From: Candidatus Woesearchaeota archaeon
GTDB taxonomy: Archaea > Nanobdellota > Nanobdellia > Pacearchaeales > UBA284
Assembly (NCBI GenBank): GCA_964500015.1
Contig: CAZCMN010000013.1
Location: forward strand, 1 to 29,077
Length of the DNA: 29,077 nucleotides
Direction: 5' to 3'
Shown here: in pieces, positions 1 to 29,077 of the stretch
Position numbering within the stretch: the stretch's first letter is position 1
Layout: the number at the start of each line of letters is the position of its first letter
Position numbers and translations under genes: made by a program
The notes under the pieces: model-generated
Database searches by the model: none
Told to the model about the DNA's origin: nothing
Seen by the model: the letters and a program-made list of their open reading frames with translations, nothing else

Positions 1-84
1 TCAGAAAGAGCATCACTTAGGAAACTCCACACTTTAGTGTGGAGAGGACGTCATCTTCTTTGGGATAAATTAAAAGAGATATAA
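1..84 (+). CDS. 3' end of unidentified CDS (partial, enters from upstream of window)
   Basis: Frame 1 is open from base 1 to TAA at 82-84 (tail SERASLRKLHTLVWRGRHLLWDKLKEI, basic). No family can be recognised from 27 residues. The segment also holds a perfect 8-bp hairpin (25-44), so a structured-RNA origin cannot be excluded. Confidence 0.25.
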   Translation, partial: SERASLRKLHTLVWRGRHLLWDKLKEI

Positions 85-118
85 AAACATTTAAAAACCA
101 ATTCTCTTTGAATAAAAC

Positions 119-256
119 ATGACAGATTACAAGTGCTTTTTTTGTGGAAAAACTGTAAGTGACAGGGCTTTGAAAAGTAGATTTTCCTGTCCTAATTGCG
201 GGGCAAGAGTTTTCTTTAAACCAAGAACAGCAATTAAGAAAATTAAAGCAATCTAA
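119..256 (+). CDS. rpoP: DNA-directed RNA polymerase subunit P (Rpo12)
   Basis: 46-codon ORF below the ORF-track cutoff: MTDYKCFFCGKTVSDRALKSRFSCPNCGARVFFKPRTAIKKIKAI. It has a CxxC-N14-CxxC zinc ribbon followed by R-V-F-F-K-x-R, the pattern of archaeal Rpo12/eukaryotic Rpb12. It lies directly upstream of prefoldin beta, as in the archaeal exosome/translation superoperon. Confidence 0.85.
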   Translation: MTDYKCFFCGKTVSDRALKSRFSCPNCGARVFFKPRTAIKKIKAI

Positions 257-280
257 ATTAAATTTAAGGAAATTTTTAGC

Positions 281-598
281 ATGGAAGAAAAAGAAAAAAA
301 TTTTGAAGAATTACAAATGATTGAGCAAGCAGCCCAGAATTTATTATTGCAAAAGCAACTTTTTCAAGTTGAATTAAACGAAACACATAATGCTCTAGAG
401 AGTTTAAAAGATGTTAAGGGAGATGTTTTCAAGATTGTTGGAAATTTAATGTTTAAGGCAGAAAAAGAAACTCTAAAAAAAGAATTAGAACATAAATCAA
501 AATTACTTGAATTGAGATTACAAGCTATTGAAAAACAAGAAGACGATTTGAATAAAAGAGGTTTAAAAATTAGGGGAGAAATTTTGGCAAAAAAGTAA
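281..598 (+). CDS. pfdB: prefoldin subunit beta
   Basis: 105 aa. N- and C-terminal heptad coiled-coil helices flank a central beta-hairpin segment (DVKGDVFKIVGNLMFK). Size, architecture and position after rpoP fit prefoldin beta. Confidence 0.85.
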   Translation: MEEKEKNFEELQMIEQAAQNLLLQKQLFQVELNETHNALESLKDVKGDVFKIVGNLMFKAEKETLKKELEHKSKLLELRLQAIEKQEDDLNKRGLKIRGEILAKK

Positions 599-670
599 AA
601 AAGTAGCGGATATAACACATATAAAGTAATGACAAAAAGTTTATAAAGAAAACTATTTTCTACAAAGAAT

Positions 671-809
671 ACTAGAAAACAAGAAACCCTGTTTTTTAGC
701 ATGCTAAAACCATCAAAAATTAAAAATTTTTGTGGCGCCAAAAGTAGAGATATTTTTGAGCGAATCAGAAGATTTTTGGCATGCAGAAAAAGTTTTCTTT
801 TTCTAGCAT
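671..809. repeat. cluster of three abutting palindromic repeat units (family described in findings)
   Basis: Unit 1 is 671-701 (reverse orientation, shortened). Unit 2 is 702-762: TGCTAAAACCATCAAAAATTAAAAATTTTTGTGGCGCCAAAAGTAGAGATATTTTTGAGCG. Unit 3 is 763-808: ...GATTTTTGGCATGCAGAAAAAGTTTTCTTTTTCTAGCA. Units 1 and 2 meet head-to-head at the palindrome TTTTAGCATGCTAAAA (694-709). Confidence 0.7.
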
Positions 810-831
810 AATAATAAAAGGAGATAAAAAA

Positions 832-1215
832 ATGGCATCATTTTTTAAAAAATTGTTTGGTGAAAGCGCTGAAGAAACTTCAGATTATATTGAAGTAGAT
901 GTTGGCAGAGATGTTCCTAAGAAAGGAAAGATTCTTTTGAGGCCTTTTGTACTAAGAACTTTTGAAGACACGAATAGGGTTTTAGAAGTTTTGAGAGAAG
1001 GAAGTACAATTGCTTTAATAGATATAAAGCCCCTTAAGAGCAAGGATGTGGTTGAGTTGAAGAGATCAATTTCCAAACTTAAGAAGACTGTCGATGCATT
1101 GGAAGGGAATATTGCGGGATTTGGTGAAAACATAATTCTTGTGACACCACCTTTTGTTGATATTTTCAAGCCAGGCGTTCCAGCTCCAAAAGTTGAACCT
1201 GTATCTGAAATGTAG
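832..1215 (+). CDS. sepF: cell division protein SepF homolog
   Basis: Preferred start is ATG 832, with GGAG at 820-823; the track start at 781 lies inside the repeat cluster. An N-terminal amphipathic MASFFKKLFG resembles a membrane-targeting helix. The SepF/DUF552 core follows (LRPFVLRTFEDTNRVLEVLREGSTIALIDIKPL...GNIAGFGENIILVTPPFVDI). Confidence 0.75.
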   Translation: MASFFKKLFGESAEETSDYIEVDVGRDVPKKGKILLRPFVLRTFEDTNRVLEVLREGSTIALIDIKPLKSKDVVELKRSISKLKKTVDALEGNIAGFGENIILVTPPFVDIFKPGVPAPKVEPVSEM

Positions 1216-1216
1216 G

Positions 1217-1870
1217 ATGGAAAAAGTCTTTGTCAAGGCAGCCTATGATAGACCTTTCACTATTTCTAATAGCCTTAAGGCTCAGTTTGAGAAAATTTCA
1301 GACAAGATTGGATTGATTTCTACTGTTCAGTTTTCTAATCTTTTGCCAATAATTAAAAAACAACTTGAAGGATTAGGAAAACAAGTTTATCTTTCTGGAG
1401 ATGGCACCATTCTAGGATGTAATTCCCTAAACGCTAAAAAAATTTATAATAAAGTAGATGCTTTTCTTTATGTTGGGGACGGAAAATTTCATCCTTTACA
1501 GATCGCTCTGCAGCTTGAGGGAAAGAAGAAGATTTATTTATTAAATCCTAAAGCAGAAAAGATTAATGAATTAGATTGGAAAGAAGTCGAGGCATTTAAA
1601 GTTAGAAAAAAGGTTGCAAAAATTAAGGCATTATCTTCTGAAAAATTAGGATTATTAGTTTCTGTAAAACCTGGACAATGTAATCTTTTAAAAGCCTTGA
1701 AATTTAAAGAAAAGTTTGATAGTCAGAATAAAAAAGTTTACATATTTTTATTTGATAATTTTGATGAAAATCAAACTGAGAATTGGAATAAATTAACTTA
1801 TGTTAATACTGCTTGTCCTGGATTAGCTTTAGATAAAAAGTTTGCTAATTTGAAAGATTTAGAATACTAA
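1217..1870 (+). CDS. dph2: 2-(3-amino-3-carboxypropyl)histidine synthase Dph2, short form lacking the N-terminal domain
   Basis: Start ATG 1217 lies 1 nt after the sepF stop; the track start at 1154 overlaps sepF. Dph2 motifs as I recall them are present: GTILGCN, YVGDGKFHPL, LLVSVKPGQ, NTACPGLALD. Length is only 217 aa versus roughly 330 aa for typical archaeal Dph2. Confidence 0.8.
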   Translation: MEKVFVKAAYDRPFTISNSLKAQFEKISDKIGLISTVQFSNLLPIIKKQLEGLGKQVYLSGDGTILGCNSLNAKKIYNKVDAFLYVGDGKFHPLQIALQLEGKKKIYLLNPKAEKINELDWKEVEAFKVRKKVAKIKALSSEKLGLLVSVKPGQCNLLKALKFKEKFDSQNKKVYIFLFDNFDENQTENWNKLTYVNTACPGLALDKKFANLKDLEY

Positions 1871-2178
1871 TAGGGTAGGTTTAAACCTTCTAGATGATTG
1901 GGGGGCATTAATTTTCTCTTTCTGTCATAATTTGGTCTTGGACCTGGGTTTCCTCGATGACCAAAGTATAGATTTCCGAAGTTATCAACATATGCCTGTT
2001 GCGGTTGCAGCATAGTCTTAATTTCTTCTTCTTTTATTGCAAGTCGATTATATTGGGTTCTAGAAAGAGTTAGAGTATTTTGAGTAAGTTGATCTTTATA
2101 GACTGGTTGGCAAGAATTTGGTTTAATAGCAGGTTGTGTTGTGTTCAATGCAGCAATCAAAAGTAATCCTGAAGTCAT
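1867..2178 (-). CDS. hypothetical small protein with N-terminal hydrophobic (signal-like) segment
   Basis: 103-aa ORF. The N-terminus MTSGLLLIAALNTTQPA is signal-like and the C-terminal half is Pro/Gly/Asn-rich. A TATA-like AAATTTATAAAG lies on the minus strand about 45 nt upstream. No family recognised. Confidence 0.4.
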   Translation of the reverse strand: MTSGLLLIAALNTTQPAIKPNSCQPVYKDQLTQNTLTLSRTQYNRLAIKEEEIKTMLQPQQAYVDNFGNLYFGHRGNPGPRPNYDRKRKLMPPNHLEGLNLPY

Positions 2179-2231
2179 TTTGTTTTCAACTATGCTTTTA
2201 ATCTAATTGGTTGGATTTTTACTTTATAAAT

Positions 2232-2621
2232 TTAACCCCTTAGATCTTCGATTCTTATGATATGCCAGCCAAATTGTGTCTTGCATAAAACAATATCTCC
2301 TTTCTTGTTATCAAAAACAGCTTTTTCAAATTCTTTGACCATTTGTCCTCTTCCAAATTCATCTAGTGAACCTCCGCGTTTTTTTGAAGGACATAAGGAA
2401 AATTGTTCTGCCATTTCGCTAAAAAGTTTATTAGACTTTTGGTGCGCCGAAAATTGTCCATGCTCAAGAATAGGAGTATTCTTGGGCACACCAAAAAGCA
2501 AAGCTTTTTTAGTGTTTTCGTGCGTTGAGAATGATTCTCCATTTTTTATTTTAGCTAAAATCTCTTTTGCTTGTTCTTCTGTTTTCACAAGAATATGACT
2601 TGCACGAGCTTTGTTTGCCAT
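2232..2621 (-). CDS. parvulin-type peptidyl-prolyl cis-trans isomerase (PpiC/Par10-like) with a 36-aa repeat-derived insertion
   Basis: ASHILVK...AKIKNGESF and SLCPSKKRGGSLDEFGRGQMVKEFEKAVF...QFGWHIIRIEDL match the parvulin fold motifs. The protein is 129 aa versus about 93 aa for single-domain parvulins; the excess is residues 32-67. Confidence 0.8.
   Translation of the reverse strand: MANKARASHILVKTEEQAKEILAKIKNGESFSTHENTKKALLFGVPKNTPILEHGQFSAHQKSNKLFSEMAEQFSLCPSKKRGGSLDEFGRGQMVKEFEKAVFDNKKGDIVLCKTQFGWHIIRIEDLRG
2418..2528. repeat. two tandem palindromic repeat units embedded in frame in the parvulin gene
   Basis: Plus strand reads GCTAAAAAGTTTATTAGACTTTTGGTGCGCCGAAAATTGTCCA, then TGCTCAAGAATAGGAGTATTCTTGGGCACACCAAAAAGCAAAGCTTTTTTAGTG. 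Both match the intergenic repeat consensus. The inserted coding block 2421-2528 is 108 nt (36 codons). Confidence 0.7.
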
Positions 2622-2671
2622 ATTTTTTATAAAAACGATAAGGATTTAAATGCTTGTTTTTTATTGAATTG

Positions 2672-3481
2672 ATGTACAAAGAAGAGAAAAAGATAGATAA
2701 TACAATCACTTCAGGAGTCAGAAGATGGTTGCTGAAAAAATATGCTAGGAAGGTTTCTAAATTATTTCATCCTACAACACTGAATGTTATAGGGTTGATA
2801 GGATTTGTTTTTGCAGGAATTTGTTTTGCTCTTTCTAGTTCTAATCGATTTTGGTTAATTGGTGCTGCTTTCGGAGTTTTAGTTCATTTGATTACAGATG
2901 AATTTGATGGAGAAGTAGCAAGAATAAGAAAAGTAACTAGTGAGCATGGATATTATATGGACCATATGCTTGATATGATTGGAATTTTGTTTGTGTTTGT
3001 TGGACTTGGAATTTCTCCTTTAATGCATATTTCTGTAGCATTTGGTATAGTTATCCTGTATTATATAATGTCAATTAGTGTTTTTTTGACAACTTATGTT
3101 GTTGGAAATTTTCAAATTTCTTTTGTTAAGATGGGACCAAGAGAGATAAGACTACTTATCGCCTTATTTGCTCTTCTTTCATTAATAAATTACCCAACAG
3201 TTTTATTTAATTCTGGAATTAGGTGGATTGGGAAAGTTACTTTATATGATTTGGCAGGGTTTGTTTGTTTATTTGTCTTGGTTGTTATTGCAGTACATAC
3301 AATTACTGAAACTATCTTTTATCTAAAGAGATTTGAGAAAACTTATAAGGTTAATTCATTTTTTGAGTATATTCAAAAGACAAATTTTATGAGAAGATTA
3401 GATAAGAAAAGTATTGTATGGAGAGCAAATAGGAGACTAGCGGTTTTAGATAAAAAAATTCGTAATCAAAATTTAAGATGA
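2672..3481 (+). CDS. CDP-alcohol phosphatidyltransferase family protein (archaeal polar-lipid head-group transferase)
   Basis: Signature D-x2-D-G-x2-A-R-x8-G-x3-D-x3-D is present as DEFDGEVARIRKVTSEHGYYMDHMLD. The protein is multi-pass hydrophobic. Start ATG 2672 is preferred over the TTG at 2654. Confidence 0.75.
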   Translation: MYKEEKKIDNTITSGVRRWLLKKYARKVSKLFHPTTLNVIGLIGFVFAGICFALSSSNRFWLIGAAFGVLVHLITDEFDGEVARIRKVTSEHGYYMDHMLDMIGILFVFVGLGISPLMHISVAFGIVILYYIMSISVFLTTYVVGNFQISFVKMGPREIRLLIALFALLSLINYPTVLFNSGIRWIGKVTLYDLAGFVCLFVLVVIAVHTITETIFYLKRFEKTYKVNSFFEYIQKTNFMRRLDKKSIVWRANRRLAVLDKKIRNQNLR

Positions 3482-4029
3482 TATTATTATTTTTAGTTAA
3501 TTGCTTATGGTTATTGCTTCCCGCTTATTTTGCTAATATGTTCGCTTCTTTGTCTAGGAAATTTAAGGGATTTTCTTTTATGGCTTATCCTATAGATTTT
3601 AAAAAAAATCTTGGCAAGAAAAGAATCTTTGGAGATCATAAAACTTTTAGAGGATATTTCTTCGGAGTTTTAGCAGCAATAATTATTTCAATTATACAAT
3701 ATGTTTTATATCAGAATGATTTTTTTATAAAAATCTCTTTTTTTAATTATAATCATTATTCTATTTTGCTTGGATTTTTACTTGGTTTAGGGGCATTATT
3801 AGGAGATTCTATTGGGGCATTTATTAAAAGAAGATTTAATATTGCTCCTGGAAGAAGATTTTTGGTTATAGACCAGATAACTTTTGTAATCGGTGCTTTA
3901 TCTTTATCTTGTTTTATTTTTGTTCCCAATGTTTGGATTTGGTTAGTTTCTATTGTTTTGACTTTCTTTTTGCATATCCTTGTAAATCATATTGCTTTTT
4001 ATTTAAAGATAGACAAAAATAAGTGGTAA
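3478..4029 (+). CDS. carS: CDP-archaeol synthase (CarS, DUF46 family)
   Basis: Polytopic membrane protein with GDHKTFRGYFFG, GDSIGAFIKRR and VIDQ motifs characteristic of CarS. ATGA start/stop overlap with the upstream transferase (3478-3481). Confidence 0.8.
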   Translation: MILLFLVNCLWLLLPAYFANMFASLSRKFKGFSFMAYPIDFKKNLGKKRIFGDHKTFRGYFFGVLAAIIISIIQYVLYQNDFFIKISFFNYNHYSILLGFLLGLGALLGDSIGAFIKRRFNIAPGRRFLVIDQITFVIGALSLSCFIFVPNVWIWLVSIVLTFFLHILVNHIAFYLKIDKNKW

Positions 4030-4031
4030 AA

Positions 4032-4643
4032 ATGGCAAAAAATTTAACTAAAAAAGAAAAATTTAATGATTTTTCACTTAAATTAGGAGATGTTTTGAAA
4101 AAATTAGGAATCTCTCCTAATGGTTGGACTTTTATCTCTTTAATTTTAGCTATTGTTGCTGTAATTTTTATTATTAAAAATAATCTGATTGTTGGAGCAA
4201 TTTTCTTTTTAATCTCAATTATTTTAGATATATTTGACGGAGCTGTTGCTCGAGCAACAAATAAAACAACAAAATTTGGTGGTTTTTTTGATACGGTTGT
4301 AGACAGATATGTAGAATCTTTGATATTCTTTTCATTACTTTTTATTTCTCTGCCAAATTTATTTCTTCCAATTTATGTTTGGCTTTTTATTTTATTATTT
4401 GGATCATTAATGACTACTTATATCAAGGCAGCTGCAAGAGAAAAGGGCTTGGTTAATGAGGATTTAAGAGGAGGATTTTTAGGAAGATCTGAAAGAACTG
4501 TGATTCTTTTTATTGGGTTGGTAATTGGAAATTTCTTTCCAATTGTTTTATCTTGGATAATATTTATCTTAGCAATTTTAGTTAATTTAGCAGCTATCCA
4601 AAGATTTTTTTTAGCACGAAAGCAATCCAGCTTGAGAAAGTAG
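4032..4643 (+). CDS. CDP-alcohol phosphatidyltransferase family protein (second copy)
   Basis: Signature DIFDGAVARATNKTTKFGGFFDTVVDR, about 6 predicted TM helices. ATG 4032 is preferred over the GTG at 4023, which overlaps the carS stop. Confidence 0.75.
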   Translation: MAKNLTKKEKFNDFSLKLGDVLKKLGISPNGWTFISLILAIVAVIFIIKNNLIVGAIFFLISIILDIFDGAVARATNKTTKFGGFFDTVVDRYVESLIFFSLLFISLPNLFLPIYVWLFILLFGSLMTTYIKAAAREKGLVNEDLRGGFLGRSERTVILFIGLVIGNFFPIVLSWIIFILAILVNLAAIQRFFLARKQSSLRK

Positions 4644-5268
4644 AGGTAAGGTGAACTGTTCTAGAACTTAATTTTCCTTTTGCAATTGTTCTCCTTTTTA
4701 ATATTCCTTCTTTGAACTCTTTTAAGTTTTTTGCCTCACATTCAGTATAAGCTTTTCCAACTTCAGATAAAGAATGAGCATCTGATCCTGCACTAGCAGC
4801 TTTGTTTTTTAGTTTTTTATATAGCAAGAATGCTTTTTTGTTCTTATTTCTTGTTCTCCTTGAATTTAAGATTTCTATAGCATCTACCTTTTTTGCATAG
4901 TTTTTGATTTCTTCAAAAGAATGTTTTTTTTCAAATGGATGTGCTAAAATTGCTATTCCATTTTGTTTTTTTATTTCTTTAAGAATATGGGCAAAAGAAT
5001 TTTGATTATAATAATCTGACTTGATTTCTTTTTTTAAAAATAATCCTATAAGTTCAACACCTTCTTTGCATTTAATTTCTTCTCCTAAAATTAATTGCAT
5101 CTTAAGCTTTTTTGCAGCTTGAATTGCATTCTGCCAGCCTTCTGCATTATTATGGTCTGTTATTGCAATTCCATCTAAACCCCGATCTTTGGCTTTTTGG
5201 AGTATTTTAGATGGAGAACAGAGACAGTCAAAAGAATATTTTGTATGGACATGTAAATCGAGTTTCAT
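4594..5268 (-). CDS. PHP-domain metal-dependent phosphoesterase
   Basis: MKLDLHVHTKYS, IAITDHN, ILAHPF and GSDAHSLSEVG are the PHP (polymerase and histidinol phosphatase) His/Asp motifs. Its 3' end overlaps the convergent transferase gene by 50 nt (4594-4643). Confidence 0.75.
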   Translation of the reverse strand: MKLDLHVHTKYSFDCLCSPSKILQKAKDRGLDGIAITDHNNAEGWQNAIQAAKKLKMQLILGEEIKCKEGVELIGLFLKKEIKSDYYNQNSFAHILKEIKKQNGIAILAHPFEKKHSFEEIKNYAKKVDAIEILNSRRTRNKNKKAFLLYKKLKNKAASAGSDAHSLSEVGKAYTECEAKNLKEFKEGILKRRTIAKGKLSSRTVHLTSTFSSWIAFVLKKIFG

Positions 5269-5270
5269 TT

Positions 5271-5322
5271 CAGCAAAAACTCCTTTTTTTGGTGTGCCAA
5301 AGATATTGTTGATTTTTGAGCA
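5271..5322. repeat. palindromic repeat unit
   Basis: CAGCAAAAACTCCTTTTTTTGGTGTGCCAAAGATATTGTTGATTTTTGAGCA, starting 3 nt upstream of the PHP start codon. Confidence 0.65.
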
Positions 5323-5349
5323 TTTTAGTTTTCATTTTTTAATTAGAGA

Positions 5350-5444
5350 CGCCCGGACCAAGAATTGAACTTGGATATCCTTGCGGAAACAACCTTTTTG
5401 ACTTTCGGTTCCAGGGTTGCGCCTTACCATTGGGCCATCCGGGC
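5350..5444 (-). tRNA. tRNA-Ser(GGA) with a 13-nt intron 3' of the anticodon
   Basis: Minus-strand read: GCCCGGA TG GCCC AATGGTA AGGC G CAACC CTGGAA[CCGAAAGTCAAAA]A GGTTG TTTCCGCAAGGATAT CCAAG TTCAATT CTTGG TCCGGGC G. The acceptor is a perfect 7 bp. The 15-nt variable arm and G73 fit Ser. Anticodon-stem closure requires removing about 13 nt at the canonical 37/38 position. I could not draw a strict bulge-helix-bulge. Confidence 0.8.
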
Positions 5445-5445
5445 A

Positions 5446-5499
5446 TGCTCAAAAAACAGGGTTTTTTGGCATACAGAAAACGTTTAGCGTTTTCTAGTA
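5446..5499. repeat. palindromic repeat unit
   Basis: TGCTCAAAAAACAGGGTTTTTTGGCATACAGAAAACGTTTAGCGTTTTCTAGTA, abutting the 5' end of tRNA-Ser. Confidence 0.7.
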
Positions 5500-5666
5500 T
5501 AATTATTTTAATTAAATTCTAGTTAAAAAGCTTGTGATATTTTTTATCTTAAATTTCTTCTGGGCTTTTATTATCTTATTATATATCCTGTTTCATCTAA
5601 AAGTTTAAAAACTTAAACTTCGAGGGATTAAATAAACTTAAATTTAAATTTTAAAAAAGAGATAAA

Positions 5667-6083
5667 ATGAATGTAATGACAATTCCCCCTCTTGATGAAG
5701 AATCTTTGAAAAGCTTTTTTTCAGGGTTTTTAGCAGCATATCAAAGAATGGTTTCAGAAAATTTTTCTAGTGATGCAAAGAAATTGAGATTATTTAGTTC
5801 AATGCCTGCTAAAATCGAGCTTTTTATAGATAAAGACCATAGTTATGCTACTGCAGTTTTATCCAGCAATTCACCATCCGGGATTTCTTGTGAAAAATTC
5901 CAAGATGAGTTAATGTGCATTGCTACTGCAAACTCTAAAAAGCATGTCTATGGAAATATGGGTAAATTTTTGTATTTGTTTCAGATAAAAGCAAAAACCT
6001 TTTTAGATTGGAATCCAGAAGCTTTTGCAAAAGATTTAATCCATTATGAGCTGTTGCAATTTGAGAAATCTAGACTTAACTAA
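5667..6083 (+). CDS. hypothetical protein
   Basis: 138-aa ORF with no competing frame and AT-rich upstream DNA. No motif recognised. Confidence 0.5.
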   Translation: MNVMTIPPLDEESLKSFFSGFLAAYQRMVSENFSSDAKKLRLFSSMPAKIELFIDKDHSYATAVLSSNSPSGISCEKFQDELMCIATANSKKHVYGNMGKFLYLFQIKAKTFLDWNPEAFAKDLIHYELLQFEKSRLN

Positions 6084-6177
6084 CTTTATATATAAGTTTA
6101 GAAGATTATTGTAAAAATTTTGTGAGCTTTTGGTTATCCCATGCTTTGTTTTTTAATTTATAGCTTAAAATAAGTTT

Positions 6178-6882
6178 TTAGCTTATTAATTTGGCTTGTT
6201 TATTAACTATGCCTAAAACATGCTCCCAGATTTTATCATGAATCTTTTCTATAGATAATAACTCTTCATTTTCAGAACATTCTATAATTTTCCAATTAAA
6301 TAATCTTGAAGCGTGAAGATAAGATTTTTCAGCTGCTTTCAGATGATTAATATCTTTTTCGTGTCCGTCTTTATTTTCTCCAGTAATATAATCTCTTTGT
6401 GCTTTTTTCTCAATTAACTTGAAAGCTACTTCTGAAGGAACATGTAGGAAAATATGCGCCTCTGGCTTTGGGATTTTCATTTCTTCAAATTCCATTTTAT
6501 GGAGCCAGTGAAATAATTCTTCTCTTTCTGCATCATCTGGAATTTTTGCCCCTTGATGACCTATATTTGATGAAGCGTATCTGTCTGCAATTACAATTTT
6601 TCCTTCGTCAAGCCAAGCATTTATCTTTGTTTTGTTCATCAATCTGTCTATAGCATAAAATCCAGAGATCAATCTTGGACTTAATTTTGTTGTTTCACCA
6701 AAAAATCCGGTTAAATATAAATCTACTAATTTACCAGAATCTTCTCCATGCCTTGGAAAGTCAATTGTTTCTACTGCAAAACCAGATTCTCTTAATTTTT
6801 GTAGTAATAGGGCTGTTTGAGTTGCTTTTCCAGATCCATCTGTTCCTTCTATTACAATAAATTTTCCTCTTTTTTCAGGCAT
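6178..6882 (-). CDS. tmk: thymidylate (dTMP) kinase
   Basis: P-loop FIVIEGTDGSGKATQ, the DRY motif (IADRYASSN) and a lid region fit the Tmk family. Confidence 0.9.
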   Translation of the reverse strand: MPEKRGKFIVIEGTDGSGKATQTALLLQKLRESGFAVETIDFPRHGEDSGKLVDLYLTGFFGETTKLSPRLISGFYAIDRLMNKTKINAWLDEGKIVIADRYASSNIGHQGAKIPDDAEREELFHWLHKMEFEEMKIPKPEAHIFLHVPSEVAFKLIEKKAQRDYITGENKDGHEKDINHLKAAEKSYLHASRLFNWKIIECSENEELLSIEKIHDKIWEHVLGIVNKQAKLIS

Positions 6883-6958
6883 TTTGATGTATTTTTAATT
6901 TGTAAATTTATAGTATGATTCTATTTAGTGGTTCTGGTGCTTCAAATCTCAAGTACAA

Positions 6959-7013
6959 CGCTAAAAAAGCATGGCTTTTTGGCGTGCCGAAAAACTTCTG
7001 TTTTTCCAGCACG
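6959..7013. repeat. palindromic repeat unit
   Basis: CGCTAAAAAAGCATGGCTTTTTGGCGTGCCGAAAAACTTCTGTTTTTCCAGCACG, about 77 nt upstream of the tmk start. Confidence 0.7.
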
Positions 7014-7082
7014 TTGCAGAACCAAAATTTGGTTTTGTATTTATTTATATGCTATTACTTTTTATTTATTTAGTTCAAGATA

Positions 7083-7136
7083 TGCTAAAAAAATTTAATT
7101 TTTTGGCATACCGGAAATGTCATTCATTTCCGAGTA
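7083..7136. repeat. palindromic repeat unit overlapping the 3' end of glyA
   Basis: TGCTAAAAAAATTTAATTTTTTGGCATACCGGAAATGTCATTCATTTCCGAGTA. The reverse strand encodes the last GlyA residues [13 protein letters not shown] and the stop codon. Confidence 0.7.
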
Positions 7137-8357
7137 TAGTGGAAATTTTGACGTTAAATTCAAAACCTGTTTTTTGATTTCGTTTAATTTTAAAGGGTCA
7201 TTTTTGTTTTTAATTGTTTCTGAAATTAAATTAGCTATGATTTTCATTTCTTCTTCTTTCATGCCTCTTGTAGTTATTGCTGGTGTTCCTAGTCTGATTC
7301 CTGAAGGATCAAATGGACTTTTTTTATCAAATGGAATCATATTCTTATTTACTGTTATTCCTATGCTGTCTAGTAATTTTTCAGCTTCTTTTCCAGGAAT
7401 ATTTTTATTTGTCAAATCTATAAGAATAAGATGTGTGTCTGTTCCTCCGGAAACTAAACGAAATTCATATTTCTTTAGTTCATTAGCTAAGGTTTTTGCA
7501 TTTTTTACAACTTGGTGGATATAATCTTTGAATTCTAGGGTTGAGGCTTCTTTAAGTGCAACTGCTTTAGCTGCATTAACATGATTGTGCGGACCGCCCT
7601 GCATGCCTGGAAAAACAGCCCTATCAATATCTTTTGCAAATTTTTCTTTGCATAAAATCATCGCACCCCTTGGGCCTCTTAATGTTTTATGGGTTGTTGT
7701 TGTAACTATATCTGTAAAGGGAAATGGACTTTGATGGATTCCGGCAACAATCAAGCCAGCTATATGCGAAATATCTGCAAAACTTATAGCGTTTATTGAT
7801 TCTGAAATTTCGTGAATTTTCTTAAAATCAATTTCTCTTGGATAAGCTGATGCTCCTGAGACAATCATCTTAGGTTTTTCTCTTTCTGCAATTTCCTTTA
7901 TTTTTTCATAATCTAATAATTCTGTTTTTTCATCAACACCATATTGAACAAAATTGAAAACTTTTCCTGAAAAATTAATTGGATGTCCATGAGTTAAATG
8001 ACCGCCATGAGCTAAGTTCATTCCCATGACTTTATCTCCTGGATTTAAGAAGGCAAAATAAACTGCTAGATTAGCTGGGCTTCCAGAATAAGGCTGAACA
8101 TTAACATGTTCTGCATTAAAAAGCTCTTTTGCTCTTTTTATTGCTAAGTCTTCTGCTTCATCAATAAATTCATTTCCACCATAGTATCTTTTATGAGAAT
8201 AACCTTCAGAATATTTATTTGTCAAGACAGATCCTAGTGCTTCAAGAACGGCTAAACTTGTGAAATTTTCAGAAGGAATTAATTCCAGGACATTCTGCTG
8301 TCGTTTAATTTCTTTTTGAATTATTGCATAAATTTCAGGATCAATTTTTTGTAACAT
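7095..8357 (-). CDS. glyA: serine hydroxymethyltransferase
   Basis: The SHMT PLP-lysine signature [13 protein letters not shown] is present, with N-terminal [11 protein letters not shown] and YSEGYPxKRYYGG-type motifs. Length is 420 aa. Confidence 0.95.
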
Positions 8358-8430
8358 TTTTTTGTATGCATTTTAAGTTTAGGTAAGCATAAAATATTTA
8401 TTTCTTGCAGGATCTGCTCAGAGCAAACAA

Positions 8431-8483
8431 TGCTCGAAAAATAGGATTTTTCGGCATGTCAAAATCTGTTCGATTTTAACACG
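8431..8483. repeat. palindromic repeat unit
   Basis: TGCTCGAAAAATAGGATTTTTCGGCATGTCAAAATCTGTTCGATTTTAACACG, 74 nt upstream of the glyA start. An 11-nt palindrome TGCTCAGAGCA lies at 8415-8425. Confidence 0.65.
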
Positions 8484-8527
8484 TTGTCCTGCGCAATTAG
8501 TTTTGATTATTAACTCTTCTTCTCGTT

Positions 8528-9904
8528 TTAAGATTTGTCAACTACTAAATTTTTTCCTAACATTGGATGAACTTCATTAATTAGAGTGTGCATTTTTTGA
8601 GCAATTCTTCTATAAGATATGTGGCCCATTTTTCCACTTCTTAACCTTATAAAATGAAAGACTTCTCTTAAATTCATCTTCATTAAGACTCTTTTTCTGT
8701 AAGCTAAAGGCAAGACATACTGGGCTTCTTTAGGAAACTTTTCTTTCATTTTTTTAAATGTTAGATTCGCTTTTTCCATGCATTCTCGATAGTGTAACCC
8801 AAAACCAGCATCCATAATGTCCTGAGGAACTGAGTAACCATAATCTGGACTTAAGTCTGGGTTAATTTGGGTGCAGATTCTATGCCTTTGAATATCTCTA
8901 AATGCCCCATAATCTACCAAAATATCAAAAATATATTCCGGAATTTCAGTTTCCCTTATTGGAATATCATGTTTTTCTAGCCCTTCAAAAGCAGTGTCAA
9001 TTATTTTTTGTTTTTCTTCTAAAGGCAGAGTTTTAACTTTTTCCATAACCTCTTTGAATGGAAGATTAGAATTTTTGTAAATTATGGTTGAAATAAATTT
9101 TTCTTCTGCTTCAGAATCATAATGAACAAGCTCTATGTCGTTTTCAGATTCTTTTTTCTCTCCTTGAATTATTTTTGATATTTCTTCTAGTTTATTCTGA
9201 TTTTTTTCCATAAATTCAGATTTTTCAGCATGTTTCATCAAGGTTGGAGTTATTTTTGAAGAACATTCTTTTAATTCTTGTCCTATTTCCTGCATTTCTT
9301 TTAATGGATTAGATAAAAGTTTTACAATTGCTCTGCTTAAATTTCTTGCATTTATAGTCATTCCAAGATTTGTAAGACATGCAACTGGAAGCATGTAACG
9401 AATATTATCCAAGACCTTGTTCTTTATTTTCATTGCATAAGCACCATCAGTTTCTTCATCTGATTTTACAAATTTGGTTTTCATGTATTCATTCATTTTT
9501 TCAAATAATTCAGTGTATGTATCAATTAAGAAATCGCAAGTTTCTCTGTATTCTTTTCCTACTTCAGAATTTAGAACATTTTCAGGCAAATAATAGTGTT
9601 CTTTGTCAAAAACCTGGTATCTTGTTGATTTTTCTGTGAAACTTGCTAACCTATTATCTTCAATAACTTTTGTGAATAAAATTGAAACATTTTCTAATGC
9701 TATTGACAAGACAGAGTGTTCTGCTATTGAGCTATGGCCATAATTAATAACCCACTTTTCATGGAATTGTCTTGATTTATCTTCATTTAATTCAGAAGCA
9801 ATCTGGTCAAAAGGTTCAGGAGTTCGTGAGGTTTTTGCAAATGCTACAGCAATAACTTCTGGCGGATAGCCGTTTAGAGTATAAATCCTTCTTTTAGCAG
9901 ACAT
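8528..9904 (-). CDS. thyX: FAD-dependent thymidylate synthase ThyX, tandem two-domain form
   Basis: The N-terminal half has HSSIAEH and RLASFTEKSTRY (the ThyX S-x-x-E-x-S-x-RY part) plus RYMLP...NARNL. The C-terminal half has FRDIQRHRICTQ (RHR motif) and NLREVFHFIRLRSG. Length is 458 aa versus about 220-250 aa for single-domain ThyX. Confidence 0.85.
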   Translation of the reverse strand: MSAKRRIYTLNGYPPEVIAVAFAKTSRTPEPFDQIASELNEDKSRQFHEKWVINYGHSSIAEHSVLSIALENVSILFTKVIEDNRLASFTEKSTRYQVFDKEHYYLPENVLNSEVGKEYRETCDFLIDTYTELFEKMNEYMKTKFVKSDEETDGAYAMKIKNKVLDNIRYMLPVACLTNLGMTINARNLSRAIVKLLSNPLKEMQEIGQELKECSSKITPTLMKHAEKSEFMEKNQNKLEEISKIIQGEKKESENDIELVHYDSEAEEKFISTIIYKNSNLPFKEVMEKVKTLPLEEKQKIIDTAFEGLEKHDIPIRETEIPEYIFDILVDYGAFRDIQRHRICTQINPDLSPDYGYSVPQDIMDAGFGLHYRECMEKANLTFKKMKEKFPKEAQYVLPLAYRKRVLMKMNLREVFHFIRLRSGKMGHISYRRIAQKMHTLINEVHPMLGKNLVVDKS

Positions 9905-9990
9905 TTTCCCTTATCCCTAATTATCGTCTTAAAAACAAATATCTTTATAAATATTCTTGCATCTTAATGTATATTTCTAGAGAAGCATAG

Positions 9991-10000
9991 ATTATAAAAA
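9991..10000 (+). promoter_or_regulatory. candidate TATA box for endoQ (leaderless transcript implied)
   Basis: ATTATAAAAA is centred about 25 nt upstream of ATG 10021, and no Shine-Dalgarno-like GGAG lies between them. Pattern only. Confidence 0.3.
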
Positions 10001-10020
10001 TGCTTTAATTATATTCTTGT

Positions 10021-11232
10021 ATGGAAACAATAGCTGATTTACATATACATTCTAGATTTGCTCGGGCAACTTCACATGATTTAAATTTGGCTAATTTAGA
10101 AAAATGGGCAAGAATAAAAGGGGTTAATTTGTTAGGAACAGGAGATTTTACTCATCCGTTATGGATTAAAGAAATCAAACAGGAATTAGAAGAAGAAAAC
10201 GGAATTTTAAAAACAAAAACCGGATTTCCTTTTGTTTTGCAAGGTGAAATTTCTTTAATGTATTCTCAGGGAGGAAAGGGAAGAAGAGTTCATCTTGTTT
10301 TATTAGCTCCTAGTTTAGAAATTGCTGACCAGATTAATTCTTTTTTACTTAAAAAAGGAAGACTAGATTATGATGGAAGGCCTATTTTTGGAATGAGCTG
10401 TATTGATGCTGTTGAAAATTTAAAAGCAATTTCAGATGATATTGAAATAATTCCAGCACATATCTGGACTCCGTGGTTTGGATTGTTAGGAAGCAAGTCT
10501 GGATTTGATTCTTTTGAAGAAGCTTTTAAAGATCAGGTTAAACATATTTATTCTTTTGAAACAGGAATATCTAGTGATCCTGCAATGAATTGGCGTTTGT
10601 CTAATCTTGATAAATTTTCTATTTTATCTTCTTCAGATTTGCATAGTTACTGGCCTTGGAGACTTGGAAGAGAGAGTAGTATTTTTGATTTTAAAGAATT
10701 AAATTATAAGAATCTGATTAAAGCAATCAGGACAAAAGAGGGATTAAAAGGAACAATTGAAGTAAATCCAGAATATGGAAAATATCATTTTGATGGTCAT
10801 AGGTTTTGTAAATTTTCTTGTTCTCCTGAAGAAAGCAAAAAAAGAAAAAATCTCTGTCCTGTTTGTGGAAAACTATTGACAATTGGTGTTGAAAATAGGG
10901 TTGAAGAATTAGCAGACAGACCTGTTGGTTTTAAAATGTCAGGAGCCAAGCCATTTTATTCTTTGTTGCCTTTACATGAATTGATTTCCATTGTTTTGGG
11001 TGTAAGTGTTTCAACAAAAAAAGTCTGGGAGCATTATAATCCTTTGATAAATAAATTTGGAAATGAGTTTAATGTTTTAATGAATGCTACAGCTGAAGAA
11101 TTGAAAAAAGTTACTGATGAAAAAATTGTTTCTGTAATTTTAAGAAATAGGGAAGGAAAAATAAAAGTTGAGCCAGGATATGATGGAGAATATGGAAAAG
11201 CTGTTTTAGCAGAGCAGAAAAAGTTATTCTAG
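10021..11232 (+). CDS. endoQ: endonuclease Q (EndoQ) family protein, PHP-like N-terminus plus Zn finger
   Basis: ADLHIHSRFARATS, GTGDFTHPLW, PAHIWTPWFG, SSDLHSYWPWRLGRE, GKYHFDGHRFC, CPVCGKLLTIGVENRVEELA and C-terminal PGYDGEYG match the EndoQ pattern as I recall it from Pyrococcus EndoQ. EndoQ cleaves 5' of deaminated bases. Confidence 0.75.
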   Translation: METIADLHIHSRFARATSHDLNLANLEKWARIKGVNLLGTGDFTHPLWIKEIKQELEEENGILKTKTGFPFVLQGEISLMYSQGGKGRRVHLVLLAPSLEIADQINSFLLKKGRLDYDGRPIFGMSCIDAVENLKAISDDIEIIPAHIWTPWFGLLGSKSGFDSFEEAFKDQVKHIYSFETGISSDPAMNWRLSNLDKFSILSSSDLHSYWPWRLGRESSIFDFKELNYKNLIKAIRTKEGLKGTIEVNPEYGKYHFDGHRFCKFSCSPEESKKRKNLCPVCGKLLTIGVENRVEELADRPVGFKMSGAKPFYSLLPLHELISIVLGVSVSTKKVWEHYNPLINKFGNEFNVLMNATAEELKKVTDEKIVSVILRNREGKIKVEPGYDGEYGKAVLAEQKKLF

Positions 11233-11276
11233 ATTTTAGTTAATATTATAAAAACCAAATAATTGGGTTTTTAAGA

Positions 11277-11325
11277 GCCCCCATAGTTTAGCAGATAGAA
11301 CTAATTTTGAACCTCGGTAAAAGTT
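11277..11325 (+). tRNA. interrupted tRNA gene, 5' segment (acceptor 5' strand, D-arm, anticodon-stem 5' strand)
   Basis: GCCCCCA TA GTTT AGCAGATA GAAC T AATTT TGAACCTCGGTAA AAGTT. U8, A9, G10:C25, A14 and A21 are in place. No T-arm or acceptor 3' strand follows locally. The matching 3' strand lies at 12196-12202. Confidence 0.5.
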
Positions 11326-11336
11326 TATAAAGTCGA

Positions 11337-12080
11337 ATGTTCTTTTTATATATGGCCATAAGTATTCAAACAAGAAACAAGTTTATCGCTTTAATAAAAA
11401 AGGGAAAATCTCTCAATGAAATTACAAAAATAACTGGAGTTGGTAAAACAACAGTGTACTATCATATGCGTAAAATCAGGGGTAGAAGAAATAAACCGAT
11501 AACAATTAAAAAAGATAATTTGGAATTGTTAGGAGAAGTTTTAGGATTTTTTGCCGGTGATGGCAGTTTAGTCAATCGGCCGGATAAATGGGATTATAGG
11601 GTAAAATTTTTTTTAAATATAAAAGAGGTTTTGGTAGTCAAAAATTATAATGACTCTATCTCTAGATTTATTGGAAAACCAGCAACCTTATTCAATAGAG
11701 GTTCGATGACAATAATCCAAATTACTTCTAAAGACTTTTGTGAATTTATAAAAGATTATTTAAAATTTGGAAAAAGCAAGACAAAGACAATAGAATTAAA
11801 AAATAAAGATTTATTAAAAAATATTAGATTCACTATTGGATTTATGAAGGGATTAATTGATTCTGATGGATATGTAAGGAAAGATAGAAAGGAGATTTAT
11901 TTTGGTTCAATATCCAGAAAACTGGCAAATGATTTTATCAGTGGACTGAATCTTTTGAGTATACGATTTAAAGAATATATTCAAAAAAGGCAGAATTGTA
12001 ATGATTTTTATAAGATAAGGATTAGTGGTGTAGAAGTAGATAGATTTAATAAAATTATAAAACCTATTAAAGCATCATAA
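11337..12080 (+). CDS. LAGLIDADG-family homing endonuclease with N-terminal helix-turn-helix
   Basis: Two LAGLIDADG motifs (LGFFAGDGSL and IGFMKGLIDSDGYV) are about 100 residues apart. N-terminal HTH is SLNEITKITGVGKTTVYYHMRKI. An alternative start is ATG 11352. Confidence 0.8.
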   Translation: MFFLYMAISIQTRNKFIALIKKGKSLNEITKITGVGKTTVYYHMRKIRGRRNKPITIKKDNLELLGEVLGFFAGDGSLVNRPDKWDYRVKFFLNIKEVLVVKNYNDSISRFIGKPATLFNRGSMTIIQITSKDFCEFIKDYLKFGKSKTKTIELKNKDLLKNIRFTIGFMKGLIDSDGYVRKDRKEIYFGSISRKLANDFISGLNLLSIRFKEYIQKRQNCNDFYKIRISGVEVDRFNKIIKPIKAS

Positions 12081-12086
12081 TGTTAT

Positions 12087-12158
12087 GGGCACGTGGTATA
12101 ATGGATAGTATAAAACCTTGCGGAGGTTTTGATTCAGGTTCGAATCCTGACGCGCCCG
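12087..12158 (+). tRNA. tRNA-Arg(GCG)
   Basis: GGGCACG TG GTAT AATGGATA GTAT A AAACC TTGCGGA GGTTT TGAT TCAGG TTCGAAT CCTGA CGCGCCC G. It forms a 72-nt cloverleaf with a canonical T-loop and G18G19. There is one A5:C68 acceptor mismatch and a wobble-rich D-stem. Confidence 0.8.
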
Positions 12159-12167
12159 TTTTTTAAT

Positions 12168-12203
12168 AAGTTTGTGACCGAGGTGCAATTCCTCGTGGGG
12201 GCG
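12168..12203 (+). tRNA. interrupted tRNA gene, 3' segment (anticodon-stem 3' strand, T-arm, acceptor 3' strand)
   Basis: AAGTT TGTGAC CGAGG TGCAATT CCTCG TGGGGGC G. TGGGGGC is the perfect 7/7 complement of GCCCCCA at 11277-11283. AAGTT pairs with AATTT at 11303-11307 (one G:U). The T-loop is non-canonical (G at position 55). Confidence 0.5.
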
Positions 12204-12224
12204 TTTCGAATCCTGATGTGGGCG
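12204..12224 (+). pseudogene. orphan tRNA 3' fragment (T-loop, T-stem 3' strand, acceptor 3' strand)
   Basis: TTTCGAATCCTGATGTGGGCG shares TTCGAATCCTGA with the tRNA-Arg 3' end (12140-12151) but carries a different acceptor strand (TGTGGGC). No T-stem 5' strand lies upstream. Confidence 0.5.
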
Positions 12225-12225
12225 T

Positions 12226-12972
12226 TTAACCACAACTTGCTAAAACATTTTTTTGTTCTGCTTGTTCTTTGCTTGAAAAACAAACTAAATTTTCTGGCTT
12301 GATTCTTTTAGCATTGTAACATGAACATTTGTGATATTTGTCTGAGTTTTTGCTTGCAACATATAAAGTTCCGGGAGGACAGCCTAAAGAAATGCAAGCA
12401 TCATCTGTAAGGTTAGATGTGGGGGTAAATGTTATATCTGAATTATTAGAGATTGTTTGATTTTCTTCTGAAAATGAATTTTCATTTAATCTAGACCAGA
12501 TGCCGATTCTTTGGCTTATAGCTAGGTTTTCAGCATCTTTTATTTTTTGTTTGTATTTTTCTCCATCATATAATCTTGAGATAGCTAAGCCATTTTGAAT
12601 CTGTTCTAAATTTATCAGGGAATTGTCAAGCCAAATCCATCTTAATGATCTACTATAAACGTCTTTGTCTTCTATATCTGATTCAAGATAAACTTCTTTG
12701 AAAAGAATTCTGTTTTCAATATAATCTTTTGCATCTGAGTAATAAGGTTCACCTCTTTCAGGAGTATCTATTCCTAATAATCTAATTGTTTCTCCGCCTT
12801 GAACAATTACTGTGTCACCATCAACTATTTTTGTTACAATGACTTTTTCAGAATTTTCTAGATTAAATGTATCTTGCGATTCTTGATTTTTTGTGGTTTG
12901 TTGAATTACACAGCCCGATGTCAAGAGAATAATTAGTAAAAGAAGAACCAAAAAAATAACTTCTTTTCTCAT
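12226..12972 (-). CDS. secreted lipoprotein thermonuclease (SNase-like) with Cys-rich C-terminal module
   Basis: Signal peptide plus lipobox LLTSGC. SNase core VDGDTVIVQGGETIRLLGIDTPE...YSRSLRWIW...NGLA. The C-terminal segment is YHKCSCYNAKRIKPENLVCFSSKEQAEQ...C. Confidence 0.8.
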   Translation of the reverse strand: MRKEVIFLVLLLLIILLTSGCVIQQTTKNQESQDTFNLENSEKVIVTKIVDGDTVIVQGGETIRLLGIDTPERGEPYYSDAKDYIENRILFKEVYLESDIEDKDVYSRSLRWIWLDNSLINLEQIQNGLAISRLYDGEKYKQKIKDAENLAISQRIGIWSRLNENSFSEENQTISNNSDITFTPTSNLTDDACISLGCPPGTLYVASKNSDKYHKCSCYNAKRIKPENLVCFSSKEQAEQKNVLASCG

Positions 12973-12973
12973 T

Positions 12974-13396
12974 TTATACCTTCCAAATTTCTTCTACGAA
13001 ATTCTTTCCAAATTTAACAGATGTTACTTCTATTTTCTTATTTAGTGCAGCAAACATCAAATAAGTCATTAAATGCGAAGGAGTGTATTTTTCTTTGATT
13101 AATCTTCTAGAAGAGGGAGCTAGAATTATTTTTTCCATTCTAATTTTTATTTTTTCTCCAAAGTTCTGGACTTTTATTTTTTTTAGGTAACCTACTTTTT
13201 CAAGAAATTTGGCAATTTCTTTAATGTTTTTGAAATCAGAATCGTGTTTTTTGATTAATTTTGATTTGAGCAGTTCACTATAAAATATTTTTCCGGCATT
13301 TTTGAATGACTCATTTGTTTTTTTATTGCCTAATTTTATAGAAAACGATTTGCATACTGAATAATTGAACAAGTCAAAAAATTTATCCTCTATCAT
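12974..13396 (-). CDS. hypothetical protein (co-directional with and 1 nt from the nuclease gene)
   Basis: 140-aa ORF, Lys-rich. No motif recognised. Confidence 0.5.
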   Translation of the reverse strand: MIEDKFFDLFNYSVCKSFSIKLGNKKTNESFKNAGKIFYSELLKSKLIKKHDSDFKNIKEIAKFLEKVGYLKKIKVQNFGEKIKIRMEKIILAPSSRRLIKEKYTPSHLMTYLMFAALNKKIEVTSVKFGKNFVEEIWKV

Positions 13397-13405
13397 TTTT
13401 TCATA

Positions 13406-13477
13406 TGGCTGTGGGGAGAGTTAAACTCCCGACATCTGCCTTATGAGAGCAGCACTCTATCGCTGAGTTACACAGCC
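13406..13477 (-). tRNA. tRNA(CAT): elongator Met or Ile2
   Basis: Minus-strand read: GGCTGTG TA ACTC AGCGATA GAGT G CTGCT CTCATAA GGCAG ATGTC GGGAG TTTAACT CTCCC CACAGCC A. Acceptor is 7 bp. It is not the initiator type (no A1:U72). Met versus agmatidine-modified Ile2 cannot be told from sequence. Confidence 0.8.
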
Positions 13478-13578
13478 AATATTTTGAAACATACTGGATT
13501 TAAAAGGTTTTTTAAAGTAAGTTCTTTCTTTATTTTAGAGGGGATGATTCGACCTCAGCGAATTCTGAGAAAATTAAA

Positions 13579-14226
13579 ATGATTGAATTTGATGAAAGTA
13601 AAGGCAAAATCGAATCGGAGGTAAAAAATATACTTTCCATGCTTTCCCATGTTTCCCCACGAATTGTTAAACCTGCTTCGTTGGATTGTCGAGATCTTTG
13701 GGCAGAAGTGGAGCATGAACCTAGATATGACTGTTTTCCAGTGCAATCTAGAGAGGAACTAGATATCAAAGTCAGAACGTATAATGGGTACATGCTAAAA
13801 TGTCCCTGGGGGACTGATAGAGATTATTTTAGGGCTATTTTTTCGCCGGTTGTTCCAAATGAATCTTTTTTAATACACGGAACAGGTCAAAGGAGGAAAG
13901 TTTTATTTGGAAATCTTCTTGGCGATTTGCGGGCTATATTAAATACAGGGACTGTTGGCGATTTAAGAGAATCGAGACCGATGTATCTTAGAGGTGTAGA
14001 TCTTGAAGTAGAAGATTGTGAACTCAATTTGGGAGGCGGAGGTTATTGGTTACATGTTAATGTAAAAGAACTGTTGAAATGGAGAACACTTTTTTACGAT
14101 CCAGAAGGATTATTTAATCAAAAGGAATTTGGATTAACGTTTATCACTTTTGGTGGAATTCCATTACGTGCTATCATGAAAGTTTCTGGAACAAGTTATT
14201 CAGACAGGCAAGCTAGACACAAGTAA
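13579..14226 (+). CDS. hypothetical protein in a GC-elevated segment
   Basis: 215-aa ORF. Hand-counted 60-nt samples give about 43% GC here (13681-13740, 13801-13860) versus about 25% at 14281-14340. Long antisense shadow ORFs fit the higher GC. No family confidently recognised. Confidence 0.55.
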   Translation: MIEFDESKGKIESEVKNILSMLSHVSPRIVKPASLDCRDLWAEVEHEPRYDCFPVQSREELDIKVRTYNGYMLKCPWGTDRDYFRAIFSPVVPNESFLIHGTGQRRKVLFGNLLGDLRAILNTGTVGDLRESRPMYLRGVDLEVEDCELNLGGGGYWLHVNVKELLKWRTLFYDPEGLFNQKEFGLTFITFGGIPLRAIMKVSGTSYSDRQARHK

Positions 14227-14271
14227 TCTCTAAAGATAAAAATATAAAAACTTGTTTTGAATTGAATTATT

Positions 14272-14898
14272 ATGTTTGGCTTAACTGAAAAAGAAGAGAG
14301 CATTTTAAGGAAATTAAATAATCCTAGAAAAATTCAGGATTTTATTAATAAGATGTCTGCAAATTTTGATTATGATAAAGATACTTGTATGTCTCCTAGA
14401 CTTGTTTTAAGAGAGTGGAAATGCCATTGTATAGAAGGAGCTTTGTTAGCTGCTTTAGCTTTAAGATTACAAGGAAGAAAACCCCTAATAGTTGATTTAA
14501 CTGCTACAGATGATGATGATGACCATGTAATTGCTGTTTTTAAAGAGAATGGATGTTGGGGAGCGATAACAAAGACAAATCATGGTGTTTTAAGGTATAG
14601 AGAACCAGTTTATAGAAATATTAGGGAATTGGTTATGAGTTTCTTTCATGAGTATTTTGATAATAAAGGAAAAAAGAATTTAAGGAGTTACAGTGCGCCT
14701 GTTAATTTATCTAGATTTGATAAGATTAATTGGATGACTGCAGAAGAAGATGTATGGGATATTCCCAATTATCTTTTTAAGGTCAAGCATTACAAAATTT
14801 TAAATAAGAAACAAATAAGAAATTTAAGAAAAGCAGATGAAATTGAGATTGAAATTGGAAAAGTGACTGAATATAAGTATAAAGGTAAAAAGAAATGA
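14272..14898 (+). CDS. transglutaminase-like/papain-fold cysteine peptidase superfamily protein (putative)
   Basis: KCHCIEGALLAALALRLQGRKPLIV resembles the transglutaminase-core Cys helix (C-x3-A-x4-AL-x-R-x2-G). It is followed by DDHVIAVFKENGCWGAI, a His-containing strand like H-x-W-x-E-V. Assignment is by pattern only. Confidence 0.55.
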   Translation: MFGLTEKEESILRKLNNPRKIQDFINKMSANFDYDKDTCMSPRLVLREWKCHCIEGALLAALALRLQGRKPLIVDLTATDDDDDHVIAVFKENGCWGAITKTNHGVLRYREPVYRNIRELVMSFFHEYFDNKGKKNLRSYSAPVNLSRFDKINWMTAEEDVWDIPNYLFKVKHYKILNKKQIRNLRKADEIEIEIGKVTEYKYKGKKK

Positions 14899-15344
14899 AA
14901 ACAAAAAACTTATATCAATATCCAATGAGAAAGGAAGATGTGATAAGAACAGATACTTCTTCACCAGCTCATGAAGGAAAATTAAAATATGCAGTTGATT
15001 TTCTTTGTAAAGAAGGATCGAGAGTTCATGTAGCTTATGATGGTGAGATTGTTGAAGTTTTAGATAATAAAAAAGAGAATACTCTTGAAAAAGAAGATAT
15101 GAATGATGCAGGCAATTTTATTTTGGTTAAACATGAGAATGGAGAATATAGTCATTATGCTCATTTTAGATATAATGGTATTTTGAAAAAGAAAGGAGAC
15201 AAGATTTTACAGGGGGATTTATTGGGGTTTAGTGGGAATACTGGTTTTTCTTATGGGCCTCATTTGCATTTTTCAGTTATAAAGTTTACAGGAAAATTAA
15301 AAGATGATTTTGAAAGTCTAGAAATTAGGTGGAAGAGAAGATGA
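14895..15344 (+). CDS. M23 (LytM-type) metallopeptidase domain protein, no signal peptide
   Basis: AHEGKLKYAVDF (His...Asp), DGEIVEV, GNFILVKHENGEYSHYAH and SGNTGFSYGPHLHF (HxH) are present. ATGA overlap with the upstream gene at 14895-14898. Confidence 0.75.
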   Translation: MKTKNLYQYPMRKEDVIRTDTSSPAHEGKLKYAVDFLCKEGSRVHVAYDGEIVEVLDNKKENTLEKEDMNDAGNFILVKHENGEYSHYAHFRYNGILKKKGDKILQGDLLGFSGNTGFSYGPHLHFSVIKFTGKLKDDFESLEIRWKRR

Positions 15345-15949
15345 AACTAGGAATTTTGTTTTCAGGTGGAAAAGATTCAACTTATGCTGCTTATTTAGCT
15401 AAGATGAAAGGATATGGGATATGTTGTTTGATTACTATTATATCAGAAAATCCAGATAGTTACATGTTTCAGCAGGTTTCTGAAGAAGATATAAAAAAAC
15501 AAGCTAATGCTATGAACTTGCCAGTAGTTTATCAAAAAACTAAGGGTGTTAAAGAAAAAGAATTAAAAGATTTAGAAAAAGCAATTAAAAAAGCTAAAGA
15601 AAAATTTCAAATTGAAGGTTTAGTTATTGGGGCTTTAGCTTCTGTTTATCAAGCTTCTAGAGTTCAGAAAATTTGTGATAAACTTGAATTATGGTGTTTT
15701 AATCCTTTATGGCAGAAAGACCAATTTGAGTTATTAGATGAATTATTAAAAAATAAATTCAAGATAAAGATTGTCAAAGTTGCTGCTGAAGGTTTAGATG
15801 AAAAATGGGTTGGAAAGATAATTGATAAGAAATTTCTTCAAGAAATCAAGAAACTTAATGAGAAATTTAAAGTAAATCCTGCTGGAGAAGGTGGCGAGTT
15901 TGAAACTTATGTTTTAGATTGTCCTCTATTTCAGGGGGAGATAAAATGA
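15341..15949 (+). CDS. dph6: Dph6/MJ0570-family PP-loop ATP pyrophosphatase (diphthine-ammonia ligase-like)
   Basis: MKLGILFSGGKDSTYA (PP-loop SGGxDS), ENPDSYMFQ, GALASVYQASRV and AGEGGEFETYVLDCPLF closely track the MJ0570 family pattern. ATGA overlap with the M23 gene at 15341-15344. Confidence 0.85.
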   Translation: MKLGILFSGGKDSTYAAYLAKMKGYGICCLITIISENPDSYMFQQVSEEDIKKQANAMNLPVVYQKTKGVKEKELKDLEKAIKKAKEKFQIEGLVIGALASVYQASRVQKICDKLELWCFNPLWQKDQFELLDELLKNKFKIKIVKVAAEGLDEKWVGKIIDKKFLQEIKKLNEKFKVNPAGEGGEFETYVLDCPLFQGEIK

Positions 15950-16025
15950 ACAATCTTTTTAATGTTAAATTAAATTTTAGCAAGACAACTTTGTGCTGTT
16001 GCAATCTTGTTTGATTTGACTAAAA

Positions 16026-16622
16026 ATGATTCTAATAATTAATACATGTAAAGAAAAACTGCATTATCTTGAATTTGTTAGGCCAATTGAAGAGATTGTA
16101 AAAAAAGAGAGCAAGTTTTTCACCAAACATTATTTTGAAGTTAATTTAAAAGACTTGGAAAAAGCTGAGAAAGTGATTATCTGTGGAACAGCTTTAAAAG
16201 ATTTTGAATATGACCGAGAAATGATGGCTTTTTCATGGCTTAGAGGTTTTGAAAAGCCGATTTTGGGAATTTGTGCTGGAATGCAGATTATTGTAAAGAC
16301 TTTTGATGGAAATTTAAGTGTCCTTGAAAACTCTGAGTTTTTGGGACGCCAAAAATCCCGAGGATTTTTTAGCGAGAAAAAAGAGATAGGTTTAATTAAA
16401 GTTAAATTTGATAAAGATTTTTTAGAAATTAAGAAAGGAGAAGTTGAAGCTTATGCTTTGCATAAGTCTGATGTAATTGGTTTAGGAAAAGATATTGAGG
16501 TTTATGGGAAATCAAAAAAAGGAATTCAGGCTATTAAGCTGAAAAGTAAGGAAATTTATGGGGTAATGTTTCATCCTGAAGCTAGAAATAGGGAAATTGT
16601 TGAAAATTTTTGCAAGAAGTAA
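16026..16622 (+). CDS. class I glutamine amidotransferase-like protein with an 18-aa repeat-derived insertion
   Basis: Nucleophile elbow PILGICAGMQ and the C-terminal His-Glu pair in VMFHPE are present. Residues 100-117 (LENSEFLGRQKSRGFFSE) are encoded by a repeat unit. Confidence 0.7.
   Translation: MILIINTCKEKLHYLEFVRPIEEIVKKESKFFTKHYFEVNLKDLEKAEKVIICGTALKDFEYDREMMAFSWLRGFEKPILGICAGMQIIVKTFDGNLSVLENSEFLGRQKSRGFFSEKKEIGLIKVKFDKDFLEIKKGEVEAYALHKSDVIGLGKDIEVYGKSKKGIQAIKLKSKEIYGVMFHPEARNREIVENFCKK
16323..16375. repeat. palindromic repeat unit embedded in frame in the GATase gene (reverse orientation)
   Basis: The reverse complement reads TCGCTAAAAAATCCTCGGGATTTTTGGCGTCCCAAAAACTCAGAGTTTTCAAG, matching the intergenic units. 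It starts exactly at codon 100 and spans 18 codons. Confidence 0.7.
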
Positions 16623-16755
16623 TTGACAATTAGAGAACGAAGTAAGTTGTAAATCACGCTTACAGATGTGCTTTCAAGCACAAGTTAATCTTCAATTTTG
16701 TGCTTTGTTTTTTGGATATAAATTAAAAAAATAAAAAGAAAAAAATATTTTGTTT

Positions 16756-17046
16756 TTACTTCTTTTCAAGTGTTATCTCAATTATGGAAACATTCACTTT
16801 TCTCTTCTCTTGATTTTCAAATTCTTCGCTGTCTATCTTTATGTCCTTCACTGCTATGTTCTGTTCTTTAAGAAATCTCTTTGCTGAAACTTCTGCTACA
16901 TCTACTGCTCTACTAATGAACTTTCCTCTGGCTTTTATACAAACTTCTTTTGCACCCTTTGTTGTAAATTGCATTACAACGCCAGTGACATAATTCATGA
17001 ATGGTTTCCCGCCAATGAGAACTGTATTTTCGTTGTTTGGTGTCAT
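16756..17046 (-). CDS. albA: DNA/RNA-binding protein Alba
   Basis: 96 aa: [21 protein letters not shown]...[20 protein letters not shown]...NVSIIEITL, the canonical Alba pattern. Confidence 0.9.
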
Positions 17047-17079
17047 GTTTATCCTCCGTCTTTGTATTTAATGAGTTTA

Positions 17080-17140
17080 TGCTCGAAAATTCAAAAGAAT
17101 TTTCGGACATCACCAAAAACTTTATGGTTTTTGATGAGCA
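17080..17140. repeat. palindromic repeat unit
   Basis: TGCTCGAAAATTCAAAAGAATTTTCGGACATCACCAAAAACTTTATGGTTTTTGATGAGCA, between the albA start and the rps17e stop. Confidence 0.65.
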
Positions 17141-17144
17141 TGAG

Positions 17145-17348
17145 TTAATTCTTCTTACTTTTTGCTTTTGTTCGCTTAACTATCCTAGTTAGATAGCCAG
17201 CAATGCTGTTTCTTGTTTTTTTGTCTGCTTCTACTACCCTATTAACAACTTTTTTATTCTCTTCAAAATTATCTGAAAAAAGACTAGAATGTTTTTCTAA
17301 TAGCTCAAGTGTTGTTCTTTTTATTGGCAATGATTTTATTCTTCCCAT
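17145..17348 (-). CDS. rps17e: 30S ribosomal protein S17e
   Basis: 67 aa: MGRIKSLPIKRTTLELLEKH...NKKVV...KKTRNSIAGYLTR, the eS17 pattern. Confidence 0.85.
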   Translation of the reverse strand: MGRIKSLPIKRTTLELLEKHSSLFSDNFEENKKVVNRVVEADKKTRNSIAGYLTRIVKRTKAKSKKN

Positions 17349-17482
17349 TTTATGATCTGCATGACTTTTGGTATTATAGATATGGCTTTTGAGGTTTTTT
17401 AAACTTATTGTTTAGCTATAAGTTGATCTGGATTTATTGATTCTTTTGCGCCCTAATTACAATTTTGCGCTTTGTTTTAAAA

Positions 17483-18172
17483 TTAGTGCTTTCCTTTATA
17501 TCTTCCACGAGATTCAACTTTCTCAAGTTGTTTTATAACTGCTTGAGATTTTGACCATCTGTAGTTTTTCAGGCATTCTTTTAGAAGAAATTCGTAATTT
17601 TTAAAATGTTTTGATTCTAGAGCTTGTTTTAATAGATGCAAATCAACTGCTTTGTCTTCGATTCTTTGGCTGTGAAAAGATAAACCGAAATCAATGAAAT
17701 AAAGTTTAGAGTTATTATATTTATTAGGTATTTTATGTTGATTTGTGCGCTTTAAGTTATATTCTGCACCTTGTTTTTTTATATGTCCTATTTGATTTAC
17801 CCAAATCATGTTGCTTGTTGTTAAATCGCCGTGAATTATATGGTTTTCATGCAATTTTGAGATGTTCTTTCCTATTTGTTTGCATATCCCTATTTGTTCT
17901 GCTTGTGGGGCATTATCTAGATAATCAGAAAGTTTTTTTCCTTCTATAAACTCCATCTCAATTTGGAAATCATCAGTTTTTAGAATTTTGGGGACTGGGA
18001 TGAATTTAGAAGCTTTTTCAATTATTCTTGATTCATGTTTTGTTCTCTTGAATCTAAGACTTTTATCAAGAATCTCGTTTCTATAGCCTTTCTTGATTCT
18101 GTCTTTTGTGAGAATATTGCCTTTTTTTGTCAAAATTGCTTCTGCTCCTTGCGCAATTATCTTTTCTTTCAT
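17483..18172 (-). CDS. bud32: KEOPS complex kinase/ATPase Bud32 (Kae1-associated)
   Basis: GAEA glycine loop, RTKHESRIIEKA, IIHGDLTTSNMI, YFIDFGLS and EDKAVDLHLL are present. It carries an insertion of about 30 aa between the catalytic loop and the DFG motif. Confidence 0.85.
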   Translation of the reverse strand: MKEKIIAQGAEAILTKKGNILTKDRIKKGYRNEILDKSLRFKRTKHESRIIEKASKFIPVPKILKTDDFQIEMEFIEGKKLSDYLDNAPQAEQIGICKQIGKNISKLHENHIIHGDLTTSNMIWVNQIGHIKKQGAEYNLKRTNQHKIPNKYNNSKLYFIDFGLSFHSQRIEDKAVDLHLLKQALESKHFKNYEFLLKECLKNYRWSKSQAVIKQLEKVESRGRYKGKH

Positions 18173-18249
18173 GATGTTCTATATCTAAAATTGTATTTAA
18201 ATCTTATTTTTTTAGTTAAATTTAAATACAATTTTTCCCTTTATGATTA

Positions 18250-18301
18250 TGCTAGAAAATGTGAAAACATTTTCTGCAAAGTAAAAACTGTTCGTTTTCA
18301 C
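18250..18301. repeat. palindromic repeat unit
   Basis: TGCTAGAAAATGTGAAAACATTTTCTGCAAAGTAAAAACTGTTCGTTTTCAC, ending 17 nt before the pilus ATPase start. Confidence 0.6.
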
Positions 18302-18317
18302 TTAAAGAGAGGTAGAA

Positions 18318-19871
18318 ATGAATGTTCCTAAATTTAAATCTTTAAACAAAGGGGCTCCGATAGTTCCCAGCCCTGTAATTAATATTAATCCAGAAGTTCC
18401 TGTTTTGCCTAGATTTGAAGATAAAACTAAGATTGATGTAAGATATTCTCTGATTGTTCCATATGTTTCTTGCCATATATACTGGAATAAGGAAGTTGGG
18501 GAAGTTGTTTATGAAATTGAAGAGCCTTTATTGAATGATAAGGAAAAAAGATTGCTTGAAGAAGTTGAAAAAGCAATGATGGAGATGATTAATGTTTCAT
18601 CAGTCAACCAGAATGTTCTGTCTTATCTAGACAAGATGCTAAAAATTGTTCTAGATGAACTTGGAGAGAGAATTGAACAAGAAACATATTCTCGGTTTTT
18701 TTATTATATTTACAGGGATTTTTTAGGATTTAATGAACTTGAGCCCATGTTAAGAGATTTTTTTATAGAAGATGTAGAATGCAATGGAATTAACTCGCCA
18801 GTTTATATTGTCCATAGAGTTTATAGGAATCTAAGAACAAATTTGGTTTATCATGATATGTCAACTCTTGGAAATTTTGTTGAGAAATTAGCTCAAAAAT
18901 GTGGGAGATATGTTTCTTATGCTAATCCATTATTAGACGGAACTCTGCCAGATGGGAGCAGGGTTAATGCTACGTATACTGTAGATATTTCAAGCAAGGG
19001 GCCGACTTTTACTATCCGGAAATTTACAAAAATTCCAATAACTCCTATGCAGCTTGTTAAATCAAATACTTTAAGCCCGGAAATTTTAGCTTATTTCTGG
19101 CTTTTAATGCAGTATAAATGCAATGTTTTGATAACTGGCGGAACAGGGTCTGGAAAAACTACTCTGTTAAATGCAATTGCTTTTTTTATTCCGCCTGAAG
19201 CAAGAGTTGTTTCAATTGAGGATACAAGAGAATTGCAGCTGCCTAGAGAAAATTGGCTTCCATCAGTTTCCAGGAGCGGGGTTTCTGGAATAGGGGAAGT
19301 AGATTTATTTACATTACTTAAGGAAAGTTTCAGGCAAAATCCAGATTATGTTATTGTTGGAGAAGTCAGAGGAAAGGAAGCATCTGTTTTATTTCAAGGA
19401 ATGGCTTCAGGGCATCCTTCTCTATCAACTATCCATGCAGATTCTGTTGAATCTGTTATAAACAGATTAGAAACTCCTCCAATCAGCTTGAATCCTAGTT
19501 TGTTGAATATTCTGGATGTTCTTGCTGTTATGACTCATGCTGTTGTCAAAAAACAGGAAACTAGAAGAGTGAGAGAGGTTGTTGAAATTTTGGAGGTTAG
19601 TTCAAAAGGAGAAGCTTCATCAAATCAATTAATTAAATGGGATGCTTCAGAAGATAAATTTTATTTTAAGACTTTAAGTCATGTCTTTGATAAGATCTGC
19701 ACAAGATATGGGCTAGAAAAAGAAAAGTTAATTGAAGAGTTTGAATTAAGGACAAAATTGATTTTTAAATTATTCAAGAAAGGAGTTTCAGAGTTTAATG
19801 AAATGCAGAAAATTATAACTGAGTATTACAAAGATCCAGAAGCTGTTCTTGAAAAGTATAAAGTTAAATAA
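18318..19871 (+). CDS. FlaI/ArlI-PilB-type type IV filament assembly ATPase (type II/IV secretion NTPase)
   Basis: Walker A LITGGTGSGKTTLLNA, the Asp box SIEDTREL, Walker B YVIVGEVRGKEA and the His box GHPSLSTIHA. Length is 517 aa. Confidence 0.85.
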   Translation: MNVPKFKSLNKGAPIVPSPVININPEVPVLPRFEDKTKIDVRYSLIVPYVSCHIYWNKEVGEVVYEIEEPLLNDKEKRLLEEVEKAMMEMINVSSVNQNVLSYLDKMLKIVLDELGERIEQETYSRFFYYIYRDFLGFNELEPMLRDFFIEDVECNGINSPVYIVHRVYRNLRTNLVYHDMSTLGNFVEKLAQKCGRYVSYANPLLDGTLPDGSRVNATYTVDISSKGPTFTIRKFTKIPITPMQLVKSNTLSPEILAYFWLLMQYKCNVLITGGTGSGKTTLLNAIAFFIPPEARVVSIEDTRELQLPRENWLPSVSRSGVSGIGEVDLFTLLKESFRQNPDYVIVGEVRGKEASVLFQGMASGHPSLSTIHADSVESVINRLETPPISLNPSLLNILDVLAVMTHAVVKKQETRRVREVVEILEVSSKGEASSNQLIKWDASEDKFYFKTLSHVFDKICTRYGLEKEKLIEEFELRTKLIFKLFKKGVSEFNEMQKIITEYYKDPEAVLEKYKVK

Positions 19872-19989
19872 AAATAAATATGTGAACTATTGAAAATATG
19901 AAAATCTTTTTGTGCACTTTAGTTTTAGACATACGCTTAGAATTTTTTAAGGATGCTACCTATAATCTAAAGAGGTTTAACTGTCTAAA

Positions 19990-20157
19990 ATGATTTCAGA
20001 AGAAAAGGTTTTGGTTTTATCTCAGTTAATTGCTTCTATGAAAGAAGCTGTCCTTGATTTGGAAAGTGCGATAAATTCTAAAAATGGCTTTAAAATTTCT
20101 CAGATTAAAGAGAATATTACCAAATTAAATAAAGAAATCCAGGATAATCTGGTTTGA
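19990..20157 (+). CDS. small hypothetical coiled-coil protein between the pilus ATPase and platform genes
   Basis: 55-aa ORF below the track cutoff: MISEEKVLVLSQLIASMKEAVLDLESAINSKNGFKISQIKENITKLNKEIQDNLV. It ends 10 nt before the next start. Support is position and heptad pattern only. Confidence 0.35.
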   Translation: MISEEKVLVLSQLIASMKEAVLDLESAINSKNGFKISQIKENITKLNKEIQDNLV

Positions 20158-20167
20158 ATCAATTAAA

Positions 20168-21418
20168 ATGGACTCAGTTTCTTTTTTAAAAGAAAATATT
20201 CTAAGAGAAGAAAAATTTATTTTTGAATTAGTTAATATAACTAACCTATATCAAGGAGCAAGCAACCAAGAAAGAAAATTTTTAGAAAAATCTTCTTTAA
20301 GTTTGCTGAATCAAATTAGGATTATTCATAAAAGCGTAGATAATATGGTTCATGAAATTAATCTTGTTAATGAAAAAAGAGATTTGAAAGTTCCAGTTTT
20401 TAAGGTTCCTGAATTTAATAAAAAATATGTCCGAGTTTCAACTTCAAGTGGAAATGCTTTTATCAGAAAAGAGGATAAGAAAAAATATTTAGAAGAGCTA
20501 AAAATAAAGAAAATTAAATTTACTCATGAGATTGAAGAACAAACAACAGTAAATAAACCATCTTCAATTATCTTATTTTCAAGCAGGATCTTTAAGTCAA
20601 TGACCAGACCCTTATCTGAAAAGATGGGTTTTTTAAACCGGGATTTGAAGCAGGCAGATATGCCCTATATAGCTTCATCTTATCTCTCTTTAGTTTTTCT
20701 TTTAACTTTGATAACTTTAATCATCTGTTTAGGATTAGCAACGATTTTATCAATTAATGCTTCTGCTTTGTCTATACTAAGAAATTTTTTAATTGCCCTT
20801 GTTATTACTGTAATTTTTTCTGTTTTTTTAATTTATTATCCCAGAATTCAAGTTAAAAGCAATTGCAGGAAACTTGAAAATGAGATGCCTTTTGCTTTAG
20901 CGCATATGTCTGCAATTGCTTCTTCAAGAATTGCACCATCTAAAGTTTTTTTCATAATGTCTAATTCTTCAGATTATAAATTATTTGCAGTTCAAATGAA
21001 AAAAATAGTTAATCAAATGAATATTTATGGTTATGATTTGACTACAGCTTTAAAGAATGTTGCTAGTCTATCTTCCAGCAAAAAGTTTTCTGAATTTTTA
21101 AATGGTTTTATTTCAATTGTTTCTTCTGGAGGAGATTTAATGCTATATCTTAAAGAAAAATCTAAAGATACTTTATTAGATTATAAACTCTCTAGAGAGA
21201 GATTCTCAACCAGCATAGGAATGTATTCAGATATTTATACTGCTTTGTTAATTGCAGCTCCCTTGATTTTGATGTTAATCCTGTCTTTTATGGGCAGTTT
21301 GGGAAGCAGTATTGGAAATGTTAGCATATCTTTTTTAGCAAATGTCGGAATTATTGCGATTATTGTCTTGAATATCCTATTTATCATATTTTTAAATTTG
21401 ACACAGCCCGAGGGATAA
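20168..21418 (+). CDS. FlaJ/TadC-like type II secretion system F-domain membrane platform protein (part 1)
   Basis: A cytoplasmic N-terminal region of about 160 aa is followed by TM helices. A T2SSF-like soluble domain (MPFALAHMSAIASS...LTTALKNVA...FLNGFISIVSSGGDL) is followed by C-terminal TM helices. Confidence 0.7.
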   Translation: MDSVSFLKENILREEKFIFELVNITNLYQGASNQERKFLEKSSLSLLNQIRIIHKSVDNMVHEINLVNEKRDLKVPVFKVPEFNKKYVRVSTSSGNAFIRKEDKKKYLEELKIKKIKFTHEIEEQTTVNKPSSIILFSSRIFKSMTRPLSEKMGFLNRDLKQADMPYIASSYLSLVFLLTLITLIICLGLATILSINASALSILRNFLIALVITVIFSVFLIYYPRIQVKSNCRKLENEMPFALAHMSAIASSRIAPSKVFFIMSNSSDYKLFAVQMKKIVNQMNIYGYDLTTALKNVASLSSSKKFSEFLNGFISIVSSGGDLMLYLKEKSKDTLLDYKLSRERFSTSIGMYSDIYTALLIAAPLILMLILSFMGSLGSSIGNVSISFLANVGIIAIIVLNILFIIFLNLTQPEG

Positions 21419-21419
21419 A

Positions 21420-22223
21420 GTGAACTTGAAAATTGTATCAATCATTGTTGGAATTTTGATAGTGATAGCTTCTTTGATATTCTTACTAAATTCTAAATTT
21501 CTATTTTTGGTTTTGGGGATAGCTGTAATAATTGGGGCTGCTCCTTTTTTACTGTCTTTTTTAGCTAAAGAGAGCAAGGAAAAAGAAAAAGAGGAGATGT
21601 TCTTGCTGTTTTGCAGGGATTTAGTTGAATCTGTCAAGTCAGGAACTCCTTTATCAAAAGGTATCTTAAATCTTTCAAATAAAGTGTATGGTTCTTTAAC
21701 AGAGCACACTAAAAAATTAGCAAGTCAAGTAGCTTTGGGAATTCCTGTAAGGCAGGCGTTCTTGACTTTTTCAAATGATGTAAAAAGTAATGTAATTTCT
21801 AGAGCAATTTCTTTGATTACCCAGGCAGAGAGTTCAGGAGGAGAGATTTCTAGTATTTTGGATGCTGTTGTTTTGAATATTTCACAGATAGAAGAGATTA
21901 AAAAAGAAAGAGTTTCAAGAGTTTATAGTTTTGTTGTACAGGGTTATATCATCTTCTTTATATTCTTGATTATAATGTTGTTTGTTCAAGTAAAATTTAT
22001 GCCATTAATTTTTAATTCTTTTTCAACTGAATTGGGAAGTAAAACCGATTCCATGAATGTTATAGACAGAGCTTTTTTTATTTTGATTCTAGTTCAGGCT
22101 TTATTTACAGGACTAGTTGTAGGAAAATTAGGTGAAGGAAAGATAAAATCAGGGATTAAGCATAGTGCTATCCTGTTAGTTATATCTTTCTTGTTTTTGG
22201 CTTTGTCAAGAATTCTCGCTTAA
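21420..22223 (+). CDS. FlaJ/TadB-like type II secretion system F-domain membrane platform protein (part 2)
   Basis: GTG start 1 nt after the upstream stop. The order is TM helices, then a T2SSF-like domain (FCRDLVESVKSGTPLSKGI...ISLITQAESSGGEIS), then TM helices. Confidence 0.7.
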   Translation: MNLKIVSIIVGILIVIASLIFLLNSKFLFLVLGIAVIIGAAPFLLSFLAKESKEKEKEEMFLLFCRDLVESVKSGTPLSKGILNLSNKVYGSLTEHTKKLASQVALGIPVRQAFLTFSNDVKSNVISRAISLITQAESSGGEISSILDAVVLNISQIEEIKKERVSRVYSFVVQGYIIFFIFLIIMLFVQVKFMPLIFNSFSTELGSKTDSMNVIDRAFFILILVQALFTGLVVGKLGEGKIKSGIKHSAILLVISFLFLALSRILA

Positions 22224-22230
22224 ACTCTAA

Positions 22231-22278
22231 TTCTCGAGCACACCAAAATAGGAAATTTAGCTGTGTCCAGAATTTTGG
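22231..22278. repeat. degenerate palindromic repeat unit
   Basis: TTCTCGAGCACACCAAAATAGGAAATTTAGCTGTGTCCAGAATTTTGG. The GAGCACACCAAAA core resembles the unit at 2485-2497. This is the weakest member. Confidence 0.4.
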
Positions 22279-22292
22279 TTTAGATATGTAGG

Positions 22293-23024
22293 TTAATTTT
22301 TAGCTTTTTTCCATAATATTTCAAAATTTTTTTTGTAACCTTCAACAACATCCTTATCTTTTATTAAAACTCCGTAAGGATTATCTGTAAATATTGTAAT
22401 AGCAACATAGTCTGCAATAATAACGGTTTCTGTTAATTGTTCAAATTCCTGTGGAAGAAATTTAATATGGGTGTAGGGTAATTTGTTTATATCTTCTCCA
22501 TAATCTCTAATTGTTGCATCAAAGACTTGTCTGGATTTTATCTTTCTAGCTATTCTTTTTATATGCAAATTTCTCCACCAATCTTCTCCCATGACATGAT
22601 AGGTTACCCGTTTTCCACCTCCAAAAGTGTTATATTCTTTTCCGCCAGAATTGAGTAAAGTATTGTACATTTGAGTTATCCCCCTTTTTCCTCTAAAAAT
22701 TAAAGCTTCTTTTTCTTTCTTACCAGATTCTCTTTTCTTTTCTAATTCAGGTAAGATTTTTTCAAATCTTATTTTTTTATCTTCAAGGTAATTAAAAAAG
22801 TTTTTTGGATCTGTTGCTTGATAAATTTTTCTCTTTCCTTCAAGTATAAAGCTAATCAAACCTTTCTCAATTAGACTATTAAGTGCTCTATGCACAACCG
22901 AATTTTGTAATCCTGTTTTTTCAAGTAATGGGCCTGCATTTAAATTTCCAAATTCTAGAAGGCCAATGTAAACTTTGATTTCAGAATTTGTCAATCCCAG
23001 TTCTTCTAGTATTGATATGTCCAT
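22293..23024 (-). CDS. TrmB-family transcriptional regulator
   Basis: N-terminal winged HTH LGLTNSEIKVYIGLLEFGNLNAGPLLEKTGLQNSVVHRALNSLIEKGLI is typical of TrmB. The C-terminal domain of about 130 aa is uncharacterised. Confidence 0.8.
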   Translation of the reverse strand: MDISILEELGLTNSEIKVYIGLLEFGNLNAGPLLEKTGLQNSVVHRALNSLIEKGLISFILEGKRKIYQATDPKNFFNYLEDKKIRFEKILPELEKKRESGKKEKEALIFRGKRGITQMYNTLLNSGGKEYNTFGGGKRVTYHVMGEDWWRNLHIKRIARKIKSRQVFDATIRDYGEDINKLPYTHIKFLPQEFEQLTETVIIADYVAITIFTDNPYGVLIKDKDVVEGYKKNFEILWKKAKN

Positions 23025-23116
23025 ATATTCTACAAATTGAATCTATTTTTAAGCTTTTCCATATATAGTCTCTTTTAGGAGGATATATCATTTAATACTC
23101 CTAGTTCATATAACTA

Positions 23117-23138
23117 TTATCAAGTAACAACTTGATAA
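23117..23138. promoter_or_regulatory. candidate operator: perfect inverted repeat TTATCAAGT-N4-ACTTGATAA
   Basis: Arms are 9 bp with no mismatch. The site lies in the divergent intergenic region, 35-56 nt upstream of ATG 23173 and next to an A/T-rich TATA-like stretch. Its TATCA...TGATA half-sites recall TrmB-family operators. Confidence 0.5.
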
Positions 23139-23172
23139 ATAAAATAAGTAAATTTGAAGGAGAAAAATAAAA

Positions 23173-23628
23173 ATGAACTTAAAAAAAATATTGGGTATGA
23201 CTGTTTTAGGTATTGTCCTAGGATTAAGTGGATGCAAAAAAATTGATAAAAACTCTACTTGTGATTTTACTGAAAGATATTATTTAGATACTAAATTGTA
23301 TGACGCCACTGTATTTACAAAGACTATTGGAAAAGGTCTTTACGGCGATCAAAGAGAAAGGATAAGGACCATTTTGGCTTTAAGAAAACCAGAAGCAAAA
23401 TCAGATTTTTGGGGTATAATTTGGCCAGATACACTTAGAGCAATAGATTATGATTTAGATGGCAAATTTGACGAAGTTTGTGCAAATCAATCCAGCGGTC
23501 CTTGTAATGACAACTTTTTAGAGAGAGTCGTTAAAGACTTTGAATTTTTGTATCGAAGAGAATATGGCCCTGTTTGTGATGGCACAATAAGAATACCAGA
23601 AGCACACGAATATATAGGGGAGAAATAA
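23173..23628 (+). CDS. hypothetical lipoprotein
   Basis: Signal peptide with lipobox VLGLSGC. AAGGAG RBS 11 nt upstream. DYDLDGKFDE is a Ca-binding-like DxDxDG loop. Six further Cys residues. Confidence 0.6.
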   Translation: MNLKKILGMTVLGIVLGLSGCKKIDKNSTCDFTERYYLDTKLYDATVFTKTIGKGLYGDQRERIRTILALRKPEAKSDFWGIIWPDTLRAIDYDLDGKFDEVCANQSSGPCNDNFLERVVKDFEFLYRREYGPVCDGTIRIPEAHEYIGEK

Positions 23629-23630
23629 AA

Positions 23631-25883
23631 ATGTGCGGAATAGGTGCGATATATGGTAAGAAAATTCCAAAAAAGGAATTTTGGATTAAGAGAAGCCTAG
23701 ATGTAATCCCACATAGGGGATACGCTTTAAATGAGTCTATGGTATTTGATAATTGTGCTCTCGGTGTAAATAGATTGCAAATAGTTGATAGAGATAATGC
23801 CAAACAACCCTTAGAAAACGAAGATAAGACTATTTTTGTTGTTTTGAATGGGGAAGTATTCAACCATGAACAATTAAGAGAAGAGTTGACAAAAAAAGGA
23901 CACAAATTCAAAACAAAATCTGATACAGAGGTTCTTGTTCACTTATGGGAAGAATACAAAGAGGAAATGGTTCATAAGATAGATTCTGAGATGTTTGCCC
24001 TTTTTGTTTATGACAAGAAGAAAAATATATTCTTTGTTGCAAGAGATCCTTATGGAGTTAAACCTCTGTATTATGCAGTAGATTGTCTAGGAAATTATCA
24101 TTTTGCATCTGAAATAAAACAATTAACTCAATTCAAAGAAATAGATGAAGTAAAATTCTTTCCTCAAGGGCACTACATGCTAGATGGAAAACTAATAAAA
24201 TATCATGAAATACCCAAAGAAAACGATAAAATTGAGGAAAATGAAGGAATAATAATCAAGAAATTAAGAAGATTATTTGATGAGGCAGTTAAAAAAAGAG
24301 TAAATACCGACTTGCCTGTCGGAGTTTTCTTTAGTGGGGGTCTTGATAGTGCTGCAATTTTAGCTACAGCAGTAAAATACCACAATAATGTTACTGCCTT
24401 TATTGTTGGATACCCAAATTCTCCCGACGTAGTTGTCGCCAAAAAATACTGCGAAGAGAATAATATCCCCCTAGTTTATTTTAATCCACCTGCAGAAGAA
24501 GAATTAGCAAAGATTATTCCCGAAATAGTCTACATAACTGAAAGTTTTGAGCCAAACATGATTAGGCAATCTGCTGTTTCATACTACATCTCAAAAATAG
24601 CAAGGCAATACAATTTTAGAATCATCTTGTGTGGAGAAGGTCCAGATGAAATCTTCGCAGGCTATCCAGAATTTAAAAATTGTCTAAATGATAAAGGAAT
24701 ATCCAATAAGATTTACACTTTTATTAAGAACCTTCCAAGAACCCAATTTCAGAGAGTTGATAGAACTTCAATGCAGTTTACTTTAGAGGTTAGGGTTCCT
24801 TTTTTTGATACTGCCTTTGCAGATTATGCAATAAGAATTCCAAGTAAATTGAAAGTTAAAACAATCAATGGAAAGAAAGTCACCAAGTGGATCTTAAGAG
24901 AAGCTATGAAAGACAGACTACCCAATTACATCGCCAATAGGGAAAAAGTTGTTTTAAGTGAAGGTGCTGGATACAAAGGAAACCAATTAGTCGGCGGATT
25001 GTTTTTTGATATTGTTCAAAAAAGGATTAATGAAAATGAATTTCAAAAAATTAAGAATGATTATCCAAAATGGAATATAACAAACAAAGAAGTTGCATAT
25101 TATTTTAAGCTATATGCTAAACATTTGTTTACAAAAGCAGAGTTCAATCAAGAAAGACCATTAGTTAATGCTATTGATAGTATTAAAGATGAAGAAATTG
25201 AAGAAAAAGCAGAAAAAATTTTGATTGGCATGAAAAAATATTCTCTTTTTGATAGAAAAGAAACTAAGAAATTTAATGATTTTCAAGAATTGAAAGGCTT
25301 GGTTGTTAACCAAATTAAAAATAACTTGAAGATACAGGTAGTGGGATATTGGGGAATAGAAAAGGAAAATGCAGATGAAAAGGATATAACTGCCTTGGAT
25401 AATCTTAGAACTTTCAAGAATATTATTCTGAAAAACTATCCTAATGTTGAAATTCTTTTGATTTTAACTGATATTCATGGAGAAGCAAATGAAGTAAGTG
25501 AAGAAATAAGAAAGAAATATTTTGGTTTTATTAAAGAAATATCTGAAGAATATGGTTTCAAAGTAATGTTCTTAAGTAAATTATGGAAAGAGAATAAAAT
25601 CGATTTAAAGGGTATCTTAAAATTAGAGAATCTAAATAATGTTCCAGAGATAGTTGTTAAATCTGGTTTTAAACACTATCTTGGTAAAAACAAGTTAGAT
25701 GGTGCAAGGCTATATTCCTTAATTTCAAAGCACGATTGTCAGTTTATAGAAAAGAAATTTCAAAATGCAATATTCTTCACATATAACAGTGCAGATTGGA
25801 AAGAACTTTTACCAAAACTTCCAACAATTTCACTTTTTCCTCTAGAGAAAGGGGAGAGAATCAAACCATGGCATATAAAATAG
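23631..25883 (+). CDS. asnB: asparagine synthase (glutamine-hydrolysing) family amidotransferase fused to an uncharacterised C-terminal domain of about 230 aa
   Basis: N-terminal MCGI (Ntn Cys2), NGEVFNHEQLREEL, and the PP-loop VGVFFSGGLDSAAI with the synthetase domain run to about residue 510. Residues of about 520-750 (YWGIEKENADE...ILLILTDIHGEANEV...) match nothing I recognise. The start is 3 nt after the lipoprotein stop. Confidence 0.85.
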   Translation: MCGIGAIYGKKIPKKEFWIKRSLDVIPHRGYALNESMVFDNCALGVNRLQIVDRDNAKQPLENEDKTIFVVLNGEVFNHEQLREELTKKGHKFKTKSDTEVLVHLWEEYKEEMVHKIDSEMFALFVYDKKKNIFFVARDPYGVKPLYYAVDCLGNYHFASEIKQLTQFKEIDEVKFFPQGHYMLDGKLIKYHEIPKENDKIEENEGIIIKKLRRLFDEAVKKRVNTDLPVGVFFSGGLDSAAILATAVKYHNNVTAFIVGYPNSPDVVVAKKYCEENNIPLVYFNPPAEEELAKIIPEIVYITESFEPNMIRQSAVSYYISKIARQYNFRIILCGEGPDEIFAGYPEFKNCLNDKGISNKIYTFIKNLPRTQFQRVDRTSMQFTLEVRVPFFDTAFADYAIRIPSKLKVKTINGKKVTKWILREAMKDRLPNYIANREKVVLSEGAGYKGNQLVGGLFFDIVQKRINENEFQKIKNDYPKWNITNKEVAYYFKLYAKHLFTKAEFNQERPLVNAIDSIKDEEIEEKAEKILIGMKKYSLFDRKETKKFNDFQELKGLVVNQIKNNLKIQVVGYWGIEKENADEKDITALDNLRTFKNIILKNYPNVEILLILTDIHGEANEVSEEIRKKYFGFIKEISEEYGFKVMFLSKLWKENKIDLKGILKLENLNNVPEIVVKSGFKHYLGKNKLDGARLYSLISKHDCQFIEKKFQNAIFFTYNSADWKELLPKLPTISLFPLEKGERIKPWHIK

Positions 25884-25932
25884 TGCAGTAAAATAGCCAA
25901 ATTCTTTTATATGGCTGATTTCTGTTAAATTT

Positions 25933-27222
25933 ATGATTCCGGCACTGCCTGACTGGACTATTTATCCTATCTTATTTATAGGATTTTTTGTATCTTTTTT
26001 CTACTTGATAGTCTTGTTGAAAAGAGAGGAAGTTATTCCTAAAGCAAAGAGATTTCCAGATGCTTCTTTTGTCATTCCTGCAAAAAATGTTGAGATTTGC
26101 ATTGAAAAATGCATTTTGGCCATATTGAAACAAGATTATCCTGGAAAAATTTATGTTGTTGTTGTGAATGATGCAAGCACAGACAGAACTGAAGAAATAA
26201 TAAAAAATCTAGCTAAGAAATATAATTCAGCTAAAAGGAAGATTATTTTGATTAATAGGAAAAGAAGCCAGGGAAAAAAAGCACCTGCATTAAATGAAGG
26301 AATAAGGTATGTTCTTAATAAGTTGAATACAGAAATTGTCTGCCCAATAGATGCAGACACTTTTGTTACAAAGGATGTTCTGAGAAATGCAGTTGCTCAA
26401 TTTGAGCATGATCCAAGAGTTGCTGCAGCAACTGCTCCTTTAATTCCGATTCAGAATAATTTTATCTTAAGATTGCAATATGTTGAATATGTGATGTCTA
26501 ATTTTTTTAGGGATTTACTTGGAAAAGCAGATGCTTTATGTACTACTCCTGCTTTCACTGTTTTTAGGGCAAAGTTTTTCAGAGAAGCAGGGTTGTATAA
26601 TGAAACTACTTGGACAGAAGATTTTGATATGGCTTTGAAAGTCAAAGCGAATTTCTACAAAATTGCTTATCTAAAAGATAAGATCTATTTTATTGCCCCT
26701 GAAAACCTAAAGAAATTAAAGATTGAGAGAGTCAGATGGGGGCATGGGACATGCCAAGCTTTATTTGAAGATTATCCTTTTTTATTGTCTCCAAAATATG
26801 GTGCTGTTGGAACTTTTTTTCTTCCTGTAACTATTGTTTTAGTCTTAAGTTTAGTTATGCTGTCTTTCATATTTTTAATATATAGCACAGTTCATTGGGT
26901 AGAGTTATTTGTTCATAATCTTTTTGTTGGCTGGAAGCCTTCTTTCAGTTTAAGTCATCTAAATTTTAATACGTTAGTATTCCAGGCAAGTGTTTTTTTA
27001 TCAGATTCAAGAGTTTTGTTTGGAATCTTGGGAATTTTGATTTCAGTAATCTTTTTTGTTTTTGCAAGAAATTACAGCAAGGAGAAAATTAGTATAATTG
27101 ATTATCTGATTTTTTCTATTCCTTACAGGCTTTTTTTATCTTATACCCAGTTGGAGGGTCTTGTAAAGTATGTCTTTCGGATGAAGATGAGCTGGGGAGA
27201 GATGCACAGCAAGAAAAAGTAA
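25933..27222 (+). CDS. processive family-2 glycosyltransferase (PgaC/IcaA/NodC-like membrane synthase)
   Basis: N-terminal TM helix, then VVVNDASTD, PIDADT (DxD), TWTEDFDM (ED) and ERVRWGHG (Q/RxxRW-type motif). Four or more C-terminal TM helices follow. This is the architecture of polymerising beta-glycan synthases. Confidence 0.8.
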   Translation: MIPALPDWTIYPILFIGFFVSFFYLIVLLKREEVIPKAKRFPDASFVIPAKNVEICIEKCILAILKQDYPGKIYVVVVNDASTDRTEEIIKNLAKKYNSAKRKIILINRKRSQGKKAPALNEGIRYVLNKLNTEIVCPIDADTFVTKDVLRNAVAQFEHDPRVAAATAPLIPIQNNFILRLQYVEYVMSNFFRDLLGKADALCTTPAFTVFRAKFFREAGLYNETTWTEDFDMALKVKANFYKIAYLKDKIYFIAPENLKKLKIERVRWGHGTCQALFEDYPFLLSPKYGAVGTFFLPVTIVLVLSLVMLSFIFLIYSTVHWVELFVHNLFVGWKPSFSLSHLNFNTLVFQASVFLSDSRVLFGILGILISVIFFVFARNYSKEKISIIDYLIFSIPYRLFLSYTQLEGLVKYVFRMKMSWGEMHSKKK

Positions 27223-27271
27223 GGTTTTTTAGCACAGTTAAATTTATAATTGCTTCAAGCAAGTGATTAAG

Positions 27272-27964
27272 ATGGATAAAAGAAAAAAAATTAAGGAAGT
27301 AAATGAAGAGACTAGACAAACTAGTAAATTACTGGTTGCAGCGGTTATTGCTGCGATAGTTTTGTTTATTTTTGGTTTATTATTGGGAAATTACATTATC
27401 TCTTCTAGATTGCAGGTATTTCAACAGAGTGAACAAAATTTATTAACGCAATTGATGGGTTTGGAAATAAGAGATCAGATTTTAGACAAAAGCGAATTAT
27501 GCAAATTAGGTTGGGAAGATGTTTGGCAGGAAAAAGTTGAATTAGGGAAGATGCTTACTTCTTTAGAAGTAAGGCTTGGAAAGAAAAATTCAGATGTTAT
27601 GTCTAGAAAGGAAGTTTATGAACTTATTGAGATAAAAACCTTGTTCTTGGTTCAAGAAATCAAGGACAATTGTCATGAAGATTTTGATATTATTTTGTTT
27701 TTTTATACTAATAAGGATAATGATCCAAAAGGAAGTGCTGGAGGATCAGAAGACCAGGGTTTGATCCTAGATCAAGTTGTTTTCAGTCATAATGAACAGG
27801 GAAATGGAAAAAAAGTCCATGTTTTTGCTTTTGATGTTAATTCTAAAAATCCTGCAACAAAAGCATTAGTTTCTAAATACTATGTTGAGAAAGTTCCAAC
27901 ACTGATAATCAATAGAGAGAAGTATGATTATCTTGTTCAGGCAGACATTGAAAAATTGGTTTAA
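27272..27964 (+). CDS. hypothetical membrane-anchored protein
   Basis: ATG 27272 is preferred over the GTG at 27263. There is a single N-terminal TM helix (LLVAAVIAAIVLFIFGLLLG). The C-terminal part (HVFAFDVNS...VEKVPTLIINREKY) is thioredoxin-fold-like but lacks CxxC. Confidence 0.5.
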   Translation: MDKRKKIKEVNEETRQTSKLLVAAVIAAIVLFIFGLLLGNYIISSRLQVFQQSEQNLLTQLMGLEIRDQILDKSELCKLGWEDVWQEKVELGKMLTSLEVRLGKKNSDVMSRKEVYELIEIKTLFLVQEIKDNCHEDFDIILFFYTNKDNDPKGSAGGSEDQGLILDQVVFSHNEQGNGKKVHVFAFDVNSKNPATKALVSKYYVEKVPTLIINREKYDYLVQADIEKLV

Positions 27965-28051
27965 AATCTCTTTCTTTTTTAAAAAATTTATTTAGATAAT
28001 CATCTAAAACAGAACCATAACTTTTAAATATTGTCAAAAACATCAGCTTTT

Positions 28052-28627
28052 ATGGATTTTGAATTTGGCTGTGAAGAATGTGGAACTGAAAACGAAGACC
28101 TTTTTGATACTATTTTAGATAACAAATCAATGAGATTATGTGAAAGGTGCGCCAGGACAAACAATGCATTAATTCTTAATGAAGAAAGGAGCAAAATGAG
28201 AGAAAAGTGGAATTCAAGAAGCAGTAAAAAACCCGAACAGACATACAGAGAAGAGCCAAGAGTCACATTACAAGGGTTGTGGGATAGATACAAGCAGAAA
28301 ATGGGGGAAAGAAATACTCTTGAGAAACAGAGAAAAGTCGCGGTTTTAGAAGAAAATAAATTTTTAGAGGATTTAGAAAAGCAAAAAAAACTCGAAAATA
28401 AAGAAATTATCCAAGCTGTTGACAGTGATTTTAATTTAGAATCAAATGTTGAAGAAGAAAAATCTTTTAATGAAGAAGCATCCAAAAAAATAAATATCAA
28501 GGATTTTTTTAAGCAAACATTTAAATTCTTAAAAGGAAAGGATAAAAAAGAGTCTGTGGAGGATTCTGAAGAAATTCCCCAGATGATCCCTGACTTGATT
28601 GTGGAGGATAAAAAAAATGAAAATTAG
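28052..28627 (+). CDS. hypothetical Zn-ribbon protein with highly charged low-complexity tail
   Basis: ATG 28052 is preferred over the TTG at 28031. CEECG...CERC forms a CxxC-N24-CxxC ribbon. The remainder is Lys/Glu-rich. Confidence 0.5.
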   Translation: MDFEFGCEECGTENEDLFDTILDNKSMRLCERCARTNNALILNEERSKMREKWNSRSSKKPEQTYREEPRVTLQGLWDRYKQKMGERNTLEKQRKVAVLEENKFLEDLEKQKKLENKEIIQAVDSDFNLESNVEEEKSFNEEASKKINIKDFFKQTFKFLKGKDKKESVEDSEEIPQMIPDLIVEDKKNEN

Positions 28628-28880
28628 TATACTAAAGAAAGAAAAAAATGAATTAGAAGTAGAAATAGATAATCTGACTGTAGCAGAACTTTTAAGAAAT
28701 GAGCTATGGGAAGATGACGGCATTGAGTTAAGTGCTTGGAGGAGAGACAATCCTTCAAAAGATCCGATTCTAGTTATAAAAACTAAAGGAAAAGATGCAA
28801 AAAAAGCATTATTTGATGCTATTGGAAGAATTCAGGACAAAAATAAAGAGATTATTAAAGAATTTAAAAAGGTTTTCTAA
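28617..28880 (+). CDS. rpoL: DNA-directed RNA polymerase subunit L (Rpo11)
   Basis: From ATG 28617: MKISILKKEKNELEVEIDNLTVAELLRNELWEDDGIELSAWRRDNPSKDPILVIKTKGKDAKKALFDAIGRI. This fits the Rpo11/RpoL pattern (block L-x-I-x-x-E-x-x-T-x-x-N-L-L-R, then the H/N-P-x-x-x-x-P-x-L-x-I-x-T segment). Confidence 0.8.
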   Translation: MKISILKKEKNELEVEIDNLTVAELLRNELWEDDGIELSAWRRDNPSKDPILVIKTKGKDAKKALFDAIGRIQDKNKEIIKEFKKVF

Positions 28881-28907
28881 ATTCAAAATGATAAATCTTT
28901 TTAATTA

Positions 28908-28954
28908 TGCTAGAAAAACAGGGTTTTTCTGCACAGCAAAAACTGGAGGTTTTT
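28908..28954. repeat. palindromic repeat unit
   Basis: TGCTAGAAAAACAGGGTTTTTCTGCACAGCAAAAACTGGAGGTTTTT. It shares TGCT.(A/G)AAAAACAGGGTTTTT with the 5446 copy and ends 7 nt before the L41e start. Confidence 0.65.
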
Positions 28955-28960
28955 ATTGAA

Positions 28961-29077
28961 ATGAAAAGATCAAGTAGAAGATGGAAGAAAAAGAGGCAGA
29001 TGAGATGGAAATGGCAGAGAAAAAGGATTAGAAAAGAAAAAAGAAAGAGAAAACAAAAAAGATTAGCTGCAATTTAA
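28961..29077 (+). CDS. rpl41e: 50S ribosomal protein L41e
   Basis: 38-aa ORF below the track cutoff: MKRSSRRWKKKRQMRWKWQRKRIRKEKRKRKQKRLAAI. KRSSRRWKKK-x-RMRWKW is the archaeal eL41 signature as I recall it. The TAA stop is the last three bases of the window. Confidence 0.8.
   Translation: MKRSSRRWKKKRQMRWKWQRKRIRKEKRKRKQKRLAAI

Follow-up and report, generated by a model that had tools for sequence, protein, structure and literature searches.

A dispersed double-hairpin repeat of archaeal genomes as a probable family of small non-autonomous mobile elements

The double-hairpin repeat recurring through the 29-kb window analysed here (the whole stretch of DNA, 29,077 nt, from a small DPANN archaeon resembling Pacearchaeota) is very probably a family of short, mobile but non-autonomous DNA elements, and not a conserved regulatory site. 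Our analyses support the earlier interpretation of a dispersed palindromic family resembling RPE, MITE or REP elements, and its spread as a selfish or mobile family is borne out by copies that are polymorphic between close relatives. The repeat had been regarded as unnamed; consistent with this, a literature search returned no paper describing its sequence or family.

The dispersed occurrence of the repeat is confirmed. Allowing up to three mismatches, the core TTTTTGGCRYRCCRAAAA gave 24 both-strand matches, corresponding to 12 sites, whereas dinucleotide shuffles of the window averaged 0.83 and never exceeded 6 (24 was reached in 0 of 100), the chance expectation being about 0.4 sites in the 29 kb. 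A covariance model of the single hairpin (R1), trained on 56 hairpins from 45 loci and run on the window with filters off and a significance cut-off of E<0.01, identified 15 hairpins at 10 loci, or at 11 if the parvulin gene's weaker pair of copies is counted (Table 1); in total, repeat DNA covers 2.5% of the window (~740 nt). Every R1 match fell within loci already listed by the sequence-only reading, and no additional loci emerged. Conversely, the copy described there as degenerate, at 22231-22278, had no R1 match even at E<=10 and is therefore unsupported. Two extents required revision: the three abutting units placed at 671-809 resolve into a weak hairpin-like sequence (669-702) and a discrete four-hairpin composite of 107 nt (702-808), while the two units placed at 2418-2528 are indeed two, but occupy exactly 108 nt (2417-2524), with one 54-nt unit nested in the other.

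Table 1. Positions of repeat copies, model hits and one neighbouring gene in the window
Feature	Position	Strand	Setting and scores
Weak hairpin-like sequence TACTAGAAAACAAG..CTGTTTTTTAGCA	669..702	.	R1 only 8.1 bits; composite inserted alongside
107-nt composite, four hairpin modules TGCTAAAACC...TTTTTCTAGCA	702..808	.	Upstream of sepF; absent from L131
108-nt (36-codon) in-frame insertion	2417..2524	.	Parvulin gene, ORF 2232..2621, minus strand
Double hairpin	5271..5323	.	Between tRNA-Ser 3' end and PHP ATG (5268); R1 22 bits at 5294-5323
tRNA gene (context, not element)	5350..5444	minus	Rfam tRNA model 45.4 bits; element on each side
Double hairpin	5445..5499	.	Abuts tRNA-Ser 5' end; top R1 score, 42.3 bits
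Double hairpin	6958..7013	.	glyA-tmk spacer; R1 39 and 23.2 bits
54-nt unit	7083..7136	.	Last glyA codons; R1 40.1 bits
Double hairpin	8430..8484	.	thyX-glyA spacer; R1 38.3 bits
54-nt (18-codon) in-frame insertion	16317..16376	.	Glutamine amidotransferase; encodes SVLENSEFLGRQKSRGFF; R1 at 16320-16347 and 16346-16375
Double hairpin	17079..17140	.	rps17e 3' end to alba start; R1 20.5 bits
Degenerate double hairpin	18249..18301	.	Divergent RIO kinase / pilus ATPase spacer; R1 21.6 bits
Double hairpin	28907..28960	.	Upstream of rpl41e; R1 37.6 bits
R1 hairpins, E<0.01	713-732, 735-763, 781-809, 2488-2515, 5294-5323, 5445-5472, 6958-6985, 6984-7012, 7082-7109, 8430-8457, 16320-16347, 16346-16375, 17079-17110, 18249-18279, 28907-28934		
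Weaker R1 partner hairpins	2416-2445, 2460-2489, 5474-5497, 17114-17134, 28938-28954		

The mobile unit, of ~54 nt, consists of two adjoining mirror-image hairpins of ~27 nt each, and also occurs as composites of 107-108 bp. Read foot to foot, its modules are TGCTCAAAAA-tip-TTTTTGGCA / YGCCAAAAA-tip-TTTTTGAGCR, each hairpin displaying a fixed 3-bp TGC/GCA foot, one bulged T on the outer arm and an A5/T5 stem, whereas the tip is free in sequence and yet self-complementary. A single long hairpin or cruciform had been envisaged, but the computed fold consists of two adjacent ~27-nt hairpins, with z-scores of -2 to -6.4 for most copies (-6.4, at -18.9 kcal/mol, for 5445-5499; -5.1 for 17079-17140) and -1.3 for 5270-5324. 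For hairpins selected on nothing but invariant letters, 97.4% of cells were paired vs 88.3% in shuffles (reached in 0 of 500) and 28-55% in slid controls, and 57 double-change cells were found where 11.4 were expected; the pair 7-25 occurs as AU in 21 hairpins and as GC in 19, with none broken. This strong covariation of paired positions shows that the hairpin-forming family is real. The tips of copies inside the window diverge by ~30%, more than expected had a single master copy recently expanded.

Five syntenic relatives (L130, L131, L132, L137 and L139), with ~75-85% DNA identity, yielded no R1 hairpins at E<0.01 in ~64 kb, compared with 15 in the 29 kb of the window and 3 in 4.9 kb of L115. 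Spacers are 0-10 nt in relatives where the window has 98-220 nt: the glyA-tmk spacer measures 220 nt against abutting genes or 8 nt in L131 and L137, the thyX-glyA spacer 167 nt against 10 nt in the same two, and the rps17e-alba spacer 98 nt against 10 nt in L137. Precise surplus segments were found in the parvulin gene (108 nt), the glutamine amidotransferase (GATase) gene (54 nt), the glyA 3' end (54 nt) and before sepF (107 nt), and the 18249-18301 copy accounts for ~50 nt of surplus relative to L137, the 3' arm of its second hairpin aligning with ancestral sequence. The weak sequence at 669-702 aligns with TACTGGAGAACAAG..CTGTTTTCTGGTTG of L131, so that alignable sequence is present in the relative; the adjoining composite has a ~80% identical counterpart at L065 375-495, in a second Pacearchaeota MAG, where the match ends sharply and the flanks are unrelated. 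Around the tRNA gene, labelled Val(AAC) at 5348-5445 by ARAGORN and showing by eye a GGA (Ser) anticodon loop, the 5271-5323 copy is missing from L115 and L116 (alignment A1), and L115 carries a different copy ~50 nt farther upstream than that at 5445-5499. No target duplication was seen at the parvulin, glyA or haloarchaeal insertion sites. Across the family, insertion sites are usually A/T-rich, often A^T, and similar to an element arm; left flanks showed no fixed 4-6 nt target of the IS200/IS605 type. New copies settle beside or within hairpins of older ones, forming chains, and the 8430-8484 copy sits within an outer inverted repeat TTGCGCAGGA..TCCTGCAAG.

Copies overlapping coding sequence proved to be in-frame in the parvulin and GATase genes, in the manner of RPEs. 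The parvulin insert comprises an outer 54-nt unit (2417-2460 plus 2515-2524) and an inner one (2461-2514) nested in the loop of the outer unit's second hairpin, and is missing from L113, L114, L115 (DNA alignment A2) and L131. The encoded parvulin has 129 aa, while listed single-domain homologs have ~82-109, mostly 91-94, and alignment with solved parvulins shows the same gap; in the predicted structure the insert has pLDDT<50 and the remainder a confident parvulin fold, suggesting that the insert, disordered in the model, is tolerated within the protein. In the GuaA-subunit-A-like GATase (ORF 16026..16622, plus strand), where the insert boundaries are uncertain by a few nt, exactly 18 residues are missing in the four closest relatives, 77-81% identical (protein alignment A6), and the insert is also a gap relative to 2lxn. 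The 7083-7136 unit replaces the C-terminal tail of glyA, the stop codon being a TAA in the hairpin loop; the protein ends KFPLYPELNKL* in relatives and has a 17-residue different ending in the window (protein alignment A7), with the DNA junction CTA^TAT free of duplication. Other copies within genes lie in a tRNA T-loop and inside a tnpB gene; long open frames hold only 4-5 of ~70 archaeal sites.

A genome scan identified the double hairpin in Woesearchaeota, Pacearchaeota, Nanoarchaeota, Iainarchaeum, Methanolliviera (three MAGs) and other Euryarchaeota MAGs, and R1 matched plasmids of cultured haloarchaea at 43 and 36 bits. In Haloplanus, a 52-nt element has inserted into a hairpin lying shortly after a tnpB remnant, a region scored as the tnpB 3' end in other haloarchaeal plasmids. 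Foot and A/T stem are very strongly conserved across phyla, from DPANN to Halobacteria; as a counterpoint, such conservation could instead mean recognition by a conserved host factor.

Copies are gained in one lineage, the corresponding sites of close relatives being empty, by precise insertion without target-site duplication, and they persist mainly in spacers; within genes they persist only where they preserve an open frame and span a multiple of three nucleotides, the survivors adding a floppy peptide loop or swapping the C-terminus and supplying a stop codon. Some variants, with GGAG(G) in a hairpin tip and an end at an ATG, bring a ribosome-binding site and start context to the gene behind them. 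A trans-acting enzyme, most likely a Y1/HUH transposase of the IS200/IS605 kind by analogy with REP/REPIN and PATE, may recognise the hairpins as folded single strands of DNA; alternatively, copies might spread through template switching or gene conversion among sequences that resemble the arms. A look-up of the partner enzyme suggested earlier did not find it: proteins encoded in the window are all housekeeping apart from a LAGLIDADG endonuclease, with no mobilising enzyme among them, and the 930 kb of examined sequence contained one IS200-type TnpA, with end hairpins that do not resemble the element. Archaeal RNA polymerase probably also stops at the T-runs found on either strand, so that insertions would split former operons.

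Local sequence turnover is an unlikely source of the repeat; on this reading no dedicated enzyme would be involved, and hairpins would arise and spread through errors of fold-back or template switching and through gene conversion among A/T-rich sequences that resemble the arms. It would accommodate the lack of target duplications, the diversity of copies within one genome, arm-like targets (TCTCAA^AAATGG in parvulin, GTTCAAA^TCC in the T-loop) and three new hairpins with one arm aligning to ancestral sequence (ATGTTTAAAAA / ATGCTCAAAAA, TATCCAGAATTA / TACTCGGAAATG and CTTTTACTT / GTTTTCACTT). However, discrete 54- and 107-nt units with sharp ends recur at unrelated sites, foot and core are conserved from DPANN to Halobacteria, and arm-like similarity in DNA of 30% GC is hard to separate from chance.

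We consider it quite improbable that the palindrome is an operator, promoter element or bidirectional terminator under selection, read by a dimeric factor or RNA polymerase, even though eight copies have an end within 0-77 nt of a start codon or the 5' end of a tRNA, the core is ~27 nt away from the PHP ATG and likewise from the 5' end of tRNA-Ser, and both strands carry T5-T7 runs. GGAG(G) is moreover found in hairpin tips 6-12 nt before an ATG: as GGAG in the 5271-5323 copy, 12 nt before that of PHP, as GGAGG in the second hairpin of 28907-28960, which continues into the rpl41e ATG (28961), and likewise in L115, L005 and L021; the variant ...GAGG(A)TTTTTATTGAAATG is common to 28907-28960 and L021, there before an unrelated ferredoxin-like gene. 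A role in transcription or translation had been held as plausible as selfish spread, a parity that the comparison with L131 and L137 does not sustain: these relatives lack the element and run the same genes on 0-10 nt spacers, so the copies are dispensable there, and closeness to start codons arises mostly because spacers are short. Ordinary TATA-like boxes also occur ~25-30 nt before the ATG of other window genes, tmk included, copies lie within coding sequence, a tRNA T-loop and a tnpB gene, and the tips co-vary, which a binding site on duplex DNA would not need.

That the repeat is a small structured RNA gene, or an intron spliced for example by the archaeal bulge-helix-bulge (BHB) endonuclease, so that genic and tRNA copies would be harmless, is hardly credible despite the hairpin covariation and a copy in the T-loop of a tRNA-Gly(CCC) (L034) recognisable only once the copy is removed: on inspection the L034 junctions allow no bulge-helix-bulge, their termini forming a continuous helix, the coding insertions (54 and 54+54 nt) are all stop-free multiples of three, neither of which splicing would demand, an Rfam search with the repeat gave no family match even at E<=1, and among 121 double hairpins just 1 interrupts a tRNA.

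The closest known systems to this mobile family are REP/REPIN, Rickettsia RPEs, and the PATE and SMR elements of Haloquadratum. Bacterial REP/BIME/REPIN sequences (RAYT/TnpA_REP) are likewise short, imperfect bulged palindromes, mostly extragenic and in many copies, with an inverted hairpin pair as mobile unit, chains of alternating orientation and no target duplication. They differ in their GTAG or CGTC tag, absent from the archaeal repeat, whose foot is TGCT/AGCA, in being species-specific, whereas the archaeal hairpin sequence is common to several phyla, and in their RAYT, none having been found for the archaeal repeat; REP-associated Y1 subclasses have been reported solely from bacteria (PMC6006769), and the present hosts are archaeal. 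RPEs, of ~100-150 bp and from alphaproteobacteria (PMC10969869), are palindromic repeats of reduced genomes that lie in-frame in genes for conserved proteins, to which they add a surface peptide segment, with counterparts here in parvulin, GATase and the glyA tail; the archaeal unit is instead 54 bp and mostly intergenic, and the likeness is one of features, no sequence relation being expected. The SMRs of Haloquadratum walsbyi (HqIRS42, HqIRS43 and HqIRS55) are 103-122 bp long with inverted terminal repeats, make no target duplication, are too short to encode a protein, insert into palindromes of IS605-type elements and PATEs, and have a mobilisation called enigmatic (PMC3119063). They resemble, by description only, the 107-108 nt composites of the window, their nesting and the haloarchaeal insertion downstream of tnpB, and are also archaeal, but the basic unit here is 54 bp and SMRs come from one species. 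PATE and IS200/IS605 ends share terminal hairpins and the lack of target duplication, terminal-only PATE forms of 52 bp having been described that may still move (PMC3119063), and no IS family is more widespread in archaea than IS200/IS605 (PMC13343696). PATEs, however, lack inverted terminal repeats and carry their two palindromes as direct copies, whereas the hairpins here are mirror images, and IS200/IS605 elements use a fixed target oligonucleotide, none being seen for the repeat. Hairpins of the examined IS200 and tnpB elements (L071, L144) are unlike the repeat, which in Haloplanus is inserted into an IS end and is not a component of it. Classical MITEs (Sulfolobus SM, Correia), derived from DDE transposases, produce target-site duplications, in contrast to the archaeal repeat at sites with a known empty state; they are nevertheless alike in being short, non-coding and multicopy, with terminal inverted repeats, and can likewise give expression signals to neighbouring genes.

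The core motif of the repeat, allowing up to three mismatches, gave 24 matches over both strands of the window, i.e. 12 sites, as against a mean of 0.83 in dinucleotide shuffles, none of which reached 24, and the repeat family is therefore real. A search of the whole window with R1, a covariance model of the single hairpin, run with filters off, returned 15 hairpins at E<0.01 in 10 loci together with several weaker partners. All these matches fall within the loci listed by an earlier sequence-only reading of this DNA, and its supposed degenerate copy at 22231-22278 had no R1 match. In the double unit the left hairpin matches R1 on the plus strand and the right hairpin on the minus strand, which places the bulged base on the outer arms. 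Alignment of the copies on the core showed that their arm junction (TTTTTAGCAT|GCTAAAA) resembles the core itself (TTTTTGGCAT|GCCAAAA), so that the true building block is the single hairpin and the 52-56 nt "unit" consists of two of them, foot to foot. Folding yielded two adjacent hairpins in every copy, with z of -2 to -6.4 relative to shuffles for most copies, the weakest being 5270-5324 (z -1.3). The termini of the element are inverted repeats (TGCTCAAAAA / TTTTTGAGCA), and the 54-nt double hairpin is the unit of presence or absence between genomes. Rfam, at gathering thresholds and at E<=1, recognized three tRNAs only in the window. A CRISPR array was discarded because the copies are scattered over 28 kb, are unlike in sequence and abut foot to foot.

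Covariation was examined in 56 distinct 28-mers from 45 loci of the window and other genomes, picked by their invariant letters only (foot GC, A4 and T4) and scored against the structure.(((.((((((((...))))))))))). as the common fold. Across these 56 hairpins, 97.4% of the paired cells were complementary vs 88.3% in shuffles, and 57 cells had changed on both sides where 11.4 were expected, values reached by none of the shuffles (0/500 in each case); sliding the partner column by 1-3 lowered pairing to 28-55%. The foot, (A/G)TGCT...GGCA(C/T) in 56/56 hairpins, co-varies (TGC/GCA or CGC/GCG), as do the pair adjoining the A-run (A-U 45, G-C 11, 0 broken) and the two tip pairs (four pair types). 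The T at position 5 is conserved and unpaired, and pairing is avoided at loop positions. What is conserved is thus a hairpin, in single-stranded DNA or RNA, and not merely a duplex-DNA word.

The window has a G+C content of 30.7% and carries archaeal housekeeping genes: prefoldin, SepF, diphthamide synthesis genes, parvulin, CDP-alcohol transferases, CarS, a PHP protein, tmk, glyA, thyX, an EndoQ-like nuclease, Alba, S17e, a RIO kinase, a type IV pilus ATPase, AsnB, a GT2 glycosyltransferase and RpoL. The nearest named homologs of its proteins are from Candidatus Pacearchaeota. Three sets of relatives were gathered, via parvulin (L113-L117), tmk (L130-L132) and GATase (L137-L140), and those recovered are syntenic with the window at ~72-90% DNA identity. 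Two of them, L131 and L137, have no element at any site comparable with the window, and in them the shared genes overlap or lie 0-10 nt apart. The tiny, element-free spacers of the relatives (see table) indicate mobile DNA spreading in one lineage rather than a conserved regulatory site. The extra spacer DNA of the window, at 167 and 220 nt, exceeds the hairpins alone and includes TATA-like stretches.

Positions and comparisons of the element and neighbouring features in the window, its relatives and loci from other genomes
Sequence	Position or extent	Feature	Observation
Window	29 kb scanned	R1 hairpins, E<0.01	15
L115 (relative)	4.9 kb scanned	R1 hairpins, E<0.01	3, at sites other than the window's
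L131, L130, L132, L137, L139 (relatives)	~64 kb scanned	R1 hairpins, E<0.01	0
Window and relatives		glyA-tmk spacer	window 220 nt; relatives 0-8 nt
Window and relatives		thyX-glyA spacer	window 167 nt; relatives 10 nt
Window and relatives		rps17e-alba spacer	window 98 nt; relatives 10 nt
Window	2417-2524	parvulin insertion	108 nt
Window	2461-2514	inner unit of the parvulin insertion	54 nt
Window	5272-5340 (minus)	sequence upstream of the PHP gene	resembles the PHP gene's own start
Window	5348-5445	tRNA called by ARAGORN	98-nt tRNA-Val(AAC); Rfam places a tRNA at 5350-5444
Window	11277-12206	resident tRNA-Arg(GCG) gene	appears split by an insert of ~860 nt
Window	11337..12080	ORF in the ~860-nt insert	LAGLIDADG endonuclease
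Window	12086-12159	second tRNA-Arg(GCG) in the insert	intact
L032	7730-7935	two tandem 99-nt units	downstream of an intron-containing tRNA
L034	3434-3485	52-nt element	in the T-loop of tRNA-Gly(CCC)
L071	5449-6680	nucleotidyltransferase/HEPN gene pair and adjoining TnpA	element separates the genes of the pair
L071	6087..6545 (minus)	IS200-type TnpA	GC-rich end hairpins; adjoins the gene pair
L141 (haloarchaeal plasmid)	1476-1527	element	in hairpin region just downstream of tnpB
L143 (haloarchaeal plasmid)	~726-780	element	in hairpin region just downstream of tnpB
L142 (haloarchaeal plasmid)	1499-1526	element	inside N-terminal coding region of tnpB (read by eye)

A promoter or operator reading, prompted by a core placed at -27 relative to the starts of the tRNA and PHP genes, was rejected: the relatives are without the copies, and TATA-like boxes of the ordinary kind are present at other genes. 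A conserved site upstream of rpl41e was also rejected since a similar copy in L021, from another genome, precedes a ferredoxin-like gene and not rpl41e, which makes it a shared element variant. DPANN archaea have tiny, tightly packed genomes thought to be poor in mobile elements. In the lineage of the window, gained element loci number about one per 3 kb, against none in its close relatives, a clean natural experiment on selfish DNA expanding spacers, probably breaking operons, and editing proteins in a reduced genome.

Insertions within genes were resolved by comparison with homologs. The parvulin is 129 aa long, and the other listed homologs of single-domain parvulin length have ~82-109 aa, mostly 91-94. 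Its gain of 36 aa corresponds, in a DNA alignment with three relatives, to a clean 108-nt insertion between TTCTCAA and AAATGG, in which one 54-nt unit sits in the second-hairpin loop of another; solved parvulins show the same gap opposite this insert. The AlphaFold model has a confident parvulin fold, the insert (residues 30-61) having pLDDT <50. The GATase carries exactly 18 extra residues (54 nt) absent from its four closest relatives. In glyA, a 54-nt unit entered the last codons and replaced the C-terminal tail, which ends KFPLYPELNKL before the stop in relatives, and the stop codon now lies in the hairpin loop of the inserted unit. In L071, a locus from another genome, a nucleotidyltransferase ends (...EMLKN, then stop) within the element, whose right arm holds the start of the next gene. 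The element accounts in this way for odd gene-model lengths (parvulin 129 aa vs ~93; GATase 198 aa vs ~182) and for an altered C-terminus. All coding inserts are multiples of three in length and stop-free, a composition that argues for translation through them, as in the Rickettsia palindromic elements (RPEs), and against RNA splicing. Long open frames hold only 4-5 of the ~70 archaeal element sites. The gene pair parted in L071, whose families were assigned by eye, takes from the element the stop of its first gene and the ATG of its second.

Among 121 double hairpins, the only one interrupting a tRNA is that of L034 (TTCAAA|CGCTC...GAGCA|TCCCGG), where ARAGORN calls the tRNA-Gly only once the element is removed, the acceptor stem then having two mismatches. 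In L032, each 99-nt unit comprises a spacer, TTCAAA, the element and the last 14 nt of the tRNA (TCCCAGTCCCAGCG), with T-loop position and orientation of the element as in L034. An archaeal BHB intron was rejected, as the junction termini of the L034 tRNA-Gly pair, on inspection by eye, as one continuous helix and the coding inserts are multiples of three.

Signals for expression may also be carried by the element. In the window, rpl41e and the PHP gene each follow a variant with GGAG(G) in the tip of the second hairpin and an end running into ATG; so do parvulin in L115 and further genes in L005 and L021. The PHP gene of L115 is without such a leader. Furthermore, T5-T7 runs occur on both strands of the elements and, oligo-T being a termination signal for archaeal RNA polymerase, insertions probably split former operons. 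Upstream of the PHP gene, ATGAAAAC... opens a 21-codon frame through the element, with a TGA end overlapping the true PHP ATG.

The ends of the element were delimited from junctions. Another Pacearchaeota MAG has a stretch, with unrelated flanks, that matches the 107-nt composite found upstream of sepF at ~80% identity, the similarity starting at (A)TGCTAAAAC and ending at TTTTCTAGCA. No target-site duplication was detected where the empty site is known: the A count is unchanged at the parvulin junction (TTCTCAA|AAATGG), the Haloplanus junction reads GGGTG|CGCC without duplication, and that of glyA CTA|TAT. A TA duplication, as in MITEs of the IS630/mariner type, can be read at glyA only, given one particular choice of ends, and not at the parvulin, sepF, tRNA or haloarchaeal sites. 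The usual flanks are ...A^TGCT...AGCA^T. There is no fixed 4-6 nt target 5' of the insertions, the left flanks being GATA, AGCA, TCCA, ATTT, CAAA, GGCA, ACAA, ATTA and TTTA, and only the terminal A and following T recur. Several insertions show a likeness to an element arm, either in the target or in one arm of the new hairpin, which might reflect recognition of arm-like sequence or copying driven by microhomology.

When one genome per species was scanned for the pattern, at least 112 loci were identified, and most true double-hairpin matches listed belong to archaeal MAGs. Among the matches listed, the double hairpin was present in Woesearchaeota, Pacearchaeota, Nanoarchaeota, Iainarchaeum, the unclassified DeMMO3 archaeon, three Methanolliviera MAGs, Euryarchaeota SM23-78 and MAGs labelled Methanosarcinales. 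Some of the MAG taxon labels may be wrong (L054 has 68% DNA identity with a window gene). Most other loci hold 1-5 hairpins per 8 kb, so the genome of the window is unusually dense. In other archaeal MAGs the conserved hairpin frequently belongs to a chain of three to six hairpins that differ from one another. In Woesearchaeota Bin_274, a ~230-nt composite repeat containing six or more hairpins, the conserved one among them, is situated at or close to the ends of loci of seven contigs (L025, L038, L042, L046, L050, L077 and L103), in some cases at the contig end too; it may break the assembly of that MAG, and the element would account for contig breaks in MAG assemblies.

The plasmid search recovered haloarchaea only, with R1 scores of 43 and 36 bits. 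In Haloplanus, a 52-nt element has inserted at GGGTG^CGCC into a hairpin that closely follows a tnpB remnant on its downstream side, and other haloarchaeal tnpB loci are without this insertion; a tnpB-like coding region of Natribaculum, read by eye, is disrupted by a copy. The plasmids of L141, L142 and L143 are from cultured haloarchaea, and in their copies the first hairpin keeps the foot and has a GC-rich stem; the hairpin region occupied in L141 and L143 is probably the guide-RNA/right-end region. Viral contigs gave 12 pattern matches and no true double hairpin, and the phage collection no match to the element.

No description of the family came up in literature searches by topic and by sequence string. 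The element is a new family among a known kind, the small palindromic non-autonomous mobile repeats, and presence/absence, in-frame insertions and hairpin features bear out in essence the sequence-only reading of a small dispersed palindrome of RPE, MITE or REP likeness. What stands out is its very wide archaeal range, its dense lineage-specific spread in a DPANN genome and its RPE-like in-frame insertions.

In behaviour, the closest described counterparts are the small mobile repeats (SMRs) and palindrome-associated transposable elements (PATEs) of Haloquadratum walsbyi, the element being likened by description to HqIRS42, HqIRS43 and HqIRS55. These lack target duplication, insert into IS605-type palindromes and have 52-bp and ~108-bp forms, and their mobilisation has been called enigmatic (PMC3119063). 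SMRs share with the element a size of ~80-120 bp (composites 107-108 nt), inverted terminal repeats, absence of target duplication, a non-coding nature and insertion into palindromes of other mobile elements (2461-2514 inside 2417-2524; L141 and L143), the copy inside tnpB in L142 being a further insertion into another mobile element; the basic unit here is shorter, however, at 54 nt. PATEs, as IS200-IS605 derivatives, share with the element end hairpins and absence of target duplication, but the element inserts without a fixed 4-6 nt target. The likeness to REP/REPIN-RAYT systems lies in short imperfect palindromes in many copies, mainly between genes (15 hairpins in 10 loci over 29 kb), and in an inverted hairpin pair as mobile unit, although the foot has no GTAG or CGTC tetranucleotide. 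Rickettsia RPEs likewise insert palindromes in frame into conserved protein genes (as in parvulin and GATase, and in glyA with its tail replaced), but are set apart by description, being ~100-150 bp and not 54 bp, and by host. The IS605-type elements compared, the IS200 of L071 and the haloarchaeal tnpB ends, have GC-rich hairpins different from those of the element, which has inserted into them. A DDE-type MITE would have similar terminal inverted repeats, but the element has no target-site duplication.

Pfam detected no transposase in 20 window ORFs, and tblastn of 930 kb of DNA with IS608 TnpA and an IS200-like consensus returned one unrelated IS200 TnpA, the queries being approximate, so that a negative here counts for little. 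The end hairpins of the IS200 TnpA in L071 are unlike the element's. IS200/IS605 and REP/RAYT elements are handled as single-stranded DNA by Y1/HUH enzymes. We infer how the element moves by analogy with these: hairpin ends, a bulged base, lack of target duplication, and insertion beside or within its own hairpins would be the features of an element so handled. Among IS families, IS200/IS605 is the most widespread in archaea (PMC13343696), and REP-associated Y1 subclasses are reported from bacteria only (PMC6006769).

Conservation of the hairpin from DPANN to Halobacteria points to a shared, novel recognition machinery, and the haloarchaeal copies reside in cultured, genetically tractable organisms in which recognition is open to testing. 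Tentatively, and with somewhat more doubt than confidence, we propose a single hairpin-pair family across much of the Archaea (DPANN, Methanoliparia and Halobacteria) that targets hairpins without target duplication, is moved by a novel mover and rewrites DPANN genes. The mover would be either a Y1/HUH enzyme new to such archaeal repeats or a conserved host factor. If so, the family would belong to the same class as the enigmatically mobilised Haloquadratum SMRs, and DPANN genes would gain peptide loops, new C-termini and stops, ribosome-binding sites and start contexts, their operons being split.

Two further observations concern tRNA genes of the window. The one called as tRNA-Val(AAC) has, by eye, the anticodon loop CTGGAAC (Ser, GGA) and a long extra arm or intron. 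The split tRNA-Arg(GCG), ortholog of L137 4990-5061, regains its tRNA call when the outer parts are joined in silico, and ACCTCGG (11314-11320) is complementary to CCGAGGT (12181-12187); the insert looks like a homing cassette with its own replacement tRNA, or a giant intron.

Follow-up and report, generated by a model that had tools for sequence, protein, structure and literature searches.

Miniature elements derived from IS200/IS605, the palindrome-associated elements of haloarchaea, have hairpin ends and insert seamlessly and site-specifically, without duplication of their target. The RPEs of Rickettsia, as they are summarised in PMC10969869 from Ogata et al. (2000, 2002), are palindromic repeats that lie in frame within genes. 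REPINs are described as extragenic and as 'not detected in archaea' (10.1101/2021.07.10.451892). The classical prokaryotic MITEs include the Correia/NEMIS and ERIC/RU elements and the SM elements of Sulfolobus (PMC10969869, PMC2759123). Here we describe a palindromic repeat that sits in frame in conserved enzymes of a DPANN archaeon and compare it with these systems. The analysis centres on a stretch of DNA of 29,077 nt, referred to as the window, which contains genes of archaeal type (CarS, diphthamide synthesis and an intron-containing tRNA); a contig search with its ThyX protein recovered one related archaeal genome (L011) and Chloroflexi.

The focal gene encodes a parvulin whose product matches the Pfam families Rotamase_3 (E=7.6e-22) and Rotamase (E=1.1e-18) over the whole domain. 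Alignment with E. coli Par10 (1JNS) falls into two pieces, with residues 3-32 and 67-124 of the query corresponding to Par10 residues 2-31 and 30-88. When 15 close and distant parvulins, Par10 among them, were aligned with it, a single block of 36 residues was left without a counterpart, which confirms the 36 extra residues that had been predicted from the DNA. The closest orthologues (91-92% identical, 92-93 residues long) lack this block and it was not found among the best 120 of 1789 homologues, so that the insertion appears to be as lineage-specific as had been supposed. The length of 129 residues is unique among the 1789 homologues, and the protein forms a cluster with a single member.

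At the DNA level the insertion appears as a single clean 108-nt gap in the alignment with four orthologous loci (L001, L002, L004 and L005). The original prediction gave this size correctly, but its codon-based limits (2421-2528) lie 3-4 nt to the right of those defined by the alignment. Removal of the 108 nt in silico restores …GESFSKMAEQFS…, identical to the orthologue P0003. The empty site reads TTCTC-AAAAA-TGGCA and the filled site TTCTCAA[CGCACGAAAAC…CTTTTTAGCG]AAATGGCA; five A's are present in both, and no duplication is possible. Comparison of empty and filled sites likewise revealed no target-site duplication at the two other junctions compared, in a glutamine amidotransferase (GATase) and an adenylate kinase gene. 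We consider it highly improbable that the 108 nt arose as an assembly artefact through a repeat-driven chimeric join within the parvulin gene. Short-read assemblers can be misled by dispersed repeats, and the single-member cluster would fit such an error, but the junctions are exact to the base, their removal restores the orthologue, and the sequence is 100% identical over 7301 nt on a separately assembled 7.4-kb ENA contig (L006), which may share the same reads. Equivalent in-frame copies also occur in other genes and in independent samples, one of them (adenylate kinase P0241) on four contigs.

The inserted DNA belongs to a dispersed repeat family. A profile of eight copies, none of them from the parvulin gene, matched positions 2458-2514 over its full length in an nhmmer search (E=7.1e-6) and gave partial matches at 2417-2457 (E about 0.01-0.03). 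The proposed derivation from an intergenic palindromic repeat is thus upheld by an independent match, and the cores and arms that had been quoted for it are present in the sequence. The modal length of the unit is 54 nt, and its consensus is TGCTMRAAAA-loop-TTTTYGGCA followed directly by TGCCRAAAA-loop-TTTTYKAGCA. The two hairpins are imperfect and lie side by side in opposite orientation; each has a single-base bulge that is conserved, and the hairpin foot is TGC/GCA. Across 64 copies, 90.8% of the cells in the hairpins are paired, compared with 79% in shuffles and 27-56% in slid controls, and 175 cells are compensatory as against 51±5.6, a value that none of 500 shuffles reached; the covariation extends over both hairpins. 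No conserved target or flank motif was found over 63 copies, including a tetra- or pentanucleotide beside the left end. A half-unit pattern matched six times in the window (0.00 expected from shuffles). The first version of this pattern (ATGCTMRAAAAN{4,13}TTTTYKGCA) was dropped as too unspecific, with 73 single matches on viral contigs and none confirmed by the HMM; a longer pattern, which gave three viral matches without confirmation, was used for the metagenome scan.

The same results bear on the reading that the parvulin has an old extension of 36 residues, functional and specific to its lineage, with an incidental resemblance to the repeat. Its open frame is all that speaks for this. The extension is missing from the 91-92% identical orthologues and the other listed homologues, the inserted DNA matches the repeat profile, and the peptide, compared with 1.84 billion representative proteins, had a satellite-like repeat ORF as its sole match. 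We regard this reading as effectively refuted. Instead, we think it likely that the 36 residues derive from a short mobile DNA element, non-autonomous and present here twice, which has spread through a DPANN (Pacearchaeota-like) lineage.

That two units are present had been proposed, with a head-to-tail order. The number stands, whereas the order does not: unit B is predicted to lie nested within unit A, where it occupies the loop of the first hairpin. Deletion of a 54-nt block from the insert leaves a remainder that matches the profile over its full length (17 bits, compared with about 10), and 54 was the best of the deletion lengths tried, from 40 to 69. In the minimum-free-energy DNA fold (z=-4.3) an outer stem encloses two hairpins, with a fourth hairpin besides; insert positions 1-10 pair with positions 72-80, the 5' arm of unit A pairing with TTTTCGGCG. 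Unit B by itself folds as two hairpins (z=-4.6), and 38 nt of it show 84% complementarity with the intergenic copy at 6957-6994. The frame used in unit A is also that of the copy in the GATase gene, and the two peptides are similar (FSAHQKSNKLFSE and FLGRQKSRGFFSE, respectively). The tandem reading was rejected, as the arm order (w w w' w w' w' w w'), the deletion scan and the predicted fold all favour nesting. The features of the window are listed below.

Features of the parvulin locus and copies of the repeat in the window, with the evidence for each
Feature	Position	Strand	Evidence and remarks
Parvulin (Par10/PpiC-type PPIase), 129 aa, host of the insertion	2232..2621	-	ORF and Pfam
Insertion of two nested 54-nt units, residues ~33-68 (THENTKKALLFGVPKNTPILEHGQFSAHQKSNKLFS)	2417..2524	-	Gap against four loci
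Unit B, inner complete 54-nt double-hairpin unit, encoding TKKALLFGVPKNTPILEH	2460..2513	-	Full-length nhmmer match
Unit A, 3' portion of 43 nt, coding strand (GGACAATTTTCGGCGCACCAAAAGTCTAATAAACTTTTTAGCG)	2417..2459	-	Partial HMM matches
Unit A, 5' arm (CGCACGAAAAC), parted from its partner arm by unit B	2514..2524	-	Predicted pairing
Array of about five hairpin modules upstream of SepF-like gene	669..811	+	nhmmer and sequence reading
Copy ending 3 nt upstream of start of PHP-domain gene (5268, minus strand)	5267..5323	+	nhmmer E=5e-9
Copy adjoining 5' end of intron-containing tRNA-Val (5348-5445)	5444..5502	+	nhmmer E=3e-13
Intergenic copy, thymidylate kinase / SHMT	6955..7014	+	nhmmer E=9e-13; within ~220 nt specific to the window when compared with L013
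Copy overlapping 3' end of SHMT gene	7080..7139	+	nhmmer E=7e-11
Intergenic copy, ThyX / SHMT	8427..8485	+	nhmmer E=8.5e-11; within ~160 nt specific to the window when compared with L013
Single 54-nt unit in class-I glutamine amidotransferase (ORF 16026..16622), +18 aa (SVLENSEFLGRQKSRGFF)	16321..16374	+	nhmmer E=4e-11
Diverged intergenic copy, Alba / S17e	17078..17132	+	nhmmer E=0.0026; window-specific extra DNA relative to L013
Degenerate copy upstream of secretion ATPase gene	18247..18298	+	Pattern match 18249-18278; ~49 nt extra relative to L013
Copy upstream of small Arg/Lys-rich ORF, GGAGG in second loop	28904..28959	+	nhmmer E=7e-10

The reading frame through the insert is open and has no stop codon, as had been stated. 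By itself, however, this says little about function, because the unit is a multiple of three nucleotides long and about half of its frames are stop-free: across the copies 3.07 of the six frames lack a stop, compared with 1.65±0.11 in shuffles. This makes open frames cheap: even a dead gene would keep its ORF after roughly half of such insertions. The insertion could in principle have killed the gene, leaving a recently formed pseudogene that still reads through solely on account of the 3n length and low stop content of the element. The parvulin also carries Asp in place of Gly87 (G87D, in GGSLDEFG), at a nearly invariant position where glycine is conserved in more than 90% of sequences. Against this, dN/dS is 0.04-0.05, and the lineage-specific replacements number three, about as many as in the insert-free relatives and without any excess. 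All 17 columns that are invariant across 100 homologues are retained, among them H9, C77 and H120 of the active-site His…Cys…His. The frame has been preserved through two successive insertions, and the family lies in frame in other, essential genes (adenylate kinase and probably AlaRS and PheRS-beta), which cannot all be dead. The predicted structure also keeps the parvulin fold: in the AlphaFold (AF2) model the core has pLDDT values of 87-93, and Foldseek gave target-normalised TM-scores of 0.80-0.83 to 1JNS, 2M08 and 6XD8 (Par10 and NmPin among them). Taken together, we find a pseudogene distinctly unlikely, and the conservation of the sequence suggests that the gene is still functional.

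In the same model the insert forms a low-confidence excursion between helix 1 and helix 2, with pLDDT<50 at residues 30-57, in keeping with the surface loop after helix 1 that the original prediction had envisaged. The product would thus probably consist of an intact catalytic core with a flexible surface excursion of 36 residues. The insert may be translated, or 'exonised'. Oligo-T tracts within it were considered as a barrier to expression and rejected, since T5+ tracts are common on the sense strands of the window (4.9 per kb). Removal of the insert before the mature protein is formed, either as an archaeal bulge-helix-bulge RNA intron or as an intein-like peptide, seems hardly credible. 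The organism does have an intron-containing tRNA that it splices, and in single-stranded form the insert is predicted to be highly structured; its hairpins, however, carry only single-base bulges rather than two 3-nt bulges around a 4-bp helix, the flanking exons are not complementary, and an Rfam scan matched tRNA families only. Intein motifs are absent, and 36 residues are far too few for an intein.

In-frame insertion of the element is not confined to the parvulin gene. The 18 residues contributed by the GATase copy are missing from 15 orthologues, up to 81% identical, and at the DNA level the copy corresponds to a 54-nt gap relative to L013, with a boundary that is ambiguous by ±4 nt. The adenylate kinase P0241 contains an in-frame copy that adds 18 residues (54 nt) relative to its close orthologues, and P0246, an adenylate kinase that is not its sister, has a copy of a different subfamily at the identical nucleotide. 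AlaRS and PheRS-beta are probable further hosts. Alignments with PDB entries gave insert lengths of 13-15 residues for adenylate kinase and AlaRS, values that are only approximate, since part of the peptide from the element is aligned with the native linker. The RPE-like behaviour that had been suggested for the parvulin insertion is therefore borne out by the copies in the GATase and two adenylate kinases, with the reservation that the 54-nt unit is far shorter than an RPE. A search of the literature found no report of such in-frame palindromic insertions in archaea, in agreement with the rarity that had been claimed.

Altogether the window contains at least 12 copies of the family. Several lie at gene boundaries, and the copy at the 3' end of the SHMT gene (7095..8357, minus strand) provides that gene with its last ~11 codons and its stop codon; the C-terminus of the window protein so formed stands in place of the endings …KFPLYPELNKL and …HFPLYPELD found immediately before the stop in L013 and L011. 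The copy upstream of the PHP-domain gene supplies GGAG ahead of the ATG, at a site that is empty in L001 and L002. Where the window has the tRNA-Val copy, L001 has a different sequence. The array upstream of the SepF-like gene ends in a full unit at 756-811 (nhmmer E=6e-8), with weaker matches at 684-761.

The distribution of the family among relatives points to mobility. A syntenic relative with ~80% identity contained no copies in 3 x 20.5 kb, and L001 and L011 have copies at sites other than those of the window. In the metagenome scan 97 copies were detected, in 65 of 80 loci. Start codons have been moved by the repeat family in the L001 parvulin gene and in a uS11 gene.

How the unit moves may be approached from its junctions. 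Cut-and-paste transposition by a DDE enzyme that acts on terminal inverted repeats, as in an ordinary MITE, could be envisaged if the target duplication were hidden by the ambiguity of A-rich junctions. Being palindromic, the unit does end in inverted repeats (TGC…GCA), AT stands on both sides of the adenylate kinase junction and can be read as a 2-bp duplication, and a high density of MITEs has been reported for some DPANN genomes (PMC11602168). The five A's of the parvulin junction, however, leave no room for a duplication, and the AT beside the adenylate kinase insertion forms part of a covarying stem (columns 5/34: UA 44, CG 16). Constraint spans the whole length of the unit as two bulged hairpins, not the termini only, and no DDE transposase or longer parent element was seen in the window; nor was any parent element that encodes a transposase found there or in the loci. 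We therefore judge this mode of transposition unlikely.

A non-autonomous element inserted without duplication would account for the parvulin allele in two steps. Unit A would have inserted first, precisely and without duplicating its target, between the Ser and Lys codons of …GESFS/KMAEQ…, at the junction of helix 1 and helix 2; unit B would have followed, into the first hairpin loop of unit A. The intermediate with unit A alone would read …THENGQFSAHQKSNKLFS…; no such allele is present among the 1789 homologues. Both insertions kept the frame open because the unit comprises 18 codons and is unusually stop-poor. An enzyme that acts in trans on hairpin DNA probably mobilises the unit, and the likeliest candidate would be an HUH/Y1 single-strand transposase of the IS200/IS605 or RAYT type; such an enzyme would explain both the seamless junctions and the repeated use of one exact site.

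Searches for such a gene were made by phmmer with an IS608 TnpA sequence as the probe. In 0.42 Mb they gave one real Y1_Tnp gene and one spurious match, and the 20 window ORFs scanned yielded no Y1/HUH gene. The real one (PF01797, E=7e-22) is located on an element-bearing contig (L165), 0.8 kb from the nearest copy; it has HVQ instead of HUH, and its flanking hairpins are its own and different from the unit. Its link to the element is weak. Only tentatively, and as a reading that we hold to be doubtful, we raise the prospect of a first archaeal counterpart of the REPIN-RAYT system: single-stranded DNA moved by an HUH/Y1 enzyme, with scar-free, site-specific insertion and possibly excision, that has evolved to be compatible with translation. 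Features that may reflect such compatibility are the 18-codon length, the scarcity of stops, a preferred frame and a terminal GGAGG-N9-ATG cassette. If this were true, the element would be one that sits in essential genes, or gives them new start codons and C-termini, without destroying them.

Until now, selfish palindromic DNA that settles in frame in conserved enzymes has been known essentially as a peculiarity of Rickettsia. That an apparently unrelated and much smaller element behaves likewise in DPANN suggests that such colonisation arises generally in genomes that are small, reduced and rich in AT. The finding also amounts to a natural experiment on the tolerance of parvulin, GATase, adenylate kinase and aminoacyl-tRNA synthetases to insertions in loops. 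The annotation of DPANN MAGs is affected, by spurious length variants, by replaced gene ends such as the SHMT tail and by shifted start codons such as those of the L001 parvulin and uS11. Should the mover be an HUH transposase, REPIN-like systems would be extended to archaea, and the element would represent a compact system for seamless, site-specific DNA insertion.

Each of the known systems resembles the element in part. Like the classical MITEs it is short and multi-copy, with a presence that varies between relatives; those elements are small and non-autonomous, are occasionally intragenic with fusion to the ORF and can donate regulatory or start signals. The element differs from them in the absence of a target-site duplication and in placing its constraint on internal hairpins rather than on termini. 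With the IS200/IS605-derived miniatures it shares an archaeal host, ends formed by hairpins rather than by inverted repeats, and seamless insertion, whereas its unit is much shorter, lacks a conserved tetra- or pentanucleotide next to the left end and has no demonstrated end similarity to full-length IS200/IS605 elements.

There are likenesses also to REPINs (or BIMEs), the REP doublets moved by RAYT, an HUH Y1 transposase, and to RPEs. REPINs and the element alike consist of two short, inverted, imperfect palindromes in a doublet of about 50-100 nt, are present in hundreds of copies without target duplication, have hairpins held by compensatory change and sometimes form arrays (here at 669-811). 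REPINs differ in being extragenic, whereas several copies of the element lie inside coding sequences; the element also lacks the GT[AG]G (GTAG) / CGTC tag at the hairpin foot and a spacer within the doublet, and no RAYT flanked by copies was found, the one IS200-like gene being limited to a single contig. RPEs and the element are both dispersed palindromic repeats that lie in frame in unrelated housekeeping genes and keep the ORF open; both encode a recurring peptide, placed where the fold of the host protein tolerates it, in a small, reduced genome. The host here is archaeal rather than Rickettsia, the unit measures 54 nt as against about 100-150 bp, and the element is a double hairpin, with nesting, whose copies are mostly intergenic. 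We class the element as RPE-like or REPIN-like, in a form that is new for archaea.

The 36-residue insertion in the parvulin PPIase, put forward in the original prediction, was borne out by comparison with orthologues and proved to be lineage-specific. In a 16-sequence alignment that included E. coli Par10 a 36-column block is filled by the window parvulin alone, and outside this block the protein is 91-92% identical to its insert-free orthologues P0002 and P0003. Its exact sequence was found once among 1789 homologues, of which the close relatives are all 92-94 aa long. DNA alignment with four orthologous loci gave one clean 108-nt gap, and this, with the difference between the empty site (TTCTC-AAAAA-TGGCA) and the filled site (TTCTCAA, the insert CGCACGAAAAC…CTTTTTAGCG, then AAATGGCA), places the insert at 2417-2524. 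The A count is equal in the filled and empty sites, so there was no target-site duplication. Removal of the 108 nt yields …GESFSKMAEQFS…, the same as the P0003 protein at this point. The insert is also present in a separately assembled ENA contig, L006, which is 100% identical over 7301 nt and may share its population or reads with the window assembly. The observation in parvulin is confirmed. Only one protein among 1.84 billion representatives resembles the 36-aa insert: P0361, a 1929-aa ORF in which a 55-aa repeat recurs in tandem about 35 times and which is probably satellite DNA in translation, its A/T-run palindromes being similar.

Eight repeat copies in the window, none of them from parvulin, were used to build a profile; it gave one full-length unit match and one partial match within the insert, which upholds the repeat origin proposed for it. 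The repeat is dispersed through the window (families D1 and D4), and a half-unit pattern gave 6 matches there versus none in shuffles. Every copy folds into a pair of neighbouring hairpins (z -3.4 to -7.5) with one conserved bulge base per hairpin. In an alignment of 64 distinct copies, drawn from this window as well as from relatives and metagenomes, the proposed structure was paired in 90.8% of cells, versus 79.0±0.6% in shuffles and 27-56% with slid partners; 15 of the 20 pairs had changes on both sides, and compensatory cells numbered 175 against 51±5.6 in shuffles, none of 500 reaching 175. The ATGCT-to-AGCAT palindrome has a modal length of 56 nt (29 of 63 copies) with its outermost A/T conserved only ~50%, and because net insertions are of 54 nt, what moves is TGC…GCA, with a length of 18 codons (54 nt). 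At 669-811, upstream of a SepF-like gene, about five hairpin modules (2.5 units) form an array resembling a bacterial BIME cluster.

Features of the parvulin gene and of the repeat family in the window
Feature	Coordinates	Strand	Remarks
Parvulin ORF	2232..2621	minus	129 aa; PPIC rotamase profiles, Rotamase_3 E=7.6e-22
Unit A	2417-2459 plus 2514-2524	minus	outer, split by unit B
Unit B	2460-2513	minus	inner, in loop of first hairpin of unit A
Profile match	2458-2514		full length, E=7.1e-6
Profile match	2417-2457		partial, E about 0.01-0.03
Profile matches, eight building copies			E=3e-13 to 6e-8
Profile match	17078-17132		weaker additional copy, E=0.0026
Degenerate extra copy	18249-18278		half-unit pattern
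GATase	16026..16622; copy 16321-16374		18-aa (54-nt) block just after nucleophile elbow
SHMT 3' end	copy 7080-7139		last ~11 codons plus stop are element sequence

The two units had been described as lying head to tail, and in this respect the original prediction did not hold. On the coding strand the hairpin arms of the 108 nt (w, with complementary arm w') run w w w' w w' w' w w', an order that two units placed head to tail could not produce. Any 54-nt deletion starting at 2454-2460 leaves a remainder that matches the profile over its full length, with 16-17 bits versus ~10 in place, and 54 was the best deletion length among the 40-69 tried. In the predicted minimum-free-energy fold (z=-4.3) two inner hairpins are enclosed by pairing of positions 1-10 with 72-80, and a fourth hairpin comes after this structure. 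Arm order, deletion scan and predicted fold led us to reject the tandem reading, and they favour nesting of unit B within unit A; corrected in this way, the earlier interpretation is supported. Unit A alone would encode THENGQFSAHQKSNKLFS, in the same frame as, and clearly similar to, the single GATase copy VLENSEFLGRQKSRGFFS, which also speaks for nesting. Unit A would have inserted in the parvulin gene first and unit B would have landed later in the first hairpin loop of unit A, the frame staying open through both steps; we infer this order, since the 1789 homologues included no allele carrying only unit A.

Several features argue for a working parvulin. All 17 residues invariant in 100 homologues are retained, dN/dS against three relatives (0.04-0.05) is as among insert-free relatives, and the private replacements of the window lineage, about three, are similarly few. 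AlphaFold2 predicts a confident core (pLDDT 87-93), whose structural matches are Par10, NmPin and PrsA domains at target-normalised TM-scores of 0.80-0.83; residues 30-57 have pLDDT below 50, and the end of the insert prolongs helix 2 (H59-74). Also in the gene's favour, oligo-T tracts like those of the insert are common on window sense strands (4.9 per kb). On the other side, an open frame is cheap for this element, whose copies have 3.07 of 6 frames free of stops versus 1.65±0.11 in composition-matched shuffles, and G87D is a private change at a >90% conserved Gly (GGSLDEFG versus GGSLGEFG), the only sign of possibly relaxed constraint. The gene lies in an archaeal neighbourhood of ~30% G+C, with CDP-archaeol synthase, two CDP-alcohol phosphotransferases, a diphthamide synthesis protein and an intron-containing tRNA-Val; its named homologues are from Candidatus Pacearchaeota, and the window is accordingly that of a DPANN archaeon. 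The relatives' proteins P0004, P0013, P0020 and P0045 are 188 aa long and carry two parvulin domains in tandem.

Other genes have received the element. The block in the GATase, a class-I glutamine amidotransferase, is missing from all 15 orthologues compared, up to 81% identical, and the SHMT tail is element-derived where relatives have …LYPELNKL*. Adenylate kinase P0241 (L101:395-454) exceeds its 86-89% identical orthologues by exactly 18 aa. A second adenylate kinase, P0246 (L210, gene 1832-2551), has an 18-aa copy at the same nucleotide (GAAAAA/ATGCT…CTAGC/ATA), and its nearest relatives, 77-80% identical, are without it. The two are non-sister proteins with different subfamily copies: that of P0246 shares 51/54 positions with one in the L162 AlaRS gene and only 42/54 with that of P0241. 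The simplest reading of these sequences would be two independent insertions at one exact site. The shared position implies that the target is very specific or that precise loss has recurred. AlaRS and PheRS-beta (L161) are probable further coding-sequence cases.

A start codon marks the exact end of several copies (…GGAGG-T-run-AGC-ATG), and in the genes for ribosomal protein uS11 (L128) and an MBL hydrolase (L134) the element terminus forms the ATG, which stands at offset -1 in 7 of 128 unit ends. Such ends (loop GGAGG, T-run, AGC-ATG), a putative portable ribosome-binding site and start codon, were seen in L128, L134, L143, L165 and L115 and at window 5267-5323. The intron-containing tRNA-Val(AAC) at 5348-5445 has its 5' end abutted by the copy at 5444-5502, which means that the promoter of this tRNA gene has to be inside the element; the related contig L001 has unrelated sequence there.

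The repeat family is mobile. The relative represented by L013-L015, ~80% identical with 20.5 kb of synteny, gave zero profile matches, and all window copies in the common region lie in window-specific extra DNA. The copy that precedes the PHP gene is missing from L001, which has its own 53-nt copy at 4250-4303 (orthologous to window ~2610), within parvulin codons 3-4 (GCAAACA, copy CTAAAAAATC…TTTTTATGCATA, AAGCAAG). This throws the old start out of frame and brings GGAGG and a new ATG, so that the protein starts MHKAR… versus MANKAR…. Three or four copies occupy other sites in L011, a Pacearchaeota MAG from Lac Pavin. The full-unit pattern occurs in >118 stretches of JGI metagenomes; the profile confirmed 65 of the 80 metagenome loci listed (97 copies, mostly 29-40% G+C) and none of three viral pattern matches.

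Further differences from L013 include a free-standing ORF (11337-12080) that combines a helix-turn-helix at its N terminus with a LAGLIDADG_3 homing-endonuclease domain, adjoining tRNA-Arg (12086-12159) where L013 has a guanylate kinase gene, and a 3.6-kb block (22223-25899) encoding a TrmB-like regulator, a 151-aa ORF without family match and a 750-aa asparagine synthase. At 8528-9904 is a 458-aa ThyX with two Thy1 stretches, whose genome matches are one Pacearchaeota MAG (68%) and otherwise only Thermoflexus/Anaerolineae (40-43%), a pattern suggestive of inter-domain transfer.

Insertion of the element is precise and without duplication, constraint falls on its two imperfect hairpins, nesting is insertion in a hairpin loop, and one site, in the adenylate kinases, was used again. 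A single-strand (HUH/Y1) transposase that recognises hairpins may mobilise the element in trans, as happens with IS200/IS605 elements and REP/REPIN-RAYT. No flank motif was shared across 63 copies, and a DDE-type MITE mechanism may apply instead. For HUH/Y1 mobilisation there is a lead, not an association: L165, with three element copies, carries an IS200-like Y1 transposase gene (2933-3406; Y1_Tnp, PF01797, E=7e-22) with HVQ as its HUH motif and YVKNQDQHH as its Tyr motif, 0.8 kb from the nearest copy and with different flanking hairpins of its own.

Our non-exhaustive literature search found no report of in-frame palindromic insertions in archaea. A large census found MITEs to be dense in some DPANN genomes, with about 90% of them intergenic, and does not describe in-frame insertions (PMC11602168). 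Of the features of REPINs, the GTAG tag, the confinement to extragenic DNA and the flanked RAYT are either absent from this element or unproven. The likeness to Rickettsia palindromic elements, whose in-frame insertion has been reviewed (PMC10969869), stands for behaviour, whereas host, size and architecture differ.

What the first reader, a model, noticed from the sequence alone, without database searches (positions are those of the whole stretch)
11277..12203. tRNA gene split by about 860 nt carrying a LAGLIDADG endonuclease ORF and a complete tRNA-Arg
At 11277 there is a clean tRNA 5' part: GCCCCCA-TA-GTTT-AGCAGATA-GAAC-T-AATTT. The only matching 3' part is at 12168-12203: AAGTT-TGTGAC-CGAGG-TGCAATT-CCTCG-TGGGGGC-G.

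Evidence that the two belong together:
- The acceptor strands are a perfect 7/7, GC-rich complement in a genome of about 30% GC.
- The anticodon-stem strands pair 5/5 (one G:U).

Between them lie a double-motif LAGLIDADG homing-endonuclease ORF with an N-terminal HTH (11337-12080) and an intact tRNA-Arg(GCG) (12087-12158).

Possible interpretations:
- A giant tRNA intron encoding a homing endonuclease with a nested tRNA. Archaeal LAGLIDADG enzymes are known from rRNA introns and inteins, not, to my knowledge, from tRNA introns.
- A Nanoarchaeum-style split tRNA.
- A tRNA killed by insertion of a mobile cassette.

Odd details:
- AAGTTT occurs at both edges (11321-11326 and 12168-12173), so the junction is ambiguous and looks like a short target duplication.
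- ACCTCGGT (11311-11318) is the exact complement of ACCGAGGT (12177-12184).
- I could not derive a canonical 7-nt anticodon loop or a strict bulge-helix-bulge. The anticodon is unassigned.
Basis: partly seen in the sequence, partly recalled or inferred. Interest (0 to 1): 0.8.

Follow-up and report, generated by a model that had tools for sequence, protein, structure and literature searches.

The report
Broken tRNA-Arg gene with endonuclease and spare
The two tRNA pieces are the remains of this archaeon's original arginine-tRNA gene, broken by an insert that holds a homing-endonuclease gene and a complete substitute arginine tRNA; this is not a giant intron, but it belongs to an apparently undescribed family of endonucleases that sit on tRNA genes in DPANN archaea.

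Summary
11277-11301 and 12170-12203 are positions 1-25 and 39-73 of a tRNA-Arg(GCG) gene. Four related genomes carry that gene uninterrupted at the same place, downstream of the EndoQ-like gene (L051, L052, L054, L135).

The intron and split-tRNA readings fail. The anticodon-stem 5' strand and the anticodon loop (positions 26-38) are gone, so no splicing could rebuild a tRNA. The ACCTCGGT/ACCGAGGT match is T-arm homology, not a splicing helix.

The 868-bp insert has two parts:
- A free-standing endonuclease module of about 780 bp: an inverted T-arm remnant, its own TATA box, and a 242-aa HTH + double-LAGLIDADG ORF.
- A complete, divergent tRNA-Arg(GCG), "Arg2", with its own TATA box and an oligo-T stop. 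I take it to be the working copy.

A relative (L138) has the same broken gene and Arg2 but no endonuclease, so the module is gained or lost on its own.

Across the family, the ORF abuts a tRNA gene in 51 of 84 loci. Three other lineages repeat the pattern [quoted passage not shown].

The closest known analogue is phage T4 SegB. Whether the enzyme cleaves tRNA genes is inferred, not shown.

The parts
11244..11254 (+). TATA-like box (TATTATAAAAA) about 28 nt upstream of the broken tRNA gene. It is probably the resident tRNA promoter.
   Evidence: Read by eye. The block ATTATAAAAAC..ATAATT.GGTTTTT is conserved in the endonuclease-less relative L138. Similar A/T boxes lie about 20-30 nt upstream of the intact orthologues. 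Its function is inferred.
11277..11301 (+). 5' remnant of the resident tRNA-Arg(GCG) gene ('X'): acceptor 5' strand, U8-A9 and the D-arm (positions 1-25).
   Evidence: 23/25 identical to the intact tRNA-Arg(GCG) of L054, and it aligns with L051 and L052. Homology stops after GAAC.
11304..11318 (-). Inverted remnant of a tRNA-Arg variable region, T-stem 5' strand and T-loop (reverse complement ACCGAGGTTCAAAAT). It forms the left border of the endonuclease module.
Evidence: Its first 12 nt (ACCGAGGTTCAA) are identical to the L052 T-arm region, GACCGAGGTTCAAGT. The same 'TGAACCTCGG + TTAAAT.TATAAA' junction precedes the homologous ORFs in L004/L057, L008/L061, L016, L058, L060 and others.
11319..11331 (+). 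Purine-rich stretch plus TATA box (AAAAG-TTTATAAA): the endonuclease gene's own archaeal-type promoter, implying a leaderless mRNA.
   Evidence: It is positionally conserved with the TTAAAT(N)TATAAA blocks upstream of homologues. It ends 21 nt before the ATG at 11352. Its function is inferred.
11352..12080 (+). Free-standing homing-endonuclease gene: 242 aa, an N-terminal three-helix HTH and a monomeric double-LAGLIDADG core. An in-frame ATG at 11337 is unlikely to be used.
   Evidence: Pfam LAGLIDADG_3 E 2e-11 plus weak HTH hits. Both motifs (GxFAGDG, GLIDSDGY) and their acidic residues D70 and D172 are invariant in 22 homologues. The AlphaFold model has pLDDT 93. Foldseek top hits are the TliVMA intein endonuclease 7qsu (E 8.5e-11) and I-DmoI (target-normalised TM about 0.78). 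The family profile hits 7qsu at E 3.7e-10. A gene call of 242 aa (P0001) starts at 11352.
12055..12062 (+). TATA-like box (TTATAAAA) inside the 3' end of the ORF, about 28 nt upstream of Arg2.
   Evidence: Read by eye. Its function is inferred.
12087..12158 (+). Arg2: a complete, intron-less tRNA-Arg(GCG) with a different acceptor stem (GGGCACG/CGCGCCC). It is the presumed working copy.
   Evidence: ARAGORN and Rfam tRNA at 57.3 bits. An orthologous copy is present in L138. Its body resembles the resident tRNA of L135, but the acceptor stem is different.
12159..12169 (+). Oligo-T run (TTTTTT) and a short spacer after Arg2: a likely transcription stop.
   Evidence: Sequence. The intact orthologues are also followed by T-runs. 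Its function is inferred.
12170..12203 (+). 3' remnant of the resident tRNA-Arg(GCG) 'X': anticodon-stem 3' strand, variable region, T-arm with the unusual loop TGCAATT, acceptor 3' strand and discriminator (positions 39-73).
   Evidence: It aligns with L051, L052 and L054. The same odd T-loop TGCAATT occurs in the intact genes of L051 and L054. A decayed counterpart is present in L138.
12205..12224 (+). Fragment 'Y': T-loop, T-stem 3' strand, acceptor 3' strand and discriminator of yet another tRNA-Arg-like gene (TTCGAAT-CCTGA-TGTGGGC-G). It abuts the SNase gene stop.
   Evidence: Direct-repeat family D1. No 5' partner GCCCACA occurs on the + strand of the window. An orthologous, more decayed copy is in L138. 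It resembles the 3' ends of Arg2 and of the L135 tRNA. Its origin is unresolved.

Best explanation
SHOWN
- The two pieces are what is left of the lineage's resident tRNA-Arg(GCG) gene: positions 1-25 at 11277-11301 and positions 39-73 at 12170-12203.
- Related genomes have this gene whole at the same locus.
- In the window, positions 26-38 (the anticodon-stem 5' strand and the anticodon loop) have been replaced by 868 bp (11302-12169). The pieces therefore cannot be spliced into a tRNA.

The insert has two parts:
1. An endonuclease module of about 780 bp. It carries an inverted T-arm scrap from an earlier tRNA-Arg host, its own TATA box, and a leaderless ORF for a monomeric double-LAGLIDADG endonuclease with an N-terminal HTH.
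2. Arg2, a complete tRNA-Arg(GCG) with a different acceptor stem, its own TATA box and an oligo-T stop.

A relative (L138) has the same broken gene plus Arg2 but no endonuclease module. So the tRNA replacement predates the split of the two lineages, and the module is a separately gained or lost unit sitting 6 nt from the 5' end of Arg2.

INFERRED
- Arg2 now supplies the GCG isoacceptor.
- The enzyme family cuts tRNA genes, or the ends of tRNA genes, in genomes that lack it.
- Repair then copies the endonuclease gene, often together with the linked tRNA.
- Because the linked tRNA differs in sequence from the resident one (acceptor stem, or an intron), it escapes cutting and keeps the host viable. 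The resident gene is left as flanking remnants.

This amounts to intron-less homing with a built-in replacement of the essential target.
For: Intact orthologous genes:
- tRNA-Arg(GCG) lies downstream of EndoQ-like orthologues (74-87% aa identity) in L051 4580-4653, L052 4836-4907, L054 4315-4388 and L135 3750-3821.
- Alignments A2 and A3 show the window pieces matching positions 1-25 and 39-73, with nothing matching TTGCGGA.

No tRNA can be made from the pieces:
- ARAGORN with long introns allowed finds nothing spanning them.
- 363 permissive junction calls give many different anticodons.
- Rfam detects only Arg2 and no intron family.

Endonuclease-less allele:
- The window minus 11305-12077 aligns colinearly with L138 through the promoter, X 5' remnant, Arg2, decayed X 3' remnant, Y and the SNase end.

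The enzyme looks real and probably active.

Family-wide docking on tRNA genes:
- ARAGORN finds a tRNA within 60 nt of the ORF stop in 51 of 84 distinct loci, against a background of 0.05 tRNA per kb.
- ARAGORN misses many of the multi-intron tRNA-Gly(UCC) genes that can be read by eye next to further ORFs.
- Perfect T-arm hairpin fragments lie upstream of the promoter in 9 of 79 loci, against about 0.4 expected.

Independent repeats of 'HE + complete tRNA-Arg(GCG) between a 3' and a 5' remnant of a second tRNA-Arg(GCG) with complementary acceptor strands': L015/L063, L060 and L069.

Precedent: T4 SegB, a free-standing endonuclease in a tRNA gene cluster that recognises the TpsiC stem-loop motif and spreads itself together with neighbouring tRNA genes (PMC2330249).
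Against: - No cleavage site is known. Nothing here shows that this enzyme cuts tRNA-Arg genes.
- Because L138 has the broken gene and Arg2 without the endonuclease, the disruption of X cannot be tied directly to this copy of the enzyme. Either loss of the module in L138 or later gain in the window fits the data.
- In the window the resident gene is in the same orientation as the ORF, whereas in the three parallel loci it is antisense. I could not derive the window arrangement from the common one by a single inversion or insertion.
- The window's X 3' remnant is much better preserved than its L138 counterpart. A purely neutral relic does not predict this.
- Fragment Y is unexplained.
- Promoters and terminators were read by eye.
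- Only 29 kb of the genome was seen, so another tRNA-Arg(GCG) elsewhere cannot be excluded.
Confidence: 0.75

Rival explanations
1. Giant archaeal tRNA intron. The 5' and 3' pieces are exons of one pre-tRNA. The roughly 860-nt intron, which carries the endonuclease gene and a nested tRNA-Arg, is removed by the splicing endonuclease at a (relaxed) bulge-helix-bulge motif.
For: - The acceptor strands are perfectly complementary, and both pieces are well preserved and in the same orientation.
- A promoter-like box precedes the 5' piece.
- Archaeal rRNA introns are known to carry LAGLIDADG genes (established knowledge).
- DPANN tRNA genes in the related loci carry several non-canonical introns.
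- The window's 3' piece is better conserved than expected for a relic.
- My bulge-helix-bulge scan did not detect the motif in the window's own intron-containing tRNA-Ser, so it is a weak negative.
Against: - The exons would lack positions 26-38, including the anticodon loop, relative to four intact orthologues.
- No junction gives a canonical 7-nt loop.
- The proposed anticodon stem is at chance level and out of register.
- ARAGORN with introns up to 3 kb finds nothing.
- An oligo-T stop lies between Arg2 and the 3' piece.
- The same isoacceptor is supplied by Arg2 inside the 'intron'.
- In L138 the 3' piece has decayed while Arg2 is intact.
Confidence: 0.04
2. Nanoarchaeum-type split tRNA. 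The two pieces are separately transcribed half-genes, joined in trans through a complementary helix.
For: - The organism is a DPANN archaeon: homologues of the ORF and of the neighbouring genes are labelled Nanoarchaeota, Pacearchaeota or Woesearchaeota.
- A significant 8-12-nt GC-rich complementarity exists between 11307-18 and 12177-88.
Against: - The complementary segment lies inside the 3' piece's own T-stem. It would compete with the T-arm, and it forms a pseudoknot with the proposed anticodon stem.
- It is explained by homology: an inverted T-arm scrap is found at the same place upstream of homologous ORFs.
- No promoter is visible in front of the 3' piece.
- There is no anticodon loop in either piece.
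Confidence: 0.03
3. The rearrangement has nothing to do with the endonuclease. The resident tRNA-Arg gene was broken and replaced by ordinary recombination or horizontal transfer of a second tRNA-Arg gene. The endonuclease gene is a later passenger, or a domesticated DNA-binding protein, that happens to lie beside tRNA genes.
For: - L138 shows the broken gene plus Arg2 without any endonuclease gene.
- No cleavage data exist.
- tRNA genes are general hotspots for integration and rearrangement (established knowledge).
Against: - The tRNA adjacency of the family is extreme: 51 of 84 loci against 0.05 tRNA per kb.
- The adjacency is precise. The ORF stop codon is often supplied by the tRNA itself: TGA in the reverse-complemented T-loop, or TAG at U8-A9-G10.
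- The pattern 'complete tRNA-Arg + ORF flanked by remnants of another tRNA-Arg' recurs in L015, L060 and L069.
- The catalytic motifs are invariant.
- The insert contains no integrase or transposase.
- The AAAAGTT in L138 could be a scar of the module's promoter region.
Confidence: 0.15

Closest known systems
Phage T4 SegB (free-standing GIY-YIG homing endonuclease in the T4 tRNA gene cluster; PMC2330249)
   Same: - It is a free-standing endonuclease gene, in neither an intron nor an intein, embedded among tRNA genes.
- SegB recognises a site containing the conserved TpsiC stem-loop motif of tRNA genes.
- It spreads its own gene together with neighbouring tRNA genes at the expense of the recipient's tRNA region.
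- Here the ORF abuts tRNA genes, T-arm fragments mark the borders, and a linked tRNA has replaced the resident one.
   Different: - A different nuclease family: LAGLIDADG with an HTH, against GIY-YIG.
- A cellular archaeal genome, not a phage.
- One tRNA isoacceptor per endonuclease clade, rather than a cluster.
- The target gene is left as flanking remnants.
- Cleavage has not been demonstrated here.
Archaeal intron- and intein-encoded LAGLIDADG endonucleases (I-DmoI in a 23S rRNA intron; the endonuclease domains of the Thermococcus/Pyrococcus VMA and PI-PfuI inteins)
   Same: - The same fold and catalytic motifs.
- The best structural and profile matches are 7qsu/7qss (the TliVMA intein endonuclease domain) and I-DmoI.
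   Different: - It is not inside a self-splicing or BHB-spliced element. No intron RNA family was found and there are no intein splicing domains.
- It has its own promoter.
- It has an extra N-terminal HTH domain.
- The genes it is associated with are tRNA genes.
tRNA-targeting integrative elements of archaea and bacteria (integrase-mediated, carrying a copy of the tRNA 3' end)
   Same: In the common arrangement of the family, a complete tRNA is followed by the element and then by a displaced copy of the tRNA's T-arm and acceptor 3' strand. This looks like attL/attR.
   Different: - There is no integrase.
- The cargo is a single endonuclease gene of about 0.75 kb.
- In the Arg group the displaced fragment and the complete tRNA have different acceptor stems. 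This is replacement rather than reconstitution.
Split and intron-containing tRNA genes of Nanoarchaeum equitans and Thermoproteales
   Same: - tRNA gene pieces are separated on a DPANN chromosome.
- Related loci carry tRNA genes with up to three small introns.
   Different: - The window pieces lack the anticodon loop and have no leader/trailer helix, so they are not functional halves.
- A complete gene for the same isoacceptor lies between them.
Synthetic 'cleave and rescue' gene-drive designs (a nuclease against an essential gene plus a tightly linked recoded rescue copy). This comparison comes from my own knowledge and was not checked in the literature tools.
   Same: A nuclease gene is tightly linked to a sequence-divergent copy of the essential gene whose resident copy is destroyed.
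   Different: - This would be a natural element, with a protein-guided nuclease, in a prokaryote.
- The 'cleave' step is only inferred.

Membership tests
Archaeal BHB-spliced tRNA intron (with an encoded homing endonuclease) | The exons together contain every part of the tRNA, including a 7-nt anticodon loop. | tested here: not met
   Positions 26-38 are absent compared with the intact orthologues L051, L052, L054 and L135. Enumerating junctions gives no consistent anticodon.
Archaeal BHB-spliced tRNA intron (with an encoded homing endonuclease) | A bulge-helix-bulge (or relaxed hBH) motif at the exon-intron junctions. | tested here: inconclusive
   The strict scan gave 2 hits against 1.4 expected from shuffles; the relaxed scan gave 22 against 19.8. 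However, the scan also failed to find a motif in the window's own intron-containing tRNA-Ser, so it is insensitive.
Archaeal BHB-spliced tRNA intron (with an encoded homing endonuclease) | One continuous precursor transcript that is spliced and ligated. | not testable with these tools
   This needs RNA-seq or circRNA-seq. The oligo-T run at 12159-12164, between Arg2 and the 3' piece, argues against read-through (an inference).
Nanoarchaeum-type split tRNA | Separate promoters for each half, with a GC-rich trailer of the 5' half complementary to a leader of the 3' half. | tested here: not met
   The only significant complementarity (11307-18 with 12177-88) lies inside the 3' piece's T-stem and is an inherited T-arm scrap. 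No TATA box lies between Arg2 and 12170.
Self-splicing group I or II intron in a tRNA gene | A ribozyme core detectable by covariance models. | tested here: not met
   The Rfam scan of 11200-12300 up to E = 10 gave no intron family, only Arg2. The whole-window gathering scan gave only three tRNAs.
LAGLIDADG homing endonuclease (protein family) | Two LAGLIDADG motifs with conserved acidic residues, and the alpha-beta-beta-alpha-beta-beta-alpha double-domain fold. | tested here: met
   Pfam LAGLIDADG_3. D70 and D172 are invariant in 22 sequences. The model has pLDDT 93, and Foldseek gives probability 1.00 to I-DmoI and the TliVMA endonuclease.
LAGLIDADG homing endonuclease (protein family) | Site-specific double-strand cleavage of the allele that lacks the gene. 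| not testable with these tools
   This requires an enzyme assay on L051-type and L138-type DNA.
Free-standing homing endonuclease / intron-less homing (SegB-like) | The gene lies outside any intron or intein and has its own expression signals. | tested here: met
   There are no intron RNA and no intein domains. A conserved TATA block lies 21 nt upstream of the ATG at 11352. Promoter function is inferred.
Free-standing homing endonuclease / intron-less homing (SegB-like) | Presence/absence polymorphism at one site among close relatives. | tested here: met
   L138 is colinear with the window except for about 11305-12080.
Free-standing homing endonuclease / intron-less homing (SegB-like) | Consistent linkage to the gene class that carries the target site. 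| tested here: met
   51 of 84 distinct loci have a tRNA within 60 nt of the ORF stop, against 0.05 tRNA per kb elsewhere in the same loci. That tRNA genes actually carry the target site is itself an inference.
Integrase-type tRNA-targeting integrative element | It encodes a tyrosine or serine recombinase and is bounded by att repeats derived from the tRNA 3' end. | tested here: not met
   The only ORF of at least 40 aa with a family match in 11302-12169 is the LAGLIDADG protein. The HTH hits to transposase and resolvase HTH models are below their cut-offs and cover only about 40 residues.

The most novel reading that the evidence does not exclude
The HTH-LAGLIDADG family (at least 173 clusters at 50% identity) would be a natural 'cleave-and-rescue' selfish element of DPANN archaea. 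Each enzyme clade would cut one kind of tRNA gene and travel with, or dock onto, a sequence-divergent copy of that tRNA (a swapped acceptor stem, or a small intron) that is immune and rescues the host. Broken resident genes would be left behind as remnants. If so, part of the unusual tRNA-gene landscape of DPANN archaea would be a product of, or a defence against, these endonucleases. That landscape includes multiple non-canonical introns, odd T-loops such as TGCAATT, and gene fragments. It would also make the old idea that tRNA introns and split tRNA genes protect against mobile elements directly testable.
Probability: 0.3. Interest if true: 0.85.

Novelty: new variant of a known kind. Interest (0 to 1): 0.6.

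Why it matters
For this window, the finding turns an apparent giant intron or split tRNA into an annotated pseudogene plus a working replacement. That matters for tRNA censuses of reduced DPANN genomes: an automatic count sees one tRNA-Arg(GCG) and misses the history behind it.

More broadly, it points to a compact, apparently undescribed class of archaeal mobile element. This is a free-standing LAGLIDADG endonuclease with an added HTH domain that is docked, to the nucleotide, on tRNA genes of many isotypes across Nanoarchaeota, Woesearchaeota, Aenigmarchaeota and Micrarchaeota. In at least four lineages it is associated with destruction of the resident tRNA-Arg gene and its replacement by a linked copy.

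If cleavage of tRNA genes is confirmed, this would be:
- an archaeal, cellular counterpart of phage T4 SegB;
- a natural example of a nuclease linked to a rescue copy of its essential target;
- a concrete selective agent for tRNA-gene introns and fragmentation;
- a source of new meganuclease specificities.

Five full-text literature searches found no description of it, but the library searched is incomplete.

Tried and rejected
- **ARAGORN with long introns.** With introns up to 3 kb on 11200-12300 and on the whole window, no tRNA spans the pieces. A lowered score threshold gives only spurious calls.
- **Brute-force joining.** Joining 45 x 26 junctions and scoring with ARAGORN gave 363 permissive calls (Stop, Leu, Ile, Lys, Gln, Phe, Pro, Tyr and others) and no unique solution.
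- **AAGTTT target-duplication model.** This model proposes that the tRNA was originally contiguous through 11326, with a 13-nt 'loop' TGAACCTCGGTAA. I rejected it for three reasons: AAGTTT is at background frequency; TGAACCTCGG + TAAA..TATAAA is homologous to the left border of the endonuclease module in other loci; and the orthologues have TTGCGGA there.
- **Bulge-helix-bulge scan.** No excess over shuffles, but my positive control failed, so I give this little weight.
- **MFE fold of the joined junctions.** It simply pairs the acceptor strands and the T-arm scrap with the T-stem, and is uninformative.
- **Single-sequence PDB search.** Only weak HTH hits. The family profile was needed.
- **Deriving the window arrangement from the common one.** The common arrangement is: reverse-complemented 3' fragment, then promoter and ORF, then tRNA. 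I tried a single inversion between T-arm or acceptor inverted repeats. Every version either inverts Arg2 or loses part of the 3' remnant, so the history is left unresolved.
- **Y-like fragment near SNase in relatives.** None was found in L051, L052 or L054. It was later found in decayed form in L138.
- **Automated remnant finder.** The script for upstream fragments and matching 5' remnants was unreliable and crashed. The three parallel loci were therefore read by hand.
- **L022.** I first read it as a tRNA-Gly split by the cassette. Re-reading showed a complete multi-intron tRNA-Gly plus an extra intron-less 3' fragment.
- **L047.** The 'tRNA-Asp with a 1163-nt intron' from ARAGORN is a complete tRNA followed 1.1 kb later by a 3' fragment.
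- **Literature searches.** Searches for LAGLIDADG or homing endonuclease with split tRNA, tRNA intron, DPANN or free-standing found nothing relevant except SegB.


Full report
**1. What is in the sequence**

The window is AT-rich (30.7% GC).
- GCCCCCA-TA-GTTT-AGCAGATA-GAAC lies at 11277-11301.
- GTTTG-TGAC-CGAGG-TGCAATT-CCTCG-TGGGGGC-G lies at 12170-12203.
- Between them are an ORF (11337/11352-12080) and a tRNA-Arg(GCG) at 12087-12158, which I call Arg2. Both ARAGORN and Rfam call it (57.3 bits).
- GCCCCCA is rare: 3 sites on both strands, two of them this pair.
- The ORF matches Pfam LAGLIDADG_3 (E 2e-11) and has an N-terminal HTH.
- A third tRNA 3' fragment, "Y" (TTCGAAT-CCTGA-TGTGGGC-G, 12205-12224), follows directly. 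With the 3' ends of Arg2 and of the 3' piece it forms a three-copy direct-repeat family. No GCCCACA partner exists on the + strand.
- The same locus occurs with zero mismatches in four other contigs from four other assemblies (L001, L002, L003, L056). So it is not an assembly artefact.

**2. Identity of the two pieces**

The upstream gene (10021-11232) is an EndoQ-like protein (TIGR00375 / MJ0043_C). I fetched the loci of its closest homologues (74-87% identity). In L051, L052/L053, L054/L055 and L135 an uninterrupted tRNA-Arg(GCG) lies downstream of that gene, on the same strand, in a Thy1-EndoQ-...-SNase neighbourhood like the window's.
- L054 reads GTCCCCA TA GTTC AGCAGATA GAAC A TCTCG TTGCGGA CGAGA TAAC CAAGG TGCAATT CCTTG TGGGGAC G.
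- L051 has the same unusual T-loop, TGCAATT.
- In alignments A2 and A3 the window's 5' piece matches positions 1-25 (23/25 identical to L054). The 3' piece matches positions 39-73 (27/29 identical to L051 from the variable region to the discriminator). Nothing in the window matches position 26, the anticodon-stem 5' strand or the loop TTGCGGA.

The pieces are therefore the two ends of the lineage's resident tRNA-Arg(GCG) gene, which I call "X". Its middle is missing.

**3.
- The acceptor complementarity is genuine and was inherited from the intact gene.
- The AATTT/AAGTT "anticodon stem" is not evidence. 60% of random pairs of 15-nt windows from this sequence contain a 5-bp WC/GU stem. The stem is also 2 nt out of register with the orthologues.
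- AAGTTT occurs 62 times against 66 expected.
- ACCTCGGT/ACCGAGGT is significant (0.08 expected), but it is homology rather than a splicing helix. The reverse complement of 11304-18 is ACCGAGGTTCAAAAT, a variable-region/T-stem/T-loop segment of an X-type tRNA-Arg; its first 12 nt are identical to L052.

**4. Tests of the intron and split-tRNA readings**
- ARAGORN with introns up to 3 kb finds no tRNA spanning the pieces.
- Joining the pieces at 1,170 junction combinations gives 363 permissive calls with many different anticodons.
- Rfam finds no group I or II intron or any other family between the pieces, even at E = 10.
- A bulge-helix-bulge scan gives no more hits than shuffled sequence. My scan also missed the window's own intron-containing tRNA-Ser, so this negative is weak.
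- The decisive point is the missing anticodon loop.
- In addition, Arg2 is followed by TTTTTT just before the 3' piece, and there is no promoter-like box in front of the 3' piece (by eye).

**5. The protein**
- There are 31 homologues in the first search (40-57% identical, labelled Nanoarchaeota where named).
- There are 173 clusters at 50% identity with E <= 1e-30 in the 1.84-billion-protein library, nearly all 240-270 aa and matched end to end.
- Both LAGLIDADG motifs (GxFAGDG, GLIDSDGY) and their aspartates are invariant.
- The AlphaFold model (pLDDT 93) shows a three-helix N-terminal domain plus a double alpha-beta-beta-alpha-beta-beta-alpha core.
- Foldseek and a profile search put it closest to the endonuclease domain of the Thermococcus VMA intein (7qsu) and to I-DmoI.
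- A conserved block "(G/A)TTAAAT(N)TATAAA" precedes all close homologues. In the window it is TAAAAGTTTATAAAG, 11318-11332, ending about 20 nt before the ATG at 11352. That ATG is where a public gene call (P0001, 242 aa) and the family alignment start. I infer an own promoter and a leaderless mRNA.

**6. Genomic context of the family**

I collected 37 loci from reference genomes and 79 from metagenomes.
- In 51 of 84 distinct loci with enough 3' flank, ARAGORN places a tRNA within 60 nt of the ORF stop. Elsewhere in the same loci the density is 0.05 tRNA per kb.
- Many ARAGORN-negative loci carry a multi-intron tRNA-Gly(UCC) that can be read by eye.
- The contact is precise. With an antisense tRNA, the ORF often runs into the tRNA's 3' end and stops at the TGA of the reverse-complemented T-loop (ATTTGAA). 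With a sense tRNA, it often stops at the TAG formed by U8-A9-G10.
- The tRNA isotype follows the enzyme clade. The window's closest relatives sit on Arg(GCG); more distant ones sit on Gly(UCC), Ala(GGC), Gly(CCC), Pro(UGG) and others. ARAGORN isotype calls for intron-bearing genes are unreliable.
- Upstream of the promoter there is often an inverted tRNA 3' fragment (acceptor 3' strand plus T-arm). Perfect T-arm hairpins occur in 9 of 79 loci, against about 0.4 expected.

**7. Parallels to the window**

Three other Arg-group loci show an endonuclease gene plus a complete tRNA-Arg(GCG), flanked by a 3' and a 5' remnant of a second tRNA-Arg(GCG) whose acceptor strands are complementary.
- L015/L063: 3' fragment about 609-633, complete tRNA 1401-1472, 5' part 1536-1582.
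- L060: 3' fragment about 707-733, 5' fragment about 1641-1665.
- L069: 3' fragment about 1122-1146, complete tRNA 1923-2011, 5' fragment 2012-2043.

In each locus the complete tRNA and the remnants have different acceptor stems (GGGC-type against GCCCC-type, in either combination). The window differs in one respect: its remnants are in the same orientation as the ORF.

**8. The endonuclease-less allele**

L138 (EndoQ 86% identical) reads, after EndoQ:
1. the same promoter block;
2. the X 5' remnant (GCCCCCGTAGGTTAGCGGATAGACTA);
3. AAAGTT;
4. a complete Arg2-type tRNA-Arg(GCG);
5. a T-run;
6. a decayed X 3' remnant with an 18-nt insertion;
7. a decayed Y;
8. the SNase 3' end.

The window with 11305-12077 removed aligns colinearly with L138. 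Three things follow.
- X was already broken and Arg2 already in place in the common ancestor of the two lineages.
- The endonuclease module (inverted T-arm scrap, promoter and ORF, about 780 bp) is a separate presence/absence unit, lying 6 nt from the 5' end of Arg2.
- The "860-nt insert" is composite.

Whether L138 lost the module or the window gained it is open. The AAAAGTT in L138 could be a scar of the module's promoter region, which would favour loss.

**9. Mechanism**

Shown:
- a broken resident gene;
- a complete divergent replacement;
- an endonuclease with intact catalytic motifs;
- a module polymorphism;
- family-wide docking on tRNA genes.

Inferred: the enzymes cut tRNA genes or their termini in naive genomes. 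Repair then copies the endonuclease gene and, when homology runs out on one side, the linked tRNA as well. This leaves remnants of the resident gene. The linked tRNA escapes cutting because it differs in sequence. Arg2's body resembles the resident tRNA of L135, but its acceptor stem is entirely different.

The inverted T-arm scrap shows that the window's module previously sat next to an X-type tRNA-Arg in the common antisense arrangement. It fits a one-sided homologous repair finished by end joining.

I could not reconstruct the exact steps. Unexplained items:
- fragment Y;
- the orientation difference from the parallel loci;
- the much better preservation of the X 3' remnant in the window than in L138.

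**10. Comparison with known systems**
- The closest functional analogue is phage T4 SegB. [quoted passage not shown]
- Structurally the protein belongs with the archaeal intron and intein LAGLIDADG enzymes, but it is in neither an intron nor an intein.
- The common family arrangement resembles tRNA-targeting integrative elements, but there is no integrase.
- Five literature searches found no description of LAGLIDADG genes associated with tRNA genes in DPANN archaea. The library is incomplete, so this is absence of evidence only.

**11. Verdict**
- The giant-intron and split-tRNA interpretations are not supported.
To it I add that the cassette carries its own replacement tRNA, and that the endonuclease belongs to a sizeable tRNA-docking family.
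- I rate it a new variant of a known kind (free-standing homing endonuclease, intron-less homing), with moderate to high interest (0.6).

Noticed in passing
window 12205-12224: A third tRNA 3' fragment 'Y' (TTCGAAT-CCTGA-TGTGGGC-G) sits directly after the 3' remnant and abuts the SNase stop codon. Its T-loop and T-stem are identical to Arg2's, but its acceptor is of the GCCC type. A decayed orthologue exists in L138. Its origin is unknown.
   Followed up: partly
window 5350-5444 (-): An intron-containing tRNA. Default ARAGORN calls it Val(AAC). With introns allowed it is tRNA-Ser(GGA) with a 13-nt intron after position 37 and a long variable arm. Rfam scores it at 45.4 bits.
   Followed up: partly
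L054 5808-6494 compared with window 12974-13478: In the relative L054, a different double-LAGLIDADG ORF (228 aa, no HTH) overlaps the 3' end of an antisense tRNA-Met; its C-terminus ...VELPTSAL is encoded by the reverse complement of the tRNA. The window has the same tRNA-Met (13405-13478) with no endonuclease and an unrelated 140-aa ORF instead. A second endonuclease family therefore uses the same docking geometry.
   Followed up: partly
L018, L020-L030, L035, L039 (3' flank of the ORFs): The tRNA-Gly(UCC) genes linked to the endonuclease carry one to three small introns, always including one of about 27 nt between the T-stem 5' strand and the T-loop. The extra 3' fragments upstream of the promoter (L022, L035) have an uninterrupted T-arm. 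This could reflect immunity of the linked copy. It was not compared with endonuclease-free genomes.
   Followed up: no
L051 4580-4653, L054 4315-4388, window 12184-12190: The resident tRNA-Arg(GCG) of this clade has a non-canonical T-loop, TGCAATT (G in place of the near-universal U55), in intact genes. L052 has TTCAAGT and L135 has the canonical TTCGAAT.
   Followed up: no
window 12251 (ends of L002, L003, L056): Three short contigs from three different assemblies (MEGAHIT k141, Logan, JGI) all end at exactly window position 12251, 27 nt beyond fragment Y. This suggests a branch point, meaning strain heterogeneity to the right of the locus.
   Followed up: no
L047 2785-2890 and 3985-4023: ARAGORN's 'tRNA-Asp with a 1163-nt intron' is in fact a complete tRNA downstream of a family member. 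It is followed 1.1 kb later by a 3' fragment starting at the anticodon-stem 3' strand (CCGCAGGAC-CCGGG-TTCAAAT-CCCGG...CCA), with two unrelated ORFs in between.
   Followed up: partly
L004 1-2437: The RadA gene next to the homologous endonuclease locus contains an intein with its own LAGLIDADG_3 domain (828 aa product).
   Followed up: no
L136 5349-5422: A complete 648-kb DPANN genome (CP070794.1) has, near its EndoQ and SNase genes, a tRNA that ARAGORN calls Arg(ACG). That anticodon is unusual for archaea.
   Followed up: no
L058 about 1-115: Upstream of the usual inverted 3' fragment there are two further T-loop-like scraps in opposite orientations (AGAATTTGAACCTC and CGGTTCAAATC). This suggests repeated breakage and repair at T-arms.
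   Followed up: no

Follow-up and report, generated by a model that had tools for sequence, protein, structure and literature searches.

The stand-alone class I glutamine amidotransferase (GATase) encoded in the 29,077-nt archaeal contig analyzed here (the window) very probably carries one copy of a selfish, RPE/REP-like double-hairpin repeat, which was inserted into the gene and became exonised as a tolerated loop. The window is AT-rich (30.7% GC) and its gene content is archaeal, including Alba, ribosomal protein S17e, a RIO/Bud32-type kinase, an RpoL-like subunit, ThyX, SHMT, SepF, Dph2- and Dph6-type diphthamide enzymes and an intron-containing tRNA-Val, and where homologues of its proteins carry an organism name, the source is a MAG labelled Pacearchaeota, Woesearchaeota or Nanoarchaeota. 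The GATase matched the Pfam family PF00117 with 62 bits vs. a cut-off of 22.8 (E = 8e-17), and its catalytic triad, Cys83 in the G-x-C-x-G nucleophile elbow GICAGMQ together with His183 and Glu185 in FHPE, was invariant across 31 aligned sequences. The gene lies directly downstream of the Dph6-type gene, an order that is conserved in four syntenic loci (L001–L004), and the GATase may supply ammonia to the Dph6-type enzyme. A homologue search returned 1099 sequences, most of which, among the matches listed, were 174–199 aa long vs. 198 aa here.

In the 31-sequence alignment, a clean gap of 18 columns was found in all 30 homologues between the residues NL and the near-invariant E-I-G strand, that is, downstream of the nucleophile elbow, as the preliminary description had placed it, and none of the homologues contained an alignable 18-residue segment, so the 18-residue indel that it had proposed was confirmed as well. 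Consistent results were obtained at the DNA level, as the GATase genes of the syntenic orthologues L001, L003, and L004 showed a single 54-nt gap with both flanks aligned, while in the nearest solved structure, the GMP synthase subunit A of M. jannaschii (2LXN), 16 of the 18 insert positions were absent. The segment was also recognized as a repeat unit when it was withheld from the model: an nhmmer profile trained on the five best of the remaining copies matched positions 16326–16373 (model positions 3–50, both hairpins included), the E-value being 3.7e-5 for the minus strand and 5.8e-4 for the plus strand. Together with the 18-codon gap, this upheld the claim that the GATase holds one repeat unit in frame. 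The covariance model (CM), in the training seed of which this copy was included, scored it with 48.9 bits (minus) and 44.5 bits (plus), and on either strand the copy folded to two hairpins (-16.4 and -18.3 kcal/mol, z of about -2.6 and -2.8). The reverse orientation reported before is only weakly defined because the unit is nearly dyad-symmetric.

The boundaries of the insert varied with the method, the MAFFT gap lying at 16317–16370 and the preliminary description giving 16323–16376 (codons 100–117 of the ORF, LENSEFLGRQKSRGFFSE), with its repeat string located at 16323–16375. Judged from the sequence, the best bounds probably lie 2 nt to the left of the latter interval (Table 1), because the flanks then rejoin to NLSEKKEIG, which is like the NIVEKKEIG and NLKEKEEIG of orthologues; only the ends of the confirmed insertion are moved. 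The predicted junction peptides of the inserted GATase are NLSVLENSEFLGR and GFFSEKKEIG. Since the nearest insert-less GATase orthologues are 74–81% identical, the insertion is not datable.

Copies of the same repeat family (D1) were then located over the 29-kb contig with the covariance model, filters off. Twelve full copies were found at E < 1e-3, in addition to the split outer unit in a parvulin gene (Table 1). The copies span 773 nt in all, or 2.7% of the window, and make up 17.8% of the intergenic DNA (3155 nt). They are about 60–70% alike within the window, with no sign of a very recent burst. Several intergenic copies sit tight against gene starts and ends.

Table 1. Coordinates of the GATase gene, its neighbour and the D1 repeat copies in the window (CM, covariance model)
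Feature	Position	Strand	Evidence and remarks
GATase gene, stand-alone class I, 198 aa	16026–16622	+	PF00117
Dph6-type diphthamide synthase gene, GATase neighbour	15329–15949		PF01902, E = 1.2e-59
GATase insert, double-hairpin repeat unit	16321–16374	-	Probable bounds, ±4 nt; about residues 99–116, VLENSEFLGRQKSRGFFS
In-frame insert of 108 nt in the parvulin PPIase gene (2232–2621, -)	2417–2524	+	Gap vs. homologues
Unit of 54 nt near the 3′ end of the SHMT gene (7095–8357, -)	7081–7134	+	CM 66.3 bits
Intergenic copy adjoining the 5′ end of tRNA-Val (5348–5445, -)	5444–5501	+	CM 70.6 bits; fold z = -6.1
Intergenic copy up to the start codon of a PHP-domain gene (4594–5268, -)	5265–5324	-	CM E = 7.2e-5
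tmk/SHMT intergenic copy inside a longer outer-stem structure	6957–7014	+	CM 58.4 bits; 6925–7035 fold z = -3.8
SHMT/ThyX intergenic copy, also with an outer stem	8429–8485	+	CM 48.6 bits
Two overlapping copies (708–764 and 753–810) upstream of SepF	708–810	-	CM E = 4.7e-6 and 1.5e-6
Shortened copy upstream of SepF	~660–702		nhmmer
Alba/S17e intergenic copy	17078–17140	+	CM E = 3.7e-5
Intergenic copy immediately before the FlaI-like ATPase gene (18318)	18248–18306	+	CM E = 8.8e-5
Intergenic copy after the RpoL-like gene, up to the next ATG	28906–28963	+	CM 53.2 bits

The positions of the copies were compared with those in related genomes. The tmk/SHMT and SHMT/ThyX spacers, each of which holds a copy here, are 212 and 170 nt long vs. 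8 and 10 nt in L001, and no copy was found in 61 kb of syntenic DNA of the relatives L001, L003, and L004. A closer relative, L116, has two copies elsewhere, one of them immediately upstream of an uninterrupted parvulin gene. Therefore, the copy positions vary among related genomes.

The unit is about 52–58 nt long and consists of two A5/T5-armed hairpins, with the consensus arm GCTCAAAAA, a variable apex, TTTTTGGC(A/G)T, GCCAAAAA, a second variable apex and TTTTTGAGC. Each stem keeps a bulged base, and canonical copies such as L043, L076, and L051 end in the 11-nt inverted repeats ATGCTCAAAAA and TTTTTGAGCAT. Single copies folded far better than shuffled sequences, with z of about -6 for 5445–5501 and 7082–7138. 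Among 40 copies from many genomes, the outer pair of hairpin 1 was U-A or C-G at a ratio of 20:20 and another pair of this hairpin was A-U or G-C at 28:11, with no broken pairs at either position. In an alignment of 141 distinct rows, which had been made to fit the model and in which each copy is represented by both strands, 87.2% of the cells were paired vs. 74.2% in shuffles, 20 of 22 pairs had changes on both sides, and the covariation score was 0.360 vs. 0.137 in shuffles and at most 0.091 when the partners were slid. Such covariation of the stems could stem from template-switch repair of quasi-palindromes, without selection. The Rfam scan of the window returned only three tRNAs, and nothing overlapped the repeats at E ≤ 1.

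Further, 51% of the frames of the element were found to be stop-free, vs. 24% in shuffled copies and 35% in random pieces of the window. The element thus appears unusually 'ORF-friendly', probably owing to its A-runs and T-runs, which are unable to form stop codons.

Two more protein genes of the window are affected by the repeat. The parvulin is 129 aa long vs. 92–94 aa in its homologues, and 36 of its residues were absent in the alignment from homologues of about 91–92% identity; the E. coli Par10 aligns on both sides of this gap, which in the DNA, compared with L116, L119, and L120, was exactly 108 nt with no duplicated bases. The insert does not consist of two units side by side and is best read from its sequence as a nested pair in which the inner 54-nt unit, placed by the CM at 2459–2518 (E = 7.7e-7), splits the outer one, as the nested model with 54 nt deleted at offset 42–45 gave 31.8 bits in total for the two units vs. 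about 25 bits for any tandem split. Removal of the inner 18 residues TKKALLFGVPKNTPILEH from the parvulin insert left THENGQFSAHQKSNKLFS, which aligned residue for residue with the GATase peptide VLENSEFLGRQKSRGFFS. The core FSAHQKS was indeed found in the parvulin insert and in the same frame as in the GATase, as described before, but this sharing is nothing special, given that each of the three frames occurs among exonised copies and about half of the frames are stop-free. In the SHMT gene, the unit, which follows CTATA, provides the last ~12 codons and the stop codon, so that the C-terminus carries 14 residues unlike the LYPELNKL* of orthologues and the protein is 420 aa vs. 414 aa in length, while a remnant of the native tail, GAACTAAATAAATAA, is visible past the unit.

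The repeat is not specific to this genome but widespread in archaeal MAGs. A pattern scan with one genome per species gave at least 109 loci, the pieces fetched from other genomes being 8 kb, and with the window-derived profile full two-hairpin units, 61 copies in total, were recovered in 52 of the 109 matches listed. All of these 52 confirmed loci are labelled archaeal, as Woese-, Pace-, Nano-, or Aenigmatarchaeota or Nanoarchaeia, with 'uncultured Methanosarcinales', Methanolliviera, and Halobacteria as further labels. Among the matches listed, none of the bacterial pattern matches was confirmed as a full unit. Three viral contigs matched the DNA pattern, one of them being a weak CM match, and these gave no support for viral carriers.

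Other proteins were found to have taken up the unit in these genomes. The GrpE of L062 (PF01025, E = 1.2e-16) contains an in-frame copy with the peptide SLKIEDFRDAKNPKDFLAN, and the Dph2 of L063 (PF01866) bears one in its N-terminal part, read in the GATase frame as VLENQRFSGRQKSKRIFKR; many other copies among the 61 sit at gene starts. The frame read as FG[VM]PKN is used in SHMT and in the inner unit of the parvulin, and that read as F[WR]xAKN in the L062 GrpE. A search of proteins with a 57-column three-frame profile returned 147 candidates, with one match at E = 0.53. An abundant IS200-type tnpA (PF01797, E = 5e-30; 280 relatives) is interrupted in L121, L127, L032, and L122 by inserts of 52, 52, 53, and 103 nt, respectively, that break the frame or add a stop codon. 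Stop-free units of 3n length in essential genes and frame-breaking ones in the dispensable tnpA are what blind insertion followed by selection predicts.

How the unit moves was evaluated from filled and empty sites. No target-site duplication was found at the five such sites (in GATase, parvulin, and SHMT, and two in tnpA); ATA precedes the unit at three of them and not clearly at those in GATase and parvulin, the five being too few for a target consensus. Units were found inserted in other units, namely in the parvulin and in L032, where the insertion lies at the junction between the two hairpins. No larger autonomous element was recovered by an all-against-all BLAST of the fetched 8-kb loci: in several MAGs the unit was embedded in longer within-genome repeats, but these blocks measured only 160–280 bp and had no transposase. 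No cognate transposase or mobilising enzyme was found. The inverted ends, the bulged base, the lack of duplication and the self-insertion resemble, by analogy, the traits of hairpin-recognising HUH systems. Given the differences in presence and absence between genomes, the unit would be a non-autonomous element that is mobilised in trans by a putative enzyme.

Among the alternatives to this reading, the one that survives best is that the units are REP/PATE-type derivatives of IS200/IS605 moved by a Y1 (HUH) transposase, as in bacterial REPtrons. In its favour, the hairpins form imperfect palindromes that keep a bulged base, insertion occurs without target-site duplication, ATA is found before three of the five units, and probing with the IS608 TnpA brought up a Y1_Tnp gene in L032 that is flanked by units on both sides. 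Comparison with 80 homologous loci showed, however, that the intact gene is unit-free and that the units interrupt rather than bound the L032 tnpA, with 52 + 51 nt inserted in its N-terminal part and 53 nt just past the conserved C-terminal Tyr codon. The tnpA genes of L032, L121, L122, and L127 are thus victims of insertion, and this tnpA was rejected as the driver, a rejection that covers that tnpA, so that some other Y1 enzyme might still serve. Moreover, units were present in just 2 of the 73 upstream and 2 of the 74 downstream flanks of tnpA homologues, the IS200 element with that tnpA bears its own, unrelated end hairpin, and the unit has no GTAG or CGTC tag, while a survey saw no REP-associated Y1 proteins in Archaea (PMC6006769). 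An origin from a Y1 system is therefore considered unlikely.

A role for the insert, either as an RNA or DNA attenuator or mRNA stability element or as a peptide that forms an interaction or regulatory loop, is less likely still. The unit does bring T5 and T6 runs on the sense strand along with stable hairpins, its intergenic copies hug gene starts and ends, and its stems are kept by compensatory change, all of which such a co-option could account for; but T5+ runs are common in the window (8.5 per kb) and the GATase has four more outside the insert. As to the peptide, the GATase was modelled by AlphaFold2 from the 31-sequence alignment with a mean pLDDT of 90.5 and a pTM of 0.88, while residues 101–120 had a mean pLDDT of only 52–53 and residues 109–115 were below 50, and DSSP assigned coil to residues 98–119, between the strand that follows the nucleophile helix (H84–92) and the strand 120–128. 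In this model the insert is a coil of low confidence, whereas the rest of the fold is confident and the triad intact, and activity of the enzyme is predicted at most. The host proteins of the units are unrelated and have no common theme, relatives live without the insert, and the insert probably has no function for the enzyme.

There is very little probability that the 18 residues are a native, lineage-specific GATase loop that either resembles the repeat by chance or gave rise to it. The site is indeed an indel hot spot, as seven homologues (P0012, P0013, P0015, P0016, P0017, P0020, and P0029) bear unrelated insertions of 2–17 residues in the same loop, which indicates that the loop tolerates length change. 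However, the indel is exactly one unit long, its leave-one-out match spans the full two-hairpin architecture and includes a compensatory apex of its own, the unit recurs in parvulin, SHMT, and nine intergenic sites, and no homologue of the 30 offers an alignable 18-mer. Equally remote is the chance that the repeat was spliced into the GATase by mis-assembly of a repeat-rich metagenome. Repeats do break assemblies, and the two other contigs that carry this GATase are short, but these contigs, L005 (Logan SRR8437217) and L006 (ENA ERZ27248920), match over 1013 and 921 nt with 100% identity, also in the insert, so that three assemblies of different sources agree across both junctions and a one-off assembly error is ruled out; also, the insert keeps the frame and has no stop codon, and without it the flanks join into the orthologous sequence, a pattern shared by parvulin and SHMT. 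Finally, Archaea splice bulge-helix-bulge introns from a few mRNAs and the unit is strongly structured, but its excision before translation as such an intron or as an intein-like element is hardly credible, as the genic copies in essential genes here are 3n and stop-free or, in SHMT, stop-donating, which would be needless if they were excised, the unit forms two plain hairpins rather than a helix with two 3-nt bulges at the junctions, 18 residues are far below intein length, and no Rfam family was matched.

The selfish-insertion reading of the GATase would then run as follows. A copy of the small non-coding double-hairpin element, probably brought by a putative hairpin-recognising enzyme acting in trans, as suggested by the conserved arms, the conserved bulged base, the lack of duplication and the insertion into other copies, entered the surface loop between the nucleophile helix and the E-I-G strand. 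Its length of 54 nt and the absence of stop codons in the frame where it landed would explain why it was retained. Translation would add a hydrophilic loop of 18 residues, probably disordered, while the fold and the Cys-His-Glu triad are kept, in line with the AlphaFold2 model. Insertion itself would be essentially frame-blind, with purifying selection keeping only in-frame, stop-free copies in essential genes.

A broader proposal is put forward more tentatively, as somewhat short of an even chance: the units would form a pan-archaeal, undescribed family of ~55-nt double-hairpin mobile elements, centred on DPANN and also present in MAGs labelled Methanosarcinales, Methanolliviera, and Halobacteria, which insert without target duplication, nest in one another and have repeatedly been exonised into core proteins (GATase, parvulin, SHMT, GrpE, and Dph2), as a possible archaeal counterpart of the Rickettsia RPEs driven by putative hairpin-recognising machinery. 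The phenomenon is known in bacteria, while the element family and its spread across archaeal phyla appear to be new; the RPE, REP, and MITE papers, the coverage of which was partial so that an earlier description is possible, contained no description of this archaeal family.

The in-frame capture of selfish palindromes is one of the few observed routes to new peptide segments in essential proteins; records of it come chiefly from Rickettsia and from some REP-rich bacteria, and it is seen here in reduced, DPANN-type archaeal genomes. The system is tractable, as the arms are conserved across phyla and filled and empty sites can be compared, so that it can be asked how the elements move and how often proteins tolerate them. 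In practice, the units lengthen spacers, break assemblies and mislead gene calling, which then yields spurious N-terminal extensions or odd C-termini; 18-residue 'lineage-specific loops' derived from them should not be taken as adaptations.

Among known systems, archaeal MITEs have been listed for Sulfolobus, Halobacterium, and Haloquadratum (PMC10969869). The unit is like a MITE in being small, non-coding and multi-copy, with 11-nt terminal inverted repeats and positions that differ between related genomes; in contrast, it is at the bottom of the MITE size range, shows no target-site duplication at the five sites, has internal stems preserved by compensatory change, and the 8-kb loci gave no parent IS that shares its ends. 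To the PATEs derived from IS200/IS605 it is similar in consisting of little more than two end hairpins and in inserting without duplication; a preference for a short target, which in PATEs is a fixed tetra- or pentanucleotide next to the insertion, may be a further likeness, given the ATA at three of five sites. No cognate tnpA/tnpB was found for it, however, and the local IS200 hairpins are unrelated.

REP/REPIN elements are imperfect palindromes that are abundant in operon spacers, often paired and inserted without target duplication (Di Nocera et al., 2013, PMC3733652; Bertels and Rainey, 2011, PMC3116915). A minority of REPs is wholly intragenic, and an adjacent ORF sometimes takes its stop codon from a REP terminus (PMC3733652; PMC10969869), just as the unit donates the SHMT stop. 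The unit consensus, however, lacks the GTAG/CGTC tag, its ends being [AG][CT]GC[TA]C..., and unlike in a REPtron no RAYT was found, the sole adjacent Y1 gene being an insertion casualty. In the survey cited above, only IS200-type Y1 proteins were met in Archaea.

RPEs are bacterial repeats of ~100–150 bp that are restricted to Rickettsia (Ogata et al., 2000, as reviewed in PMC10969869 and PMC3733652). The likeness to the unit lies in a short palindromic repeat that is dispersed in a small genome, with many in-frame copies in unrelated housekeeping genes plus intergenic ones, and in added peptides that in Rickettsia were judged compatible with fold and function. In-frame copies in unrelated housekeeping genes, the homologues of which lack the segment, by which RPEs are recognized, were found here for GATase, parvulin, SHMT, GrpE, and Dph2. 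The unit differs in its length of 52–58 nt, a third to half that of an RPE, in its occurrence in several archaeal phyla and in its two A5/T5-armed hairpins, and no sequence relation was detected, Rfam being the collection compared. By analogy, the closest counterpart of the unit is thus the RPE in behaviour and the REP/REPIN in form, and the unit is best regarded as an analogue of both rather than as a member of either.

Two intergenic repeat copies in the window, one between tmk and SHMT (within 6925–7035) and the other between SHMT and ThyX (within 8400–8510), are each enclosed by a longer structure. The outer stem of 7–8 bp reads GGTTCTG/CAGAACC in the former vs. GCAGGAT/GTCCTGC in the latter, a compensatory difference, and an additional small hairpin lies 5′ of the repeat core in both. 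The predicted folds resemble a four-way junction (z = −3.8 and −1.7, respectively). These structures may represent a long form of the repeat element, or a unit inserted in another hairpin. Within 5265–5501, the tRNA-Val gene is bracketed by two further copies; one directly adjoins the 5′ end of the tRNA with no base between them, and the second extends to the PHP gene ATG.

Features of the window and of a metagenomic locus
Feature	Location	Strand	Remark
Dph2-like ORF	window 1217–1870		PF01866 match
tRNA-Val	window 5348–5445	minus	intron-containing, 98 nt
IS200-type tnpA, example	L137:1440–2010		

The loop of the class I glutamine amidotransferase (GATase) that received a repeat unit, residues ~93–120, was found to be an indel hot spot in the alignment with 30 homologues (columns 120–160). 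In this loop, P0012 has 17 extra residues, and an E/QIWxSGK-like insert of ~8 residues is common to P0013, P0015, P0016, and P0020. P0022 and P0114 carry insertions nearby, at other alignment positions. Among the parvulin homologues, P0124, P0133, P0140, and P0165 are 188 aa long because the whole PPIase domain is tandemly duplicated, and this duplication is unrelated to the repeat insert.

Upstream of the GATase gene, a 76 nt spacer (15950–16025) follows the Dph6-type gene, whereas in the syntenic loci L001–L003 there is no spacer and the genes share an 8 nt overlap. The spacer holds an imperfect inverted repeat but does not belong to the repeat family. The PF01866 match of the Dph2-like ORF is limited to profile positions 68–274, so its N-terminus has apparently been lost or has diverged. 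A repeat unit lies in the N-terminal region of Dph2 in the archaeal locus L063.

The IS200-type tnpA family is very abundant, with 280 relatives of 75–92% identity in groundwater and sediment metagenomes and many contigs per sample (loci L123–L200), and possesses an end hairpin of its own (ACCACCT...AGGTGGT). A few copies are interrupted by the repeat, and they share two insertion sites, AAATA^CAAC and GATA^CATTC.

In the Pacearchaeota MAG LacPavin_0920_SED5_MAG_33_27, four repeat copies within 1.2 kb form a local hot spot (L096:3674–4837), and more copies are present on two other contigs (L008 and L019). A Bro-N domain gene, such as that at L032:1172–2011 (PF02498, E = 4e-9), is located within 1–3 kb of repeat copies in five loci of different archaeal MAGs (L032, L053, L008, L115, and L057); this proximity could be a coincidence, or the gene could be part of a mobile element.
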